Shown here in pieces: positions 1-64,000 of a DNA stretch of 64,000 nucleotides. Location: positions 620,001 through 684,000 of the forward strand of contig QPGO01000007.1 of the NCBI GenBank assembly GCA_008632985.1, in the 5' to 3' direction. The DNA is from Psammoneis japonica. Taxonomy: Eukaryota. Positions within the stretch are counted from its first letter, which is position 1, and each line of letters begins with the position of its first letter. Made by a program: the position numbers and the translations under genes. Under the pieces are notes generated by a model. The model saw nothing but the letters and a program-made list of their open reading frames with translations. It searched no databases and was not told where the DNA came from.

Positions 1-2233
1 ATGAATACTTTTCAGTGACAGCCTCTTTGTCAGCGCGCTCACACAAATTCGTGACAATCTTGAAGGTATATCCCTGGTCAATCAAGTACTGCTGTCGCTT
101 TGCAGAGTAGAACATCTCTTGAGTGTCGCTGCTCACAAGGGTGTAAAAGAAAGCATTGAAGGATGATCGATTTGACCCATCCTGCTGCGTAAACGACTTG
201 GGACGGAGGATTCGGCCGAGACGCTGTGCTTCCTGACGACGCGAACCAAAATGTGAAGACACTTGAATGATCACATTGGCTTCGGGGAGATCAATCGAGG
301 TATCTCCAACCTTACTGATACAAATGGTTCTCAGTACACTGCGCCACAGAAGAGACAGAAGAAGGAGAGACAGGACGAGGGTGAGACACTCGGCGACCGT
401 GACTTTGACTCGATCGTACACAAAACAACGTACTCGCTGGATCGAAAGATTCCTAGAACCGTCTGGCGCTCCTTCTCTGGAGTTTCTCCGCAAATTAGCG
501 GTCGTTGAAGCATGATAGCGTAAAGCTTGAGACTGTATACTAGATCCGAAAAGACAATAATCTTGTCTCCACGATCTTCATGGAAACGAACAAGAAACTC
601 GACCGCTCGGAGCTTGCTTGGATTCATCACATACAAGAGCTGCCTAAGCCTGGCATTTGACGTCATGAGGTATTCCTTCATGAAGGGGCCAGTCATGGGA
701 CACCACACTTCGACACACTGGACATTGGCCAAGTAACCTTGAGTCGTAAGATCCATCCAATTGGCCTCGTAGAGCTTGGGTCCAATCAAAAAGTTCAAAT
801 CGGAAATCAAATCGTCCTCGCGGACCAGAGTGGCGGTCAATCCCAAACGGCAGTGAGCCTTGACATTTCCTACTACCTTTCGAAACATCTTTGCCGGTAC
901 AACATGGACTTCGTCCATAAGCATGAGGCCTGTATCAATAGCAATGTAGCAACTCGTGTGAGAACAATGTGACCGCTGCAAGCTTGAACACCACCTACAT
1001 TCAAAGAATATGCGGTATGTACCTACCCCATTCACGAGACTGGATCGCCTCCATAATTTCCTTGCTTTTATCGCTTCGTTTTCCAGAATAGGCAATCATT
1101 GTGTAGGTTGTGACTAGCACACACGCATCGGCATGGATAGTGTCTTTACGGTCGCTTGTAAATACCGCAATGCGTTCATCCGGAATATTGGTCCACAGTT
1201 GGAACTGAAATTTCCACTGCAGGACACTGACAGCGTTGGTGCAGAGACACACCACCGATTTCTTTATGGTTTGTGCGGCCGTCACGCCTGTTAAGGTCTT
1301 ACCGGCACCGCAGGGCAAGACAATAATGCCGGATCGGGCACGTCCGTTTCCAAACATTTTTGCCAAGGACCGTTCTTGATAGCGACGAATCCTGGTGTGT
1401 GGTTTCAAGTCAAACATTGGAATGTTGGGATTAGCCGTGTCGTTTCTAAAATCGTATTCTTCCATAAGTGGGTAATCCAAGTCAATAGCTTGTCGTTTGA
1501 CATTCTCAACGGATTCTCCCTTGATTTGAAAGCTCACAACCGTGGCTGGTTTTTGTGCCCCTTCACCATCCTCCTCTTCATCCGACTCCTCTTCATCTTT
1601 AAGGATTTTTAAATTCTCTTCCATTTCTTCCGCACGTTTCTGAACCGTAAATCCGTGTTCATCCACCAACCCGTCCGAAACGACATCCTCAACAACACGG
1701 GATTGCGCAATGGTTGGATCACGCAAGAGCTCTCTCAGGACCGCCGGGAACTCACTCTCGACATAAAACTTGTTGTGTTTGAGCACCAGTTTCGCCTTTC
1801 CGTACTTTTGTGTACAGTCCCGCACAAATTTAGACACTTGTCCCGGCAGTTTGTTTTTGGACAGCCGCTCCAAGACCTGAATGATGGACTCGGTATCAAT
1901 GTTGGTGGCAACAGCAGCGTACAAACTGTACGGAGTCAGTTTGTACTGATGAATAAATTCGGGTCTCGCAACGGGCTCTGCAATAGCCACTAGAAAATCA
2001 TAGGCTTGTGCGTACAATTCATGAAAGGCTTCGAGATAAATAATTCCGTCGGGACACACCCAACACGGCCGCTGAACGTGATCCTTTTTCAGCGGCAAAT
2101 TCGAGAAATCGGCACCCAAAATCTCATCGCCGCCGTCCGTGACAGTGTCACCACCCAGAACTGCCTCGCGGCTTTTGGCACGTATCACGAGCTTACGGGC
2201 GCTGCTGTACTCGTCGGCCTCATCGTCAGACAT
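1..2233 (-). CDS. XPB: TFIIH helicase XPB (ERCC3/SSL2); 3' end runs off the window; introns 930-1026 and 339-433
   Basis: Motifs '[16 protein letters not shown]', 'DEVH' and '[11 protein letters not shown]'. After splicing the GT-AG introns it reads '[38 protein letters not shown]'. Confidence 0.96.
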
Positions 2234-2567
2234 GTTGGAAAAGCGGCTGTTGCTGCGACGCTACTGCAACATTGTGATGATGAGACGTGTTATTTGTGCT
2301 CGCTTCCGACTTCTTCGAACTGACGGTTAAGCAAACGTACACATGACAGACGAAAGCCGGTGGAGTACGCGTGCGCGGCGCGTGCGCAACGCGACCGACG
2401 ACCGACCCGACGACGCACAACACACCAAATCGCAACACTACTTTGCGACCGACGACCGACCGCATTCAACTCTGTTGTCTGTTGTTGTTGGCGGCATTCA
2501 ACGTCGACACAGGCAACATCTTTCATCTTCACAAACTTCTTTTGTTGTCTTTTTGTGTATCACAACG
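2234..2567. promoter_or_regulatory. Short bidirectional promoter region between XPB and SmG
   Basis: 334 bp between divergent start codons; CpG-rich, with two copies of CGACCGACGACCGAC. Confidence 0.5.
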
Positions 2568-2911
2568 ATGGCGCCGAAATTTCAAAAGGGTCCCGATCTC
2601 AAACGTTTCATGGTACGTAGGTGACTGTGCTGTGTTCAGCGGTCAGTGGTTGCTACCTGGCTGCCTACCATACTCTTTTTCACTCGCTCATCTCACTCGA
2701 CTTGCTCTTCATATATCGAATATAGGACAAGCGATTAAAGCTATCCTTAAATGGAAATCGCAAGGTCATTGGTACGTTGAGGGGATACGATGCTTTTTTG
2801 AATGTTGTGTTGGAAGAGGCAGAAACTGAAAAGAGCGGCGATTACATTGGAACGATTGTCATTCGGGGTAATTCTATTGTTCAGTTTGAAGGAATCGAAA
2901 GAATTTCATAA
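2568..2911 (+). CDS. SNRPG: Small nuclear ribonucleoprotein G (SmG), 76 aa; intron 2613-2725
   Basis: Spliced product MAPKFQKGPDLKRFM|DKRLKLSLNGNRKVIGTLRGYDAFLNVVLEEA...IGTIVIRGNSIVQFEGIERIS has Sm1/Sm2 motifs; intron GTACGT...TAG. Confidence 0.93.
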
Positions 2912-3096
2912 GAAAAACATGAATGTGGGATGCTGTGACTCTAGAAATTGTGATTACGTGTGATATTTTTTCGGTTGGGCGGGGTGTCTGTCGTTCAGAC
3001 GAGAGCTACAGAGTTCTGTGGCGGTCCTCTCGTGAAGTTGGTTACAAAACTAGAGCGCGCCGGGATATGAAAGATATATGTATACTAGCGATTTTG

Positions 3097-6000
3097 TTAC
3101 ACTTCCACTTGAGAGTCTTCGACTGCTCCGTTCCCCTTGACCGGAGGAGACAGCAACTTCTCCTGTGGAATGGAAACCCTCTCCATAAAAACAGACAGCA
3201 CTTCCAGCGCCGACGGTGGTTTGATTTCCTCTACCTTTTGACGCTGCTGTTTTCGTATCGACCGTACATGAATCTTGCATGTCCGCGACCAAATATGCAA
3301 CGCCATTCCGCACGACACTGTTCGGACCGGAATCATGTCGTGCTTGTCCCTCCATTTCACCATGCACTTGGCGAGGACTCCAGCGTACCTGTGATGAGCC
3401 TTGACAAACTCATCGCCTCGTCTCATTCCGAAACTCTGGAGGAAGTCAACCTGCCATGGACGCAAAATGTTTTCAAGTGACGTTGGATCGAGTGGATCAA
3501 AGTAGTTTTCGGTGCTTTGCTTGCCACAGGTGCAAGACATGCCGACTTTGGGCAGAAAGAAATCAATCATGTCGTCATTTCCCGAAAAGAACGGCATGGA
3601 ACAAGGACAAAAGTTGGTATCCGTAAAGTACACTTCCTCATAAGAAGTATCCTTTTTCGGCCACGAACTGCGGTATTTCCGCTTCTGCTTGCACTCTCTG
3701 AAGGGCGATAGCACTCCCCCGTTGAGGATCTCGTATTTGGAACCTTTGGCTGTCTTTTTCCACTCACTCAGCAATGAGGAGAACTCGTGAGTATCAATCT
3801 TGAGATGGCTCTGCTTCTTTGAAATGGAGTCGTGATGAGTGAGCAATTCACCCCTGAAACTATGATTGCTAGGAGGCCGCCGCCAATCCTTTCGCAATTT
3901 CATAACTACTGGTTTCCTTTCCTTGATGGGCGTATCTGCTGAGAAGGAAACTCTTCGAGTATGCTGCCTCTTGGGTGTTGTTGGCTTGGTGGGTGTACTC
4001 TTCTTTTTCTTTTCATCACTCATTAGCCCCATTGCTCTCCACTTTGCATACGCGGGATGACTCGGTATTGCCATACCAGGGGACAATACCTCGTTCTCCT
4101 CGTGCTGCTCCTTTTGTGGAGTGGAAAGTACCTCGGCTTGGCCATCACAAGAATTTTTCTCGACGGTGTCTCTGCGGTCCAGTTCCGCTGGCGTAGTCCC
4201 GTTTTCATCATTGTTGCTTGTTGAGTCCGGTTGGACAGAAGCCTCAACGTCAGAGGTTAACTTCTCGTGAGATTGAGCATGAGGACCAACATTGCTGTCA
4301 CCTTTGTTTTCCTGTATATGAGCTGCACATGTAGGCTGACTTAGTACACCTTCCTCTTGATCTTCTGGCGCGGTGCTATCTATCGCGGTATTCTTGGTGG
4401 AGCTCGCTTCCTTTAATCGGTCTGAAAGATTGCAGGCCGGAGATTCGGCAATGTCAGCTTTTCTTTCGGTAGTTGAATCGACATTCTCTGAACCGATTTG
4501 GATGGAGTCCTGATTATCATCCGCGACCCTTGGTGAGACATCGTGGCAATGTTGATTTCCGGAACCCTGTTCTTGTAGGTAGAGCAATAAGTCACTTGTC
4601 ATGTCTTCAAAGTCAACGTCACCCCAGTCACTTTGGCTCATCTGACTATCTATTCCGAGACTGTAATGTGACGCAGAGTCCAGAAAGCTGTCGTAGTCGT
4701 CTGTGAAAACACTATCATCAGCGTAGTCATCCGTTTCCGAAGGCAGTGCGGGAGTCTTGGTCTCCATATTGGACTCCGCTTCCGTGGGGATTGGAGCATT
4801 CTGCATTGAACCTCTCTCAATGTCCTTACTAGCGGTTGTACACGATGACGAGTTAGACGGGCTTTTGGATACCGCTTTGTTCCTACAATCATCCGAATCA
4901 GCTTTGACTCTGTTCTCTGTATGCTCGGCGTCAAGCAAACCAGAACATAGAAGTCTTTCTGAGCCGGTATTGGCTGCTATGACATGGTGTGTCTTCGTCG
5001 ATAGGGGAATGCAGTCGGGAGAAAGATGAGCGGGCGTTGAATCTGATGTCGTCGGGGTTGCTTTGTCGCCAGTTGAAGAATCGTCATTGGCTGATGCATA
5101 TTGTTCTTCTTTGTTGTCTGATAGCGATAATGAGTGATGTCCTGGGCATATGAAGACGATCTCATTCGGTAGCGTGTTCGCATCAACTTTATCCCTAGTT
5201 TCAGCCGATGCATTGTAGGCATGAGCTTCCTTTCCTTCAGGACAAGATTGAAAACTCTTCAGATCTTTGTCATTGGCTAGAGTAACACGAAGTGTGCTTG
5301 TCTTGAATTTAAATGACGCGGGGAGCGATGTTGCGGGAGAGTTTGGACTCCATCTTGGGGTGGAGGAAATCTCATCTGCAAGAATGCAAGGATCGCGCGG
5401 ACCAATAATTTTATCAGACGCATAAGAATGCTTCGCCGGAGAACTTGAAGAAAGGCCCTTGGAACATTTGCCGTTGGCTTCGGTATCATTTTTTGTGTTC
5501 AGTGGACGCGAAGGAGAATGCATACATTCAGGCGAGCCGGGCTCAACTCTCAGGTTTGCTGACACTTCATCCGTCAGAACGCTCAAATCTAGCGGATCCT
5601 TGGCTTGCTTCGTTGCGTGAGCGGACTGAAGACTCTTCTGATTGATGTCAATAATGATATCACCGTTCTTATTCGTTTCCAGAGCCGGCGGAGAAAGAGG
5701 AGATTCACCTGAGCTTGACTCCAACTTTTCTTGTGTTGTTTCACCTGTCGGAAGATTGGAGTTCTGTGACCCATCATCGTCTGTTTCTTCCTCTCTAGAT
5801 GCAGTCAAAGGCAGGCGCCAGGACTTTGCAACAAGGCATCTAACAACGCATCAGCATATATATCTACGTCATCTTCGTATGTAACAACAAACATTTGGGA
5901 CCGAGGAGTACGTTCATCATACGGGGCATCTAGCGAAGAATGGGATTTGTTTGGCGGCGACGCTTCGTGGGAAAGATGCACGATGTCAGACCTGCCGATC

Positions 6001-7121
6001 ACTTCTTGAGAAGCTTGAAGGGCATCAAAGCTGTCAGCCACTTTTTTAGGAGATTTCGGAGAAAAGCGTTGACGGTGCCTTTCGAGGTGATAGGCAATAT
6101 CCTCAAGGTTTGCCTTAACTTCTGGGAAGATGCTACTATCGCCCGTGCTTGTTGAAGACATTGGAGTACGGTTTTCGATACGCTCGATTTCTTCGGGAAT
6201 GGTGTTGCTGACAACTTTCAGCTCTGATCTTTCTTTCGTCTCATAGTCTGCGATATTGATCGTTTGTCCTTGACATTCAACATCAACGGTGGTAGAAGAT
6301 AAGGTAGTCAGGTCCGTGATATCTTCGACTGCGCTGTCCATTGATGAACATTTGCTCTCATGAGCAGGGCTCTCTTCGGGGAATGAAGATGGGGCATATC
6401 CATGATGGTAAAAGATTGGAGATGCAAGTATAGCGTTCTTTTCTTTGCGAGGGAAAGGGTTTGGCGACCTTTGACGGCCGAGGACCACGGACCGTTCAAC
6501 CCAGTCAGAACTGCCAAAGTCGTCGTCTTCTTCTTCGAATCGGAATCGGGAGTACTTGTGATTCGCAAATATTGAAGACGAAGGAAAATTTCTATCTCTT
6601 CCAAGACTCTGTTGACCCACAAAGTGCTGAACGTTTTGTATCGCTTCTTCGTTGCGAGGACTGAGAACCTTGTAATAGGTGTCATTCCAAGAGGCTTGCC
6701 AACGAGCGCTAATTTCGGATACTGCAACGTCATCAGCCTCGATCGCATCATTAGTGGGCTCTTCAGTACTCGAAACTGACGCGACTTGAGACTTTTCGTC
6801 GACTGCATACTTGTCTCGAATGGCGTATTTGACATGATCGGGGCTCGTGTTTTCCGTGTAGAAAGCTTCTGTTCGCGGAGAAGGTTCGGCTCGATTAGCA
6901 TTCAAAGGTTGACGTACTGCGTACTTATCTCGTACGTAATCTACCCCCAAGTGGCCTATTTTGGTATCGAAAGGATGAGCCCCGAGGGAATATCGATCGA
7001 AACTGATCGGGTTCTGTTCAGATCGGCTGTCACTAGAAGGAGCCAATTGATTTAAATCCCGACGACGCCTCTGCCTCTTCTCAATCCGCTTCTTTTTGCC
7101 TGAAGATCCCACGTAACTCAT
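3097..7121 (-). CDS. Large, mostly low-complexity hypothetical protein with C-terminal 'LRPWQ...ALHIW' domain; ORFs 5805-7121 and 3097-5808 probably joined (candidate intron 5795-5922, or a 1-nt frameshift)
   Basis: Two abutting long ORFs; a GTATGA...CTAG intron restores the frame; the C-terminal domain resembles those of the two neighbouring genes. Confidence 0.7.
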
Positions 7122-7902
7122 GGTGAATACTGATGAGTATCACTATGGTATGCAACAGTTTTGTTGTTTGTTCAGTTGTTTGTTCAGTGTGATGGGTTGG
7201 TCCCATGGATTAGGTGGGACCGCCCCGCCAAAAAATGTGTGTCACTCGTGAGTTTGCAACGTTCATTTTCAAACGCACGTAGAAAATTTGATAGTCGTTA
7301 ATGGTACTTAACGACTAAATCGTGAATCTTTCGTGTTTGTCGATACTGGACATTATTGACATATAAAATAATTAAAGTTTGTTTATAATATTATTTTATA
7401 TCTTATGAAATTATTGGTTGTGTACAGTATTGCTTTATTACATTAATGTTCTAATCGAATCCGTATTTATTAAAAAAAATGTCTCACAGACAAAAACCCG
7501 TTGATTTCGTGTATTTTATGTACGTTTCCACATCATAGTATTGTTTCGAACAATTGCCTAATCGCTAGCCTGGATAAATAATAAGCTCCGAGCACGAATA
7601 GGCTCATTTAGATACAGGCAAAAATTCCAAAATTTGGATCGAGTTAGTCAGTCGCTTCCACCTGTGCCAGTTTCCCAGTTTCTGCGTTGCTTCGTCGCTG
7701 GACGATGCTTTGTCGTTGCACCACGTCCGGCGAATTGTATTCTTCATTCACAAACACATCACTGATCACTCGTCACCACCATCTCGGTACTGTACCGAGA
7801 CACGTACTAGGCTTGCCATCAGCCATCAGAAGAACTGGCACCCACATTCGGGGACGCACCCCTGTTTCAAATCTCAATTGAGAAACGGTACTCGTACTCG
7901 GC

Positions 7903-9036
7903 ATGATGACGCTTTCTACATCCAACGAAAAGGCTGCAGAAGATGTTACCAACGACCCTGTAAGGATCGAAACTCCGGTCGGATTCTTTGATGATTCTAA
8001 TGTTCTATCGAAACGTAAAGATGAGTCGGTGGGTTTAGGTATATCAAGACCTGTTTATGACAGTGATTGTCGACATGAGAGTCAGCAGAAGGATGTGTTG
8101 AACCCGTATGCGCTATCGCCAATAAGTATATTCGGAAGCAAACAACAGGAGCCATCAAGCAACGATGATGAAGCATCCACCGAGGAGGATCAAGACAGGA
8201 GAAAAGAAGAAGGTGATTGCCCTGCCTCCGAGCGCCCACCAATGTTGTCGTCCTATTTCAATGAGGCCGATGATTCGCCAGACTCGTCAGATAGAGAAGT
8301 AACAGAGATCTCTCCGAAGCTCTTGTCAGCTCTTGCTCTTTTGCATGCTGATCATGATGACGAGGTAGATTCTCTCGACGATGGATCATCAACGGCAGAT
8401 AGCGAGGACAGTTTCAGTCGGTATCCGCCCTCCCCCGTAACATCATCACCAAGAAAAAGAAGAGCTCTAATCAAACGTTTGCTTCGGTTTTCCAAATTTA
8501 GAAGCCACAAGACCAAGAAGCGAATGGGGATTACCCCCGCGTCATACGAGGCGTCTCTTGATGCACCCTTGTCTTTTACGGGGAAAGAATTCGCTGTCAG
8601 TAACGACAGAGCCGCTTCCATCCATCCGGTCACTGAAGTTCAGAAACATAGCTGCAGCTTGTCTGTTAGCACAATGGATCATTCAAGTCAAGACACAGAT
8701 TTTACCATGTGTTTTAGCTCTGTCTCGGAAGGCTGCAGCTGGGACGCCAATCGCGTCGAGTTGCTCATGCCCAGGTTTGACGCAGAGTCTTTACATTTTG
8801 CAGACCACGATTTGGTGGAAAGCATTCTTCGTCCATGGCAAGTCGCATTTCTCTCTTCCATTGGAATCACACTGCGTGAACAGCTGGTCCAAGCGCGAGA
8901 AACTCAAGAGGCAGATGTTGTCAACGCCATGGCGAAGTGGCGTCATGAACACAACATGACGTCCTTCAAGAAATCCCAGTACGCACTGGCTCTTCATATT
9001 TGGGCGCGGGCATGCCGCAAGGAAAACAAGGAGTGA
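7903..9036 (+). CDS. Hypothetical protein (377 aa), acidic/Ser-rich, with C-terminal 'LRPWQ...ALHIW' domain
   Basis: Intact ORF; 'ESILRPWQVAFLSSIGI...MAKWR...ALHIWARACRK' matches the neighbours. Confidence 0.8.
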   Translation: MMTLSTSNEKAAEDVTNDPVRIETPVGFFDDSNVLSKRKDESVGLGISRPVYDSDCRHESQQKDVLNPYALSPISIFGSKQQEPSSNDDEASTEEDQDRRKEEGDCPASERPPMLSSYFNEADDSPDSSDREVTEISPKLLSALALLHADHDDEVDSLDDGSSTADSEDSFSRYPPSPVTSSPRKRRALIKRLLRFSKFRSHKTKKRMGITPASYEASLDAPLSFTGKEFAVSNDRAASIHPVTEVQKHSCSLSVSTMDHSSQDTDFTMCFSSVSEGCSWDANRVELLMPRFDAESLHFADHDLVESILRPWQVAFLSSIGITLREQLVQARETQEADVVNAMAKWRHEHNMTSFKKSQYALALHIWARACRKENKE

Positions 9037-9215
9037 TTGTCGAACAGGAGGAGTCAAAGAATATTCATACATATATTACATAAGATACAACCAAAGCCAG
9101 AAAACGGTCCCCCAATCCAAGCACGGTGAAAGAGGCTAACGTAACGAAAGAAGATTCCATAATTAAGTGCCGAGCTGTAAGTTATAGTCCCGTTTGTGTA
9201 CGTTTTATCGCTTAA

Positions 9216-12200
9216 CTAAAAAGCTGAGTCATGACCCAGCGTAGACATGGACCTGTTGTCTGATTCCAGAGATACATCAAGGAACTTTGGCTTTTTTGGC
9301 GTTGTTATTCCCTGTGCACGTTGCTCTCGAATAGATTTGACGACAGTCTTGCACGTTCGAGCCCAGATGTGGAGCGCAATTCCGCATGAATTGGTCTTCA
9401 CGGAAATCATTTTCTTTGCCTTTCTCCACTTTCTCATTGACTTTGCAAGACTAGCCCCCCTCTGATTGTGTACATGAACCAGTTCCACCGCGGTGTGAAT
9501 TTCCATTGAGTTCAAGAATTCCACTTGCCACGGCCGTAAGATATTTTCGAGAGCCGTCGGGTTTCCATTGTCTTGAACCTTGATCGGCTGCGTGTACTTT
9601 CCACAGGTACACGCAACTCCAAGTTTTGGTAAGTAAAACTCAACGTGCTCCAGGTTTCCTGTGAACAAAGAGCTCTGACAGCAGCAGTCGGTGTTACTTG
9701 CGACCTTGTCCAAGTTACTGATGATAACATTCCTTTTTTTCTCTGCTGTACCCGGTACTTCAATCTTCCTGGGCGGACGGCCAGGAAGCTGAATGGCGTG
9801 AGACTGAGCTGACGGAACCATTTGGACTGAAGGCTTAAAATCAGTGCCCGTGCTTGATGCAACTGAACTTGCAATGCTTCTTGAAGATTTTCCTTTTTGA
9901 ATGGCTTTCTCAGCCCAGCAGAGCATCTTTGTAGCGTGGTCTCGAATTGCTTTGGGATCAGATGCGTTCGAGTCGTCACAGCCGAACTCTGATTCTATGG
10001 TCAAATCATCTGAGATCCCTCCTTCTGATCCACGTTCTTCAAATTCTTCTCTTGTTGAACCTTCTGAAGGGTTGGAGAAGCTTCTTTCATCAACGCACTC
10101 CCGCAAATCTGTTATCTTTCTTGTCGACGCATGTGATTCCGTAGGAGCTTTCCGCTGCTCTTCCTGAAGACGCTTGTTCTCATCCTCAAGTACGGCACAC
10201 TTCACACGAAGAGCATCTCGTTCGTCGGACACGATTGTGACCCTGTCCTCTTTCCTCGCCTTGGATTGCCTTTCTTCACCAAGTTCGTTGCTTAAAGCTT
10301 CAAGTCGTTTTTCCTTGTCTTCGAGTTTTGATCGAAGCGTGGCATTTTCGGCATTCGAAATATCCAAGCTTTTCTGGAGTAAAGCGATTTTATGGAAAGC
10401 ATCGTGCAGCTTGTTCTCCAGGTGCTGCGTCTCATAAGTTTTGGACGGCTTTTCCTTCTCAGCCTCTTGCTTCTTTCCTTCGATAGAAGCAAGCTCTATG
10501 TTCATATCCTCTGAGCTACCGTGAAAATGACGCTTAGACTCTTCCACCGGAAAAGCAACTGGGTCAAAGTAGTTTTCCTTCTCTTCCATTCCCTCGTTCT
10601 TCTGAAGCACTTCAGCCTTTGTAGCCACAAGATCTTCTTTGAGATCTGATATAGCTTTCTCGTACTCAGCCACGCGATCTGTCAGTCCTCTGATTTCGTT
10701 GGTAAGTGAAAGATTCTTCAAAGCGAGTTCACGATAATCTGCTTTTGAGTTTGTAATCTCTTCTTGTTTGAGTTGAAGAGATTTGGTGAGATTCGCGAGA
10801 GCTTGGTCTTTTTCTTTCAGCTCTAAGGCATTTTCCTGAAGTTGGTAGGACATTTCTTTTCTATCTATTGCTAGCGTATCGAAGGATCTCGTTGATTCAT
10901 CATCATGAACGGCATTCTCATCTCTCAAGTCTTCGATGCTTTCGATGAGTGAAAGCTCATACGAAAGAAGTGACGTTTCAACAGAGCTCTCGTTTTCCTT
11001 CTGCAGCTCTGATCTCACGTCGTCAGTCGCTTCTCCCTGATTTTCAACGTAGAGTGCAATACGACCTCGTCGTTAGCTCCTGCCGTATTTAAGTCTAAAA
11101 AAGTTCTATGCATTCTCTATTCATTGAAGTACTCACCTCTGACGAAGATATAGGCTTCTCATACCGAACGATGGATTCTTCAAGCTCCTCAGACGTGGTC
11201 GACGAGCGCTCATTCGAAGGGTGTTGGACGGCTTCATTGCTACACAAAGCCCTTCTTTGTCTCTCAGACGACTGCAGTCGATTTTTTAACTCGCTTATTT
11301 TTGCTTTGAGTAACTTGTTTTCCCGACGCATCGCTTCGCTTTGTTCTGGAGACAATGGGGCTTTCTGCACGTTCGGTGTAACCGTGTTTGTGATTGCACG
11401 CGCTCTCTCAGCGTAACGAAGAGTATTGATGGATTCTTCTATGTTGGCATCAGCAGGTGATACGCACGCAAACATGACGGTAAAGCAATTCCCTTGAAAT
11501 CCAAAGACAAGAAAGTAACGCACGTGAGTTGCATTGTTTTAACCCACACATGGACATATGGTCCGCTTCGGACCCACAAAGCGCATACCATACCTCCAAG
11601 AGAATCTCGTAGAAGACGCGTTAGCTTACTATCTCGATAGGGAACATGAGTGTTGGTGGAAACTCTTCTTGATGAATCTTTTTGTCTGCTCCTTTCCGCA
11701 AGAGCTGAGATAACTTTTCCCAAGACAAACAAATCCTTGTTAATGTTGATGCTCTCCTTCTTTTTCACACCAATGACACCTGTCTGTTTGAGACGCTCGG
11801 ATCCCGCAAGGTCAACAAGTGTTAGCTTCCCTCGCACTTTCTTTGTCGATCTTTTGGGTTTGACAGTCACTGTAAGGGTGCAAACCGCGTGAGATCTGCT
11901 AGAGGCTTTATTCATTCGCGTGCTGCCAGTCGTTCTTCTACACGCCGCTGCTTTCATAAGTGCCTTCACTTGACCGACCGATTGGACTTCTTGTACGGTA
12001 AGATCTTCAACTATCGTTCCCTCTTTTCCACTATCCCGAATTTCGAGGGATCTTGTTTCACTTGAGTCAACGAGTAAGTCTCTAAGCTCATCGTTGTAAA
12101 TCTCAAGGTAGTTCAAGTGGATCGAGACGTCACCAGATTTCTCTTTCAGCTTCTTTACTTGAAATAAGTCTTCAACGGCTCTGCAGATAATCCCATCATC

Positions 12201-12905
12201 TTCTGAGGGAGTGCAGGATGAAGCACCGTTTGACAGATGGTCGAATACCATTGACAGGTTTCTTGCTTCTTTGCTGGACTTCTCTTGTTTCGGGGCGAGC
12301 TCATGGTCGTTGTGACCCCCCATTGTATGAGTTTTGCCCGAGCCCGTTTGACCATATGCAAGTATTGTCGCATTATATCCTTGGAATATGTTTTGAGAAA
12401 GAGAGTCTCCAATAGCTTGGTCATACACTTGCTTTTGCTTGACAGTAGGTCCAAAGACAGCGTCAAAGTTGAACGTCCGCTTGTCGATCTGGAGGCCTTG
12501 TGGTGGTTGTTCGTTTGTGTTTTCGAGTGAGCTTCCTTTATTGGCCAGTCCATTTCGAGCTACAGGAGTTTCTCCGAAACCAAGATATGGATCAGATGAA
12601 GCGTCTTTCTTAACACTTTGTTTCACAGGCGTCTGCTTGCCCCTTTTTTTCACTGGAGTAAGGAAGGCGAACGGGTTGAGACTTTTCTTGGGAGGGGGGC
12701 TAGACGGCCGATGCTGGGCGGCCTTCTCGTCCACAAATTCTTTTCCGCCAGGAAGGATAGGGTAAATTACGGAGCGGCATCTCCTCCTTTCCTCTTCACA
12801 ACTCATCGGGCGTATGCGAGCCACGACACGAATGTTGTTGGACTGACAAACATCACGATTCTCGAGCTCCGGTGGGAACCTGTTTGAGCAATCTGATGCA
12901 GCCAT
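9216..12905 (-). CDS. Kinesin (kinesin-4-like N-terminal motor, coiled coil, C-terminal 'LRPWQ...ALHIW' domain); exons 12905-11594, 11492-11137, 11036-9216
   Basis: P-loop '[13 protein letters not shown]', 'SSRSHA', 'LVDLAGSER' and '[33 protein letters not shown]'; two GT-AG introns join the three ORFs in frame. Confidence 0.92.
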
Positions 12906-13528
12906 TCTAAAAACACTGTCGCATCCTACAGTACAGTACCGTACTGAGCTCTTGGTGGACGGCACTTCCCAACATGGGATGGGAGAAAGGCAGGGTGAAC
13001 CAAGAATGTGGCGGTTGCCCTTCGTGTTGCGTGTGCCTGTTTGAAAGTTGGATGCAACGGAATAATGCAGTTTTCTTTATGAATATATATTATTGAATGT
13101 GTTATCATACACAAAATATTCGGTACTTTAGTTATCTATTTTGGTAGCCGGTGTCTTCAGTTGGTGGCGGCCATTATTCAGTGAGTCCTGCACACCGTCG
13201 TGTTTAGATCGTCTAGGGCCTAGTCTATCCAATTCGCAGGGAGGGGTGAAAGTGATTGTTTGGCCAGTGTTGACAACTCGCACGACTGTCAGTGGATCAG
13301 CCCCAATCAAGATCCGAAAATTGAGCAAATCCAGCCATGATTTGCTCACTTTGTCAGAGCCAATGATTTCTCTCTTTGTCCTGGGGCGCCTGGAAGAACA
13401 GGCAACGGTTTGGCGGCCATTCATGTCGACAATCATTGCAGTCAGCACCATGGTCCATGGTTGCTCATGCAACTGCAACATTCACTGCAACACAACACTG
13501 TCATGGGTGCAAACACAATCGCTCGTTG

Positions 13529-13804
13529 TGACAGGATTTGAACAGGATTTGGGTGCGCGCGAAATGTCGCGCGCTGTTTGGTTTGCCGCGCACAGTTTTG
13601 TGTGCTTTAGTTCCACGCGTTCGCGCGCGATGCAGTTTGCTTTCGAGCCACAAGGCTCACAAGAATGATGACAGCAGCCCGATTTTATCGACTTGCACGT
13701 CTTTCGGCTCCTGCAACGGTCTCTGAGCGGAGACTCATCTGCCATTTAGACAGCAGTGAGGAGTTGTTGTTTGAATTCTTGCCATTTGCCTTCAATTTCT
13801 GTCA
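13529..13804 (+). repeat. Copia 5' LTR
   Basis: TGACAGG...TTCTGTCA, near-identical to 22074-22349. Confidence 0.9.
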
Positions 13805-15885
13805 GATTGACAGTCTTGCTCATTGTCAACCCATTGAGCAACCGCCATCGTCGTCGTTGATTTACCGACGATGCCACCCTCAATTCTGCGTGGACCTCCG
13901 CATGTGTTCTGCGTACATCGGCAAGTCTGCGCGCATTCAACACCAGGCATCGGCAGGAATTTAACGTCACAGTCAAGTCTCCTCATCGCTGGACATCTGG
14001 ATTGATCACACTGCCTTTTGTCGCTGAAGACATGCATTCAACGGTCATGTCCAAGTCTGTCCTTGATCCTCATCCCTTTGTGTGCCCACTCAACGGTTAA
14101 CGGTCAAGAACCCCACACATTCAAGGATCTTCGTCGCTGAAGACATGCATGTGTGCACATCTTCACGGCCAAGAACTTGTGCCCACTCTTTGGACTGCGG
14201 CTTTGCCACCACTCTACAAGCACACCGAGTCCGTTGCACCTGATCTGCCCCAGACCACTGGTGCTCTGCAGTTCCACTGGGTCCACGAGGACGACTGTGA
14301 GAGCAAGCAGCCGTGATCACAGCCCACGTTGGGGCGAGGGTGTTTTCCCGCGTTTGTTCGTTTGTCCACAGCACCCAATGCCTGCGTCAACTGGCCAGCC
14401 TGATCGGGAAATCCAACCGACACAAAATAAGAATGGCCCAGGGGTCTTGTCCACCTCTGGTCAGCTTGCCTGCAGGGGTTTGCAACCCGCTGCTCCGCTC
14501 GCAAGCAACCCAAAGCGCCGCCAGCTGCGGGTTCGGACGTGCCGGCACAACTCTATGGACCGGACAGGAAGTGTGGCACTTGACAACGAACGGGATGGCA
14601 CAACCCAGCGACTTCTGATTTTAAGATGGTCCAAGATTTCAAGTCAAGTCTAGCTCAAGTCAAGTCTTTTTCAAGCCAAGTTCCAAGTCAAAACTCCGAG
14701 TCAAGATCGCGCTCTAGATTGGTTCCTGTCTTTTGTTTCTGCTGCACCGTCCTCCGTCATGGTTCTCACGTGACAGCAACAAACCAAAAGCTTCAAATGC
14801 ATTCCAGGCACTGTGCTCAATCAAGACGATGACAGCCCTCTTCATTCTGCCCTGTCCATCAATGGGATTGAATCGTGTGAGGAGTTGTTCACGTTCTCAC
14901 CCACCCAAATTGATGCCCTCACTTGCAGAGACGGCGCCAATGCAGTGCCTTTGCCATGGACCCACAGAAACCTCCTGGCAGCTTTGATCAGCTTCTAGTT
15001 TGTCAAAGTTTGCAATGGTGATGATGTGACCAATGAACCCCAGTTGCTCACACCCGACGAATTTCGCAACTGCCGCCTCGGTCCGGACCACTTGACCTCT
15101 CTAGCCACTGGCGCAACACCCTCCGCACCTGTGCCGAGTCCCTTGCCATCCAAACCAGGTGAACCCAGTGCCATTTTGACACCAGCCTTGCACTGTGCCG
15201 CCACTCAGGTGTCCCCTGGAAGTGGTGTCAGTCGCGCCCCGCATGTCTTGACCAACCCGCCTGCAAGCAACCTCGGCCCAGTGCAGGATTGCAGCCCTTG
15301 CACAGGCCCGCACTTCAAGACCAGTTGGGACACTCCACCCATGGCTTCCAAAGCTGCAGTCTTTGCACCCCGCAAACCACGTGCTGCCAACCTCCACATG
15401 TCGACCGCTGTCACCCTTCACAGTCTTCGTTTGGGAAGTGATGGAGATGACAACTTGCTTCTCGCATCTCCTGATGGGGAGCCTCCTTTTCCCGTCATTG
15501 AATCTGTTCACAACAGTTCAACCGGTTCATCAGATGGGGAGTTCAGGACATCCAAGCAGCTTCGTTGTCTTCGGATCCTCCAAGCATCACACCATGAGAC
15601 CAGGCCTCCTGACTGGATGCTCCAAGTCTCGTACCTCAAGACTGGGCCTCCTGATTGGATGCCCCAAGTCTCGCACCTCGAGACTGGGCCTCCTGATTGG
15701 ATGCCTCAAGTCTCGTGCCTCGAGACTGGGCCTCCTGATTGGATGCCCCAAGTGTCGCACCTCGAGTCCAGGTCTCCTGATTGGATGTCCCAAGTCTCGC
15801 ACCTCGAGACCAGGCCTCCTGATTGGATGCGCCTCAAGTCTCGTGCCTCGAGACTGGGCCTCCTGGTTGGATCCCCCAAGTCTCG

Positions 15886-16264
15886 TGCACCATGCTCGAA
15901 GAACGAGTGCAAACGAAAGTGGAACGAAGTTCAAAAGGTGAAAATTGTGAGAATTGTTTCTGCGCAATCATTTTGGGTTTCTCCGAACGGGTTCTCAACA
16001 GCCCAAACCTTTTGCACTGCTCCCACAGGCAAAAGGCCTTTCGGAGAATGTGATCGTGACGACAGATTGTCCGGATACGATTGACATTGACACATGAGAT
16101 GTCAACATCATCGTATGATCGCATTTGCGATTCTCGACATCCGATCACTTCTGTGTGACTGATCTGTGCTTCGTACGAACCCACGATTGACGCACGATTG
16201 AAATGTGCTTTTATTCAACACACAGATGTGCACATGCAACACGTGCATGACAACGCATGTTGCA
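15886..16264 (-). repeat. Gypsy 3' LTR (379 bp)
   Basis: Aligns without gaps to 20695-21073; TG...CA ends. Confidence 0.93.
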
Positions 16265-16290
16265 TTCGCCTCCCCAATTGCACACTGGAG

Positions 16291-19200
16291 TCAGTCGTTA
16301 AACGGCATTGTTCGACGAATGTTGACAGTGTCAACAACGTTGCCGCGTTTGATCTGCACTGTGCCATCAGTGTGTGCCGTTGTCATTGCATGCGGTCCAA
16401 CACAGGGCTGTTCTAATTTTTGCGAGTCTTTCTCGAGCAGTGTCTTTTCTCCCACTCTGTGCGCGCAAGGAGTGCGCCGAGCATTCTCTCGAGCGTCATT
16501 TTTATTTGTGATTTCTTGTTTTCGCTGCTGGATTGGTTTCCAGTCTGCGACATGTTGGACGTTAAATGTCATGTCTCCATTGAAGACTGGTTGTTCTGGT
16601 GCAGCTTGCGCAGTGGTGTGATGCACAGAATGCACCGCAAACGCTGCCGCTGACAGCATTCCAGCGAAAGGATCCTCAGCATCTAGAGGTGCATGTTGCA
16701 AATCAAATGCACGGAGCATGTTCCCCAGCACTTGATGTGCGCGTTCAATGATTGCGTTTGCTTGTGGATTTCGTGCAGTTGTGGGCTTGACTTCAATGCC
16801 ATGATCATCTTGCACCATTTCTCTAAATTGGTGTCCGATGAACTCACTTCCACGGTCACATGTAATTGACAATGGCCAAGGACATCTGCCTGACCATGTT
16901 CGTTCTAGCAGTCCAGCTGCAGCCATGGACTCCTTATTTGGGATTTCCACAACTTCAAACCATCCGGTTGCTGGATCGATCATAGTTAAACATTTCAGGA
17001 CTGGGGTTTTTTTCTTTCCCTTACGACGTATTTTGTATGGCCCAATAAGGTCCACACATAGTCGTTCCCATGGTACGGATTCTGCGCACTTAGGAGGTAA
17101 ATGTCCATATTTCTTGTGTTTCTTTTTGAATTTTTGGCACGTCTCACATATCGACACGTATTTTCGTATGTCTTCACGTAAGGTGGACCACCATAGGTGT
17201 TGTGAGATTGTTTCTTCTGTTCGATTTATGCCAGGGTGAAGAAGGTACGTATGATACCAATCTATCACTGCCTTTTGTAACGTCCTCGGGACGACAATTT
17301 TATCCTTATGACATATGAGCAACCGGTCTCGCTCGCCTCCACGAAAAGTCTTCGTATGAAACGTCTTATTTGACAATTGGGAGAGAATGTCTTTGTCCCG
17401 TTTTTGTTCATAATCAAGAACTTTGTAATTTAACGGAAAGACATTGTCGTAGGATTTTGGTAGGACCTTTTCAGCTAGCTCTTCTGTGCTGAGGGTTTCC
17501 ATAGGTTCTATTTTCTTCATAGTAAGTCGGCTAATCGCATCTGCGACAATATTTGCCTTGCCCTCAAGGTGTGTTATTTTGGGACTGTATTCTTCTATTA
17601 TTAGACGCCAACGCATGACTCTGTCCGTTGTGAAATTTTTGTGTGTGAGATTTTTGTGATCCGTATATATATTTATCTGTTGGCCAAACAGTATATTGCG
17701 GAACTCTTTTAACGTCTCCACTATGGACAATAGTTCTTTTTCTGTTGTAGTGTGACGCGTTTGCGCTCCATTCAGCTTGCGGCTGTAGAAGGCAATTGGT
17801 CGGTTTTTCTGAGTAATAACCGCCCCCAATTGAGAATTACTGGCATCGGCACGTATCTCAAAGGGTGTGTTAAAATTCGGGCACGACAATGGCATGTCTT
17901 TGGAGATGATGCGCTTCACATTTTCGAAGGCTTTTTGTTCTGTTTCGGTCCATTGCCACTTCACTTGGGTAGAAGTGAGTTTGGCTAAAGGAGCTAAAAC
18001 ATGAGATCGTCGAGGCCACATGTCTCGACAGCAGTTGATCACACCGATGAAGCGCCGCAATTCCTTGCGAGTTTCAGGAGTTGCGATCGCGTGAATCGCT
18101 TCTGCTTTTTTTGGAATCGGACTGATGCCCTTGCGGGTGATGTGAAAGCCCAGACAGTCTGCTTCGGGTTTAGCGAAAAAGGACTTCTCGGCGTTGACCT
18201 TCAATCCGGCTTGTTCCAGGCGCAAGAACACCGTTTCAAGCTTCTTGAGGTGGTCTTGAAAACCACCTTTTGCAAGACACAATGTGTCGTCAACACAAGT
18301 TCTGACGAACTCCAGACCTGCCATGAGCTCACTCATGTGCTCTTGGAAAATGTCTGGAGCTCCACAGATTCCCATCGGGAGTCCACAGCACTCACACTTG
18401 CCCCAAGGCATGACGATCGTGCACAAGCGACGTGCATGTGGCGTCAATTCGATGTGACAGTGTCCCATGTTTAAATCCAGGGACATTGCATGCATGAAGC
18501 CTTCGAGCTTCTGCAGCATGTCCTGAACATTGGGTGGAGGAAACGGAGTGCGAATTAACCTCTCATTCAGCTCACAAAAGTCGGGTGAGAACCGAACTCT
18601 ACCATTTTTCTTGGGTTGAACAAAGGTTGGAGCCGCCCATTCAGAACATTTTATTTTTCTCAAGACTTTCAACTTGCATGGTCTTTCAACCTCCTTACAA
18701 GCAGTCGCCTCCAAGGCTTGTGGTGCGGGAAATGGTTTGGCATGATGCGGACTCACGCCCGATTTCAACTTTAAATCCACCGGTTTCCTGGTCCATTTGC
18801 CCAGAGAACCATCAAAAAGGTTTTCAAATCTTTTTAAGAGGAACTTCAGCTGCTTCTGCTCTTCAGGAGTTAGATGAGCAGCTGCTGCGGTCACATTGTT
18901 GAGGTTTGCAGCGTGACAGTCTGAGTCAAGGATCCGATTGACCCTGTCATTAAGACTGATCACTGCATGAGATTCCTCAATGTGATCGGCAATCAACTTA
19001 AAAACATCGGCATCAAAGAGTGTGTCAACATTCTTCACAGGAGTGGTTGCATCTTCCCATTTAATCTCTTCATTCGAGAAGTCCAATGTTGTCCCAAGAC
19101 TTGACATTAAGTCGCGTCCCATGATCACATCACAACAACTCGAAGAAGAAGGGGAGCTGTCAACATGTGCCGTTGTTTCAATCATCTCATGTTTGTCAAA

Positions 19201-19395
19201 TTTGGGCAAGGAGAATTGGATCTTACATCGACTGTCAGTCGTGAAGAGCCCTCCTTTGGTTTCCCAGAGTTTGGTGGCGGATGCTTTTGTTCTGAGTTTC
19301 CGCGTGAATTTGCACAAAATTATGGTTGGCGATGTTCCGCTGTCGAGGAGAACGCGCAGAGGCTTGTTTTTCGCCTTGCCCAATGAAGTGTTCAC
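16291..19395 (-). pseudogene. pol: Gypsy pol (protease, RT, RNase H, integrase); frame open but missense-damaged
   Basis: 'LLDSG', 'LPMG...APDIFQ', 'CVDD' in place of Y(I/L)DD, 'DAS..QLGAV', 'YTDHKNL', 'HPG...C..CQ', 'CDRGSEF' and 'NPQANAIIERAHQ'. Confidence 0.93.
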
Positions 19396-19527
19396 ATGGG
19401 CGACGACTGCTGGACTAGTGTGAATTACTTTGGCCCTTTTTCTGGGCTTCCCAATGTCCAGCAGAGCGCAAGACTCCTCTTGCGGTGCAAGTCATTCCTC
19501 AGAATCACTGCGCGTCATTTTTTCAAA

Positions 19528-20658
19528 CTAACAATTTTCCTTGTCAAGGGTGTCAGAATCACAATCTTTGCTCTTGTGTTTTTTGTCATTGTTCGAAGAA
19601 CTCGCTTTGAGTGTTTTTTGAACTGCTTGGATCGCCATGGCATTCAACTCTTCTTTGCGAGCGGCGTTGTCGTTATCGCGACGAGACCACGTGCGATTGC
19701 CATTTGAACGGCGCCGTTTCGGGTCGGGTTCATAGTTCCCACGGCGTTCTTTCGCAAGTCTTTTGATCGACCAGCACTTGTCCGTGTCATGAGTGGATTT
19801 CTCGCGTGAAATGCACCACTTCTCGGACTGAGATTTTTCGGCACCATGTTGGTGACCATTTTTGGAACCACGTTGGGAACCACGTTGGGAACCACTCTTG
19901 GCTTTTGATGCAGTGCCGCCACTGCCATCAGCCTTGGCATGAATGCCATCAAACATGTCTTCTGCGACCTCTGGGCGCTCCAAGAACTCAACCAACTCGT
20001 CACAGGTGTGTTTCAAAATTTCGAAACCCTGGACGGTCGACTGACGCTGCCACTTTCGAGGTGCAAGGTTGAAGAGGATGTCCTTGAGCTCGTCGTCCTC
20101 GATCTTCTGTTCCTTCCCAAAAGGAGGATAGAACTTGAGGTCTTCGTTGACTTCCTGGACCCAAGCAGCAATTTCGCGCACTTTCATGGACTCCGGCTTC
20201 TTGAGATCACGACGCAAATAACGTTTCTGCACCGAAAGTGCGTTCTTGGGAAACACATGCCTTGTGAGATGTTGCAGGCATTTCTCAAAGCTTCCTTCCG
20301 CAGATTCGTCTTCAAGGTTCGCTGCCGCATTCTCAAAAGCACGTAGAGCGTCTCCTTGGAGTGACATGCGCATGAGACGAAACTTGTCAGATTGCTTCCT
20401 GATGTTCTGGCCCACTGGAAGTTGATCGTAGCTCTTGAGAAATTCGATGAACTTGGGGACACCTTGTTTCTTGTAGCACTCAACATTGATGGTGCAGGTG
20501 CGGCTGTCCTTCTTCTCGGGATGAAAACGTTGCTCCATCTTGAGGTGCTGGCTCGGTTTGAGGCTCTTTGGCTCGGAGTTCGATTCCAGCGGTTGAGGGA
20601 CGATTTTCTCCTGCCTTAACGAAGTTTTGGCGTTGGTTGCATGAGGTGAAAGCTTCAT
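19528..20658 (-). pseudogene. gag: Gypsy gag, in the same frame as pol
   Basis: Lies between the 5' LTR and pol; 'QKRYLRRDLKKP' and a degenerate Zn knuckle 'WCISREKSTHDTDKC'. Confidence 0.85.
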
Positions 20659-20694
20659 CTTGAACTTGTTACCTTCTGTGGTGTGTACACACAA

Positions 20695-21073
20695 TGCACT
20701 GTGCTCGAAGAACGAGTGCAAACGAAAGTAGAACGAAGTTCAAAAGGTGAAAATTATGAGAATTATTTCTGCGCAATCATTTTGGGTTTCTCCGAACGGG
20801 TTCTCAACAGCCTAAACCTTTTGCACTGCTCCCACAGGCAAAGGGCCTTTCGGAGAATATGATCGTGACGACAGATTGTCCGGATACGATTGATGTTGAC
20901 ACACAAGATGTCAACATCATCGTACGATCGCATTTGCGATTCTTGACATCGGATCACTTCTGTGTGACTGATCTGCACTTCGCACGAACCCACGATTGAC
21001 GTACGATTGAAACACACTTTTATTTAACACATGGACATGCATGTGTGACACGTGCATGACAACGCATGTTGCA
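20695..21073 (-). repeat. Gypsy 5' LTR (379 bp)
   Basis: Aligns to 15886-16264. Confidence 0.93.
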
Positions 21074-22073
21074 CTCGTACCTCGAGACTGGGCCTCCTGA
21101 TTGGATGCCTCAAGTCTCGTACATCCAGACTGGGCCTCCTGATCGGATGCCCCAAGTCTCGTGCCTTGAGACCAGGCCTCCCAACTGGACTCTCCACGTC
21201 TCGTGCCTTGAGACCGGGCCTCCCAATTGGATCCTCCACGTTTCACACCTCAGGACTCGGCCTCCGGATTGGATCCCTCAAGTCTTGCGCCACGAGACTC
21301 GGCCTCCTGATTGGATCCCCCAAGTCTCGCACCTCAAGACTTGGCCTCCTGATTGGATCCCCAAAGACTCGTGTCACAAGACTGGCAAGTCCTTTTGGAT
21401 CCCAGAAGTCTTGCAGCACGGGACTGGTTGCCCCAATCAGACATCTGCAGCCTTGCACCACAAGATGTCTTGCTCCAATCCGATCCCCGAAGGCTTGCAC
21501 CTTGAGACTCGTTTCTCCAATTGGATCAGTCTCTCAGGAGATGCAGCTGAGCTTGCAATTGGATTGGTGGAACACAAGACCACCGCTTGTGCCTTTGAAC
21601 TCATGCTTGCTCTGTTCCCCGAGTCGTGCAAACGCCATGCCACCCTGCACGAGCACTGCTCTGTTTTTCCAGCAGCAGCCCAGTGTGGCAACAGTCCCAA
21701 GAACCAACAGACGGCCATCAGTCTTTATGACCTTCGCTCAGGAAGTGAAGGCGATGTCAACTTGTTTGCATTGTCCTGCAATGTTGCCCCGCCGTTCAAC
21801 ATTGTCAACCAGACCAAGCTTTGCTCCTTCCATTGCAAGTGCAGATGTGGAATCCCACAAGATCCCAAGTGTGCCTTGAGCTTTGAAAAGCACAACGGCA
21901 TCTGCAATTGGGGAGACGCTGCTCATTTCAAGATGACCCACTTGGAGAATGCAACGTTGCTCTTGGATCTTGATCCTTTCTTGTCTCCTCATGTTTTGGT
22001 GCTTTGACTCCAAAGTTCTTCAGTCAATCCGAAGTCGAATCTGTTTTTGTGACTCCTCAAGCAAACTGGGGAG

Positions 22074-22349
22074 TGACAGGATTTGAACAGGATTTGGGTG
22101 CGCGCAAAATGTCGCGTGCTGTTTGGTTTGCCGCGCACAGTTTTGTGTGCTTTAGTTCCGCGCGTTCGCGTGCGATGTAGTTTGCTTTCAAGCCACAAGG
22201 CTCACAAGAATGACAACAGCAGCCCGATTGTGCCGACTTGCACGTCTTTCGGCTCCTGCAACGGTCTCTGAGCAGAGACTCATCTGCTGTTTAGACAGCA
22301 GCAAGGAGTCATTGTTTGAATTCTTGCCATTTGCCTTCAATTTCTGTCA
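22074..22349 (+). repeat. Copia 3' LTR
   Basis: Direct repeat of 13529-13804, preceded by GGGGAG. Confidence 0.9.
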
Positions 22350-22350
22350 G

Positions 22351-22524
22351 AGACATGCAAGTCAGTGTAATCGGGCTGCTGTCATTGTTCTTGTGAGCCT
22401 TGTGGCTCGAAAGCAAACTACATCACGTGCGAACGTGCGGAACCAAAGCACACAAAACTGTGTGCGGCAAACTAAACAGCGTGCGACATTTCGCGCGCAC
22501 CTAAATCCTGTTCAAATCCTGTCA
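22351..22524 (-). repeat. Inverted copy of the first ~174 bp of the Copia LTR
   Basis: Ends ...AAATCCTGTTCAAATCCTGTCA, the reverse complement of the LTR start. Confidence 0.9.
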
Positions 22525-24576
22525 CGTTGGACCCAAGCAGCGCAGCAGAAATTTGGTCATTGGAAATGACTTGTTGCTCAAGTGCAGCACGTGTGTGTGC
22601 CAAGATGTGCGGGGCACACATTGTGCATGGTGACTTTAAACACATGGTTGTTGCTTGCTGTTGTGTGTTTCCGTTGGTTGGCACTCTTGCTTCAAGTGAT
22701 TTGCGACCACAAAAATCACACATCATTTCGTCTCACCTTTTTTTCTCACAACACCACACTTGGCCGGCAGAGTGCAGAGTGTGGGAGAATGGCACTTGTC
22801 ATTCAACGAGAGCACCGTGACTTGTCGGCAAGATTTGATCATGTTGGCATGCAGGCAAACATGGTGGCACTCAATGGCAAGGCACCAGCGAGGGTGCGGA
22901 TTTTGATGATGACGGCAAGATTCAGCATGAGTTGCCAGCATCAACATTTGTTTGTCAGACAAGCAAATTCTCTGCATCCTCCATTGCTCTGCTCTGATGC
23001 ACTTGGCCCCGCTCCCGGTGTGCATCGCGCATGATGCACATGCGAACTTCAGAAAATCGCCCAAAATCGCTGACGTGCATCGTGGGCGATGCACGTGAAG
23101 TCTTTTTTGGCACTGCTTTGTTGCTGAAACTTGTCTCTTCAGCAAGAGCCTCTGTTGATGAATGTCAACACATCCTCGTCTTCTGCTGCGCTTGATGTGC
23201 TTTGTGCTGTTTTTCCAGGGTTTGATTGGCTTGTCTCGTCCTCCAACAATTGTTTCATTGACTGCCTCTCGGAAAGTGCGAGACAACAACACGACAACAA
23301 GGTGCGAAAACTTCCGACTGCGTTGCACTGTCTAGAAACATTTCCGGGTGAGGGAAGCAAATCCGGGTGATTGCAGCGACTTCACACGTGGAAAAGACGT
23401 GGAAATGCACACTGAGTGCATCGCCCACAGTGCACATGTGCAGAAGCCACGCAAGTTTTCCCGCCACAAACACCCAATGTTTACATCATGTCAGCTTCGA
23501 CAAGAACAGTTGAACTTGGCTCTTTTTTGCTTTCAGGGAAGAACAACCTCTGTGTTGACTGTGAGATTCACGCAGTCAGTCCGATTCAAGCTCTGCGGGG
23601 GAAAAGCACGAGAGGTCTGAATCAGTGTGCATCATGCGTGATGCACACAATTCGGGGAGTGGGGTTAGGGCCCTGGGCAAATGCATGTATGAGTTAGCCG
23701 GGGTGGGGCTAGTTGGTCGTGCACGTTTGGGTTCGATGTGATGAGCAACCAGCCATGACACGGCGTGGGTCAAAACGTTGTAAAATGACTCGACAACAAG
23801 CAGTGAGAAGAAACCCAGCTTCACCCATGAATACAGCGCGTAAATATTGTCCAATCGATTTGATCGTATCTGGAAATACCAACTGGTAGACAAGTGAACG
23901 GCGTTTGCGTTGCTCGCCATGGTGTTGTTGTGCGTTGTCGTGCCCGCTGTTATTGCGCGCGAAGGGGATCTATTTTGCCCATAGTGAATCTGTTTTGCCA
24001 ATAGTAGATATTTTACTATATGCAATCGGGAGATATTTTGAGAAGCGCTTCGCGACAAATCTGTTCGGACCGTTAAATAGAACTTTTTTTATCCAGATTC
24101 CAGAGTTCTTTCGGGGTGTTCTGTCAGATTTTTTAACAAGTATATGTGTAAATTAAAGGCATTAGAAAATTCAATGATATGTAAAACCCTAAGAGACGAA
24201 CATAAATTTATCTTCCATGTAGACCACGTAGATTGTGTACCGGCGGAAAATCCACCGCATGTCAACTCACTCAGTAGTAATTCTACGTATATTCTACTTA
24301 CACCTCACACGCGTACACACACCTACACAGTCTAATAACCGCGCACACGTGCGCGAGACCACACATGCGAATGCAACTTAGACATCGATATAGAAACACA
24401 TGTTTTTTACTGTATTTACACGCCAACGAAGACCGTTAAATGTCAGGTCAGCTTGTGCGTTCTTCTCTTCCCTCATAAACCTTACCTTCGGTTTTCGGTT
24501 GTGCTTGGTGCATCTGCCAGCATCTCCTTTGACCGACGGCAGAGTCTGTGAAAGAGTCGCCGCATTTGTTTTTGTC

Positions 24577-25533
24577 ATGTCCTTTGTCGAAGACGACAGT
24601 GGTGATTCTTTTGAGTGCGACGCTCGCCATGATGGTGTAGACCTTGCTTGCGAGCATGCAATGCAAGAGCAAGCGTTTTGAGAAAGCAACGACGACACCG
24701 TCCATTCCCCTGAGCCTCGGGCTCAAGCCCCCACGGCTGTGTCTCCACGCTTGGTGAAGGACATGGATGAATCGCTTCTTTGCGTGGACCTTGAATGTGA
24801 GCACGACATGCAGGAAGAACACTGCAGTTGGATTGAAAATGGACAGGGTCATTTCTTGCGTCGGACGTGGCTCCGAGTTGCCGAAAGAGAAGTTGTCCTT
24901 CGCAACGTGGGCAGCCACGAAGGCCTCGGCGTCCACACACACATGCGAAACATCAATGATGAGTCCCACGCCCATGACCGACACCCTTTTGTGGCGGTCA
25001 TCCACCTGCTCAACAATGCACAAGAAAATTCTACGGTGCACATTTCCGTGCCAATTGTGACAGACATGCACTTTCTGGATGAGTTGTGTCATTGCGCGAA
25101 ACCGGTGTTTTTGGGGGGCAGGGGACTGGTGGTGCGGGTCATTGTGGGACCTCAGCGATGGGTGGCAAACGAGTTTCAACGATTTGTGGATGGAGATTTT
25201 GCCGGTGCTGCTGGCAACAGCAACGATCGAGAAATGGCTGTTGGAAGGCTCCAGCTTCGCAGATTCGGGACAGATCAGGACGCGAAACGATCTTCCCATT
25301 CTCACACAAATGCAATGTGCATGACGGCTGGTGCCTTGATTGGTTCCCACAACTGCACGCATGCATCAAAGCATCATCACCGTGAGGATGGTCTCATGAC
25401 GCCTCCCGGCTTTGAGGCGGACAGTTTGCGTCAACGACTCGAGGACGTCTGGAATGCAGGAGAATCGTTTGCAGTTTGCAGCAGGCACGTGCGTCCCCCG
25501 CCTGGATGCGTTCCTTCTCCAGAAGCGAAATGA
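24577..25533 (+). pseudogene. PLD-superfamily (HKD nuclease-like) gene remnant, one in-frame TGA at 24679
   Basis: 'STVHISVP..TD..FLDEL...LVVRVI' and 'SHTNAM...ALIGSHNCT..S...REDGL' resemble HxK...GSxN; no Tyr in the frame. Confidence 0.55.
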
Positions 25534-28249
25534 ACCAAGACCACTTAGAACTGAATCATTCTTGTGGCAGAGCATGAATCGGGGTGTCACCGGGTCATGT
25601 GCAGAGGGAGGGGAATGCGTGTCGAGAACTGACGATGAGGCTGAGCCGAGGTGGGTCATGATGTCATGATGCGCGAAGGGTGCGTTTTGCGCGGCAAGCG
25701 CGGGGGGCGACTCCGATTTTCGTGTTTACGATCTTGTCTTAAGATGTTGCGGGGTGTGCGATCAGCACTCTGCCACCGGCAGACACTGGCTTGATCCTGA
25801 CAACTGGTCTCCTCTGTGGATTGCCCCTGCGGTGCCATTCCTCCCTCTGCCGGGAAAGAATGGCAACTCAGCTGTGATGTCCTGCGATGATGAACCCAGT
25901 TCGGAGCTCCGTCAAAAACACCCTCAGACTGACGAGCATGCGTCAGATCAATCTTGCCTCTCCCACAAATCTTGTGTCATTGTTGGTGCCACTGGGTCCC
26001 CCGTTAGAGAGAGACGGCACGCCAATTAGCTGCAACTCTTCCCCTTTCTTCAAAGGAGCCTCCTCGTCCTCAGCCTCTTGCTGTTGCTGAAGTGGTTTTT
26101 TTCGGCGTTCTTCATTTCGTTTGCTGATTCGTTGCCAACTGACCTCTTTTTCATGTTCACTCATTTGGTCCCAATTGTGAATTCTTCGTGTGCTCCCTCC
26201 ATGTTGTGGTGAACTGGCTTGTCCAAGAAAATGGACGAGCCGGGATTTTCCTCTCCAAAAATGGGGAGGTTTTGCCCATCCCGACAAGATGTTTGGCAGT
26301 GCCTGGAACAGGGCAGTGATGCAGAAGGCGCAGGTCATGTCAAACTGACCTGACTGGGGCTGGTGTCAGCTCAAGGGGACTGAGCAACTCCAGCCATGCT
26401 TTTGCCGAAATGGGTGCCAGGACCGTTTGGCGAAGACTGCCACTGTCGCTCAAATGGTGGGTGGCGCAAAGCAACCCTCACAATTTCTAGAATCCTGTTG
26501 ATTGCCGCAACAACACTTTTCTTTAGTGTCTTGTCAATTCTTGGTGACTGCAGTGTGATTTGCTCAAAACCATGCAAAAGGCAGTGACGGACGGCAATGT
26601 CTCTTTCTCAGTTCAGTGCGACACTTTCACATTGCTCCCAGCAGACAGGTCTTTTTTGATGTTCCTTCATCTGTCATTTCACAGATGGTGAATTTGTTTT
26701 TCACAAAAGGTGTTCATGCCCCTCTTGCGGAAAAAAATTGTGGACGCCCTTCTGCTGCACACCAGAAGCATCGCCTCTGTGCCAAACACACCACCGCTCA
26801 ACACAACCATGGTGGCAAACCCAACTGAGAATCCGCCCCCAAACAGTTGACAGATGGGCTGAATTGCAGGCTCGAGCTTGGTTGTGACAGAACACACAGA
26901 GACTCACAACACAACAACAAATTTTAACATTCCACATTCCTCACTCTCCACACCCCAAAACAAAGGACGATTGCATCCTCTCTCATGAGTGACAGCTGCA
27001 AAACTCAACACTCTGCCATTTGCCGTTCATGTTCACTTCGCTTGTTTGAGGGCATTTGTCTCCTTGCTCAGAATCTTCAACATTTTCTTTCTGGATCTTC
27101 TGGTCAACCTCATCATCTTGGAATGTGATTTCTTGAGCCCCGTCTTCTTGTCCCAGTCATGAACATCTTGTTGGCTCTTCTGTGCCCTCTCCATGGCTTG
27201 TTTTAGTGCATTCAGCCAACTTCTGCAATCCATTGTTTTGGTGCGTTCTACAATCAAGAGGTTCCGAGTCACCTTGGTTGACAACAGAGTCAGCTCGTTG
27301 TTGTGGCAGCTGCTGGGCCAGATCAAAAATGCAGTTCAGAAATTGAAGAACACTTCTCCTCCTCTGTGCTCACATGTTTGACCCATCATGTGGTGTCCCC
27401 GACAGCATCCCATTCTTTGGGCCTGATGTGTTGTCAGACAGAGAGCCATTTGTGACATTCAGAGACTGGGCTCGTTCAAGCCATGAGCTGTGACTTCTCA
27501 GCAGCATCACATGCTGCACTGGCAACTGGCAGATCTCAGCAAGCAGCTGCACAAGCTTTCTACACTGGCAGAAAGTGCAGGGAGCAGGTGCGCATGCACA
27601 CGACTCTCATGTGCAGCAGCACAGTGAGCAGATGATGCACTGACATGATTGCATGAAATCTACAATCAAGCCTGTGGCTGTCCTCCAGAGTCACACCAAG
27701 TGCAAAAAGACTTTCCTTCTTCTTTTTGTGAAGCCAAAGCAGCCAGTGTTGCACACAGCACTTGATGAGCCCCAAGAGATGAGTGCCAGTGCTTGGAGAG
27801 TGAACCTTTTTCTTCACATGGACAAAGATGTTCGCGCATGTGCATGAAGTGAGTGCACAATTTGTGCAACCAGGCGCAACTGTTTCACAGCAAAGCAGTC
27901 TTTGCACCTTGCTTGTTTGTTTGTTGCCAAATTCACAGCATGTCATGAGGCACAGTGATGCTGCTGCCACCTGCCACAATTGCTCAGAGCAACCTGCTGA
28001 AGTCACAGCAACTGTGCTGCTCAGCAATGCTTGGCAAACCAACTGCCTGCAGCTGCCTCAATGGAAAAGAGGATGGCTCATGCAGCCCTTGGCATCCTGA
28101 GAAAAAGGAGCAATGGCAGAAAGAGGGTGGGGCATCAGACATGCAAGAATCTGTGTGTGACTCAACAGAAACAGCACAACAGCATGCTGACATCACCACT
28201 GGACTGGCAAAGTGCCTGTTTGCAGAGGGTGGGGGTGGGGTGAGGTGGG

Positions 28250-31200
28250 GGCTGTTCTCAGAGGCCAGTGCCTCAACAATGTTCAACAAGACAACAGAGC
28301 AACAGAGCTCACCATGGAGCCAAACATCATGACAAACCAAGTGGTGGAGTGTGTGTGCACAGCAACAAAAAGCATCTCTTCCCCAGAGGTGTTTTGCACA
28401 AAAGTCCACAAAAGTCACAAGAGCTTGTTTGGGCTGCATTGCAGTGGCCGCTGAGCTGGCAGACAATTGCATTTTTTGAAATTTTCCTTTGCTCATTGAA
28501 GGAGGGGATGCCCCAGACCCTCTGCCAGACAGCATGTTGGCAGATTTGTTTGACGAGAGCAGAGAGAGCAAAAGGCTTGGCAGCACCACATGTGGTGCTT
28601 CAGGATTTTGATCCACGTGCACATGTCATGTCAGAGCTCATCTCATTTCACAAACAAATTGATCAGGTTGAAGCTGCCAAAGGTGGATTTCAAAACACTG
28701 AGACGAAAAGGCTCCATGCAAGTTGTGAGTGGGAAAAAGACAGCCCAAGTCTTTGGTCAAAAACAGCAAGAAAAATGCCAAGTCTTGCATGTTGTGAACA
28801 GCAACAACTGTGTGCACACAGCTTCACCAAGGAATGCCACAGTTTGCAGTGCACAACAAAAAAATTGAGACTGCACATCATCAATGAGATCACCAAAAGA
28901 AAAAGGACAACCTCCAGGCAGAATTGAGCACTGTGGTCAAAGCCATGGTTGAGAATGCACTCAAGACACATGGAAACCCAAGAGAAAAGCACATCAAAGG
29001 AACTGAACAAGTTCAAGGTGCTTTTGATCTCCAGCAACTCCAGTGGCAACAAATTGTCAGATGAAAATTTGTGTGCCTGGGGTGGAGGCTGACATGATGG
29101 CAACAAAAACTTTGTCGTTGTTGGCTGTTGTTGTGGTGCTCACACACACTGCACCCAATCAAGAGTTGGTGGTGGCAATGTGACAATTGCTGCAAATGGA
29201 ACTCACTGTGGAATCTTTGGGTGCAGATGTGAAGGTGGTCAACATTGAAATCAAGTTGGGAAGTTGTCCATTGGAATGGCAGACAACACCAAAAGGTCAA
29301 TGATGAGATGTCCACAAGAAGCATGGATGCTGCTGCCAGAAAAACAGCACCTCACACTTGGGAGCCCAAAATTTTTAAGAAGTGACAGGAACAGAATTTT
29401 GGTCATTTTCACAGCAAAATTTGAGCTGGCAGGAGATTTGCCTGAAGTTGCCAAAAATGCCAATGGCTTGAATGATTTTTGAAAGCAAAAAGTTCTTGCT
29501 TTCCTCAAAAAAGCCTGAGTTGCTCTTTGCTGGTGCCTTGGCAAATGGAAGGCAGGTCCCTTTCACACCCAGCTGAAGGATGCAGCAGAGCTGTTCCACA
29601 TTCTCAACACCCTCCCCATGAAATGCCAAGGGCATTTGAACAAATGCAAAAGAAGAAGATGCAACAACCTCACAGTGTCAATGACTCGAGCAAGCAAATC
29701 AACTGGAGTGGGCAGCTCTGTTGTCATTGTTCTAAAAAGGATTGGACCATCTGACTCTTGAACAAGTCTTGTGAGTTGGACAAAACAAGCACTTGGCTGT
29801 CACCTGAAAGCGTCAAGAAAAGTGAGCTCTGAGGACCTGTGCCAGTGCAGAGGGCTTTCACTTTACAGCAACTCTGCACTGATGAATTCACCAGAGGTCA
29901 TCATGTCTGAGAAAAAGGCCAACACAACTGCTCCAAAAATTTTGGCAGCATGGATGATTGTCTCAATGCTCATCAGCCAAGTTTGACTTAAACTCATTTT
30001 GCAAGCCAAAGTGGAAAATGGCAAAAATGTGAGCATGTTGCACCCACCTTGTTTGCAGCTTTGCATGCCAAGCATGTCCAAAATCTGAAAGCTCTGTTGG
30101 ACAGTGGAGTGAGCAGCACTTTTAATTGAAAAGAAGTGCAGCAAAAAAACGGCTGCAGGAAAATTCTGTGAAGAAATTGTGGAGCACTGTTGCTGCCTAA
30201 TTTTTAACAAACAAGCACTGCATTGTCAAACCAATGCTGCCAGAGAGATGCACCTGATGCAATGCTGTCAAAATTCTCAGCCCATTTGCACAATGGAAAG
30301 CTTGGCACTTGCGGCATGGTTGCAAGACAGGATGTTTTAGAAGCTCACAAGTGTCAATGTCACATTCTCCAAACAAGTCACCCAACAGCTGAAAGCCAAC
30401 AGTGAGACACCAATGCTGTGAAATGTGTGGGTGAAGCCCATTGCAAAGACTGGCTCCATGCTCAAGAGTCAAAAAAGCCAAAAAGCAACTTCAAGAGAAT
30501 CTCAGCCATTTGCCAGCTGCAGGCCAGTGGATTTGCCTCAAGTCCCTGAAAGCACTGAAGGTTCAGACAATTTTAAGAAGCAAAATTGCCGGACATTTTG
30601 AAGAAGTGTGAGCCACTGTTTTGCAGCACTTTGGGCAAGTGAAAGGGTGGTCCTTGCTGCTCCCAGCTGAAAGAAGGAGCTGGGCTGCTCCACACTCAAC
30701 CTTGTGAGATTGTAAAAAGGGCTTGCTGACAAACCCTGAAAAATGAGATGCAAAGACCATGTGGCACCCAAAAAAACAGTTTTGCAACCTCTTCCTGGTT
30801 GATCCCCTCAGCTGTGATAACTGACCCCATTTGACAAGTGGGAAACTGGGCTGTGTTGAGGTTAAAAAAAACAAGATCCTGCCTCAAGACAATTGTCATT
30901 GACAAAAACAATGCACAAGCTTGCTCAAGTCATTTTTCTGTCACTGGAAAGAGAAAAAAGTTGTGCAGAGTCAATGTTTGTCATGTTGTGCCATCCTCAG
31001 CATCTTCATCAGGTCTACAAACAGTGACCCTTCATGCTTGACTGTGTCCAAGCCAATGATGTCATTTAGAGTCAACCCTGAAATGTCCACTTTGTGTGTT
31101 GTGTCAGCAAGTTTGTTGGTGACAAAACCCTGTGAGCATGTCCCATGGATCAAAAGGTTTGCCAAACACCACAAGAGCAACAGAAAACAACGTGATCAAA

Positions 31201-31330
31201 TCACTCAAGCTCTCATGACATGACAAAGTGTTCTCACCCCTGCACCATTGGGCATGATGAGGAAATTCATCAAAATCACAGAGAGGGCAATCAAAAGATC
31301 AGCCAACCATTGGGAGTTGCGAGAGCACAC
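28250..31330 (+). mobile_element. Highly degenerate Gypsy-like gag/pol remnant
   Basis: 'HVVLQDFDPRAHVMSELISF', 'HSFTKECHSL' and 'RILVIFTAKFELAGDL' echo the gag/pol of the intact element; no LTRs found. Confidence 0.45.
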
Positions 31331-31898
31331 AATTGGCTCACAGATAGAATCAATGTGTTGGCCATGAATGGCAAGAGAAGAAAGCGTCCCTGTTGATCTC
31401 CCCTTCCTCCAAACCCTGCCACAGACAGTAGAAAGACATGCACATGGTGACTTGTTCAGCAAATGAAATGGAACATCTGCGAAGAACATTTCAAGGCCGC
31501 ATGTGAATCGGGAGCATGTTCCTGAGTCTGTTTCGCGATGCAAGACCACACGATCTTCTACTGTGGCCCCTAGCAAGAGTCACAACACCGGGCGGCTTGC
31601 ATGGGGAACACGAGAATGAAAACAAGGAGTAGTACACTGCTCCAATAGAATCCACGGCGCCCTAAATACTTGATTTTCTGTCTCCACAGAACAGGATTCT
31701 CTTTGAATCGATATTACATTGGATGAGCAAATCTAGCAAACATGTGGAGGACAAAATGGTTGCTCCGCGATGTGTGCTTACCCCAAGTATACCGACATGA
31801 GCACCGAGCTTACGAAACGGGTAAACGAGCAATATGGACTGCTCTATTAATCGATGATTTCTCTATTTTTTTTGTCAAATAAGAAATCCTCGAAACTA

Positions 31899-33503
31899 TC
31901 AAATCTTTTCGCTAGCAAAATCCTCCAATTCCATCAGCTGCAGTAGTGTGGTGGCAGTCTTGTTGGCACTCCGGAGTGCGCCCTCCAAGTATCCAAACCC
32001 ATAGGATGAATATTCCGTGCCAGCCCAATGGACCCGAAGATGAGGTTCTCGGAGATACTTTCCCACTTGGGTCCACATACCGGGTGGAAACGAACTTTTG
32101 CCCCCGCCGAGAGTCGGAACACTTTGAAAATCAAATGCCAACAGCTGCGACGCGTTCCGTGCCTTATCGCCAAACAGAGCGGCAAGTGCCCCGGTAAAAT
32201 TTTGAAAACGTTCCTCCGGGGACATTTCGCCATACAAGGCCGTTTCATGTCCCACAGTTTCGACTTGAATCACGCCAGGCACGCCCGTGCTGGGAATATA
32301 CCCATCTCGAGCAGGGTCGCTGGGGGTCATGTCATATCCGAGCCGGACTAGAGTGTTGGGCGATAAATCTCCAAAACTCCCCGACTTGTGTTCCTTCCTC
32401 CAAAAGGGACCACCATTGTACACAGCCATCATTCGGACAACGGACCCGCCATGCATTCGATCCAAACTCTTTTGTTTGTTGGGTGACAATGGAGGTTCAA
32501 ATTGTATTTTCGACGTGACGGATGGTACGCCGGTGACGACGGCATATCGAGCTTTTGTCACTCCCTTGGTGGAATGTACCTTGACGAAAGTCTTGGTTTG
32601 TTCAATCTTGAATACTGGATCTGAGAGTGAAAGCGAAACTAGTGGTGAATCAGCAAGAAAGGCTGCAAGCTCCTTTGCCGGAGCCATTCCACCACCATGT
32701 ATACGATAAACATTGTTAAAGGCGTAGAGTCCGTCAAATACTCCACCACCAGCATTGGACAAAAAAAGAGCATGCAGCAACGAAATCGAGTCAATGTCAT
32801 CACATAGATCTGGTTGGACCGTAAGACGCATGTAGTTGACACCCGTCGTGTCCATTCGTTGCCGTAGCCAACTACCAAAGGTCACTCCATCCCATTCCGC
32901 AGCCTTCGGGTGCTTCCATGGTTCTTCCAGGTCCAATTGTTTTGCCATGACAGCCAATTCAGCCGTAACACGCAACAACGAGACAGTGGCCTTTCTGTCT
33001 CCAACACACTTGTTGGTGAGAATATCCGGGAATAGGCGACGAAACTCATTGATCTGACCATTGCCTTGTCGGCAAAGGAGTCCAGCTTTGCAACCCGCAA
33101 CCCCCTGCGTTTGGCAGTCGCCAGGACCCCAAACGGGAAACTTGTAGGTTTCCATGCCTAATTCATCCACCACCATTTCATTGGCAAACGGTTGCTGCGA
33201 TGGTGATCCAATGAATGCAACGCCATTTTCAATAGTGAAATTACTACCAATGGTTTCGTCGTATGCACGCCCTCCAACTCGATCAAGAGCTTCAACGACA
33301 TGAACAGATTTGTTGCCCAAAGTTGACAACCGTTTTGCGAGCGTTAACCCAGCGTAACCAGCACCAACAACGACAACGTCGACATCCAACAAGGACTCAT
33401 CTTGTTGTTCTTTCTTGTCAATTGAGTGCGGAAGCCGCGCCTCGGCAAGCAGCGCCATCGCTAATAGAATGGTAACGGAAACGTTTATCATCTTCCCATA
33501 CAT
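31899..33503 (-). CDS. Flavin-dependent amine oxidase (monoamine-oxidase family) with signal peptide
   Basis: 'DVVVVGAGYAGL', 'EALDRVGGR' and 'RVHWAGTE...GYLEGALRS'; hydrophobic N-terminus. Confidence 0.9.
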   Translation of the reverse strand: MYGKMINVSVTILLAMALLAEARLPHSIDKKEQQDESLLDVDVVVVGAGYAGLTLAKRLSTLGNKSVHVVEALDRVGGRAYDETIGSNFTIENGVAFIGSPSQQPFANEMVVDELGMETYKFPVWGPGDCQTQGVAGCKAGLLCRQGNGQINEFRRLFPDILTNKCVGDRKATVSLLRVTAELAVMAKQLDLEEPWKHPKAAEWDGVTFGSWLRQRMDTTGVNYMRLTVQPDLCDDIDSISLLHALFLSNAGGGVFDGLYAFNNVYRIHGGGMAPAKELAAFLADSPLVSLSLSDPVFKIEQTKTFVKVHSTKGVTKARYAVVTGVPSVTSKIQFEPPLSPNKQKSLDRMHGGSVVRMMAVYNGGPFWRKEHKSGSFGDLSPNTLVRLGYDMTPSDPARDGYIPSTGVPGVIQVETVGHETALYGEMSPEERFQNFTGALAALFGDKARNASQLLAFDFQSVPTLGGGKSSFPPGMWTQVGKYLREPHLRVHWAGTEYSSYGFGYLEGALRSANKTATTLLQLMELEDFASEKI

Positions 33504-33799
33504 CTCTTTTATGGGTTGGGAGTGACAAGTACACTATGCAGTCTCAGTGATCAGTGATGACTCACGGCGAACATCGAACGTGAAGAACCGCAAACAAAAC
33601 AAAAAAAGAGAGAACGAGAAAAATGTGACTCACTCATTATAGCGGGTGAGGCACTGACGGATCGAGTCCCGCAAAAGCGAAGCGAAGGTTGAGGTTGCAA
33701 GACTGAGTGCACGACTCGCTCCGCCTCCACCCCGACTTTTTCTTAGACTGCAGCTTGTCATGCAGTCAAACTAGCTAGATGTCGCATTGGTCCAGCACA

Positions 33800-35300
33800 T
33801 ACAACTGGCATGAAGATTTCTTTGCCACACAAAAGGCCAAAGTAAAAGACTGCAGCATGCAAGCAACAAGGCACACGAAGCAAGCAGCAGCACATTTGAC
33901 ACGCCTGTCTGTTGCTGCGACTCTGTCGAAACAAGCGATGCCACAATGAAACCCTTGTCAAAGTCAACCACATTGCGGTGTAATTTGAGTTGCTTGACAT
34001 GCTTTTCAATGGTCTCCAGAGACATGGCTCCCTTTTTCATCTCTCGAGAGGTGACAGGCTGTGAAAGAACTGTGCGCGAGCACAAAAAATGTGCATGGTC
34101 GAGAGCACGCAGGGAAAACTTGCGGATTTTCTCAGTGGCGAGAGTGTGCAGCAGCCAACAATGACTCTCACACCAGTGCTCTAAAGTTCTTCTTTCCCTT
34201 TTTCCTTGACAAAGGTTGCAAATGGCAGCATTGCTTTGCCAATCCCCAGGAACATTCTGTGCCCTCCCTTGCCATTTGTGGACAACACCTGCGCGTTCAA
34301 TTGATTTTTGAGCCCATTTTTCGACCATTGTTTGCAACATTGTCTCCTCATTGACAAAACATTGCAGGTGGACATCAAGTGTGGCAGAGATGTGTGCTTG
34401 TCAGTCTCACCATCTTTGCCCTTTGCACCATCCATTGCATGCTTGCCAGGGTCGTTTGGATCAACTGGCCCAGCTGTGCTTGTGCAAGATTTGCTTCGAG
34501 CCTTTTGGTTGTTTGCACCACCCATGGTTCATATTTTGATCCATTTTTTCCACAGGCATGTTGTTGTTCTTGACTTGTCAACCAACTCATTCTTCTTCTT
34601 GCCCCTGATGCTGTTGATGTTCTTTTGCAGGAGTTTGTCACAGAGTTCAGGGCACGAAACTTCCGAGTTTCAGTCTCTCCTCCTCCAACAGGTGTGTCAC
34701 ACTTCTCAGCTTGTCATTGCTCCAGTGTCATCAAAAGTGATGTCCCTTGTCATTCCCACCAAAAACCATTGTCTGTGCTGATCCTGCAGATGACACACCA
34801 ATTGCCTCTCTGTCTGCAGCATCTCAGCGGCAGGTGCATTTTGCTCTGGCTGCCACTGACTCCTGCATTCATCATGCATTTGATGCACTCTCTGCTTGTC
34901 ATGCCCACAAGAATGTTCAAAAAGGAAGTGGTGGTCAAGCTTTGGATGCACAACCTTCAAGCAATCAACACAATCCTCCAGCTGGACCAACACATGGTGC
35001 TGCAGCTCCAGCGGCCTTCATTGTTGGTGCCACACTCAAACTCTCTAAGAAACAGGCTCTCAGTCAAAGCCAGCTTTGGCTGCTTTTGCCAAACACCACT
35101 TCTGCAGCTTCTCCAACCTTGTGGCACTGGAACAAGGGCTCCATTGTGCACCCACACCATCATCTTTTGGCGGCAGAACTCTTTTGCTGTTGAGGCCTGA
35201 CCAAGATTTTATGCTGAGCAAGCACTGCTTGAAATGGCTTCGGCTTGTCCAACAAAGATCACACCAACTGGCTTTACATTTGGGTCTTTGCACATGCTTT
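33800..35300 (-). mobile_element. Degenerate DDE (IS630/Tc1-related) transposase remnant
   Basis: Minus frame at ~34215-34290 reads PQMAREGTECSWGLAKQCCHLQPL (cf. HPELAGEGIEYSWGxAKxYYR), followed by 'IRKFS...IEKHVKQLKLHRNVVDFDKGFI'; family recognised from memory; upstream extent approximate. Confidence 0.55.
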
Positions 35301-38080
35301 CACTTCCTCTAAATCACACAGACAGCTTTTGGGTGAGTGTCAGATGGGGGCTGGCTAGAAAGCACTCCCCAGCCTGACAGAGCTGGGGCAATGCTGCTCA
35401 CAAAAAGTTGTTTCTGCCAAATTTGATTTTGCACCAACAAGCCCTGCAGTTTGCACCATGCTGGCAGTTGGCAGATGCCAGCAGCAATCACTCACATTGC
35501 AAGACTTGTGCAGCAAGAGATGCACATCAACTGCAAGTGACCTGCATCACAAGGGTGTCACACACACTTGAGTGCCCCTCCCCCACAAAAGTCACACCTG
35601 TTGAGCAAAGGCTTTGCACACACAATGCTGTGATGAACTTGGGGCAAAGTTTCTCATTCATGGAGCCAGTGTGCAGCAGCTCACACAACTCAAACATTTC
35701 ATGGCAACATGCGCCAACTCAGAAACAGCTCTCACAATCATTGTCATTGTCTCAACAACCTTTGCAACTGCTCAGCGTTCATCTCTGAACACAGTGCACA
35801 GTGCATGAGGCACACAGCAATGTTGCTCTTGCAAGTGCACAGAGAAGCTTGCATCCACCAACAAAAAACCAGCTGTCAACTGTCCTCCTCAAACCAACAA
35901 CAACAACCACCATGACCAAAAGAAGAGGGCCACATCTCCAACCCCAATGCAGCATCATGAGAAAAAGGAGCCACAGAAGGGTGTGAGCACCAGATGCATG
36001 AGCTGTGCAACTTGCCAGCAGAGGACAACAGCCCAATGCAAGAGCTGAGTGTGCCATGGTTGCTCAGCACCAGAACATGCGAAGAGTGGCTGCTCTTCCT
36101 GAGCAATTCCAAGCACATCATCCATGTTCAGAGCATCATCATGACTGGTGCAGAGAAGTGCTGCCTGCTCACATGCAGGAACTGTCAGAGGGCACAGCAC
36201 TCTTGTGAGAACACTCAACAGCAAGGCAGTGGAGTTTGCTGCTGAAACTGACACCAGCTGCATGGAGTGTGCACCAGAGGCAGTGACCAAGAGCATTTTT
36301 CCCAGGAGAGCAGCACTGTTGCAGAGGCACTGCTCAAAGCATGTGGTCAAAAGCCCACAGAAATGAAGTCTCAAGACTGCATTAAAAGGGCCACTCAACC
36401 AAACAGCTGCTCAAGGAATTTTCCTCCAGGAGGAGCTGAAGGAGGAGATGTGATCTGCAGCTGCTGTTGCCAAATGACAAACCAGCAGACTTGTTTAATT
36501 GTGGAGTTCTGAGTGCCTGGCAAGAACTCTGTGTGGTGGTTCTCCAGGACTTCAATCCACCCACTTGCACAATTTCTGAGTTTGTTGCTTTTTGCAAATG
36601 CACCAAGCAGGTTGAAAACACTGAAGGCATGATGTGTGTCAAAAACTGATTGAGAATGAGAAGATCCCACACAAGAGTGACTGGGAAAAAGGTGATGGCA
36701 CCAAGTCACTCACAGCAAACAGCAAAAAAACAAGCAAAATTTTGTGCATGTTGCACATCTTCAATTGTGTGCACTCAACCAAGGAGTGCCACAGTTTGAA
36801 GTGCCAGGTCAAAAAGATGAAGACTGTGCATTCTCAATTGAGTCAAAAGAAAAAAGTGTGATTGAGAGTTGAGCACCATGGTCAACACGGCAGTCAAAAA
36901 AGCACCTCAGACAAAGAAAATCAACAACATGTGCAGCCAAGAAAACCAAAGAGCTCTCAATGAGCTCACAAAGCTCTTGTTCTCCAGAAATTCTGAAAAC
37001 AAGTGCACCTGAGGATGTTGTGCTCAAGGTGCAGGCCAACATCACAGTCATGAAAATTTCAGCAGCACAGGTGAGTGTTTTTCTCTGCACAACTGATTTC
37101 TGGCAAAGAACTCATGGTGCAGGCCACTCACAAAAATGGCAAAAGCAAGAGCATGTGATGCCAATCTCACTTGCAGACTTGAAAGCCATGCATGACAAAG
37201 GCACGAAATGAAATTTCTGGAGGGCTTGTCAGGCACTGTTGCTTGTGAATGGAAAAGTTCACACTTGCACCACCTCAGAAAGCTCTGTCATGTCAGAGCT
37301 TTTTGCAGCACTCCTCTCGCCAGATTTTGCCTTGGCAGACAGCTCACAATTTTGGCTGCCAACACAGCTCTGTGAAGAGTGCAGCCTGGCTGAACAGCCA
37401 TTTGCCACTCACACCAGCAGTTGTCTCTTTGCATTGTTTTGCCTGACAAATCTTTTCTCCCCCGAGTGAGCTGGTGCCTTGGGCAAGGAGTCTGCAGCAG
37501 GCAGCCAAGGCAAGGAGCACCACGCAAGTCTTGGTTTGGCATCAACACAGTGCATTTGCTGCTTTGAACAAAGCAGCTCATTCTGCTCCACAGGTCTGGT
37601 GGCCCCGGTCCACCCACAAAGCTCGGAGCTCTGGAAGCCCACACTTGTTTTGCTCTGCCGCTCCTGCAGCACACAGCGGGCAACAGCTGTTGCCAAAGCA
37701 GGGTGGGCTGGCAGCCAGGCAGCTCCCACCAATGTTGTTGCACCAATGAACCAACTTGTGACCACTTCTCTTTGGGGTGCAGAGATGGGGTGAGAGAAGT
37801 GGCCAGTGCAAGCAAGAAAGCAAGGGCTGCTTTGTGTGTGTGCTTGCACAGGAGCTGGCCGGCAGCGGCCGACGCGGGAGTTCTTGCACCAAACAGCAGG
37901 CTCTCAGACCCCAGCAGAGGACTGACACCACACCCAAGCACCTCTTCCCCACACAAATTGAGTCTCGCAGTCTCTGTCTGTGTCTGAGGTGCGAATGCTG
38001 CAGGTGCTTCAACCTGCTGGCAGAGGCAGATGATGCGGCGCAAGCGGAATTCTGGGCCAGCAACACGTACGACGGGGGAA
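33860..38080. other. TpA/CpG-depleted block C
   Basis: TA nearly absent, TG/CA saturated, ORFs almost Tyr-free. Confidence 0.8.
36150..36900 (+). mobile_element. Degenerate Gypsy gag remnant
   Basis: 'WQELCVVVLQDFNPPTCTISEFVAFC' and Zn-knuckle-like 'CMLHIFNCVHSTKECHSLK'. Confidence 0.5.
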
Positions 38081-38385
38081 TCTTCGCGCGACCATGTTGT
38101 ATGTTGTGACATTATTTCACATTCGTGTCGTAAACGAAGACGCGACAGGAGTGACAAGAAGTGCAGTGGTGGTGAAAGTGCGATGGTGCTTCGTGACACG
38201 ATTCATTCGCACATAATTTTAGTTATGTCGACTGTGTCTTTCATTTGTCTCACACATCATTTCGCTTATTGCATGGCGGTTTTCGTCGACAGTCACGAAT
38301 TCCAGAATGCACCCCCGAGACCCAAAAGTGCGATCACAGTTCTCATCATGCTCACAATTTTTTCTAAAAACGCAAAACATTGACA

Positions 38386-39246
38386 ATGATACATGACGTG
38401 ACATCACCGCTTGCACTCCTCGCTTTGCTTGCATGTGCAGTGAATGCGTTTGACCAGCCTGAGTTCAGAAGCCTTGCCCTTGTCTTGAGAGGTGGAGAAT
38501 CTATCAACGGATTGAGTACAAACTATGAACAAGACTATCTTGAAACTTGTTACATCCGTTTCCCGGACAACGGGGATTTGAGCAGCGGTACCGCTGGAAG
38601 CCCTGGACTGTGGGACACTGACTTTCGTCCCAATCCAACCACCAGGTGCAGTTCATCTGTGCATTATCATCTTCAAAAGGACGGCAACTTTGTGTTCAGC
38701 TGCAGCGATGGTACAGTTGACTACACGTCTCATAGCAATGAGGGGGCCGGAGATTACTTCCTGGCTATTGATGGACGCCGTTGTCAACTTCACATCTTTG
38801 AAGGAACGTTTGGAGGTAACGAAGTTGATATTTGGAGAGAAGTTTGGTCCAGTGACAAGTATGGTCCATGGCAGAAACGAGACAGGCTATACAACGGACA
38901 GATATACCATGGCTTGTCGTATTATGACACCGTAATGAACCCAAATGGCAATCTTGAAGTTCGTCAACCTGGATCTCGAGGAACCTACGACGTTGTGTGG
39001 CAAGCTAGCAATGAATGGAATCAACCACCTGGAAACCACTTGAAAGATTTTTACGCCAAGCTCACCGGCGGACGTGATCTCGTTTTGGTTGGAACAGATC
39101 AGAGTGGTCGTGAAGAGGTATACTTTCGTAAGGGACTAAAGCAAACGTTCAGTGGCGATTGCTTCATTCTTGGATTTGAGGTGGTCGGGACGGATCCATT
39201 TGGCGTCGCTCCACCAGTTGATTTGGTTGCCGCGCCATGTGTCTGA
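38386..39246 (+). CDS. Secreted protein with bulb-type (B-/GNA) lectin-like repeats
   Basis: Signal peptide; 'LQKDGNFVF' and 'VMNPNGNLEV' resemble QxDxNxVxY. Confidence 0.7.
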   Translation: MIHDVTSPLALLALLACAVNAFDQPEFRSLALVLRGGESINGLSTNYEQDYLETCYIRFPDNGDLSSGTAGSPGLWDTDFRPNPTTRCSSSVHYHLQKDGNFVFSCSDGTVDYTSHSNEGAGDYFLAIDGRRCQLHIFEGTFGGNEVDIWREVWSSDKYGPWQKRDRLYNGQIYHGLSYYDTVMNPNGNLEVRQPGSRGTYDVVWQASNEWNQPPGNHLKDFYAKLTGGRDLVLVGTDQSGREEVYFRKGLKQTFSGDCFILGFEVVGTDPFGVAPPVDLVAAPCV

Positions 39247-39392
39247 GTGTTAAGATTGCTTTCGAAGTTCTAGAGCATATGCCGTGAGATGTGACTGGAT
39301 GGTGCGCAGGGGCGGGTTTAGATACATGATTCATAGTAAATCTATTAAAACTGTAACTGACGATCTATGCAGAGTATCCTAATCAGTCGAAC

Positions 39393-39995
39393 CTACAACG
39401 TTGACGTCATTAGCACAAAATCGGGATCACAAGATTGATCTGAGTATTCGGTGGGCCAATGCCCACAATGATTCACGCACTCCATTGGACTCCACCAATC
39501 CCCAGTTCCGCCGTCAGACAACAATCTGGATCCTGGTTCCCATTGCGAAAAAGGCTCTTGACAGGGCTCGCACTCTTTCCACCATTTTCGAACAACCGGG
39601 TCGTCTGCAATTGCCTTCATGTCCTTATCAAACAAAGCTTTCTCTTCTTCCTTGGAAAGAGTTCTGTTCTCCCGAAATGACTTCAAGTGTCCCACCCATT
39701 CAAAACATTGAAACATGGTCCCAGTTTCTTCATGATAGTAAATCGTGAAATTTCGAATATTTGATTGATACATGCGGTCTAGAACATGCTGCCAGACGTT
39801 GTCGTGAAGTTCTCGGTATCGACGGTACTTTTCTCGTTTTAGCTTGATGGCTCCTCCAAATCTCCGAGGAGCAGGCTTTGGGACTGTCTCTTTTCTTGCC
39901 TCTTTGATCCTTGTTACGAGGCTGCAGGTAAGAAAGCCCGCTGCAAACGTTGCGAGCAACGCTCCTGATGCCGACAGGGATTTCGAAGGTGGCAT
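39393..39995 (-). CDS. L-rhamnose mutarotase family protein with N-terminal hydrophobic segment
   Basis: 'RRFGGAIKLK..KY..YRELHDNVWQHVL..M..SNIRNFTIY' and 'DPVVRKWW..C..CQ'. Confidence 0.85.
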   Translation of the reverse strand: MPPSKSLSASGALLATFAAGFLTCSLVTRIKEARKETVPKPAPRRFGGAIKLKREKYRRYRELHDNVWQHVLDRMYQSNIRNFTIYYHEETGTMFQCFEWVGHLKSFRENRTLSKEEEKALFDKDMKAIADDPVVRKWWKECEPCQEPFSQWEPGSRLLSDGGTGDWWSPMECVNHCGHWPTEYSDQSCDPDFVLMTSTL

Positions 39996-40451
39996 ATCTG
40001 TCGTTGAGAAATAAGTGACAAAGGTAGAGACACCGACAATCAGGTATGACCTCTCACAACCGTCACAGACAATACATTCATGAATTGACGAGCAATAATA
40101 AGTACTTCTAGTGTCTCTAGAGGTCTCTCGTCACTAAGTCGCAATACCGGTACAACTAACACACAGGCTCATGGATGCTCAAGATGCGTTCGTTCGGGTT
40201 TTTCAGTTTTTTTTTTTTGAAAATTTTGATTTTTTGACGAACATGCAACGACGGACGACGGACAGTAACTGACAAAGATCCATCACGCGCACGCACGCAC
40301 GAAGCACTTCCAACTTGCGAAGCACGATACTGTAAGCACGCCGAATGAGCTTATTTTTTTTTGTGTTGTCGTTGTCGGAAGCTAAGAGGTCGTAGTAGAA
40401 GCCGTTCCTACCGCAGCACTGCAGTCCCATCCTCCTGTATTCTCCGCAAGA

Positions 40452-41069
40452 ATGATGGAAGCAACAGAATCAACTCCTCCCGAGTCGAAACAAAAGTCTG
40501 CGGATGTCAAGATCTTGTCCGACTTGAACACCGTGATTGAGAAAATGGACCTCTGCGAGAGCATGCTTCGTCCAGGCGACGGCAGTCCCGCACCATCTGT
40601 AAAGCACGACGAAACCCTCTTGGCTGTGATTGGATTTCTAGAAGCATGCGCACCACGCATGGTGGAGCTTGTCGAGGCGGCTACTCTGGGTGCTCTGTCG
40701 GAGGACACGCTGGTGCAGTGCTTGACGGTGAATGATCGTCTTCAGAAATTGCTTGCCGATGTGGAAACCGCCAGCTTGACGGAAACATCTGCCAGCACTA
40801 CAGCTGCGTCGGCTCCAGCTAAGAGTGAGTCGGAAGATTTTGATGCGTTTCTCATGGATGACGAACAAAATAGCGACGAAAAGAACTCGACCGCTGCCGA
40901 TCCTTTTGGCGATAGTACAGACGTCCTGAAACCCGTTCCCATGGGCAAAACAACTGGCGAGGATGACGACGATGATGATAAGAAACCAGCAGCAGCTCCA
41001 GCTCCAGCAGCAAAGGACGATTTTGATGCATTCTTTGAAGAACGAACGAGCTCCAACACGACTGACTGA
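40452..41069 (+). CDS. GAT-domain (TOM1/GGA-like) protein with acidic tail
   Basis: 'DLNTVIEKMDLCESML...RMVELVE...EDTLVQCLTVNDRLQKLL'; DPF/DDFDAF motifs. Confidence 0.7.
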   Translation: MMEATESTPPESKQKSADVKILSDLNTVIEKMDLCESMLRPGDGSPAPSVKHDETLLAVIGFLEACAPRMVELVEAATLGALSEDTLVQCLTVNDRLQKLLADVETASLTETSASTTAASAPAKSESEDFDAFLMDDEQNSDEKNSTAADPFGDSTDVLKPVPMGKTTGEDDDDDDKKPAAAPAPAAKDDFDAFFEERTSSNTTD

Positions 41070-41277
41070 ACTGCGCCTACGGTGTAGCGACATTTAGTTG
41101 TAGGAATTCCTCCTTTTTTTTGCTTCAGTGTGGGAACCAAGATAGTACAACACGCCAACACAAACCACAACTTGGAGATCATGAAGGTTCAAATTTACTA
41201 TGTTACGAAACTGAGCTCTAAGTTGACTTCTCGACAGAACCTGCTTTTCTAAATGCATCGTACCGGTGCAAGCTGTA

Positions 41278-42151
41278 TCATGCAACGAGTTCCGTGAGCT
41301 TGTCAAGCACCTCCTTTGAATGTCGTGTAATGTGACTCTCCACATCCGTAAACACCCATCGCAAATTTCCCTGAGGATCAATCAAATATGTTTGACGATT
41401 GGAGAATGTACCAAAGCCAGGAACCGACACGGCCGAGCCTGTAACAGATGGCAAAAGAACATGGTGAAACACGACCGACAACGAAAGCAAGTAAAACGCG
41501 AGAAGATCGTGAGGAAGTCGTCGAGAGGCGATTCCACTGGACAAGCAACAAAAGTTCAACAATCCATGACAATCAAACAGTATTGAACTGCTTGTTTGCT
41601 TTCCAAGAAATTGTTCAGCGCACATACTAACATGGTCAGCGTCTAGAACAGGCAACATAGAACATACCGTAGAGTTTTGAAACGGAACCACCCGTGTCGC
41701 TGAGCATGTAAAAGTCTAAGGCTTCCGCACTGCAAAACTGAGCATTCTTCTCCGGGGGATCCACAGATACACCCACTACTTGAGCGTTGAGCTTGCGATA
41801 ATCATCGATATCTTTCTGAAATCCACGAGCCTCCAAAGTGCACCCAGAAGTAAACGCTCCGGGATAGAAATAAAGGACCGTCCACTTTCCGGTCTTGGCG
41901 AGATCCTTAAGTGATGTTTTTCCCTCCCCACGACTATTTGGAAGGTCAAACGCGGGAGCCTTTGCACCGGTGGGAGGCACTGTGGCCGCCACTGCAGGAT
42001 TTCCGGCCGTCAACACAGACGCAACTCCTACAGTCCCAACACCATTGAGAAATGCTCGACGGCAAGTAGAACCATCTTTTGATGTTGAAAAGGCGTAAAT
42101 CGTCCCGACACAAAGGAGTGAACAGAAAAGCACACCGACGAAACGCACCAT
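41278..42151 (-). CDS. PRXQ: Peroxiredoxin Q / BCP, probably plastid-targeted; intron 41439-41667
   Basis: 'VLYFYPGAFTSGCTLEA' and 'RQTYLIDPQG'; signal peptide ending YA-F; GTATGT...CAG intron. Confidence 0.9.
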
Positions 42152-42241
42152 GGTGGAATGCATCAGAAGCAAGAAGTGCGAGGTCTAGGGGCCCGTACTG
42201 GCACATACGTAGGTACGTAGGACTTGTACTAGACCTACATA

Positions 42242-43790
42242 CTACAAATTGCTAAACACTTGGCAAAAACGCGCGTAAACCGCCTTCGTTCGCTTCTGAA
42301 GGGAAAATTTCCATTCGTTGCGATTTTGTACCAGAGCCACGTAGAAATTTACAGCGCTACGTCTTGCTGCTTTCCGACTCCCGCCTCCGACCTCCGACGA
42401 AGACACGGTGAAGCACGAGGATGTATCCGACAATGGCGGTGCCCATTGTCATCGATTCTGCCAATTTTCACACTCTCCCGTGTTTCATTTAACTCTAAAT
42501 GGTAATGAAAGAGAGCTTTGGTGCTTTGAATTTTTTCCATTGGTGGTTTCACTCACATTTGTTCTCCGTCTGCACCATTTTGACATCCCAGCTGGCGCGA
42601 CGCGTAGTTTTTGCTTCTGTTCAGGAGCATTGCGGCTTAAGTTGTCGTTCATCAACCAACACTGGTGAAATTCATTCGATCATTGAATACCTGGTGTTGC
42701 TGTGTACACATTTGAGGCAATGGGAGGGCAAGAAATGGCTCGCGCAAGAGCGCACAACGCGCCATGTTGCTTGACAGATGCAACAGATGGCAGAGTTGGA
42801 TGTGATCAATGAAGACGTTGAATTTATGGTGCACAGGAGGGTAAACATCAACTTCTCTCTGTCGGCAGAGGGAGTGACTTGCTTGCAACTAATTTTAGAT
42901 TAGATTCCACACCACTCTGGGTTGTTTGTCACACTGCTCTAGATTCAATGCTGCTCTCTAGAGGTTGTTTGTTCAATGCTGCTCTAGACAGACACTGCTC
43001 TAGGTTCTTTGTTCAATGCTGCTCCAGATTTGACACTGATTTGGGTTCTTTGTTCAATGCCACTCCACTGGATTCGACACCACTCTGGCATCAATGCAGT
43101 CGGATCATGCAGCAGCATTGTTGATTCCAGATCATCTGTTTTTTTTCCATGCTGCTGGTGTCCATCCCAATGAAGATCCACGCACAGTGGCACAGTGCAA
43201 AAAATGCCGTCTCCTCTTTGGGCTTGGTCAGTCTGCGAGACCAGGGCTTTCCTCCGGGCAAATGACATGGCACGCCATTCCTCTTGCAATTTTCAAACTC
43301 CTCGACTGAAGTTTGCCACTCATCGAGCTTGTTCTCATTCCTCTGTGCAACATTTCAAATTTAGTTTGGCTCATCCACAGAAAAATGCCCACATCTGATG
43401 CATTGACGGTGCGCCTCATCATCCGGCAGGCATCCGCTGACCAGAAACTTCCTGTCGCGCTCTTCGGCACACCGCACCATGGCTCGGTTCCCTCAGCTCG
43501 TCGAGCATTTTGTCCCTGGTGGGACCATCTGCATCGTCATGCTCGATGGCATCATGTGGAGTTTCGGCATTTGATTCCTGTGCATGGACACGGTTGTGCA
43601 CAGCATTTGTTTGCCATGGTTGAAAAGTGTGAGCGGTGTCATCTGTGTTGTTTCCAAAAAATCACGCGCGGGAAGATTGTGCACTTTTCTACGCAGGCTG
43701 GTGCAATCGAGCAACGAAGAGAAATTTTCCCTTCAGAGGCGAACAAAGGAGCTTTGCGCGTGTTTTTGCCAAGTGTTTGGCAATTTGTAG
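42242..43790. mobile_element. Non-autonomous TIR DNA element with ~100-bp imperfect TIRs; flanks TA (left) and CA (right)
   Basis: CTACAAATTGCTAAACACTTGGCAAAAAC... versus ...GTTTTTGCCAAGTGTTTGGCAATTTGTAG. Confidence 0.8.
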
Positions 43791-46700
43791 CACAGTGACC
43801 CCAAAATTTTCGAAAACGAGAAATGCAGTGCACAGTCTGCTCGCTGTTGTTTAGTCGTGGCGCCAGAACCCCGGGTGCGGCACCCGGTTTTTTTTTTAAT
43901 TTTTTTGACAAGGAAACCATGCATTCGACCAAGAAATTGCTGTTTTTAATGCAGAACAACAGCCGTTGACAAATGACACATGCATCCGTTGAATCGACAA
44001 GATGTCAACACGATTGTTCACAATCATTTCGGGCCTCACAGAACACAGAGCAGAACGCAATTTAAGGCCCGACTAAGAACTCCATCTATGAAGACGACAT
44101 GTTGTGTGTGCATTTCGCTTTTTTATTCGTTTGTGCGAAAGATCTCGTTGAACTTGTCAGAAAAAAATTGTCCAGCTTTTTCAAATCCGGGCAGTTGATG
44201 AGTTTTGGCGCGCAAACCAAAATGTCCAACGAGCCAGGATGACAACATGGTCGTGATTTAAGGCCCTCCACGTCACATGCGTAGAATTGGCACTACGTCC
44301 TACGTGGGATCCACACATTGCATCGACACGACACAAAAGATGCGCCATGGTGCCGCCAAAGAAGCCTCCGAAGACGGAAGAATGTGCTCCATCATGTTTG
44401 TTGACTGTGTCATCTTCATTCGTGAAGGTCATTGCAGCAAGGAGAAACCAGTTGAAATTTTCAAAAGCTGAAGAGTTCAATGAGAGGCACTGGAGAAACA
44501 GAGGAGAGCCATGAGGAGCAAGGCCAATGGATCCATGGACTGCAGAGACAAGGCTGCTCAGGATCCATTCATGCATCAACATGTTGAGGATTGGTGCAGT
44601 GTTGTTCATTCAGACCTCCATTTGTGGTGGCACAGTCATTTTTTTGCAGCTGCACTGCAGGTGGAAACGGCCGTTGACCATTCGTCGCGCACTGTTCCCG
44701 TCATGTTTTTGTGGAGCTCGTGCCTCGAATCCATCATTTGAGCCTGACAGCACAAGGGCCTTAAATCACGCCGGGCCTTAAATTGCGTTCTGCTCTGCTA
44801 AAAATCTGGCCTGACCCCTCGGACGAAGGTCAGACTTCCCTGTCAACAGACCGACAGAACATGTCGCGAATCCGTGACACGACCAGAGTTTGAGGCAATG
44901 AAGCCATTAAGACTGCACTTGCAACAACTGAAAACACCCTTGTTGACCATCACTTGCCTCTAAGAAGTGCTCCTGGGCTTCTTTGTACCTGGCAGGACCA
45001 AAGAATTGATGAAGGCAGGTCATGAGTTTTTTCAAAAATTGCAGTGGTGGCCGCACGAACGTGCCCCAAAGCGTCGTGAGTCGTGATGAGGGCGGGAGAA
45101 GCACAAGATTTCAAACTGCGTAAATCTTGGTGCTCATTCTACGTGTGTGGTAAATGTGTGCACTTTTGTACGAGGATGCAATGACGTGTGCCCTCTCTGT
45201 GACATGTGCTCAAATGCAGCATGTGCCCCCAGCATGTTGACGTGAGCAGACTGCACCGGCATGCATCAGCATGTGTGATGAGGAGTCCCTCCATTGCGCA
45301 GCCTGTCTGGGCCGCAGGGCCCTAGAGTTTGTGCTTGCCACTGCGCAAAACAGTTTTTTCAATCTCTTTTTGGTCAAATTCTGTGAACCCAGAATGCTGG
45401 ACAACGAACCCCACTTCTGCAAGATGTGGGGGAAAGCGGATGTTGTCAACAAGACAGAGCCAGAACACACACCAGGTGTCCTTGAAGATTGTGTTGAGCT
45501 TTGGGTTGTGCTCATTGGGCTGCACCCATTCAGTGCATTGCAGGCCTGTCATGACAAGGTCAATCTCAAACTGGCCAGCAAGGACAATGTTGATGGCATC
45601 TGGGTCTGTTCTTGCACAAATGGCATCTGCCATTGACCATGCCAGCACAGCTGCACAAGCAATGTGTGACTCATGACATTCCGGAACCTTGTCACACCTT
45701 TGGAGCTTGCCAAAGATGTCCTTGAAGATCCAACCCATCTTGGTGTCCACACTGTTGTCTTTGCAGATGTTGCAACAGTTGGAGCCAAACAGGAAACAAG
45801 TGCAGCAATGTTGCAGACATGTTCCTTGATGGTTCCTGTCAAGATGTTGCAACAGCACAGTGTGGCGCCCATTGCCAGATGTGAAGCACATGCAGCTGGC
45901 ACCAGCTGACAATGCTTGAGGTCTTTCCTGACCACAGTCATGTCTTCATCCCCAAGATGCCAGTTCACACTCTGGCAAAAGTGATGAAAATGGATTTGGC
46001 AGGAACAAGCTGCCCCAACATGCTTGGGCTCTGGGGGGGGGGCATTCTGCACTTGGCACACAGCTGCAAGGAGACAAGCTGTGCTGCTGCAAGAGCTCTT
46101 GACTTGACTGGAAACAGCCACAGGTCTTCAGAAAGAAACACTTCTGAAACAGCTGTTCAGAATGGGCCAAAGATGTGATCTCCACTGAAGTTAACATGCA
46201 CATGACAAAGCAGTTTGCAAAATGTCCAGACAAATCTTTGTCTCTGTGGCAACTTCAAAGTGCCAGATTGATGTGACATTCTTGTTGGAGCAACTCCAGA
46301 TGACAAGGTGCAGAGGGCAGAGGGATGACCCCACTCTGAAAGAGCTCATGCACCCATTCTGGAGTGATGGTCTCCATGCAAACAACAATGGCTGATTTGG
46401 GACAATCACAATGAACTCTGCTGCATTGATGTGGACACAGCCAGGGTCCAGGGACTTCTTCAGCCAGAGCCCCTTCACAACATTTGGTCCCCCAAGAAAA
46501 TGTTGCAAACCAAAACTTGAGCTCACAACAGCATGCTCCTTTGTGCCAACATTGCTGGCATCTCCAATTGCTTGGCAATGAGATGCTCAGGGAATGACAC
46601 ATCCAGTCAGGGCTGTCCATGGCTCCGACGTTGATTCAAGGTGGGATGCTGCTTCTTTGATGACATCCATCATGTCAGGTGTCATTGGCATCTCAATCTT

Positions 46701-48620
46701 CAGCTTGAAGAGTGGCCGGGCTTGGGCATGTGCAAGCAAGCTTGGCAGCCTGTGTTTGAGATGGCTTGGCAGCTCAGTTTCATGTTCTGTCATTCCATGA
46801 TGTGCTTCACAATGATGCACTGGATGACCATCGCTTGATGCATTGAATTCTGGAGAGCAAAAATTGAAGACAAGCCCACGGACAGAACCTTGCGTGGAGT
46901 TCAATTTTTTCATTCAGGTTTGATGCATCCAAAAGGGAGTGGCCCTTCTCAACAAGCTGCTCATGCAACATCTCCAGAAACTGATCATGCTTGTGTGGGA
47001 GCATGCCAACCATCAACGCTCTTGGGCCAGAATGCCACCCTGACATTTGCTGCTGATGTGAGTGGCAGAGTGTGCCCAGTTTCTCCTTGCTGAGAAAATC
47101 TGGAGTTTCTCCACGTGGAATGCCCAAAAGATGCACACTGTGAGGGGCACTTGCTGCTGTGGTCTGATTCATGAAGTGAGGGATGTTGCCGCAGAAGCTG
47201 TCATTGACATGGGGAGTGCTGCAACAATGACATTTATCTGGCCCAGCGGGATTTCTAAAATGGAGATGGCCTGTCAACACAGGGATGTCAGCACCATTTG
47301 TGCCAAGTCCAATGAGTTGATCAACATTGTCTGGGTTGAGTTCAAACTTGGGGAACTTGTGAGTGCCTGCATCTTCTTGGGGAACCAAAGCAAAAACGTG
47401 GCCATGGAAATGAGTCCAATCACCAGACATCAAGAAAACTCCCGATTCCCATCAGCATGCTGCCGAGGGCAAGGTTTTATCACAACCATGATTTTGCAAT
47501 TGCGGACAGTGTGGAAAAGGTCTGAAGTTGCAAAACGATGGTCATGGAGCTCCTTCTGGGTGTCATGATGGACACTCATCAAGATGAACTCAAGCACACC
47601 AGCAGCAGGAGAGGGGCAAAGCAGCAGAGCACCTCTTTGCAGCAGACAGCCTGCCTTGGTTGATGGCAGCAGCATTGGCTTAGTTCATGGCAAAGACAGA
47701 GCCATTCTGGGAGGAGCTTGTCCAATCTCAAAGAAAGGAAAAGTGAGAGCAACAGCACAAAAAGTGAGGGCACCAGTGTGTCAAGTTGGGAAGCAAAAAT
47801 CTGTGACTGACATCATGTCAGCTCCGCAAGTGCAACCCCATCAGACTCCCATGCTCATCTGAGTCATTGTTCACAATTTTTTTTGCTGCTGGCCCCATCT
47901 CCCAAACCTGCCAGACAACAAGGGATCCCTTGGGCTGCTTCCTCATCTCTCATCTCGCTTTGCTGGTCTTGTCCATCATCCATGGTTCAACCCTTCAGCA
48001 CCTGCTTTTGCTTGGTGACTCTGCCACTCAGCTGCTCCAGCTGGGGGTGGAAAGCTGCAGCAGCAGGTCCAGCCAAGAAGGTCCTCTTTGAGTCTGGAGC
48101 ACAGCAGGCAATGACACTTGCACCGGCGGGGCCCTGCTGTGCATGTTGTTGGATGTTTTCGATGACTTTGAAATGGCGGAACACCCGGGGGTCGCGCTTT
48201 GGAGTTTTTGACCCCCCGATCTGTTCAACACATGCCACCATGTCTGCAAAATGCCTTTTGAAATGCCAGCGGTCCAAATCAAACCGTGTTTGGCATCTGA
48301 AAAGTGTTCCTTCCACCGCTTTGCTCGGCTCTGGGGCAGTCAAAGAAACGAGGTGCAACATTGTTTGTTTTAAAATGATTGCACACATTTCATTGATCAC
48401 ATCTAAAAAAACAAACCACCAGTGCTTACCCCCCATCCCCATCCCCCCCCTGGAACAAGCAGACACTCAGCTTTCCATGGATGCATCACATGTGGGGGCT
48501 GTTGCGGGTACAAAATTTCAACTCACACTGCACTGGTTCGGGCGCATGTGCATGTCATTTCAGACGTGGCTTTTGTCGCACGACTCACTCACGCCTCGCT
48601 CGAGCCACGACCCACACTAC
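42720..48620. other. TpA-depleted block D, including unidentified degenerate coding remnants at ~45.2-47.5 kb
   Basis: Surviving TA mostly in CTAG/TTAG/TTAA; largely Tyr-free ORFs. Confidence 0.75.
44046..44797. mobile_element. MITE-like element with perfect 26-bp TIRs
   Basis: CAGAGCAGAACGCAATTTAAGGCCCG at 44046-44071 and its reverse complement at 44772-44797; no clear TSD. Confidence 0.7.
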
Positions 48621-48686
48621 TGATGATAACACGGCATCATTACACTCCTGGAGGTCATAATTTCAAGTCAACTCGAAGCAAAAAAC

Positions 48687-48971
48687 ATGCAGGTACTTTA
48701 TGACAGTGACTCTGATTGTGAAGGAGATCTAAGAAACGACAGAGTCCTCGGAAATATCTACACAAACTATGGCACTGGAGAAACGTATCAATTTGATGAA
48801 GAACGCAAGGCTGACGAAGAGAAGGCTGTGAAATCTCTTAGAACCAGGTCAGCCCAAGAGGTTTCTTCCCATTTGATCGCAAAGAAGAGACGCTCCAATC
48901 GCCGTAATCGCCTCACCAGAAACGGAGTGTTGTCGAAATTATTGAAGTTTCTGCGAAAACCACGTGGCTGA
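48687..48971 (+). CDS. Small hypothetical protein (94 aa; acidic N-terminus, basic C-terminus)
   Basis: ATG-initiated ORF with normal TA/Tyr content, just outside block D. Confidence 0.45.
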   Translation: MQVLYDSDSDCEGDLRNDRVLGNIYTNYGTGETYQFDEERKADEEKAVKSLRTRSAQEVSSHLIAKKRRSNRRNRLTRNGVLSKLLKFLRKPRG

Positions 48972-49231
48972 AACGTGCGTAGAAATAAAGCTTTTTCCAA
49001 CGACGTAAAATGGTCCAAGCATGGAGTCGCTCTATGAAAATTGCTATCCGAACGTTCTTGCTTTAGTATCTTTACTTTTTTGAATTAAACCTTCTCCTTC
49101 CTCAAACTGCTAACTGATAGAGTGCAACCCATAGAAATCGGTCGTTCTATGCAGGAGGTGAAGGGGCGGTCCTTCTCGGCATATCAAAACACGAGAAACC
49201 CGTTCAACCTCGGATGCCGATACTCAACCAC

Positions 49232-50365
49232 TTATTTTTGCTCCTTCCGCACAACCTCCAATGCTTCTTTGACATCTTCCTCGGGTATAAATTTGAACCA
49301 TTCATTGCATGCCGTTTGTGCTTGCTGTAACAGAGCAACAAGTTCCGTTGCATCCACCCCATTCGACTTTTTTCTGATTTGATACTCCAACTCGGCCGTG
49401 GCGTCATCCCACGCTGTCAACATTTGATTGCGATACAAATCCCTCAAATCTAGATCCGACCGTACGACCGTGGTGACATCCGGCAGGCGGTCGGAACGAA
49501 TCATTCTTGACCTTTCTTGTGCGCTGGCAGTGAGTGTGTACCGATCTCCAAAGAGCAAATTGTTCGTGTAGGCATTCAACGCGGCTCTCATGGGATTGTT
49601 CCGTTCCAAAACCAATTGCTGCCTCCGGAGTCGGTTGAATTGGTTTTGTTCGCCCCATTGTTCGGCGGCTTCGTTTGATCTCGTCAGCGGATTCGTAGAT
49701 GTCTTGGCGGTGTCCAGAAAAGAAGTCTTGGAAGCTGTTTCAGACTGCCGAGCCTTTTTCCAGTTTTGCCATGTATCAATCTGTAAATAAGTCTTGGAGG
49801 CAATCGCTTCATCTGATGTTTTGAAGAAAGTTGTAGGTTCTTTGGACTGGCTCAACACCAATTCTTGAAGTTTTACCATCATTTGAGGTTGCATGGACAA
49901 GGCCTTGGCCATTTCGACTGCTGTATTGATCAAGACGAGAACACGCGTTGCGGGTAGCAGATTTTCTAGGGGGGCATAGGGCTTGCTACCATCGTCATTA
50001 TTGATGCCTTCTGTATCCGACTGAGCCGCAACACTGGTGGCTGGAGACGAAACGAGAGCACCACAAGACAGCAGCATAGTTGTGTGAAAGCATCGGTGCA
50101 GACCGGCACGTCTCGAGAGCAGTCCGTATCTCTTAGGAGAACCAAGTTCCCCAGGGACATTGACGTTGTCGTCATTCGGAGCCAGATTCATCCTGTATGA
50201 GTTTCTTTGACGAGCCAATTGCAGACGGCGAGAGTTCCCGAATCCTTGTTCTCCTTCGTGCTGAAACGAGCCAAACGCAGTCGTCAGTGCTATCCCAGAT
50301 GTTGAGAGAATTCCTACCCAACACAGGACGGGCATTGTGATGGAGATTCTATGGGTTAGCCTCAT
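49232..50365 (-). CDS. Hypothetical, probably plastid/thylakoid-targeted helical protein; start uncertain (50365 or 50335)
   Basis: Long ORF; signal-like segment ending 'TTAF', then 'LSRR' plus a hydrophobic stretch. Confidence 0.7.
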   Translation of the reverse strand: MRLTHRISITMPVLCWVGILSTSGIALTTAFGSFQHEGEQGFGNSRRLQLARQRNSYRMNLAPNDDNVNVPGELGSPKRYGLLSRRAGLHRCFHTTMLLSCGALVSSPATSVAAQSDTEGINNDDGSKPYAPLENLLPATRVLVLINTAVEMAKALSMQPQMMVKLQELVLSQSKEPTTFFKTSDEAIASKTYLQIDTWQNWKKARQSETASKTSFLDTAKTSTNPLTRSNEAAEQWGEQNQFNRLRRQQLVLERNNPMRAALNAYTNNLLFGDRYTLTASAQERSRMIRSDRLPDVTTVVRSDLDLRDLYRNQMLTAWDDATAELEYQIRKKSNGVDATELVALLQQAQTACNEWFKFIPEEDVKEALEVVRKEQK

Positions 50366-50529
50366 ATCTTCAAGCGTTGATCGAGTTGGTTGCAGACAGT
50401 TTGAACACCAGGCGCACAGGGCCGCCACGGGTTGTTTGTTGTTTATCATGGAGTGTTCAGTGTGGAGTTCGAGGTTCGACGTTTTCACAGCATCGTGTTT
50501 TATCGTGCTGAGGAGCGAGAATAAGCGAG

Positions 50530-53270
50530 GCCCCCTCGTTGGCTGGCTGGAGCCAACCTGCATCATGCCCACATTTTTGTTCACACACCAACGTTCGAAT
50601 TTCGGGTTTCTGATTTCGGTGGACGAAAGGCACACTCAGATTTTTGCAGAGATGGAACATTGAACGTGTCCCAAAGTCCAAAGCTGACAACAGCACCATT
50701 TTTTCCACCCTGGAACAACAACCACAACAACCACATGCTTTGCTGAAAACGGCTCTGTGCCCCATCATCAGCATCATCATGAGAACAAGGCACGAGGGGA
50801 TGTTGTGATGTCAGAACCCTGCAGTTTGACAAAAATCATGCAGTGTTGTCTCAAACAAGCCACTTCTGCCACTCTCAGGAACATGGAGGTGTCTGCACAG
50901 CAATCTTGTGCTTTTCCTCTGGTGGCTGGACATTTGTCGTGCTGCCAGCGCCAGCAAAGCTCAGAGATGACGCAGCTCTCACTTCTGTCAGCAGTGTGGT
51001 CTTCATCACAGGCCTCTTCAGCCAACTTTTTGAAGGCAGTCTAAACAGCCCAGAAATGCAATCTGGTGCAATTGGCAGAGACTGTGTGTGTGCACAAAAT
51101 CCTGCAAACATGCTCCTCTCCAGAGCACATTGTTTTGTGTGTCCTTGGCATGTGAAGGACATTGACACAAAAAAGAAGGCAAGCTTTGAGCTGTTGTCAA
51201 AGTCTTCATGAGGGATGTGCATCACAGCAAATTTCTTTGTGCTCAGCGCTGAGAGGATTTTGTGATGATGAAATCTGTGAAAGCTGCCCAAATTGTGTCC
51301 ATGATGAAATCTGCACAAGCTGCCCAAATTGTGTCTGTGCAATTGGTGCCACCACAACACTTGCTGCCAAACTTTTCATGTTGACCTTTGAACAATGAGG
51401 TGTCACACAAATTTTCCAGATCAGTGTTGTGACATTTTTGGAGACACTGCGTGCCAAAAAATGACAGTGCAGTGTCACATGCACGGGACTTGCTTGCATT
51501 GCAAAATGAGTGCACTTGTGCAAAGCCACACATTTGGTTGCAAAAGTTTGGTTTTGAGTCAGAGACTGCACAAAAACCATTGCACCATTTCTTGCAATTT
51601 TGCACACACACACTGTTTTCACACGTGGCTGGAGCACCTGTGTTTCATGCCATTGTTGCCAGCCATGCACATGTGCAAGCCTGTGCTTTTGTGTTGTTCT
51701 TGTGATTTGGCATTTTTTGACACACCAACAAAGCCCCAGATGTGAGTCGGCAGCTGTGCTGTTTTTGTCCAACCACAAGCAGAAACTTCTGTGCACAAGC
51801 TCCAGGCTCTTTTTTCTCTCTTGTTTGTCATGCACCACAATGCTGGGGAGAGAGCTTCAGCCACTCCTGTGCAGACTGCAGACATGGAGGTTGGGCATGT
51901 GTTGCTCTGTCTGCTGGAAACAAAGCCAGAGCAGAGCACCGGCCAAAAAAACATTTCATGGCAGGAAAACCAAGGCAAAAGAATTAAAAAAAAGTTGAGT
52001 GCTGGCATGACCTCTGGCTAAAACATGTTCAGCTGCTCCATGTAAAACCCTCTTCTTAACTTGGAGAAACATGGCGAATGGGCTCAGCTGGCAACTGGCT
52101 GGTTGTTCAACAACCCAAGCTTGGCTCCTGGGTGCTGCATTTTTAAGTTGGGTTAGACTGGTTGAGTTGGTCAATCTTGGTTAAATCTTGTCATGCACGA
52201 GGGCACACATTGCTGGCACTCAGCAAGCTCCTCTGTTGACAATTTTCAAGCTGGAACAAAATGAGAAAAGGGTTTCTCTGAGATGAAAGGGAGGTTCTCA
52301 GGCTTCTTCTGCAAGCAACTGCATGAAACAAGTGCAGCCCAAATGTGGTTGGCTTTGGACACACATTTGGCAATGCACCAAGCTTGCGTTTGTGGCAGCT
52401 GCAACAACATGCTGAAAAATGCTTTTGATGAGTTGATTTTTGCACCACAGAAAAAGGGCTCAAAAACAGCAAAACAGCCAGCCAAGAGCCAAGAGCAAAT
52501 CATTTTCCAACCCAAGGTTGTGTCCAAGGCAGCTGAACACTTCTTGGCATGTTTTTTGTTTTTGCACATGTGGGAATTTGTCTTGAGCCCCTTTTGTGTC
52601 GGAGCTCGTTGGGCAATGCTTTGTGCACAAAAGCCGCTGGTGCTTTTTTAATGCAATGAATGTGAAAGTGTCAATCCCAAACCCCATTTCCCACCAGCCA
52701 TTGTCTCACCTGTCTGTTTTCTGGTTCAATGGTGAGGGAGAGAGAAGACAAAGACAGGCTTGTGCAAAATGAAGCTCTTTGCCTCCAGCTGTGCATTTTG
52801 CATGATGGAGACGGCGCCAAATGCCCAAGAAAAAAGAACAAACGCCCAGGCGCTTGCACCCACCCATGACCCATGACACCTGCCCCACTCCCCCCACTGC
52901 ATTTTGGGAAACAAGGCCAAGAAAAACCGGCCCCACTTTGCTCCTGTTTTGAGAGAGCAGGCAGTGACATGCCATTTCTGACTTTGTGCTTTTTGCTCGT
53001 GTGTGAGGCCGGAACATTTCAGTCTTTGTCCCTGGAAATGCTGCCAAACGAAAAAGTTTCTTTTGCGGTCCTCTCTTGGCTCTCCAATCCCACTATTTTG
53101 GGAGCCCTCCCTTCTTGGTGCCTGGGCTTTCTTGGTGCCTGGGCTTCGTTTGCAACACCGGTCTTCTGGCTGATGGTCGCACCTGCGGGTCTTGTTGCCG
53201 GCCGAGGACTTTGCACGCGCGTCAGGATCTTGGTGTCACGCTGGCGTGATGGCGGGAAAAGACTGGACGA
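50530..53270. other. TpA/CpG-depleted block E (unidentified element)
   Basis: Same composition as the other blocks; contains a ~36-bp duplication at ~51265-51336. Confidence 0.7.
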
Positions 53271-53916
53271 GGAATCTTACGCGACTCAAATCATTGTGCG
53301 CAACGGATTGTTTTCGAATCGCTGATGCAATTCTTCAAAAACAGATTTGAATAAAAATTAATTCTTTTTTTTTACAAGATCCGGTGTGCAAATTTTCAAA
53401 AACTCGATGCTGTTGACAATCAAAAACTTATGCGTAGTATGCGGTCATGGAGAGAAACATCACTGTAAGTGACCAATTACAGTACAGTGCGTACTATGCA
53501 TGATATGTTCAGTCGCAGCAATGTACTGTAATAACGCTATTCTACTGACTTTTTTATGCGCATGAGTGAATACTTTCATGATTTGCAACGCTTCAAAACA
53601 ATATAAAATCGGATAGTAACTGGTCCAACGGGTATGTTGTATTAATGCATATAAATATATGAAACGTCGTCTTGGCGATCGAACTTCCCTTCCAAATTTT
53701 CCCTGTGTACATTCCTACACGATTTTTCTACTGTCACGCATTCCACATACGTCGGCATCATCCACCTCCAGCGTCCTGCAACCAAAATGAACACAAAAAC
53801 ATCAAGAGCTGGTACCGGTAGATGGTTGATGGCAACATAAAATTTGCCTTGTTCTATCGATCGGAGATACTTTCATCGGAAGTCATAGTGTAGTCGCTGA
53901 GGACTACCCCAATCAC

Positions 53917-55969
53917 ATGACAAGCCAAACGAGCTCCGCCAATGCCGATGCGACGGCAGTAACATTGTCACAAAGTGCAGTGGCAGAGTACGACAATATC
54001 GAAGTTCCGGATAAGCCTCCTACCTCCGAGGATGGGACGGTTACGGTAAGATTTCTTTATATTTCGTTACGAAATGCGATGGCTTGTTTATTGTGACTTA
54101 CGTCGTTGGTTTGCCCCTTCTCTCTTCCAATTTGCACAACAAGAGTGACAATGCTGACTTGACATACTCCAAGTTTCAGAACAAATATGCTCTGAAAGTT
54201 GACCCACTACAGGGAGATAAAGCGAGCGAAATAAGGATTTGTTCGTTTGCTAGACCACATATGCGAGCATTCCACTTTGCGTGGTGGAGCTATCACGTTG
54301 CGTTCCTCATGTGGTAAGTCGATGCCAATCCGAACCCTAAGAGATGCTCCATGCTGCTGCATGGCTAGTTGTCTCTCATTTTCGACCTGCCAATCTCTTT
54401 TTGTAGGTTTTGTATATCCCCTTTGCTTTCCGAAGTTCAAAATTCACTTGACCTCTCAAAAGAACAAATCTGGACGTCATCCATATCAGCAGTTTCAGGC
54501 ACCATTCTGATGCGCTTTGTTCTGGGACCGTTTTGTGACAAGTACGGGCCGCGTATCCCCATGGGGATAATCCTCCTGGCAAGTGCCATTCCTACAGGAA
54601 TGACAGGGCTGGTCCAAAGTGGAACGGGATTAACAGTTCTACGATTCTTTATCGGCATTGGAGGATCTACTTTTGTCATGGCTCAGTATTGGTGCGTTGG
54701 GTTGTGCAGGTGCTCCTTATAATTCTTGTCAGTCGCTCACAGTTTGTCGCTTCTTTCCATGCACTTTTAGGACGAGCATCATGTTCACTAAAGAATGGGT
54801 CGGCACAGCGAATGCAACAGTCGGAGGCTGGGGCAACTTGGGCGGTGGCGTTACTCAACTGCTTATCGGATCGTTCCTCTTTCCCGTGTTCAAAGCCATT
54901 TACGATGGCGACGCCGAGAAGTCATGGAGAACAGTGTGTATTTTCCCTGCCATGGTTGGAATCGTCACATCAGTCGTAGTGGTGAAGTGCTCCGATGACA
55001 GCCCGCAAGGAAATTACTCAAAGCTCAAGAAATGCAACCAAATGGAGAAAGTGAGCGTGATCAAGTCTTTCAAGGATGGTGCCAAGAACGTAAACACATG
55101 GCTTGTTTTCGTTCAGTACGCATGTTGCTTTGGCGTAGAGATCACGATGAATAATGCTGCAGCTCTCTATTTCAAGGACGAGTTTGGTCTCTCGACTGAG
55201 AGTGCCGCTGCAATCGCCTCAATATTCGGCTGGATGAACCTGTTTGCTAGAGGGCTCGGCGGCTTTGTAAGCGACAAGGCCAACGCAAGATGGGGTGAGT
55301 TCAGATTTTTTTCTTTTTAAAATGTTGAACTCTTTGTACTGAGTAACAAGTAGTACCTTACACCCTGTCTCTTACGCTGGTTTGAAACAGGGATGAGAGG
55401 AAGATTGGGGTGGCAGTCATTCGTTCTGTTCATGGAGGGATGTTTTGTTGTCATCTTTGCTTTCTCCACGACGCTGTGGATTGCAATTATCGTACTGGTA
55501 TTCTTTTCTGTGTTTGTTCAAGCAGCCGAAGGTTCTTCTTATGGGTAAGGAGCAGTTCAATGATCTTGCGATTTTGCTTATTTATCGACCTGCATCCTCA
55601 CACTGACATAATGCGTTTTCCTTTTGCTCGTGAAACAGAATTGTACCCTACATTAACCCACCAGTCACTGGTTCGATATCAGGAATTATTGGCGCCGGTG
55701 GCAACACAGGTGCCGTCGGCTTTGGGTTGTGCTTTCGTCAACTGTCGGCAAAAGCCGCGTTCCTCACCATGGGCTTGGTGATTTTGGCTTCATCAGTCCT
55801 CAGCATTTTTGTCTTTATTGAAGGCCAAGCCGGCCTCATTTGGCGCACGAACGTGGCTCATGACCATGAGTCTAAATCAGAAAACACGGATTTGGAACTA
55901 GCATCCTCTGGTAGCGACGGAAACAGCGAATGTGGTTCCGATTCAGAAGCATTCGAAGAGAATCATTAA
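53917..55969 (+). CDS. NRT2: High-affinity nitrate transporter NRT2 (MFS), about five introns
   Basis: 'SFARPHMRAFHFAW', 'GPFCDKYGPR', 'VGTANATVGGWGNLGGG', 'YACCFGVEIT' and 'FGWMNLFARGLGG'. Confidence 0.95.
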
Positions 55970-56224
55970 GAGCGAGTGCATTTTTAACGCTGCCAAAACG
56001 CATGCAGCACTACTCAGTTCTTGGCCATTGTCGTTGAAGCATGACGGCAAACTCTACTACTGTAGGTATCGCAGAGCATATGGTACGGAATGAACTTGAG
56101 ATGCCCCATCTTGCAGTACTGTATGCCAACGGCCCGGAGCGCGAGATCTGTTTAATAATAAAAATAATATTTTCTTTTTTCTTTCGATTCTTTTTACGTG
56201 TGCTACATATACTTATCACCGAAA

Positions 56225-58132
56225 CTAAAGCAGCGCTTCAAGATCGAGTTCCACACATGATGCGGGGTACTGAATATCAAAATTAGACAACACCTTGGGA
56301 TGAAGGATACCAAAAGTCCCAATCTGAACACGTTTACCATTCTCGTTTGACAAAAGAATGGATGCTGCTCGTCCAGGAAAGTAAGTTCCAGCCACAGCAT
56401 CGCCTCCATCCAACTCAGCAATCGTGTACAACCATCCTTCCCGACTGACACGGAACTTTTCTTCCAGAGGATTGGAAGAGTTCTTGGCATATTCATCTTC
56501 GGGCGCCACTTCACAAAGCGTCATGATGCGATCGACAAGACCGTGGATGATTTCAAATCCCGACTTTGGACCCGCGTACACGGCGCATAGCCGACGGCTA
56601 TTCTTGGCGCCCACCACGGTTTCCGTAACGACACACTCATTGTCCACCAACACGACATCACTAATCTCAAATAACTTAAAGCCCGCCGTGAAGCTGGCGG
56701 ACTTATTGTGCTGCAACGTCTTGAGCAAACCCGGAAGCAAGGTGGTCCGCACCACTTCGTATTCGACATTGGCGGGATTGGACAAACGGACAGCAGCCGT
56801 AATGGGTCGTCCAAGCGATGTAAAGTTGTCTCGGGTAGAACACAGGCCGTGAGTCAACACTTCGGTGTATCCGGCACGTCCAATCTCGTCTCGCAGCAAG
56901 TCACCCAGCAGATTGAGCGACTGTTCACCGCCGACTGTGCAGGTTTTCGGAACGCGTTTGACAATGTTGTTGTATCCATAAGCAATGCCAATGTCCTCGG
57001 CAATGTCGACAGGATGCAATATATCACTTCGTGTCGGAGGCACAGTGACTTCGAGGACCGTGTCATTTTCGTGCAACTCGGCAGGACCCAACTGCACCTT
57101 GTTGCACAAGGTCTTCATCTCCTGTGCAGATATGTTGATTCCAATCAAACTGTTGCAGAATTCGACAGAAGCCTGTTCTCTCCTGGTGCTCATTTCGGGA
57201 GTCACGTAGGAATTGACAATGCTGCCGTCGCTGTCTTGGTAGTTGACCGTGACTGGCTCCACCGAAAAGGGCTGGGCGCAGTATTCGCTAAACATGCTCA
57301 CCACAGTATCGAGAACAATGTTTGCTTTTGTCAGGTCGGTGGCTGTACACTCGATAAAGACATTTTTCGTGTCGAGCGTAATCTTGGACTTGTCACCGTT
57401 GATAATGGGAGGCAAACTCAAAACGGCTTCATCGGAATCCAGAACGACTGGATAAACGGGTGAATCCTTTATAATGCCCACATAGGGTTTCAAATGCTTA
57501 CACGATGGGTCTGTTTCATAGAATTCCAAAAGTTCACCCCCAGAAAACTCTCTATCATTGGGAACCAGTGGGACAAAGTTAATGTCCGACGGAGCACGCG
57601 CATCGTAGAAAAAGGGCCCAGACACGGAATCCAAGTCGTGCGTCCCAATCGCGACAAGCGTTCGTTGTCGACACAAGTTACGATGAAGCTGATCCTGCAA
57701 ATCAATGAAACTGTCATAACGTTCTTGCGTAAAGATAATATCACGAAGAACCGCACACACCACAAAGGGACGGATCTTATCGGTGTTACTCTTGCGGACC
57801 GTCATGGTGAATTCACCCTGATCCAACACCTTGTAAACAGGAGCCTCCGTGTCTCCCAGAAAAATCTTGAGAGAACGACTGAGACCTTCCACACACAAGA
57901 GATCATATCGATTCGCCGGGACATCAATCTTGTAAATAACAGACGACGAAAGTGCCGCGACTTCTTTTTTCGAAAGCTTGACCGTTTCGGATTTGAGCGC
58001 TTCTTCTCGTTCCGATGTGATTTCATCCAGCTCCACGCCAAATTCAAAACACAACTCATCAAACTCTTCGTCCGTATAAGTCCGACCCAAATGGGCAAAG
58101 AGGACGTCTTTTTCAACCGCCAAGGTCGGCAT
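56225..58132 (-). CDS. FARSB: Cytosolic phenylalanyl-tRNA synthetase beta subunit
   Basis: 'FDELCFEFGVELDE', 'IDVPANRYDLLC', 'AIGTHDLD', 'PPTRSDILHPVDIAEDIGIAYGYNN' and 'VRTTLLPGLLKT'. Confidence 0.96.
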   Translation of the reverse strand: MPTLAVEKDVLFAHLGRTYTDEEFDELCFEFGVELDEITSEREEALKSETVKLSKKEVAALSSSVIYKIDVPANRYDLLCVEGLSRSLKIFLGDTEAPVYKVLDQGEFTMTVRKSNTDKIRPFVVCAVLRDIIFTQERYDSFIDLQDQLHRNLCRQRTLVAIGTHDLDSVSGPFFYDARAPSDINFVPLVPNDREFSGGELLEFYETDPSCKHLKPYVGIIKDSPVYPVVLDSDEAVLSLPPIINGDKSKITLDTKNVFIECTATDLTKANIVLDTVVSMFSEYCAQPFSVEPVTVNYQDSDGSIVNSYVTPEMSTRREQASVEFCNSLIGINISAQEMKTLCNKVQLGPAELHENDTVLEVTVPPTRSDILHPVDIAEDIGIAYGYNNIVKRVPKTCTVGGEQSLNLLGDLLRDEIGRAGYTEVLTHGLCSTRDNFTSLGRPITAAVRLSNPANVEYEVVRTTLLPGLLKTLQHNKSASFTAGFKLFEISDVVLVDNECVVTETVVGAKNSRRLCAVYAGPKSGFEIIHGLVDRIMTLCEVAPEDEYAKNSSNPLEEKFRVSREGWLYTIAELDGGDAVAGTYFPGRAASILLSNENGKRVQIGTFGILHPKVLSNFDIQYPASCVELDLEALL

Positions 58133-58981
58133 TGTCTCTAGCAATAAGGGCTAGGGCTAAGCCTTGCAATAAAGCAGATCGGATTAATGTTGCTGTTTAC
58201 TGTCGTGCTTCAACGTGAAACGTGAAGCATGCCATACGCGGTGCTCGGAGGTCGGAGGGAGTTTCTCTCCACTACAATTTCTACGTTCATGTTACGTAGC
58301 TCCGAACCGCAAATTCCGCGCGGCTTTGTGAAAAGCGAGGGAAACCCGGATGCGGAAATACTTGAAGCGACAGGTTGTGGTCCTAATCTCCTCTACTAGC
58401 TACAGGTAGTAGCTAGCTACTAGAGTAGAGCTCTATGATAGTAGCTAATACTGTAGTAACAGCACTACTCTCTAGAGAGTAGCTCGATCACGAATTGAGA
58501 GTCTATCTCCACATCGCAAGCCGCGGCGCCATCGCGCAAAAGCGATAGGAAAACACTCCCAACAAGCGCTGCAATGAAAACAGTAGATGCGTTCCAATTT
58601 TCAGGCAACGATTATCAGCATTACGTTGTGTAGTTTGCGATACCAAAGTTCGCAGGTATCCAGGAAAAGTACGACATATACTTCACGAATTGTATTTATT
58701 ACATTTAGGTTATGAAAAGGTCAGAGACACAGCGTATGCATAGCGTCTACATTGTATTTGCGCGTGGAGCTCAGTTATGAGAGCACGCTCCAGGAACAGT
58801 TCTATAGGTGAAACCCGACTTGTGTATCCTGGACACAGAAAATTCCATGGGGTGAAAAATTAGGGAGGAGAAAGTCTGTTGCATAAAAACTCTTTGGAGA
58901 GACACCACAAAGTCTCTTGCAACAAATCTGCAGCAACTAGCTCCAGAGTCCTTCTCTGGGGCTTTGCGTAGCCTGTAAGAG

Positions 58982-59854
58982 CTACGCGGAACTTGAGCCC
59001 TTGCCCTTGCCCTTGCTGCTTGAGCCAGATGAACTGCCCTTGCCCTTGCCGCTTGAGCCAGATGAACTGCCCTTGCCCTTGCTGCTTGAGCCAGATGAAC
59101 TGCCCTTGCCCTTGCCACTAGAACCGGAGGCGCTGCCCTTGCCCTTGCTGCTTGAGCCGGAGGAGCTCCCCTTGCCCTTGCTGCTTGAGCCGGAGGAGCT
59201 GCCCTTGCCCTTCCCGCTTGAGCCGGAGGCGCTGCCCTTGCCCTTGCCGCTTGAGCCGGAGGCGCTGCCCTTGCCCTTGCCGCTTGAGCCGGAGGCGCTG
59301 CCCTTGCCCTTGCTACTAGAGCCGGAGGCGCTGCCCTTGCCCTTGCTACTAGAACCAGAGGCGCTGCCCTTGCCCTTGCTGCTTGAGCCAGAGGCGCTGC
59401 CTTTGCCCTTGCTACTTGAGCCGGAGGAGCCGCCCTTGCTCTTGCTACTGGATCCTCCCTTGCCCTTGCTCGAGCCAGAGGAGCCGCCCTTGCTCTTACT
59501 GCCTGAGCCAGAGGAGCTGCCCTTACTCTTGCTGCCGGATCCGCCTTTACTGCCGGATCCACCTTTGCTCTTGCTGCCGGATCCGCCCTTGCCCTTGCTG
59601 CCGGATCCGCCTTTGCTGCCCGATCCACCTGTGCCCTTGCTGCCGGATCCACCTTTGCCCTTGCTGCCGGATCCGCCCTTGCTCTTGCTGCCGGATCCGC
59701 CCTTGCTCTTGCTGCTGCTGCTCGTTGGCGGCGTCGGCGCTGGAGGTGTTGGCGCTGGAGGTGTCGGCGCTGGAGGTGTTGGCGCAGGAGGTGTCGGCGA
59801 AGGAGGTGTCGGCGAAGGAGGAGGAACATCACTGCTGCTGCTTGAACTTGATGA

Positions 59855-59897
<43 letters not shown>

Positions 59898-61260
59898 GAG
59901 CTTGATGAACTGCTGCTGCTGCTGCTTGAGCTTGAGGAACTGCTGCTGCTGCTGCTCGATGGCGTGGGGGGCAGTCTCCACTGCTGCTGGACGACGACGA
60001 CGACGAACTACTGTGATCCCAGTCGTCACTCGAGGAACGGCTTCGGCTCGAGCTTTTGCTGGAGTACGTTGGGGGCATTGGCGTCGGGGGCGTCGGCATA
60101 GGCGGTGTTGGCGTCGGAGGTGTTGGCACAGGCGGTGTTGGCGTCGGAGGTGTTGGCACAGGCGGTGTCGGTCCTCCCTTACCCTTGCTGCTTGAACTCG
60201 ATCCGCCCTTGCCCTTGCTGCTTGAACTCGAACCGCCCTTGCCCTTGCTGCTCGAAGTCGGGGGATGAGGCTTCGGAGGTGTTGGCGTCGGAGGTGTTGG
60301 CGTCGGAGGTGTCGGTCCTCCCTTACCCTTGCTGCTTGAACTCGATCCGCCCTTGCCCTTGCTGCTCGAAGTCGGGGGATGAGGCTTCGGAGGTGTTGGC
60401 GTCGGAGGTGTTGGCACAGGCGGTGTCGGTCCTCCCTTGCCCTTGCTGCTCGAGCTCGATCCGCCCTTGCCCTTGCTGCTCGAACTCGGTCCGGGATGAG
60501 GCTTCGGCGGCGGAGGAGGNNNNNNNNNNNNNNNNNNNNNNNNNNNNNNNNNNNNNNNNNNNNNNNNNNNNNNNNNNNNNNNNNNNNNNNNNNNNNNNNN
60601 NNNNNNNNNNNNNNNNNNNNNNNNNNNNNNNNNNNNNNNNNNNNNNNNNNNNNNNNNNNNNNNNNNNNNNNNNNNNNNNNNNNNNNNNNNNNNNNNNNNN
60701 NNNNNNNNNNNNNNNNNNNNNNNNNNNNNNNNNNNNNNNNNNNNNNNNNNNNNNNNNNNNNNNNNNNNNNNNNNNNNNNNNNNNNNNNNNNNNNNNNNNN
60801 NNNNNNNNGGCGGCGGCGGAGGAGGAGGAGGAGGCGGCGGCGGAGGAGGAGGAGGAGGCGGCGGCGGAGGTGGCGGCTTTGGTGTCGGCGGCGGCTTAAT
60901 TGGCGCCGGAGGTGGTGGCGGCGGGGGAGTTGGTGCCGGAGTTGGAGGCGGTGTTGGTTCGCTCGTCACAACCGGTGGCGGGGTCGTAGGTGACGGGGTT
61001 GGGAACTTGAATATGACCGTAGAAGACTTTGTGGGAGCACATGTTGTGTCATCGATAAGCAAATCACGATCGGCTCCTCGCAAGTATCCGGTCGATGAAG
61101 TAAGGCGCGAGAAAACGGACGACACAAACGACTTGACTAATCCCGTATTTCCGTGGGCGTTCGCCGTGTCGCTGTTGTCATCACGCAGTGTTGGCAGCGC
61201 GTGAGCAGAATCAGTTGCAAAGGCAGCTAGCACAAACGCGAGAGGGACAGTGACTCTCAT
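58982..61260 (-). CDS. Secreted Pro/Thr- and Ser/Lys/Gly-rich repetitive protein (silaffin-like candidate); spans a gap and an apparent frameshift at 59966-59971
   Basis: Signal peptide MRVTVPLAFVLAAFATDSAHA, 'YLRGADRDL', PTP repeats and SSSSKGKGG repeats; one extra C restores a poly-Ser/SGSKGKGG frame ending in TAG at 58982. Confidence 0.75.
60520..60808. other. Assembly gap (N run) inside a poly-Pro repeat
   Basis: Run of n characters. Confidence 0.99.
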
Positions 61261-61939
61261 TGTTGCTATCCTTGTCTGACGCAAAGAAGATTGCGACCTG
61301 TTCACTTCTTGGTTATGTTCGAGAGGCAAACTTGGTGTTGTTTGAGTTACAAATCGCAAATTATGAGAGATGTTTGCGTTGACGACGATTGCCGATTCTT
61401 TTTGTGAGACGTGTAGAGTTTTTGGCAGTCTTGGCGAGAAAATCACAAGGCGCCAAAAACTCTCATGTCGTATATTAATAACCTTTAACGTTGTAGATGT
61501 AAATAAATGTATATACGAAACGCCACCGCTGCATGGCGCTCCACGATGTATCGCATTTTGAAGCTTCGACGCTTTTGTTTCGTATTCAGCGTTTAATGTT
61601 AATATTTCTTCAGATATGTCTTGATGTCACGCCGCACCTCGAAAGGTATCTTTTACGTAAAATTTGTATGGAGCTGTACAGAGCAAAAAAGACTCGAAAG
61701 ATCCCGCTCTAGCCACGCCATTCGTGTGTGCGATTCGTGTGCTGGAACTGAACTCATGGGGGAGTCGAATTCTAGCGCTGCAGACGTACCATCGACAAGA
61801 CAATACCAAGAACATGTAGAATTGTACTCTGTCCGGCAGGACTAAAATTATTCTTAAAATATGATAGTAAAACGCATGCCGCCATGATTGTCCGTTCCGT
61901 TGAAAATTCATCGTACAAACTGCTGCAAAACCTAAAGTG

Positions 61940-64000
61940 CATGTGTGTGGGGGGAGGAGGCGGGAAAGAGGAGGGGCGCAGTGGATGGTGGACGATGGAA
62001 AAAAGAGAGGGACGCGCGAGACAGCACAGGATGAAAGTGAGCGAAGATTTAGATTGAAGTTGTGGCAGCCAGACATCACATCGTGAATGTGAAAGAATGT
62101 GAAAAAGCAAAGTTGTTGGGCACAGACAATTGAGATCTTCCAAGTGTTGCTGATCTTTGCAAGGTCATTTTCCTTGGCAGCTGGCAGGGGTTGTTGGCCC
62201 AAGCTCAGGAGTTGAAAGCAGTGCGCAACTTTGAGCAACAGGTGCGGCACAACATTTTGTTGGCAGTGTCATTTGGTTCTTTGACAAGCCGGTGCAGTGG
62301 CGCACAAGGCACCACTCCGCTGGCATCATTTGAGGTTGTGTGCACACCATTTGAGAGGGCAAGAAGTCATCTCAAGTCTGCTGCCAGAAAGAACCGCTGG
62401 CTTGTTCACAGGATGAATTTTGTTCAGCACCCTCTGTGTGCACCCAGAGCTCAGCTTGAGACACTTTCCATTGTGACATCCCAAATGCTTTGATGTTTCC
62501 AGAGGTGAAACAGGGTTTGTGTGCCGGCGCTTGTTGATGTCAATGAAAAACAATGTGTTGACTTGCGCCAGTCGTCACACACCAACAATCTTTTTCATCA
62601 GACAAATGAGCACAACGAAAGATCAGGATCCATGCTGCACAAAAGTTGCTGCTTCACGTCGCAGCAGGTCTGCACAATCCCTTCGTTGAGCTTCTTGCTT
62701 GAGGGAAGTTTTGTTGGTTTGTCAAGCAACTGAGCACATTGCTTGAGCAAGATTCTGCAACAAGTCATTCTCAGGCAAAAATGACTTTCAACTCAGACAT
62801 CACAACAGGGATTCACTTGAAGAGCAGCACAAACACTTGACAAAGATTCTGCATGCTGCAGGCCACTCTCATGTCAAAATGACTTTAAGCTCTGGCATCA
62901 CGACAAGCACTCGCTTTTAAAGTGCAACAACAAGTTCATGAAGCCACATCGGTCCCACCCACAAAGCTTTCATGGAACAACTGACACAAGGGATTTGCTT
63001 GGGAGATCAGGGCACCTTCCAAAGGTTCTTTCCCTGAACAACCAACATGATGCCATTCCAATCAGTCAGCTCTCACTTCGTCCGACGGTTGAGTGTCGAC
63101 AATCGGTCGTTTGTCGGATTGTCGCCAAAAAAAATTTCACATTCACAGAAAAATCGGCACACCTCTGTCAGGGTCACCACACATTGTCCTCCATTGCTCG
63201 CACATCACATCTGTTGTCAACTCATCACGTGTGTGACATTGCCGCCCACAACGGGAACAACCTCATCAAACCACTTTCCAGAATTGTTCAGTTGTCAACG
63301 TCAGAATCAACAGCACCCAAAGTGGTGCTGCAATGCATTTGGCCAGTTTGCAAATGCCTGAACACCCCATTGATGCAAACAACAAAAGTGACGTCAAATT
63401 AATGCTGCAAGAAACAGTCAAAAATCCCCAAAATGACAACATGCCTCGAAAATGAGATCATGAAGGTGTGCTTTTCTCTTCACCGAATGAATCACCATCA
63501 ACCATTTGCAACGAACTAAGAGCATCAAAAAAAGTTGCTGCAGCTTTTTTGTGTGATGGTCAAAAAACCCCATTTTTCATTTGGGGTTGGGCACTCATGA
63601 ACCTGCCACCACTCCGGTGTGAAGAGATGCCATGAGATTTCAGCCCGACTCCGGGTCCCTCCCCGGCGTTGACCTGTCACACGGCTGACCCACAGAAGTG
63701 CAGCCAACAGACCAAGTGTCGGGTGCAACACTTGTGAACAAAAAAACAAATCTTGACACTGTGTGTCCTTGAGTCCAGTCAAAGCCAACACAAAAATCAT
63801 TCTCCTGTGCTGCAGTTCCCAGCACAATTTCCACAAAAACCTCGATGTGGACACTTTTTGGACACTCCTGGACACAAGGTTGTCATGTCCGTGATCTGGA
63901 TTTTCAAGGATGACATTTGCTTGCAGAACCATCTGGGCATTTTGCTGAAAACATGCAAAAAGTGCACACAACAATCTCAAAGATCCTTTTGAGCCATCAA
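61940..64000. other. TpA-depleted block F (unidentified element, continues beyond the window)
   Basis: Abrupt loss of TA after ~61935; survivors mainly TTAA/CTAA. Confidence 0.75.

Follow-up and report, generated by a model that had tools for sequence, protein, structure and literature searches.

Probable TpA-to-TpG/CpA hypermutation of inserted DNA in the diatom Psammoneis japonica, of the kind reported from Bigelowiella natans

In a 64,000-nt stretch of the genome of the diatom Psammoneis japonica (contig QPGO01000007.1, positions 620,001 to 684,000; hereafter the window, whose own coordinates are used throughout), long segments have lost nearly all TpA dinucleotides, and this depletion is confirmed as real. 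Integrated mobile or foreign DNA in this diatom probably undergoes a localised hypermutation of TpA to TpG or CpA, of the kind reported from the chlorarachniophyte Bigelowiella natans. Such a process would act after integration by changing A:T to G:C at TpA, each strand being mutated independently; it would be close to saturation in inserted DNA and spare the adjoining genes. It would also be selective for sequence, erasing ATAT, ATAC and GTAT and leaving TTAA nearly immune, and would convert TpA much faster than methylated CpG decays, with CpG decay forming a second, later layer in the older segments.

Summed over seven depleted segments (30,640 bp), 160 TpA are counted against about 1185 expected from the rate in host segments (0.0387 per base), the edges of the segments being set by the TpA positions themselves. 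A reading made earlier from the letters alone (the sequence-only reading) had counted no TpA in 28021-28620, and the recount also gives zero, with three CpG; the longest TpA-free runs are 1715 bp (27661-29376) and 1572 bp (36496-38068). That reading had also described the interleaved host genes as normal in TpA, which agrees with an observed/expected ratio (O/E) of about 0.4-0.7 in the host gene segments (0.56 overall). Transitions between depleted and host DNA are sharp, within tens of bases. In depleted DNA, a clear fall is confined to TA and CG among the 16 dinucleotides; the increase is greatest, by a wide margin, for CA and TG (up to twice the expectation), and AA, AT and TT are nearly unchanged. 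A 289-N scaffold gap is present in the window.

The first depleted segment (13227-16823; 25 TpA against 139 expected, TpA O/E 0.12, CpG O/E 0.75) includes a 280-bp repeat of high copy number (13528-13806) and a 42-nt minisatellite (15489-15888), together with the left LTR of a Ty3/gypsy element and the 3′ end of its pol gene. It is separated by a less mutated island (16824-17995, minus strand; 67 TpA, O/E 0.73), lying inside the intact pol ORF from RNase H to integrase, from the second segment (17996-23665; 51 TpA against 219, O/E 0.14, CpG O/E 0.79), which takes in the reverse transcriptase portion of pol, together with gag and the right LTR, as well as minisatellite and two 280-bp repeats in a foldback arrangement (22073-22525). 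Copy number was read from the Logan contigs of sequencing run X1 (31-letter words, depth about 60, longest contig 315 kb): 13335-14668 (summed depth 72,000-123,000) and 22006-22672 are high-copy repeats. Between the second and third segments lies an AT-rich, TA-normal island (23666-24483; 57 TpA, O/E 0.88), which is multi-copy (summed depth about 3200-3400 vs about 60 for single-copy DNA) and in which terminal repeats and a target duplication were looked for and not found. The third segment (24484-31558; 30 TpA against 274, O/E 0.06) retains CpG up to about 26400 and lacks it past that point; tblastn with gypsy proteins finds a degenerate gypsy remnant in it (28301-30819, plus strand, E 1e-4 to 1e-6). 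The fourth (33844-38067; 10 TpA against 163, TpA O/E 0.04, CpG O/E 0.18) carries a gypsy gag-like remnant found in the same way (36000-36822, plus strand) and a weak DNA likeness to 28761-28904. No Pfam family was found in the fifth (43002-48370; 30 TpA against 208, O/E 0.09, CpG gone from about 45300), none above noise in the sixth, depleted in TpA and CpG (50523-53277; 10 against 107, O/E 0.05), and none in the seventh (62051-64000; 4 against 75, O/E 0.03), which continues past the window end. Two host genes served as controls, both on the minus strand. A flavin amine oxidase gene (31899-33533; Pfam Amino_oxidase, E 2e-43) is flanked by two depleted segments and has normal TpA (O/E 0.42-0.66); a Phe-tRNA synthetase beta gene (56225-58150, Pfam) has best matches at 80-81% identity, the named ones being Seminavis, Mayamaea, Amphora, Nitzschia and Pseudo-nitzschia, which puts the source of the DNA with the raphid pennate diatoms.

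The sequence-only reading had spoken of six transposon blocks. The near-total loss of TpA in them stands, while their number becomes seven segments with two TA-normal islands, and their transposon identity is borne out for the gypsy element and the two degenerate remnants and not for the rest. Likewise, its statement that retroelements, TIR elements and cargo-like genes are all hit is upheld for the retroelement; no transposase domain was found, and the sole possible cargo candidate was a sub-threshold PLD-like match. The description as repeat-targeted is not borne out: block 24674-31343 lies at single-copy depth in X1 and the multi-copy island keeps normal TpA. For three of the seven segments, in which there is no recognisable mobile-element feature, mobile DNA is what we infer.

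CpG is nearly gone (O/E 0.03-0.2) from 26500-31400, 34200-37800, 45300-48300 and 50700-53000, a loss that was absent from the sequence-only reading. This is ordinary methylated-cytosine decay, a slower and separate layer, and deamination of 5-methylcytosine at CpG does account for roughly one half of the excess of TG and CA in these four segments. It cannot account for the TpA loss, because about 11 kb within 13400-26400 have lost TpA and kept CpG at an O/E of 0.78. The earlier argument that 5-methylcytosine deamination creates TpA and so offers no explanation is thus right in that TpA loss stays unexplained by it and wrong as to the product, as CpG deamination makes TpG and CpA.

The Ty3/gypsy LTR retroelement (15886-21077, minus strand; Pfam RVT_1, RNase H, Integrase_H2C2 and rve) has LTRs at 15886-16268 and 20695-21077 that are 91.4% identical; pol occupies an ORF at 16294-19491, and a gag-like ORF spans 19531-20739. 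The element sits within the 42-nt minisatellite, with repeat units on both flanks that resume at 21074-21526, and its homologues reach up to 56% identity. Pol has no tyrosine among its residues 1-497, and CVDD stands in place of the YxDD box. When polarised against 60 homologous gypsy proteins, with a column taken as conserved at no less than 80% Tyr, the 13 conserved Tyr columns of the TA-poor N-terminal part of pol hold nine Cys, three His, one Phe and no Tyr; in the island 16824-17995, 6 of 11 strongly conserved Tyr columns keep Tyr. In alignment A1, all 15 nearly invariant Tyr columns are broken, by the window's copy alone. The family is not natively TA-free, because 78 related loci from metagenomes have a TpA O/E of 0.54-1.02; none of the 78 carries the TA-erasing signature, the retained loci being the best-scoring ones, which favours intact copies. 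Among the best 150 representative homologues of the mutated half of pol, three, from other assemblies, wholly lack Tyr, having Cys or His at the conserved Tyr columns and ACIDD or ACLDD replacing AYxDD.

The LTRs of one retroelement are identical at insertion. In this pair, 33 differences are found over 383 aligned positions, 32 of them transitions: 20 make up ten CA/TG doubles of adjacent positions, 8 are TA vs TG or CA, 2 are CpG vs TpG and 3 are other, so that 28 of 33 fall at TA/TG/CA sites. Common to both LTRs are 23 of 25 CpG but only 3 TpA. As rough estimates, some 80% of the ancestral TpA sites were mutated in each LTR, at a rate that exceeds that of other positions about 100-fold and that of CpG some tens of times. 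In the 42-nt minisatellite, one and the same position reads TA, TG or CA depending on the unit, three copies of the 280-bp repeat vary in the same way at matching positions, and an inverted-repeat arm within the fifth segment has CA at three sites where the arm outside has TA. Single-step codon inference on 370 conserved columns gave, at TpA, A>G 20 times and T>C 14 times; elsewhere A>G 4, T>C 0 and G>A 6; and in addition 4 CpG transitions, 20 transversions, 33 multi-step and 6 ambiguous cases. Both strands were mutated, as A>G and T>C both occur at TpA, and editing of the sense RNA is thereby ruled out; TG and CA outcomes are randomly interleaved (runs test, 12 regions, abs(z) of 2.2 or less). 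Judged from these comparisons and the segment edges, the change runs from TA to TG or CA, after insertion, on both strands and at the DNA level, and is confined to inserted or mobile DNA. Five independent comparisons bear out the earlier statement that TA has turned into TG or CA at every site with a deducible ancestor, and the proposed post-insertion mutator of DNA is supported by LTR discordance, repeat units, Tyr columns and codon inference.

Selectivity for the tetranucleotide is strong: TTAA largely survives, and ATAT, ATAC and GTAT are almost gone. Among surviving TpA in depleted segments, TTAA makes up 26.6% and ATAT plus ATAC 3.2%; in host DNA the two shares are 4.5% and 24.5%, and among the 78 related gypsy elements they are 7.1% and 20.8% (chi-square p = 7e-31). 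This extended motif, with TTAA spared and ATAT/ATAC lost, is new here.

If a modified base were misread, a true TA could be called TG or CA, and were the modification symmetric, with misreading on either strand, the result would be TG or CA throughout, without any TA; the platforms of the assembly and of X1 are not on record. Such a sequencing or assembly artefact is nevertheless very improbable, since the independent-looking X1 reads match the TA-free sequence at single-copy depth. In X1, the TA-free stretch 26532-32000 stands in one contig, joined to the host gene, with 20 differences, no alternative TA form and a word depth of about 62 vs about 57 for host DNA; X1 may come from the assembly's own culture. 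X1 does not simply repeat the assembly, because it differs from the window at 4 host positions. The 289-N gap is moreover typical of short-read scaffolding, the three Tyr-free homologues lie in unrelated assemblies, and in B. natans lines sequenced with Illumina the signature appeared de novo (10.64898/2026.01.13.699255). ADAR-like A-to-I editing of retroelement transcripts before reverse transcription, so that copies insert already mutated, would suit the retroelement as the best-documented target in the window and the A>G change with U/T at -1, which is the ADAR-type neighbour preference (10.64898/2026.01.13.699255). This idea is even harder to credit and is largely refuted: the LTRs of one insertion are discordant at 28 TA-type positions, so the hits post-date insertion, T>C occurs on the sense strand beside A>G, mutation extends to the minisatellite and the 280-bp repeat, which lie outside the retroelement, and in B. 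natans it is insertions of DNA viruses that mutate in real time (10.64898/2026.01.13.699255). Least probable of all is that the elements avoided TA before entry, by escape from a TA-reading nuclease or by stop-codon avoidance. For the gypsy element this is refuted by the LTR discordance, the Tyr columns and the 78 relatives with ordinary TpA content; the discordance of LTRs and repeat units points to independent hits, catalytic and conserved Tyr residues were destroyed, and the island within the same ORF retains TA.

As to the agent of the post-integration hypermutation, a chromatin- or RNA-guided adenine deaminase acting on DNA is the foremost candidate, at somewhat less than an even chance. 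Adenine at T-A steps would be deaminated to hypoxanthine and fixed as G at the next replication, a step suggested by the type of transition and by analogy. Tyr codons would thereby turn into Cys or His and the reverse transcriptase catalytic box would be destroyed; TAA and TAG stops would vanish, so that reading frames would be open yet encode dead proteins. The biological role would presumably be the disabling of invaders. Several observations sit awkwardly with the hypermutation reading: the 1.17-kb island 16824-17995 within one ORF is only lightly mutated, the multi-copy island 23666-24483 is wholly unmutated, three of seven segments have no recognisable mobile-element feature, and the signature is missing from the 78 metagenome loci, with the bias towards intact copies given above. 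Since A>G on one strand is T>C on the other, thymine-side chemistry fits the change equally well: the thymine of TpA in silent chromatin would be modified, for example by oxidation to 5-hydroxymethyl- or 5-formyl-uracil by a TET/JBP-type dioxygenase, and mispair with G to give T>C, with the same palindromic TA to CA/TG outcome and random strand choice. In dinoflagellates, 5-hydroxymethyluracil is enriched at TpA and TpC, and 5-formyluracil has been reported to mispair with G. The B. natans authors prefer adenine deamination (10.64898/2026.01.13.699255), and we regard the thymine route as unlikely, if worth keeping in mind. Slightly less likely again is an untargeted by-product of silent chromatin, arising from error-prone repair or replication (e.g., by a Y-family polymerase) or from unrepaired damage at TpA. 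The effect is limited to non-genic segments, and the large hypermutable region of B. natans is transcriptionally silent (10.64898/2026.01.13.699255), as such a by-product would have it. Against it stand the roughly 100-fold bias over neighbouring positions within one LTR, edges sharp to tens of bases, the untouched multi-copy island between depleted DNA, the tetranucleotide selectivity, and the fact that only some B. natans lines mutate, which suggests regulation (10.64898/2026.01.13.699255). The Pol-eta-type WA hotspot proposed in the sequence-only reading is disfavoured in particular, as AA/TT and AT are not depleted.

Among known systems, methylated-CpG decay explains the CpG loss and part of the TG/CA gain in four segments but cannot remove TpA, and the LTR pair holds 28 TA-type vs 2 CpG-type positions. 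ADAR and TadA/ADAT2-type deaminases have, to our knowledge, RNA as their natural substrates. They share the A>G outcome and prefer U/T directly 5′ of the edited A (10.64898/2026.01.13.699255); activity on DNA is reported, according to the same preprint, only for amphioxus and trypanosome ADAT2, whereas in the diatom the substrate would be integrated DNA, mutated on both strands. RIP of ascomycetes is likewise a post-integration, DNA-level, transition-only process that disables mobile elements and leaves a dinucleotide-specific footprint with sharp edges (PMC2621366, PMC7296669). However, RIP changes C:G to T:A, mainly CpA to TpA, and so enriches TpA and creates stops, whereas in the diatom TpA is erased and stops are removed; the earlier phrase "opposite to RIP" is apt as to direction. 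In diatoms, the RID-like DNMT4 is described as being of unknown function, and loss of DNMT5a leads to global methylation loss and transposable-element overexpression (PMC9998398).

The closest counterpart is B. natans, for which AT to GC hypermutation restricted to TpA was described in integrated DNA of NCLDVs and virophages (Mettrop et al., 10.64898/2026.01.13.699255). Of 231 mutations that arose in two silent viral insertions of its mutation-accumulation lines, 230 were A>G or T>C, every one of these at TpA; the rate was about 6e-7 per site per generation, some 1000-fold above that of the genome. Over the long term the footprint is a loss of TpA and a gain of CpA and TpG, and its clusters are enriched for reverse-transcriptase and DDE-transposase genes. 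Diatoms are not mentioned in the available text of that preprint, and no description of TA-erasing hypermutation in diatoms was found in the literature searched; the sequence-only suggestion of novelty hence stands for diatoms and not for the process as such. As far as the preprint text goes, both cases share nearly exclusive A>G and T>C changes at TpA, giving TpG or CpA by strand, a restriction to foreign insertions (genes elsewhere being normal) and the same footprint. They differ in that B. natans is a rhizarian and the diatom a stramenopile, on another supergroup branch; in that viral insertions are concerned there, and an LTR retroelement and other repeats here; and in that TpA O/E is 0.03-0.14 here, near saturation, vs 0.45 for the NCLDV region. 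Furthermore, the process was measured in mutation-accumulation lines there and is deduced from sequence comparison here, the preference sparing TTAA is not described in the main text of the preprint, and a CpG-decay layer is superimposed here. By its signature, the diatom process would be of the same kind, and thus a further case of a process that was first described from an unrelated alga in 2026.

In seven segments of the window, TpA has nearly disappeared. A profile computed from sliding windows and 200-bp bins, with edges set to within tens of bases by the TpA positions, delimits segments 1 (13227-16823), 2 (17996-23665), 3 (24484-31558), 4 (33844-38067), 5 (43002-48370), 6 (50523-53277) and 7 (62051-64000), and leaves two TA-normal islands within the depleted DNA (16824-17995 and 23666-24483). 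Combined, the segments measure 30,640 bp and contain 160 TpA, while about 1185 are expected at the rate of the host segments (0.0387 per base). The observed/expected ratio (O/E) of TpA is 0.03-0.14 in the segments against 0.56 in host DNA, the edges are sharp and the longest run devoid of TpA reaches 1715 bp. The sequence-only reading had reported a collapse of TpA, its complete absence from 28021-28620 and a normal TpA content in the neighbouring host genes, all of which are confirmed by these counts. A clear fall is limited to TA and CG among the 16 dinucleotides; AA, AT and TT are almost unchanged and CA and TG rise by far the most (O/E 1.45-1.86 in the depleted segments). Where TpA and CpG are both gone, the O/E of TG+CA reaches up to 2.0, the value expected for a complete conversion of CG and TA into TG or CA.

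The window is nuclear diatom DNA. Its host genes, as identified by Pfam, encode a helicase, a kinesin (11439-13076), a flavin amine oxidase (31899-33533) and Phe-tRNA synthetase beta (56225-58150). The top matches of the latter are 80-81% identical and the named ones are raphid pennate diatoms (Seminavis, Mayamaea, Amphora, Nitzschia and Pseudo-nitzschia). An open frame of 951 codons on the reverse strand (58771-61626), GC-rich (up to 0.66), is composed of 33-, 15-, 30- and 114-nt tandem repeats (repeats at 58929-60493) and is broken by the sole assembly gap of the window (289 N, 60520-60808).

The depleted DNA includes a Ty3/gypsy LTR retroelement on the reverse strand (15886-21077), with reverse transcriptase (RT), RNase H and integrase domains, a gag-like ORF and 383-bp LTRs. 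The element sits inside a 42-nt minisatellite, which flanks it on both sides, and is surrounded by three copies of a 280-bp repeat (13528-13806, 22073-22351 and 22351-22525), two of which form a foldback. In the sequencing run X1, the summed depth is about 72,000-124,000 for repeats and 7,000-16,000 for the gypsy element, against about 60 for single-copy DNA. The 280-bp repeat, with a summed depth of about 120,000, therefore represents a MITE-like or foldback family of very high abundance, the copies of which diverge at TA-type and CpG-type sites alike. Degenerate gypsy remnants were found by tblastn at 28301-30819 and 36000-36822, with gypsy proteins as the only queries. The depleted segments contain 247 stop-free ORFs of at least 70 aa; a Pfam scan of 221 of them found no transposon domain, and its sub-threshold matches to PLDc_2 (24682-25530), Fer4_10 and Ni_insertion were treated as noise or unproven. 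The PLDc_2 match (E 3e-5, 24.2 bits for a cut-off of 27) lies in an ORF of 283 codons on the forward strand, located in single-copy, TA-free, CpG-rich DNA, which could be a hypermutated mobile-element gene or a chance match. Hence, the only DNA with an established mobile identity is that of the gypsy element, the two degenerate remnants and the high-copy repeats. The Pfam scan lends no support to the terms "TIR elements" and "cargo-like genes", as used in the sequence-only reading, and segments 5-7 are putative mobile DNA.

At the time of insertion, the two LTRs of an element have the same sequence, and LTR pairs provide an internal clock showing that the process acts after insertion. The gypsy LTRs differ at 33 of 383 positions, 32 of which are transitions. 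Twenty of these differences form ten adjacent CA-versus-TG doubles and eight oppose TA to TG or CA, which places 28 of the 33 at TA/TG/CA sites; the remainder consists of two CpG-versus-TpG differences and three other changes. A CA/TG double implies that an ancestral TA (or CG) changed independently in each LTR, and because CpG is retained in the LTRs (23 of 25 are shared, but merely 3 TpA), the ancestor was TA. A rough estimate based on these few sites (8 singles and 10 doubles) is that about 80% of the TpA sites of each LTR have changed since insertion, at a rate in the order of 100 times that of other positions and tens of times that of CpG. Similarly, units of the minisatellite carry TA, TG or CA at one and the same position, which is also true of the 280-bp repeat in its three copies, and an inverted-repeat pair lying across a segment edge has TA in the outer arm and CA in the inner arm at three sites.

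The pol ORF bears the same imprint. Its residues 1-497 contain no Tyr and the YxDD box reads CVDD. In the TA-poor N-terminal part, the 13 columns with at least 80% Tyr among 60 homologues hold nine Cys, three His, one Phe and no Tyr, and all 15 nearly invariant Tyr columns of alignment A1 are broken by the window copy alone. Single-step codon changes were polarised over 370 conserved columns with a protein outgroup, 33 multi-step and 6 ambiguous cases being kept apart. At TpA, 20 A>G and 14 T>C changes were obtained; away from TpA, there were 4 A>G, no T>C and 6 G>A, plus 4 CpG transitions and 20 transversions. Overall, 38 AT>GC transitions compare with 10 GC>AT transitions (CpG included) and 20 transversions, and 34 of the 38 AT>GC changes are located at TpA. 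The excess of A>G at TpA anticipated from the sequence is therefore present, and the LTR pair, the repeat units, the Tyr columns and the codon changes all uphold the proposed direction, from TA to TG or CA at the DNA level and after insertion.

The gypsy family could have been TA-free from the outset, a possibility that the sequence-only reading had itself raised. This does not hold, because 78 related metagenome loci are ordinary, with a TpA O/E of 0.54-1.02. TA depletion occurs in none of these 78 loci; since selection favours intact copies, the set is uninformative on the frequency of the process. Likewise, the best 120 homologues of the full pol protein include no Tyr-poor sequence. Among the best 150 representative homologues of the mutated pol half, three gypsy pol fragments from other assemblies (ENA, Logan), P0250, P0358 and P0368, are devoid of Tyr (0%), with 6.6-9.6% Cys+His. 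Their conserved Tyr columns are occupied by Cys or His, and the RT box of P0250 and P0358 reads ACIDD or ACLDD. By their residues, these fragments look like products of the same hypermutation in other genomes.

An artefact of the assembly was considered by comparing the window with Logan contigs of run X1 (longest contig 315 kb, single-copy word depth of about 57-63). One contig aligns over 26532-32000 (20 differences, 6 gaps) and connects TA-free DNA to a host gene at equal depth. X1 and the window disagree at four single-copy host positions close to the kinesin gene (12255, 13004 and 13216-13217), hence X1 represents another haplotype or strain and not an identical copy of the assembly. The confirmation in independent reads suggested by the sequence-only reading was consequently obtained in part: X1 carries the TA-free sequence and provides good, not fully independent, support, as its sample may be the assembly's own. 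Two other runs, X2 and X3, contain little of the window. No RNA run was among those listed as containing it, which is neutral with regard to its transcription.

CpG is nearly absent as well (O/E 0.15 overall) from 26500-31400, 34200-37800, 45300-48300 and 50700-53000, while about 11 kb (13400-26400) is TpA-poor yet retains CpG (O/E 0.78). Deamination of 5mC at CpG thus fails as sole cause, because TpA is lost in DNA that keeps CpG, and the earlier remark that 5mC deamination creates TpA was wrong for CpG. CpG decay is a second layer, found in four segments only. According to PMC9998398, diatom transposable elements are methylated in a DNMT5a-dependent manner and the function of the diatom RID-like DNMT4 is stated as unknown. 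Several of the metagenome gypsy loci (L034, L039, L053, L008, L074 and others) have a CpG O/E of 0.01-0.2 with ordinary TpA (0.54-0.90); the decay of CpG can therefore be separated from the loss of TpA, and the hosts differ in the process shown.

The process has a sequence preference beyond TpA itself. Of 158 surviving TpA, counted within slightly narrower segment bounds, 26.6% are in TTAA, 21.5% in CTAA/TTAG and 3.2% in ATAT plus ATAC/GTAT. The corresponding shares of TTAA and ATAT+ATAC are 4.5% and 24.5% in host DNA (chi-square for context, p = 7e-31); for the 78 related elements, they are 7.1% and 20.8%. Back-mutation from the abundant TG and CA was rejected as the source of this bias (p = 1e-21). 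Expressed as relative survival, TTAA stands at about 0.8, CTAA at about 0.4 and ATAT and ATAC at about 0.02. Noisy 4-mer excesses, comparing the -2 with the +1 base, give a weak hint that an A after the target A is protective. TG and CA outcomes are randomly interleaved along every segment, with no strand-coordinated clustering (runs test in 12 regions, |z| <= 2.2), and long single-strand processivity is therefore absent.

The process was initially described as repeat-targeted, a term that the depth data do not establish. Mutation affects the gypsy and 280-bp repeat families, both present in many copies, but 24674-31343, which has single-copy depth at a likeness of at least 80%, is heavily mutated and the multi-copy island 23666-24483 is unmutated, hence copy number does not predict mutation. 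This island is AT-rich (GC 0.44, TpA O/E 0.88), has a summed X1 depth of about 3200-3400 (about 60 for single-copy DNA) and lacks terminal repeats or a target-site duplication; it may be a young insertion later than the hypermutation. The other island (16824-17995, 1.17 kb) lies inside the uninterrupted 1066-aa gypsy pol ORF and is lightly mutated, with sharp edges and nearly TA-free flanks. Of its 11 columns with at least 80% Tyr among the 60 homologues, six retain Tyr and five have lost it. Our guess is that a copy with fewer mutations supplied this stretch by gene conversion or recombination.

These results support a DNA-level, post-insertion mutator which is specific for TpA, confined to inserted DNA and the reverse of RIP. 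ADAR-type editing of retroelement RNA would also yield A>G; however, T>C accompanies A>G at TpA on the sense strand, and because both strands changed, editing of the sense RNA is excluded. Furthermore, the LTR divergence postdates insertion and repeats outside retroelements are changed too. Error-prone synthesis of the Pol-eta type, an option of the sequence-only reading, has a WA hotspot in which AA and TA are both mutated. It is disfavoured here, since only TA is lost while the O/E of AA goes from 1.14 in host DNA to 1.20-1.24 in the depleted segments. As for the chemistry, adenine deamination in DNA is the leading, if tentative, candidate. A modification on the thymine side of TpA would be an unlikely route, and a passive bias linked to chromatin a slightly less likely one.

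It is conceivable, although we would not call it probable, that diatoms possess a natural guided editor of dsDNA, which targets newly integrated or silenced mobile DNA, rewrites the A (or the T) of T-A and belongs to an old SAR-wide defence. Such an editor would erase ATAT and ATAC and spare TTAA, and would act at about 100 times the background, well before the decay of methylated CpG. Its signature, and possibly its origin, would be common to the chlorarachniophyte process; as a SAR-wide mutational defence, it would be the mirror image of fungal RIP.

To our knowledge, textbooks describe mutational genome defence only in fungi (RIP) and for vertebrate APOBEC, both C-to-T. The first report of a TpA-restricted A:T-to-G:C system dates from 2026 and concerns one rhizarian alga. 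The diatom footprint adds a second, ecologically dominant lineage in which genetic tools already exist, and ordinary retrotransposons are affected besides viral insertions. The tetranucleotide motif is a constraint that any candidate enzyme must reproduce. Hypermutated elements lose all tyrosine and keep long open reading frames, because the TAA and TAG stops disappear, hence gene callers will predict dead proteins. In addition, transposon ages based on LTR divergence will be greatly overestimated and hypermutated copies will escape homology-based repeat annotation. An adenine deaminase that works on chromosomal DNA, should this be the agent, would also attract interest as a naturally occurring adenine base editor.

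The closest known system is the hypermutation of Bigelowiella natans (10.64898/2026.01.13.699255). According to this preprint, the mutation rate of two integrated viral regions in mutation-accumulation lines is about 6e-7 per site per generation, exceeding that of the remaining genome about 1000-fold. There, 230 of 231 mutations are A>G or T>C, all at TpA, and mutation is raised in some lines only; transcription is silent in the target region. The B. natans genome contains TpA-poor clusters rich in CpA and TpG, and 324 low-TpA genes enriched in reverse transcriptase and DDE transposase. The agent proposed in the preprint is an adenine deaminase of the ADAT2 type with activity on DNA. Diatoms are not mentioned there, and the main text gives no wider motif. 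Full-text literature searches, whose reach did not extend to subscription journals, likewise returned no diatom description. The idea of an undescribed process therefore stands for diatoms only, as the same signature is present in B. natans (10.64898/2026.01.13.699255).

The process in the window is of the same kind as the hypermutation of B. natans, in a new lineage. In both, AT-to-GC transitions are restricted to TpA, yield TpG or CpA depending on the strand and are confined to integrated DNA, with adjoining genes spared. While rates in B. natans were measured de novo in lines, the window offers only the estimate from the LTR pair, in the order of 100-fold. The diatom case is marked by retrotransposons as targets, a near-saturated footprint, an overlying CpG decay and a newly seen tetranucleotide preference. 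In contrast, fungal RIP changes C:G to T:A, mainly CpA to TpA, enriching TpA and depleting CpA and TpG, and acts only on duplicated sequence above a threshold of length and identity. With TpA lost and CA and TG gained, the window runs in the reverse direction, which rejects RIP as its cause and bears out the view of a process opposite to RIP.

Follow-up and report, generated by a model that had tools for sequence, protein, structure and literature searches.

Two established systems, RIP and APOBEC3/ADAR, hypermutate retroelements. The closest described case is that of Bigelowiella natans, for which the accessible parts of a 2026 preprint (Mettrop et al., 10.64898/2026.01.13.699255) report hypermutation of integrated NCLDV/virophage DNA restricted to TpA. 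The spectrum, A/T>G/C at TpA only, was measured de novo in a single-copy region at a rate about 1000-fold above background, reverse-transcriptase and DDE domains were enriched among TpA-poor genes, and an ADAT2-like enzyme was named as an unproven candidate (10.64898/2026.01.13.699255). Diatoms, LTRs, flanking-base preference and spared patches are absent from the accessible main text of that preprint.

Here we describe a retrotransposon in a 64,000-nucleotide stretch of Psammoneis japonica DNA (the window). Its signature matches the B. natans preprint, making this LTR retrotransposon a case from a second lineage. As in B. natans, TpA is turned into TpG/CpA on both strands, at the DNA level, regionally and at a rate far over background. 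Unlike in B. natans, the genome is probably that of a stramenopile, the targets are an LTR retrotransposon present in multiple copies and the repeats at its flanks, TpA O/E is 0.04-0.15 as opposed to 0.45 in the NCLDV region, and the process is read from fossils rather than measured de novo (as far as the preprint was available). We are nearly certain of the descriptive core, namely the spectrum, its direction, the strict TpA context, the action on both strands after insertion, the confinement to non-genic DNA and the destruction of Pol residues.

The element (Table 1) has direct LTRs with TG...CA ends, a short target duplication and the order RT - RNase H - integrase, all of which characterise Ty3/Gypsy elements. 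The Pfam domains in pol are RVT_1 (293-451), RT_RNaseH (514-635), Integrase_H2C2 (734-790) and rve (809-909). The gag-like ORF had no Pfam match, and the alignments of Pol relatives reach into this stretch. Since a 4-bp target duplication is present and the 42-bp array continues on both sides, a single insertion took place. Neither a further copy of the LTR nor a tRNA was found within the 64-kb window. The TpA O/E of the patch in pol resembles that of unmutated relatives.

Table 1. Features of the element and its surroundings (positions in the window)
Feature	Position	Strand	Remarks
5' LTR	20695..21073	-	10 TpA kept; TG...CA ends; gag and pol downstream on minus strand
3' LTR	15886..16264	-	More heavily hit, 4 TpA kept
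Purine-rich tract adjoining 3' LTR	about 16265-16278		
gag-like ORF	19528..20739	-	TpA O/E 0.15; assigned by position
pol ORF	16291..19491	-	RT - RNase H - integrase, Ty3/Gypsy order
TpA-retaining patch in pol	16824..17995		Late RNase H to integrase core; TpA O/E 0.70, partly hit
4-bp target-site duplication	left 15882..15885, right 21074-21077	+	
42-bp tandem array, left half	15596..15885	+	Split by insertion
42-bp tandem array, right half	21074..21415	+	
TpA-depleted domain around element	13227..23665		O/E 0.12-0.14 outside patch; CpG O/E 0.75-0.79

An earlier note on this DNA, made from the sequence alone, had counted about 22 differing sites between the LTRs by eye. The count holds, as the pair aligns without gaps over 379 bp and its 32 base mismatches fall on 22 sites, which split exactly as claimed into eight TA versus CA/TG, ten reciprocal CA/TG, two CG/TG and two others (one A/G within an AA run and one C/G). 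The survival of most CpGs was likewise confirmed, with 22 CpGs counted in the alignment as common to both LTRs; three TpAs are common to both. Indels and transversions are nearly absent between the LTRs. The statement that each copy keeps TAs lost by the other is true in both directions, albeit lopsidedly (seven in the right LTR, one in the left). TpA is its own reverse complement, so that a hit on the top strand gives TG, a hit on the bottom strand gives CA, and the target is removed either way; independent hits on the two LTRs thus allow one step to read TA, CA or TG. Both LTRs were indeed hit independently, with ten reciprocal CA/TG sites between the copies (LTR positions 6, 200, 210, 282, 319, 321, 338, 342, 348 and 352), in agreement with the proposal that mutation followed integration. 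These ten sites are not due to chance, because a random simulation of 32 transitions reached five reciprocal sites at most in 20,000 trials. In 21 divergent LTR pairs from related Gypsy loci (a control set leaving out two pairs below 88% identity, identical pairs and duplications longer than 1 kb), only 1 of 205 sites was reciprocal as compared with 10 of 22 here, and TA-type plus reciprocal sites amounted to 40 of 205 versus 18 of 22 (Fisher p 7e-9). In neither LTR are the CA and TG outcomes segregated (11 runs where 9.5 are expected, and 5 where 6.5 are), and the runs count gave no sign of strand-coordinated tracts.

TpA as the ancestral state, with the change running from TpA to TpG/CpA, is supported by the Pol protein, the copies of the family, the tandem array and a model fit. 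In the model fit, which assumes equal site rates, the hypothesis that the reciprocal sites arose from CpG was rejected (chi2 36, p 2e-9), in favour of their reading as independent hits on TA; nine of the ten reciprocal sites fall in one stretch, and there ten CpGs have survived in both copies. Cys or His occupies 16 of 21 conserved tyrosine positions, including the Tyr of the RT catalytic motif (0-2 in the homologues), and none of the 120 homologues shows this Tyr -> Cys/His pattern. Of the 15 conserved Tyr that lie outside the patch, 14 became Cys/His; the comparable figure for changes at an A within AA, GA and CA is 1 of 101. Of 120 homologues, at least 90% had to agree on a residue for this copy to be scored as departing from it; among the 55 such departures, TA>TG/CA explains 29 and CpG loss 3. 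The coding-strand outcomes in pol, 17 TG and 12 CA, exclude RNA editing or editing of one cDNA strand. A set of 80 related Gypsy loci, taken from viral and metagenome collections, contains none that is TpA-depleted (O/E 0.57-1.04, median 0.72); because the searches for both homologues and loci favour intact copies, the relatives serve as a control and not as a survey of the process. At one site of the flanking 42-bp array, the 13 units read TA (3), CA (5), TG (4) and CG (1).

Like ascomycete RIP, the process makes dense, dinucleotide-specific transitions after insertion, destroys transposon genes and distorts LTR dating, but the direction is opposite: RIP turns CpA/TpG into TpA, which fits none of the 55 polarised Pol changes. 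It shares with APOBEC3/ADAR the deaminase-type hypermutation of retroelements, but those act before integration on RNA or one cDNA strand, whereas at this locus hits fall on both strands and the LTRs differ from each other. In silent domains, methyl-CpG deamination too leaves TG and CA, on either strand, and it acts here as well, but its source is CG and not TA.

Other copies of the family were read in a public run. At LTR positions 15921, 16024 and 16193 the letter of these copies is that of TA (0.89-0.96 of depth), as the earlier note would have it, and at 16116 they have CG. The best 40 of 1,204 difference rows, chosen for high share and containing no reciprocal site, comprise 10 CpG losses and 9 TpA losses; with numbers so close, CpG decay has to be reckoned with in this copy. 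The spared patch might stem from gene conversion by a young copy; none of these best 40 of 1,204 lies within 17008-17760, but five non-TA rows lie in the wider patch, and the gap is non-significant by rough estimate. As most of the family depth is unmutated at the listed sites, the process has not stopped this Gypsy family. The run contains 0.54 of the element's sampled words, so that mutated words must be present in it, because the spared patch makes up less than a quarter of the element; 654 of the 4,670 aligned contigs are at least 99% alike. This run may be the assembly's own sample and hence lends no independent support, and two further public runs searched for the element yielded one and zero aligned contigs. 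Among the runs listed as containing the element, none was of RNA.

The depletion extends beyond the element. Seven low domains (31,078 bp) hold 166 TpA versus 1,257 in 31,484 bp of normal DNA; TpA O/E is 0.08 across the low domains, a loss near saturation (0.04-0.15). In the ORFs of normal DNA (XPB-like helicase, kinesin, amine oxidase and PheRS), Tyr is kept at 2.2-3.6%, and hypermutation is confined to putatively foreign or silent regions, with genes spared. The window also encodes a nitrate-transporter-like MFS gene and KxxK-rich repeat proteins, which together with the gene density give it a tentatively diatom-like look. Among 76 frames from the other low domains, the Pfam search gave one notable match, PLDc_2, below the cut-off, and most of the low domains received no Pfam assignment. 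In older blocks CpG O/E is 0.18-0.45, CpG loss going alongside TpA loss. TpA survival is 0.75 in TTAA versus 0.016-0.018 in ATAC, GTAT and ATAT, as judged against a baseline of gene DNA, the composition of which is other than that of the low domains, and the product excess is highest in TGC (1.9x). We infer that a pyrimidine is preferred on the 3' side of the A and that TTAA is spared; in the polarised codons the 3'-pyrimidine preference is only a trend (p 0.10).

The warning that LTR-divergence dating would be inflated proved justified, as raw divergence overstates the age about 12-fold (3-100), with only two background differences. The fossil ratio from the LTR pair puts TpA mutation at about 200 times background per base (59-1,765), and TpA loss at about 40 times the speed of CpG loss, the latter based on two CpG events only. 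Each TpA probably received one to two hits, which seem to have been distributed over several rounds.

We propose that a Ty3/Gypsy retrotransposon with identical LTRs entered the tandem array, and that chromosomal DNA of silent, repeat-rich domains was afterwards the substrate of a host process that would have changed one A:T pair to G:C at most TpA steps. The chemistry may be, as a guess, deamination of adenine to inosine by a TadA/ADAT-like enzyme; the guidance, likewise a guess, may come from heterochromatin and not from repeat pairing, with transposon defence as the role. A chromatin-guided adenine deaminase is our best guess, and we lean slightly towards the whole of this account, chemistry included. 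The TGC product excess resembles the UACG motif of TadA-derived editors (PMC8052359, accessible part). Counting against a deaminase, the one natural ADAT2 for which deamination of DNA adenine has been shown has a preference for GAA and not TA (PMC10354150, accessible part).

The main rival is thymine oxidation, which we consider unlikely; a lesion of A and a lesion of T are indistinguishable from sequence. A TET/JBP-type thymine hydroxylase would mark the T of TpA as 5hmU in silent transposons, and its further oxidation products would mispair with G, giving T>C (A>G on the other strand). Mutation would then arise as a side effect of an epigenetic mark, in the way that 5mC leads to CpG decay. 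Oxidised T does mispair with G, but 5hmU itself pairs like T. This process would account for the domain-wise targeting and for the CpG loss in older blocks; nevertheless, TC (GA opposite) is spared, as none of 31 conserved Glu/Asp positions beyond the patch has become Gly. In dinoflagellates, which also belong to SAR, TET/JBP-made 5hmU is enriched in repeats and silences transposons, with a TA/TC preference in older reports (PMC11572971, accessible part), but our literature search found no report of 5hmU for diatoms.

Recognition of repeats by DNA pairing, as in RIP and followed by chemistry opposite to that of the fungal system, is improbable in our judgement. Diatoms have DNMT4 enzymes related to RID (PMC9998398, accessible part), and every identified target (the LTR element, the tandem array and a 279-bp repeat pair with four reciprocal sites) is repeated DNA. 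However, the target in B. natans is single-copy according to the accessible text (10.64898/2026.01.13.699255), and the CA/TG outcomes here lack strand coordination. Coverage by other copies is as deep over the spared patch as over adjacent DNA (depths sum to 6,351-11,234 there and to 5,214-11,685 in the other internal bins, depth not being copy number), and a PLD-like ORF (24682-25530), whether single- or multi-copy, has lost all its Tyr.

Error-prone synthesis (of the polymerase eta type) as heterochromatin is repaired or replicated, with A>G at WA, is very improbable. Pol eta prefers TA among WA motifs and yields A>G, and one of the LTR differences is the A/G in an AA run, but AA is otherwise spared (1 of 45 conserved Lys/Asn/Phe changed outside the patch; AA O/E 1.25 in the low domains versus 1.16 elsewhere) and the near absence of indels and transversions speaks against it. 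Ordinary causes, i.e., methyl-CpG decay as the source of the reciprocal sites together with drift or RIP (CA/TG>TA) as that of the TA sites, or else an assembly artefact, have next to no credibility: CpG decay is present (two LTR sites, 10 of the best 40 of 1,204 rows) and the run contains only 0.54 of the sampled words, but the Pol polarity, the model fit and the family letters contradict such causes, and the mutated words and the contigs at least 99% alike speak against an artefact.

Our literature search, with subscription journals mostly outside its scope, found no report of the TpA signature in diatoms or LTR pairs. We know of no natural enzyme that edits adenine of chromosomal DNA at such a scale, and a tRNA enzyme had to be evolved to obtain adenine base editors. 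A second lineage, with LTR retrotransposons as targets and a readable flanking-base preference, is open to culture and supplies a sequence fingerprint by which the enzyme can be sought. In genomes of this kind, TpA-derived sites have to be masked before LTR dating, transposon annotation or GC-content models can work. We tentatively suggest, at somewhat less than even confidence, that the locus records a dedicated chromatin-guided DNA editor erasing TpA in transposon domains almost to saturation, either a genomic adenine base editor of natural origin or a mutagenic thymine-oxidation mark, which would be shared with Rhizaria and possibly an old SAR-wide defence, the A:T counterpart of RIP; the LTR pair would then serve as a rate clock, and the patch as a targeting footprint.

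The Gypsy element is flanked by a 4-bp duplication and splits a 42-bp tandem array, so both of its LTRs derive from one insertion; the two LTRs of one element are identical at the outset. Beside the 5' LTR, the tract 20671-20694 contains a short palindrome in place of an obvious tRNA primer-binding site, and self-priming as in Tf1-like elements is a possible lead.

Parts of the Gypsy element, in window coordinates
Feature	Coordinates	Strand	Remarks
5' LTR	20695-21073	minus	right LTR
gag-like ORF		minus	without Pfam match
pol	16291-19491	minus	RT, RNase H and integrase, Gypsy order
3' LTR	15886-16264	minus	left LTR

In a gapless alignment of 379 bp, the two LTRs differ at 32 bases, which make up 22 sites: eight with TA in one copy and CA or TG in the other, ten with CA in one and TG in the other (reciprocal sites), two CG versus TG, and two others. 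This is exactly the tally that the earlier note had made by eye. Its statements that each copy keeps TAs lost from the other and that most CpGs survive in both also hold, the former lopsidedly: TA is kept in the right copy at seven of the eight TA-type sites and in the left copy at one, and 22 CpG (as well as three TpA) steps are common to both LTRs. When 32 transitions were scattered at random over the left LTR in 20,000 simulated trials, reciprocal sites never exceeded five. A set of 80 related Gypsy loci yielded 21 divergent LTR pairs, and of the 205 sites at which their LTRs differ, one is reciprocal; this count excludes two pairs with less than 88% identity, as well as identical pairs and long duplications.

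Reciprocal sites may have arisen from CG or, as had been proposed, from TA. Under a CpG origin, 44 sites divide into 22 untouched, two hit once and 20 hit twice, a split rejected under equal rates (P = 2e-9), which supports the TA origin. Under the latter, 31 sites, including ten inferred same-direction double hits, divide into 3, 8 and 20, versus 1.3, 11.4 and 18.3 expected. The LTR half with nine of the ten reciprocal sites has ten CpGs intact in both copies. At one position of the 42-bp array, the 13 units read TA (3), CA (5), TG (4) and CG (1). The repeat pair 13528-13806/22073-22351 differs at four reciprocal, two TA-type, six CG-type and two other sites; 22073-22525 is a palindromic, MITE-like element of 453 bp whose arms measure 175 bp, and 13528-13806 is a partial second copy 8.5 kb off.

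The direction of change can be read from Pol. Compared with 120 homologues, 16 of 21 conserved tyrosines appeared as Cys or His; the same changes numbered zero in 108 homologues, one in 11 and two in a single one. At columns at least 90% conserved, 55 departures were found, of which TA>TG/CA explains 29 (coding-strand readings: 17 TG, 12 CA), CpG loss three and neither 23. RIP-type change explains none of these 55, and fungal RIP runs in the opposite direction to the TpA process seen here. Outside a TpA-retaining patch within pol (16824-17995, the spared patch), change affected 14 of 15 conserved tyrosines, compared with one of 101 positions where, on either strand, A stands in an AA, GA or CA context; the context of change is strictly TpA. 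As both strands were hit and the LTRs are unlike each other, the event occurred in chromosomal DNA after insertion, in agreement with the earlier note.

Other copies were examined in one public DNA run of one sample (X1), possibly the source of the assembly, from which 4,670 contigs aligned to the element. Family letters were taken from 40 of 1,204 difference rows, and none of the ten reciprocal sites is among the 40. In nine of the 40 rows, including LTR positions 15921, 16024 and 16193, the window has CA/TG and the TA letter makes up 0.86-0.98 of the depth. Position 16024 is CA in both LTRs, either because both were hit in the same direction, as expected, or because the change was inherited. 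The other rows comprise ten with CA/TG in the window and CG in the family, one with TA and TG, four with CG and CA/TG, respectively, and 16 others. At the sites of these 40 rows, a selected set, the majority of the family is still unmutated; the rows also show that this copy has undergone CpG decay. The stop closing the gag-like ORF (window 19530) is private to this copy, a different letter being present in all other depth listed.

The K2P distance between the LTRs is 0.092, versus 0.0074 (two differences in ~269 sites) after TA- and CG-class sites were removed. The warning that LTR-divergence dating would be badly inflated is thus borne out at 12-fold (3 to 100 by the Poisson interval, the estimate resting on the two remaining differences). 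TpA steps received ~2.0 hits each in the left LTR and ~1.1 in the right, and the per-base hit rate was ~200-fold that of background (59-1,765) and ~38-fold that of CpG loss in the pair. The mutation rate of Phaeodactylum tricornutum, 4.77e-10 (PMC6604790), if borrowed, gives ages of ~1e8 versus ~8e6 generations, which are illustrative only.

Seven low-TpA domains of the window, 31,078 bp in all, contain 166 TpA, versus 1,257 in a similar amount of normal DNA (31,484 bp; the GC-rich repeat-protein segment 59549-60986 was excluded), and tyrosines are retained in recognisable genes. Most CpG is also gone in some of these domains but not in the Gypsy domain, indicating that TpA goes before CpG. 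TpA and CpG are both almost absent (observed/expected ratio, O/E, near 0-0.2) at 27500-31500, where faint Pol-like traces occur (29204-30819), 34500-37500, 45500-47500 and 51000-52500; such blocks are probably older or more methylated. Inverted repeats of 93-106 bp, 1.4 kb apart (42242-43790), span a normal/low-TpA boundary, and their arms show three TA versus CA differences. In the stretch 58771-61626, which includes a 289-base N gap, two ORFs on opposite strands, rich in repeats of Ser/Lys/Gly and of Pro/Thr and bearing KxxK-like motifs, are reminiscent of diatom silica-wall proteins.

TpA survival depended on flanking bases: 0.75 in TTAA, 0.40 in CTAA/TTAG and 0.016-0.018 in ATAC/GTAT/ATAT. 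TTAA constituted 12 of 47 surviving TpAs within the element versus 4 of 66 in the spared patch (P = 0.005). The largest product excess was TGC. In asymmetric contexts the favoured strand was the one with C or T after A, and polarised codons gave a like trend that was not significant (P = 0.10). TpA O/E is 0.70 in the spared patch, equal to that of the 80 related loci, whose values run from 0.57 to 1.04 (median 0.72); it is 0.34 in the right LTR and 0.14-0.17 in the rest of the element. Conserved tyrosines were kept at 4 of 6 positions within 16900-17870 and 0 of 15 outside. Other copies in X1 cover the spared patch as deeply as its neighbours, so repeated status is not sufficient for being hit. 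The spared patch may have been protected by chromatin, or restored later by gene conversion with a young copy as donor. A second TpA-retaining patch (23666-24483, O/E 0.88) separates two depleted domains and lies a short way upstream of a plus-strand ORF (24682-25530, 283 aa) with a weak, below-cut-off PLD-like match (PLDc_2, E = 3e-5) and atlas matches of 0.91-0.93 to PLD-like clusters from viruses and bacteria. This ORF, with no Tyr, one TpA and 56 CpG, is possibly a foreign or dead gene affected by the TpA process.

Taken together, the change is a post-insertion, two-strand, TpA-only A:T>G:C change limited to non-genic domains. CA and TG outcomes are interspersed, suggesting several rounds of hits. 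We might guess that the adenine of TpA is deaminated by an enzyme of TadA/ADAT type, which silent chromatin would guide; UACG is reported as the preferred context of TadA-derived editors (PMC8052359), but GAA as that of amphioxus ADAT2 on DNA (PMC10354150). Thymine oxidation is the strongest rival: the TET/JBP enzyme of dinoflagellates produces transposon-marking 5hmU with a reported TA/TC preference (PMC11572971), yet TC is without hits here. A polymerase-eta origin is contradicted by the AA test.

The observation of the earlier note is confirmed, and its interpretation of TA as the ancestral state, the target of mutation, is supported. The same TpA spectrum was measured in viral DNA integrated into the Bigelowiella natans genome by Mettrop et al. 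(bioRxiv 10.64898/2026.01.13.699255), who suggested extension to transposons; the main text of that preprint contains no diatom, LTR or flanking-base analysis. In the portion of literature searched, no report of TpA hypermutation in diatoms was found. The process in this gene-dense, possibly diatom-like eukaryote is of a recently described, still unexplained kind, to which our data add another lineage, retrotransposon targets, near saturation and a context fingerprint.

Follow-up and report, generated by a model that had tools for sequence, protein, structure and literature searches.

Fixed Intervals of a Diatom Ty3/gypsy Retrotransposon Escape TpA Hypermutation in Some Copies

Introduction

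In fungi, RIP hypermutates repeats through dinucleotide-specific transitions on both strands, converting CpA and TpG into TpA. APOBEC deaminates retroelement cDNA in a specific sequence context, on one strand, during reverse transcription. Hypermutation directed at TpA itself has been described in Bigelowiella natans, where it affects integrated giant-virus and virophage DNA (Mettrop et al., bioRxiv 10.64898/2026.01.13.699255). According to the accessible part of that preprint, the rate of TpA>TpG/CpA change is ~1000-fold over background and is seen in some lines only, an ADAT2-like enzyme was put forward as a candidate, and small RNAs or epigenetic marks were offered as guesses at how the mutator is targeted (10.64898/2026.01.13.699255). 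In the portions available of two further sources, LTR elements of Phaeodactylum tricornutum are reported to be CG-methylated by DNMT5, with a tie to silencing (PMC9998398), and Dnmt5 of Cryptococcus neoformans is reported to maintain methylation patterns for millions of years (bioRxiv 10.1101/149385). Besides the Bigelowiella preprint, a search mostly of literature outside subscription journals found no report of a TpA process in diatoms or of spared sub-domains.

The window analyzed here is a stretch of 64,000 nucleotides from the diatom Psammoneis japonica (GenBank assembly GCA_008632985.1, contig QPGO01000007.1, positions 620,001 to 684,000 of the forward strand), and all coordinates below are positions within it. 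It contains a retrotransposon copy that has lost most TA dinucleotides outside one island in its pol gene. Comparison with other copies of the family showed that escape from TA loss recurred at fixed positions, was almost all-or-none in each copy, followed copy lineage, and went together with low CpG decay.

Materials and Methods

Family members were searched for with 16300–19400, and 40 of 414 candidates were scored, yielding 30 loci including the window copy; this sample is biased toward copies resembling the window copy. In a separate gag search, 40 of 217 candidates were scored, giving 33 matches of at least 92%, 29 of which were already among the 30 loci; none of the four extra copies found in this way carried the full island A described below. 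Loci are designated by handles (L followed by a number), and L031–L046 were displayed outside the statistics. L029 and L034, two short contigs identical over 1,495 aligned bases, are probably one locus assembled twice.

Some copies were left out of particular comparisons. L011 and L013, which were partially and evenly mutated with no trace of either island, were omitted from the table of A/B combinations, L029 from the marker test, L011, L013, L026, and L029 from the same-interval CpG comparison, and L044 from the depth count. Read depth was taken from one public short-read run, whose contigs were placed on 16000–19000; 8 of the 676 pieces were listed.

Results and Discussion

The window element lay on the minus strand at 15886–21073, with TG...CA ends, and its domain order, LTRs, and target duplication identify it as a Ty3/gypsy LTR retrotransposon. 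The duplication, read from the sequence, was the 4-bp CTCG at 15882–15885 and 21074–21077. The two LTRs were direct, 379 bp each, and 91.4% alike. The 5' LTR (20695–21073, minus strand) lacked most TA in the window copy and was mostly TA-keeping in several others, while the 3' LTR (15886–16264, minus strand), which follows a short purine tract at ~16265–16279, was TA-stripped. A TA-stripped, gag-like ORF of 376 aa occupied 19528–20658 on the minus strand and had no Pfam match. The pol ORF (16291–19185, minus strand; 964 aa from the first listed ATG) carried domains in the order RVT_1, RT_RNaseH, Integrase_H2C2, rve, with reverse transcriptase at aa 191–349, RNase H at aa 412–533 (437–533 also given), the integrase zinc finger at aa 632–688, and the integrase core at aa 707–807. 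An LLDSG motif just upstream of the pol ATG, in the same frame, is presumably protease-like. The insertion had occurred in a tandem-repeat array (15570–15885 and 21074–21510) whose period was 14 codons and which was TA-stripped too.

The preliminary description had reported a TA-rich, Tyr-rich island within an otherwise hypermutated pol, and the counts agreed: 59 TA in the 871 bp of 16980–17850 vs 27 in the remaining 2,024 bp of pol (9 in 16291–16979 and 18 in 17851–19185; Fisher P 1e-13). All five motifs quoted for it (AFYSRKL, IYTDHKN, DWYHTY, KYGHLPP, and IGPYKI) were found in the minus-strand pol frame, and all 11 pol Tyr lay at 17037–17787 with none outside, as had been stated for the pol flanks; the gag ORF does contain a few Tyr. 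The span also matched the pol domain positions, from RNase H via the zinc finger to the start of the integrase core. Its edges were graded, with mixed shoulders at 16935–17029 and 17750–17855. We refer to it as island A and delimit, without strand, a core in which nearly all scored TA sites were kept in the window copy (17029–17749), a left shoulder (16935–17028), and a right shoulder (17750–17855), both shoulders mixing kept and changed sites. In a two-state model of the window copy, the kept segment ran from 16935 to 17749, with 44 of 47 scored TA sites kept. Calling the island unmutated was nearly right and somewhat overstated, as TG was present at 17002, 17570, and 17572.

Such an island could be an assembly artefact, with reads of intact copies or of an intact allele merged into the window locus, and a collapsed repeat or chimera had been raised earlier. 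Among the 8 listed contigs none bridged an edge of the window copy's island, the window copy's own alleles at 17571, 17573, and 17752 were absent from the contigs (which drop rare variants), and the assembly may have been built from this same short-read run. Against these points, depth over the 8 listed contigs rose with the number of assembled copies per haplotype (slope 39.6 per copy; r 0.97), and a contig specific to the window copy's LTR had a depth of 39.9. Depth tracks copy number; therefore, TA-rich islands are about as numerous in the genome as in the assembly. The islands also matched copy lineage, and the identical graded pattern appeared in two contigs, L029 and L034, with 0 differences in 1,495 bases. 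We consider an artefact highly improbable.

Differences between copies were dominated by one type of change. Of 9,128 differences between the window copy and the 29 other copies, 6,442 were A/G after T or T/C before A, split 3,180 vs 3,262 between strands. TA was the state common to copies, with TG and CA as alternative outcomes, and at 236 sites some copies had TA and others TG or CA. The choice between outcomes agreed between copies no more than site bias predicts (concordance 0.584 vs 0.597 expected), and sites changed in both LTRs of one copy were the same in 233 cases and different in 159. This independence, between LTRs and between copies, indicated that mutation came after insertion and separately in each copy. 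Editing during reverse transcription was rejected, as both strands were equally changed and the LTRs were changed separately. Tract-like processivity, another earlier suggestion, also failed: neighboring changes within 25 bp fell on the same strand at a frequency of 0.507 vs 0.500 expected, and no same-strand clustering, as single-pass processive tracts would leave, was present at any distance up to 600 bp. Without strand coordination of neighboring changes, the pattern indicated a site-by-site build-up over many rounds.

Adenine was changed more often with a pyrimidine 3' (0.48–0.59 vs 0.15–0.36), which we take to resemble the TA-pyrimidine preference of TadA-like enzymes. That preference was not found in the accessible part of PMC10661471. 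Twin insertions L036 and L037, which carry the same internal duplications and offer a handle for dating the mutator, had most TA changes in common, yet differed at 29 of 271 scored sites, and therefore the process continued after their split. Host genes were spared, with TA/AT at ~0.4–0.8 in gene blocks vs 0.0–0.3 in repeat blocks of the window. The genome also contained 24 matches to the silicon-transporter family, the best of them near 700 bits, which marks the host as a diatom. The TA hazard in copies was ~2.3 per site vs ~0.001 background changes per base, the background amounting to ~0.7–1 change per kb. With the baseline rate borrowed from Bigelowiella, the copies would be, very roughly, a few million cell divisions old.

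Nine matches to deaminase domains were present in the genome, one of them strongly TadA/ADAT2-like (L059). Genes of the TadA/ADAT2 type serve tRNA editing in most eukaryotes. A TadA-like deaminase domain was also joined to a 2-oxoglutarate/Fe dioxygenase in a single frame at L061:313-1785.

Other parts of the window differed from the element in their TA and CG content. Both TA and nearly all CG were lost in 27500–31500, 34500–37500, 45500–47500, and 51000–53000, which we read as older or more heavily methylated repeats; the studied element retains most CG. A many-copy repeat of 0.6–0.7 kb at 23685–24360 (40 candidates scored) was TA-rich in all 25 copies examined, even where both flanks were TA-stripped, and is seemingly a family spared by the mutator or a younger insertion. 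A proline-rich, low-complexity ORF with a signal-peptide-like start, broken by an N run, was located at 58771–61260.

The patchiness below 1 kb noted in the window copy was confirmed, with the qualification that its placement was not random. When the same interval was compared across family copies, a comparison that the preliminary description had proposed, island A (interval 17110–17740) was spared in 12 of 30. Over its core (17110–17750), 12 copies retained at least 92% of TA, 14 retained no more than 22%, and 4 were intermediate. Of 19 long kept segments, 12 had one 630-bp stretch in common, where random placement gave a mean of 5.4 and a maximum of 9 (P 0.0002). A second interval, B (16000–16800, unstranded), which is LTR-anchored and covers the integrase end and the U3 of the 3' LTR, was stripped in the window copy (3 of 56 sites kept), and 8 of 29 copies, the window copy not among them, retained at least 88% of its TA. 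The two were independent, with 2 copies keeping both, 10 A only, 6 B only, and 10 neither (P 0.40). The 5' LTRs were kept in some copies as well, about as frequently as 3' LTRs.

Sparing was strong. The TA hazard was 0.023 in kept vs 2.3 in stripped copies for A, and 0.044 vs 2.8 for B. The kept segments nevertheless held scattered TA changes, 43 of 55 confined to one or two copies. The left edges of the 10 A-only copies fell at 16935–17108, whereas the right edges of the 12 island copies ranged from 17749 to 19463. Island length dropped as the load elsewhere in the copy rose (rho -0.79 over 12 copies, partly circular for L009); its correlation with age was not significant (rho -0.38).

Several simple accounts of this recurrence were rejected. 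Selection on the RNase H and integrase protein does not fit the retention of silent TA sites, which equaled that of coding ones, and of the non-coding LTR. Descent from one mosaic ancestor does not fit flank changes that are independent and island copies that fall in three lineages. A neighborhood effect was set aside by eye, without a statistic, as islands occurred with stripped and with host-like flanks alike. The A copies showed no sign of being younger (0.72 background changes per kb, vs 24 in 8 comparable copies, with 34 in one outlier). Judged by their LTR divergence, the B copies could be younger (7/3,032 vs 22/3,743 and 26/3,185). A broad refractory zone in stripped copies was also rejected, its apparent excess being due to a few single sites. 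The single TA sites 17036, 17159, 17227, and 17602 survived in at least half of the 14 stripped copies with their neighbors gone, and 17159 (kept in 10 of 14) and 17029 (1 of 14) have an identical 8-base context. Such resistant sites are possible protein footprints.

Whether TA-rich sequence was pasted into stripped copies or shielded in place was judged largely from non-TA markers. Of 53 candidates, 27 were linked and defined lineages, with 4 linked markers in A and 4 in B. The A markers agreed with a copy's own flanks in 11 of the 12 island copies, the exception being L002. The marker-flank mismatch for A was 0.042, compared with 0.047 in copies without the island and 0.46 at random (permutation P 0.0004), and for B it was 0.052 (P 0.0012). 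The island A sequences themselves formed three haplotypes. Private transversions and non-CpG C>T changes occurred in kept segments at 0.80 (0.40–1.61) times their level elsewhere, compared with 0.037 for TA changes, in a test based on 12 such changes from 5 copies. Among 679 scored bases the window copy had no private background change and, taken by itself, does not inform this test. With shared alleles counted, transversions in kept segments were reduced (0.46, P 0.04). Lineage-true markers, undepleted private changes, scattered TA changes, and the trend of island length with load favor shielding in place, and we consider it very probable that the islands arose in this way, by some route.

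Gene conversion or cDNA recombination could instead have placed unmutated sequence over stripped copies, with preferred tract ends such as the purine run at 17007–17022. Island copies differed from the window by only 0–4 bases per 200 in 17100–17500, the left edges of A clustered within 175 bp, and L002 was discordant with its flank lineage, its island haplotype being unlike those of its flank-nearest relatives. However, conversion donors would need to share the recipient's lineage in 11 of 12 copies, a comparison in which the markers make up a small part of the 5–8% divergence between copies. Private background changes also exist inside the kept segments, and no pair of copies had a run of common changes above chance (longest 19, expected ~19). 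The mutator was active late, as the 29 of 271 sites in L036/L037 indicated, and a pasted tract would have had to resist it anyway. Conversion from an intact copy, which had been offered earlier for the window island, is thus disfavored by the lineage of the island markers; it is unlikely as an explanation here, and for the family as a whole it is largely refuted.

Shielding in place was accompanied by a second signal. In the A interval, CpG decay affected 4 of 336 sites in island copies vs 37 of 392 in the others, and in the B interval 3 of 312 vs 59 of 671. Decay was ~8-fold lower inside the island, and the ratio with copy and region fitted was 0.17 (0.06–0.48). Outside A, island copies also had somewhat less CpG decay (85/1497 vs 154/1750). 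Read from CpG decay alone, the islands are most likely unmethylated. Of the four options raised in the preliminary description, local protection is the one supported, by lineage markers, private changes, CpG decay, and bimodality.

The nature of the protected state can be approached through its location. The LTR is the promoter of an LTR element, and the location of B and of the 5' cases on the LTR suggested a promoter-like center in A too. Island A yielded no promoter, no tRNA, and no match to a known RNA (Rfam on 2 copies). Our preferred reading, which we regard as probable, is that fixed sites carry a long-lived, unmethylated, promoter-like chromatin domain from which the mutator is excluded. 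After insertion, a host process, whose enzyme may be an adenine deaminase, turns TpA into TpG or CpA site by site, on either strand and over many cell divisions, as the pattern of changes indicates. Fixed parts of the element (A internally and one per LTR) can hold a protective state independently and in some copies only, as in the copies compared here, and exclude the mutator by the ~60–100-fold that was observed. The state itself may be unmethylated promoter-like chromatin, a suggestion consistent with the low CpG decay in the same places, and maintenance-type methylation may keep it for very long, possibly with a role for the DNMT5-like gene described below. More speculatively, bound factors might help to hold the state, their sites lasting only while unmutated. 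The correlation with load suggests that island edges would erode as the load of a copy rises.

Protection in place need not involve methylation. The mutator could be blocked directly by transcription, by a bound protein, or by AT-rich DNA poor in nucleosomes, with the loss of CpG as a side effect of the mutator or of its repair. CpG loss could indeed be a by-product of the mutator: non-TA A>G changes fell as far as CpG changes inside kept segments, the two dropping together (ratio 0.17 each). AT and TA content also peaked in A and B (GC 0.41 vs 0.46), and a few single sites resisted change even where copies were otherwise stripped (such as 17159, retained in 10 of 14). ACGT words point the same way, with seven clustered at 17026–17364 (unstranded) inside island A, eight further ones in interval B, and none between 16634 and 17025; 8 lay in the A core and 8 in the B core, compared with 7 over 2.8 kb (uncorrected P 0.005 and 0.002). 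However, this enrichment was found post hoc, ranked second of 136 word classes, and was not significant once corrected, and identical sequence was fully stripped in about half of the copies, which makes composition alone insufficient. We consider protection of this kind rather unlikely.

The islands could also be footprints of reverse transcription, in which parts that were single-stranded at integration, upstream of a central and the 3' purine tract, missed a one-off de novo methylation and were never marked later. The sole long sense-strand purine run lies at the fixed edge of A (17007–17022, minus strand; the only such run of at least 12 bases in 15886–20900, adjoining the left edge of the island), and the variable edge is on the upstream side. 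B spans the 3' purine tract and ~400–500 bp upstream, and A and B vary independently. However, the run at 17007–17022 encodes a Lys-rich loop, may be incidental, and was one of five motifs scanned, and the footprint reading did not predict that 5' LTRs would be kept about as often as 3' LTRs. Such an origin is very unlikely in our judgment. Being post hoc, the ACGT clusters and the purine run at the edge of A are possible leads and not evidence.

Candidate methylation genes were present in the assembly. At L097:1125-8000, within 7 kb, Tudor, C5-methyltransferase motif, and SNF2 occurred in a row, as in a DNMT5-like gene. C5 DNA-methyltransferase matches were also located in TA-stripped DNA at L052, L053, L054, and L100, some with stops, and these are probably mobile elements carrying a methyltransferase.

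A more specific form of the promoter-like chromatin reading can be offered tentatively, namely that the TpA mutator reads CG methylation maintained by DNMT5, which would make the islands fossil epialleles. Each insertion would fix an on or off methylation state for each of a few sub-domains (internal pol and each LTR), the state would be inherited for about a million cell divisions, and the mutator would record it permanently in the DNA. If true, past chromatin states could be read from the sequence of diatom transposons, and an adenine mutator guided by methylation would add a new kind of system to genome defence.

Apart from this possibility, the family provides a natural experiment, in which one sequence, in ~30 copies of similar age, was stripped or spared over fixed intervals, with low CpG decay where it was spared. 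The recurring escape hints at what steers a little-known mutation process, and the TpA process is extended to a diatom and to retrotransposons.

Comparison with Known Systems

Position effects near purine tracts and context-specific, deamination-like changes in a retroelement recall APOBEC. Unlike in APOBEC- or ADAR-type editing, both strands were changed equally here, and the two LTRs separately.

The process resembles RIP in the dinucleotide-specific transition hypermutation of repeats on both strands. Its direction is the opposite, as TpA was lost and CpA and TpG were gained, and no strand-coordinated tracts accompanied the changes. In contrast to RIP, the spared stretches were the most alike ones, in at least 12 copies. 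Similarity did not prevent sparing, either in the near-identical island of 12 copies or in the 23685–24360 repeat, TA-rich in 25 of 25, and spared copies may speak against homology as the trigger of the mutator.

As in the DNMT5 systems, there may be a mark on LTR elements together with an enzyme able to hold copy-specific patterns, given the DNMT5-like gene found here. In its available portion, PMC9998398 links methylation to silencing and not to A>G change, and does not establish that diatom DNMT5 acts in maintenance alone.

The closest likeness is to Bigelowiella, with TpA>TpG and TpA>CpA changes on both strands of integrated foreign DNA and an inferred historical ratio of similar order here. 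The systems differ in that the target here was a multi-copy retrotransposon of a diatom, near saturation, whereas there it was a single-copy viral insert of a chlorarachniophyte. The accessible part of the Bigelowiella account describes no protected sub-domains, link to CpG decay, or 3'-pyrimidine preference, all of which were seen here. The type of mutation is known from Bigelowiella, and what this family adds is its positional, copy-wise escape in a diatom retrotransposon.
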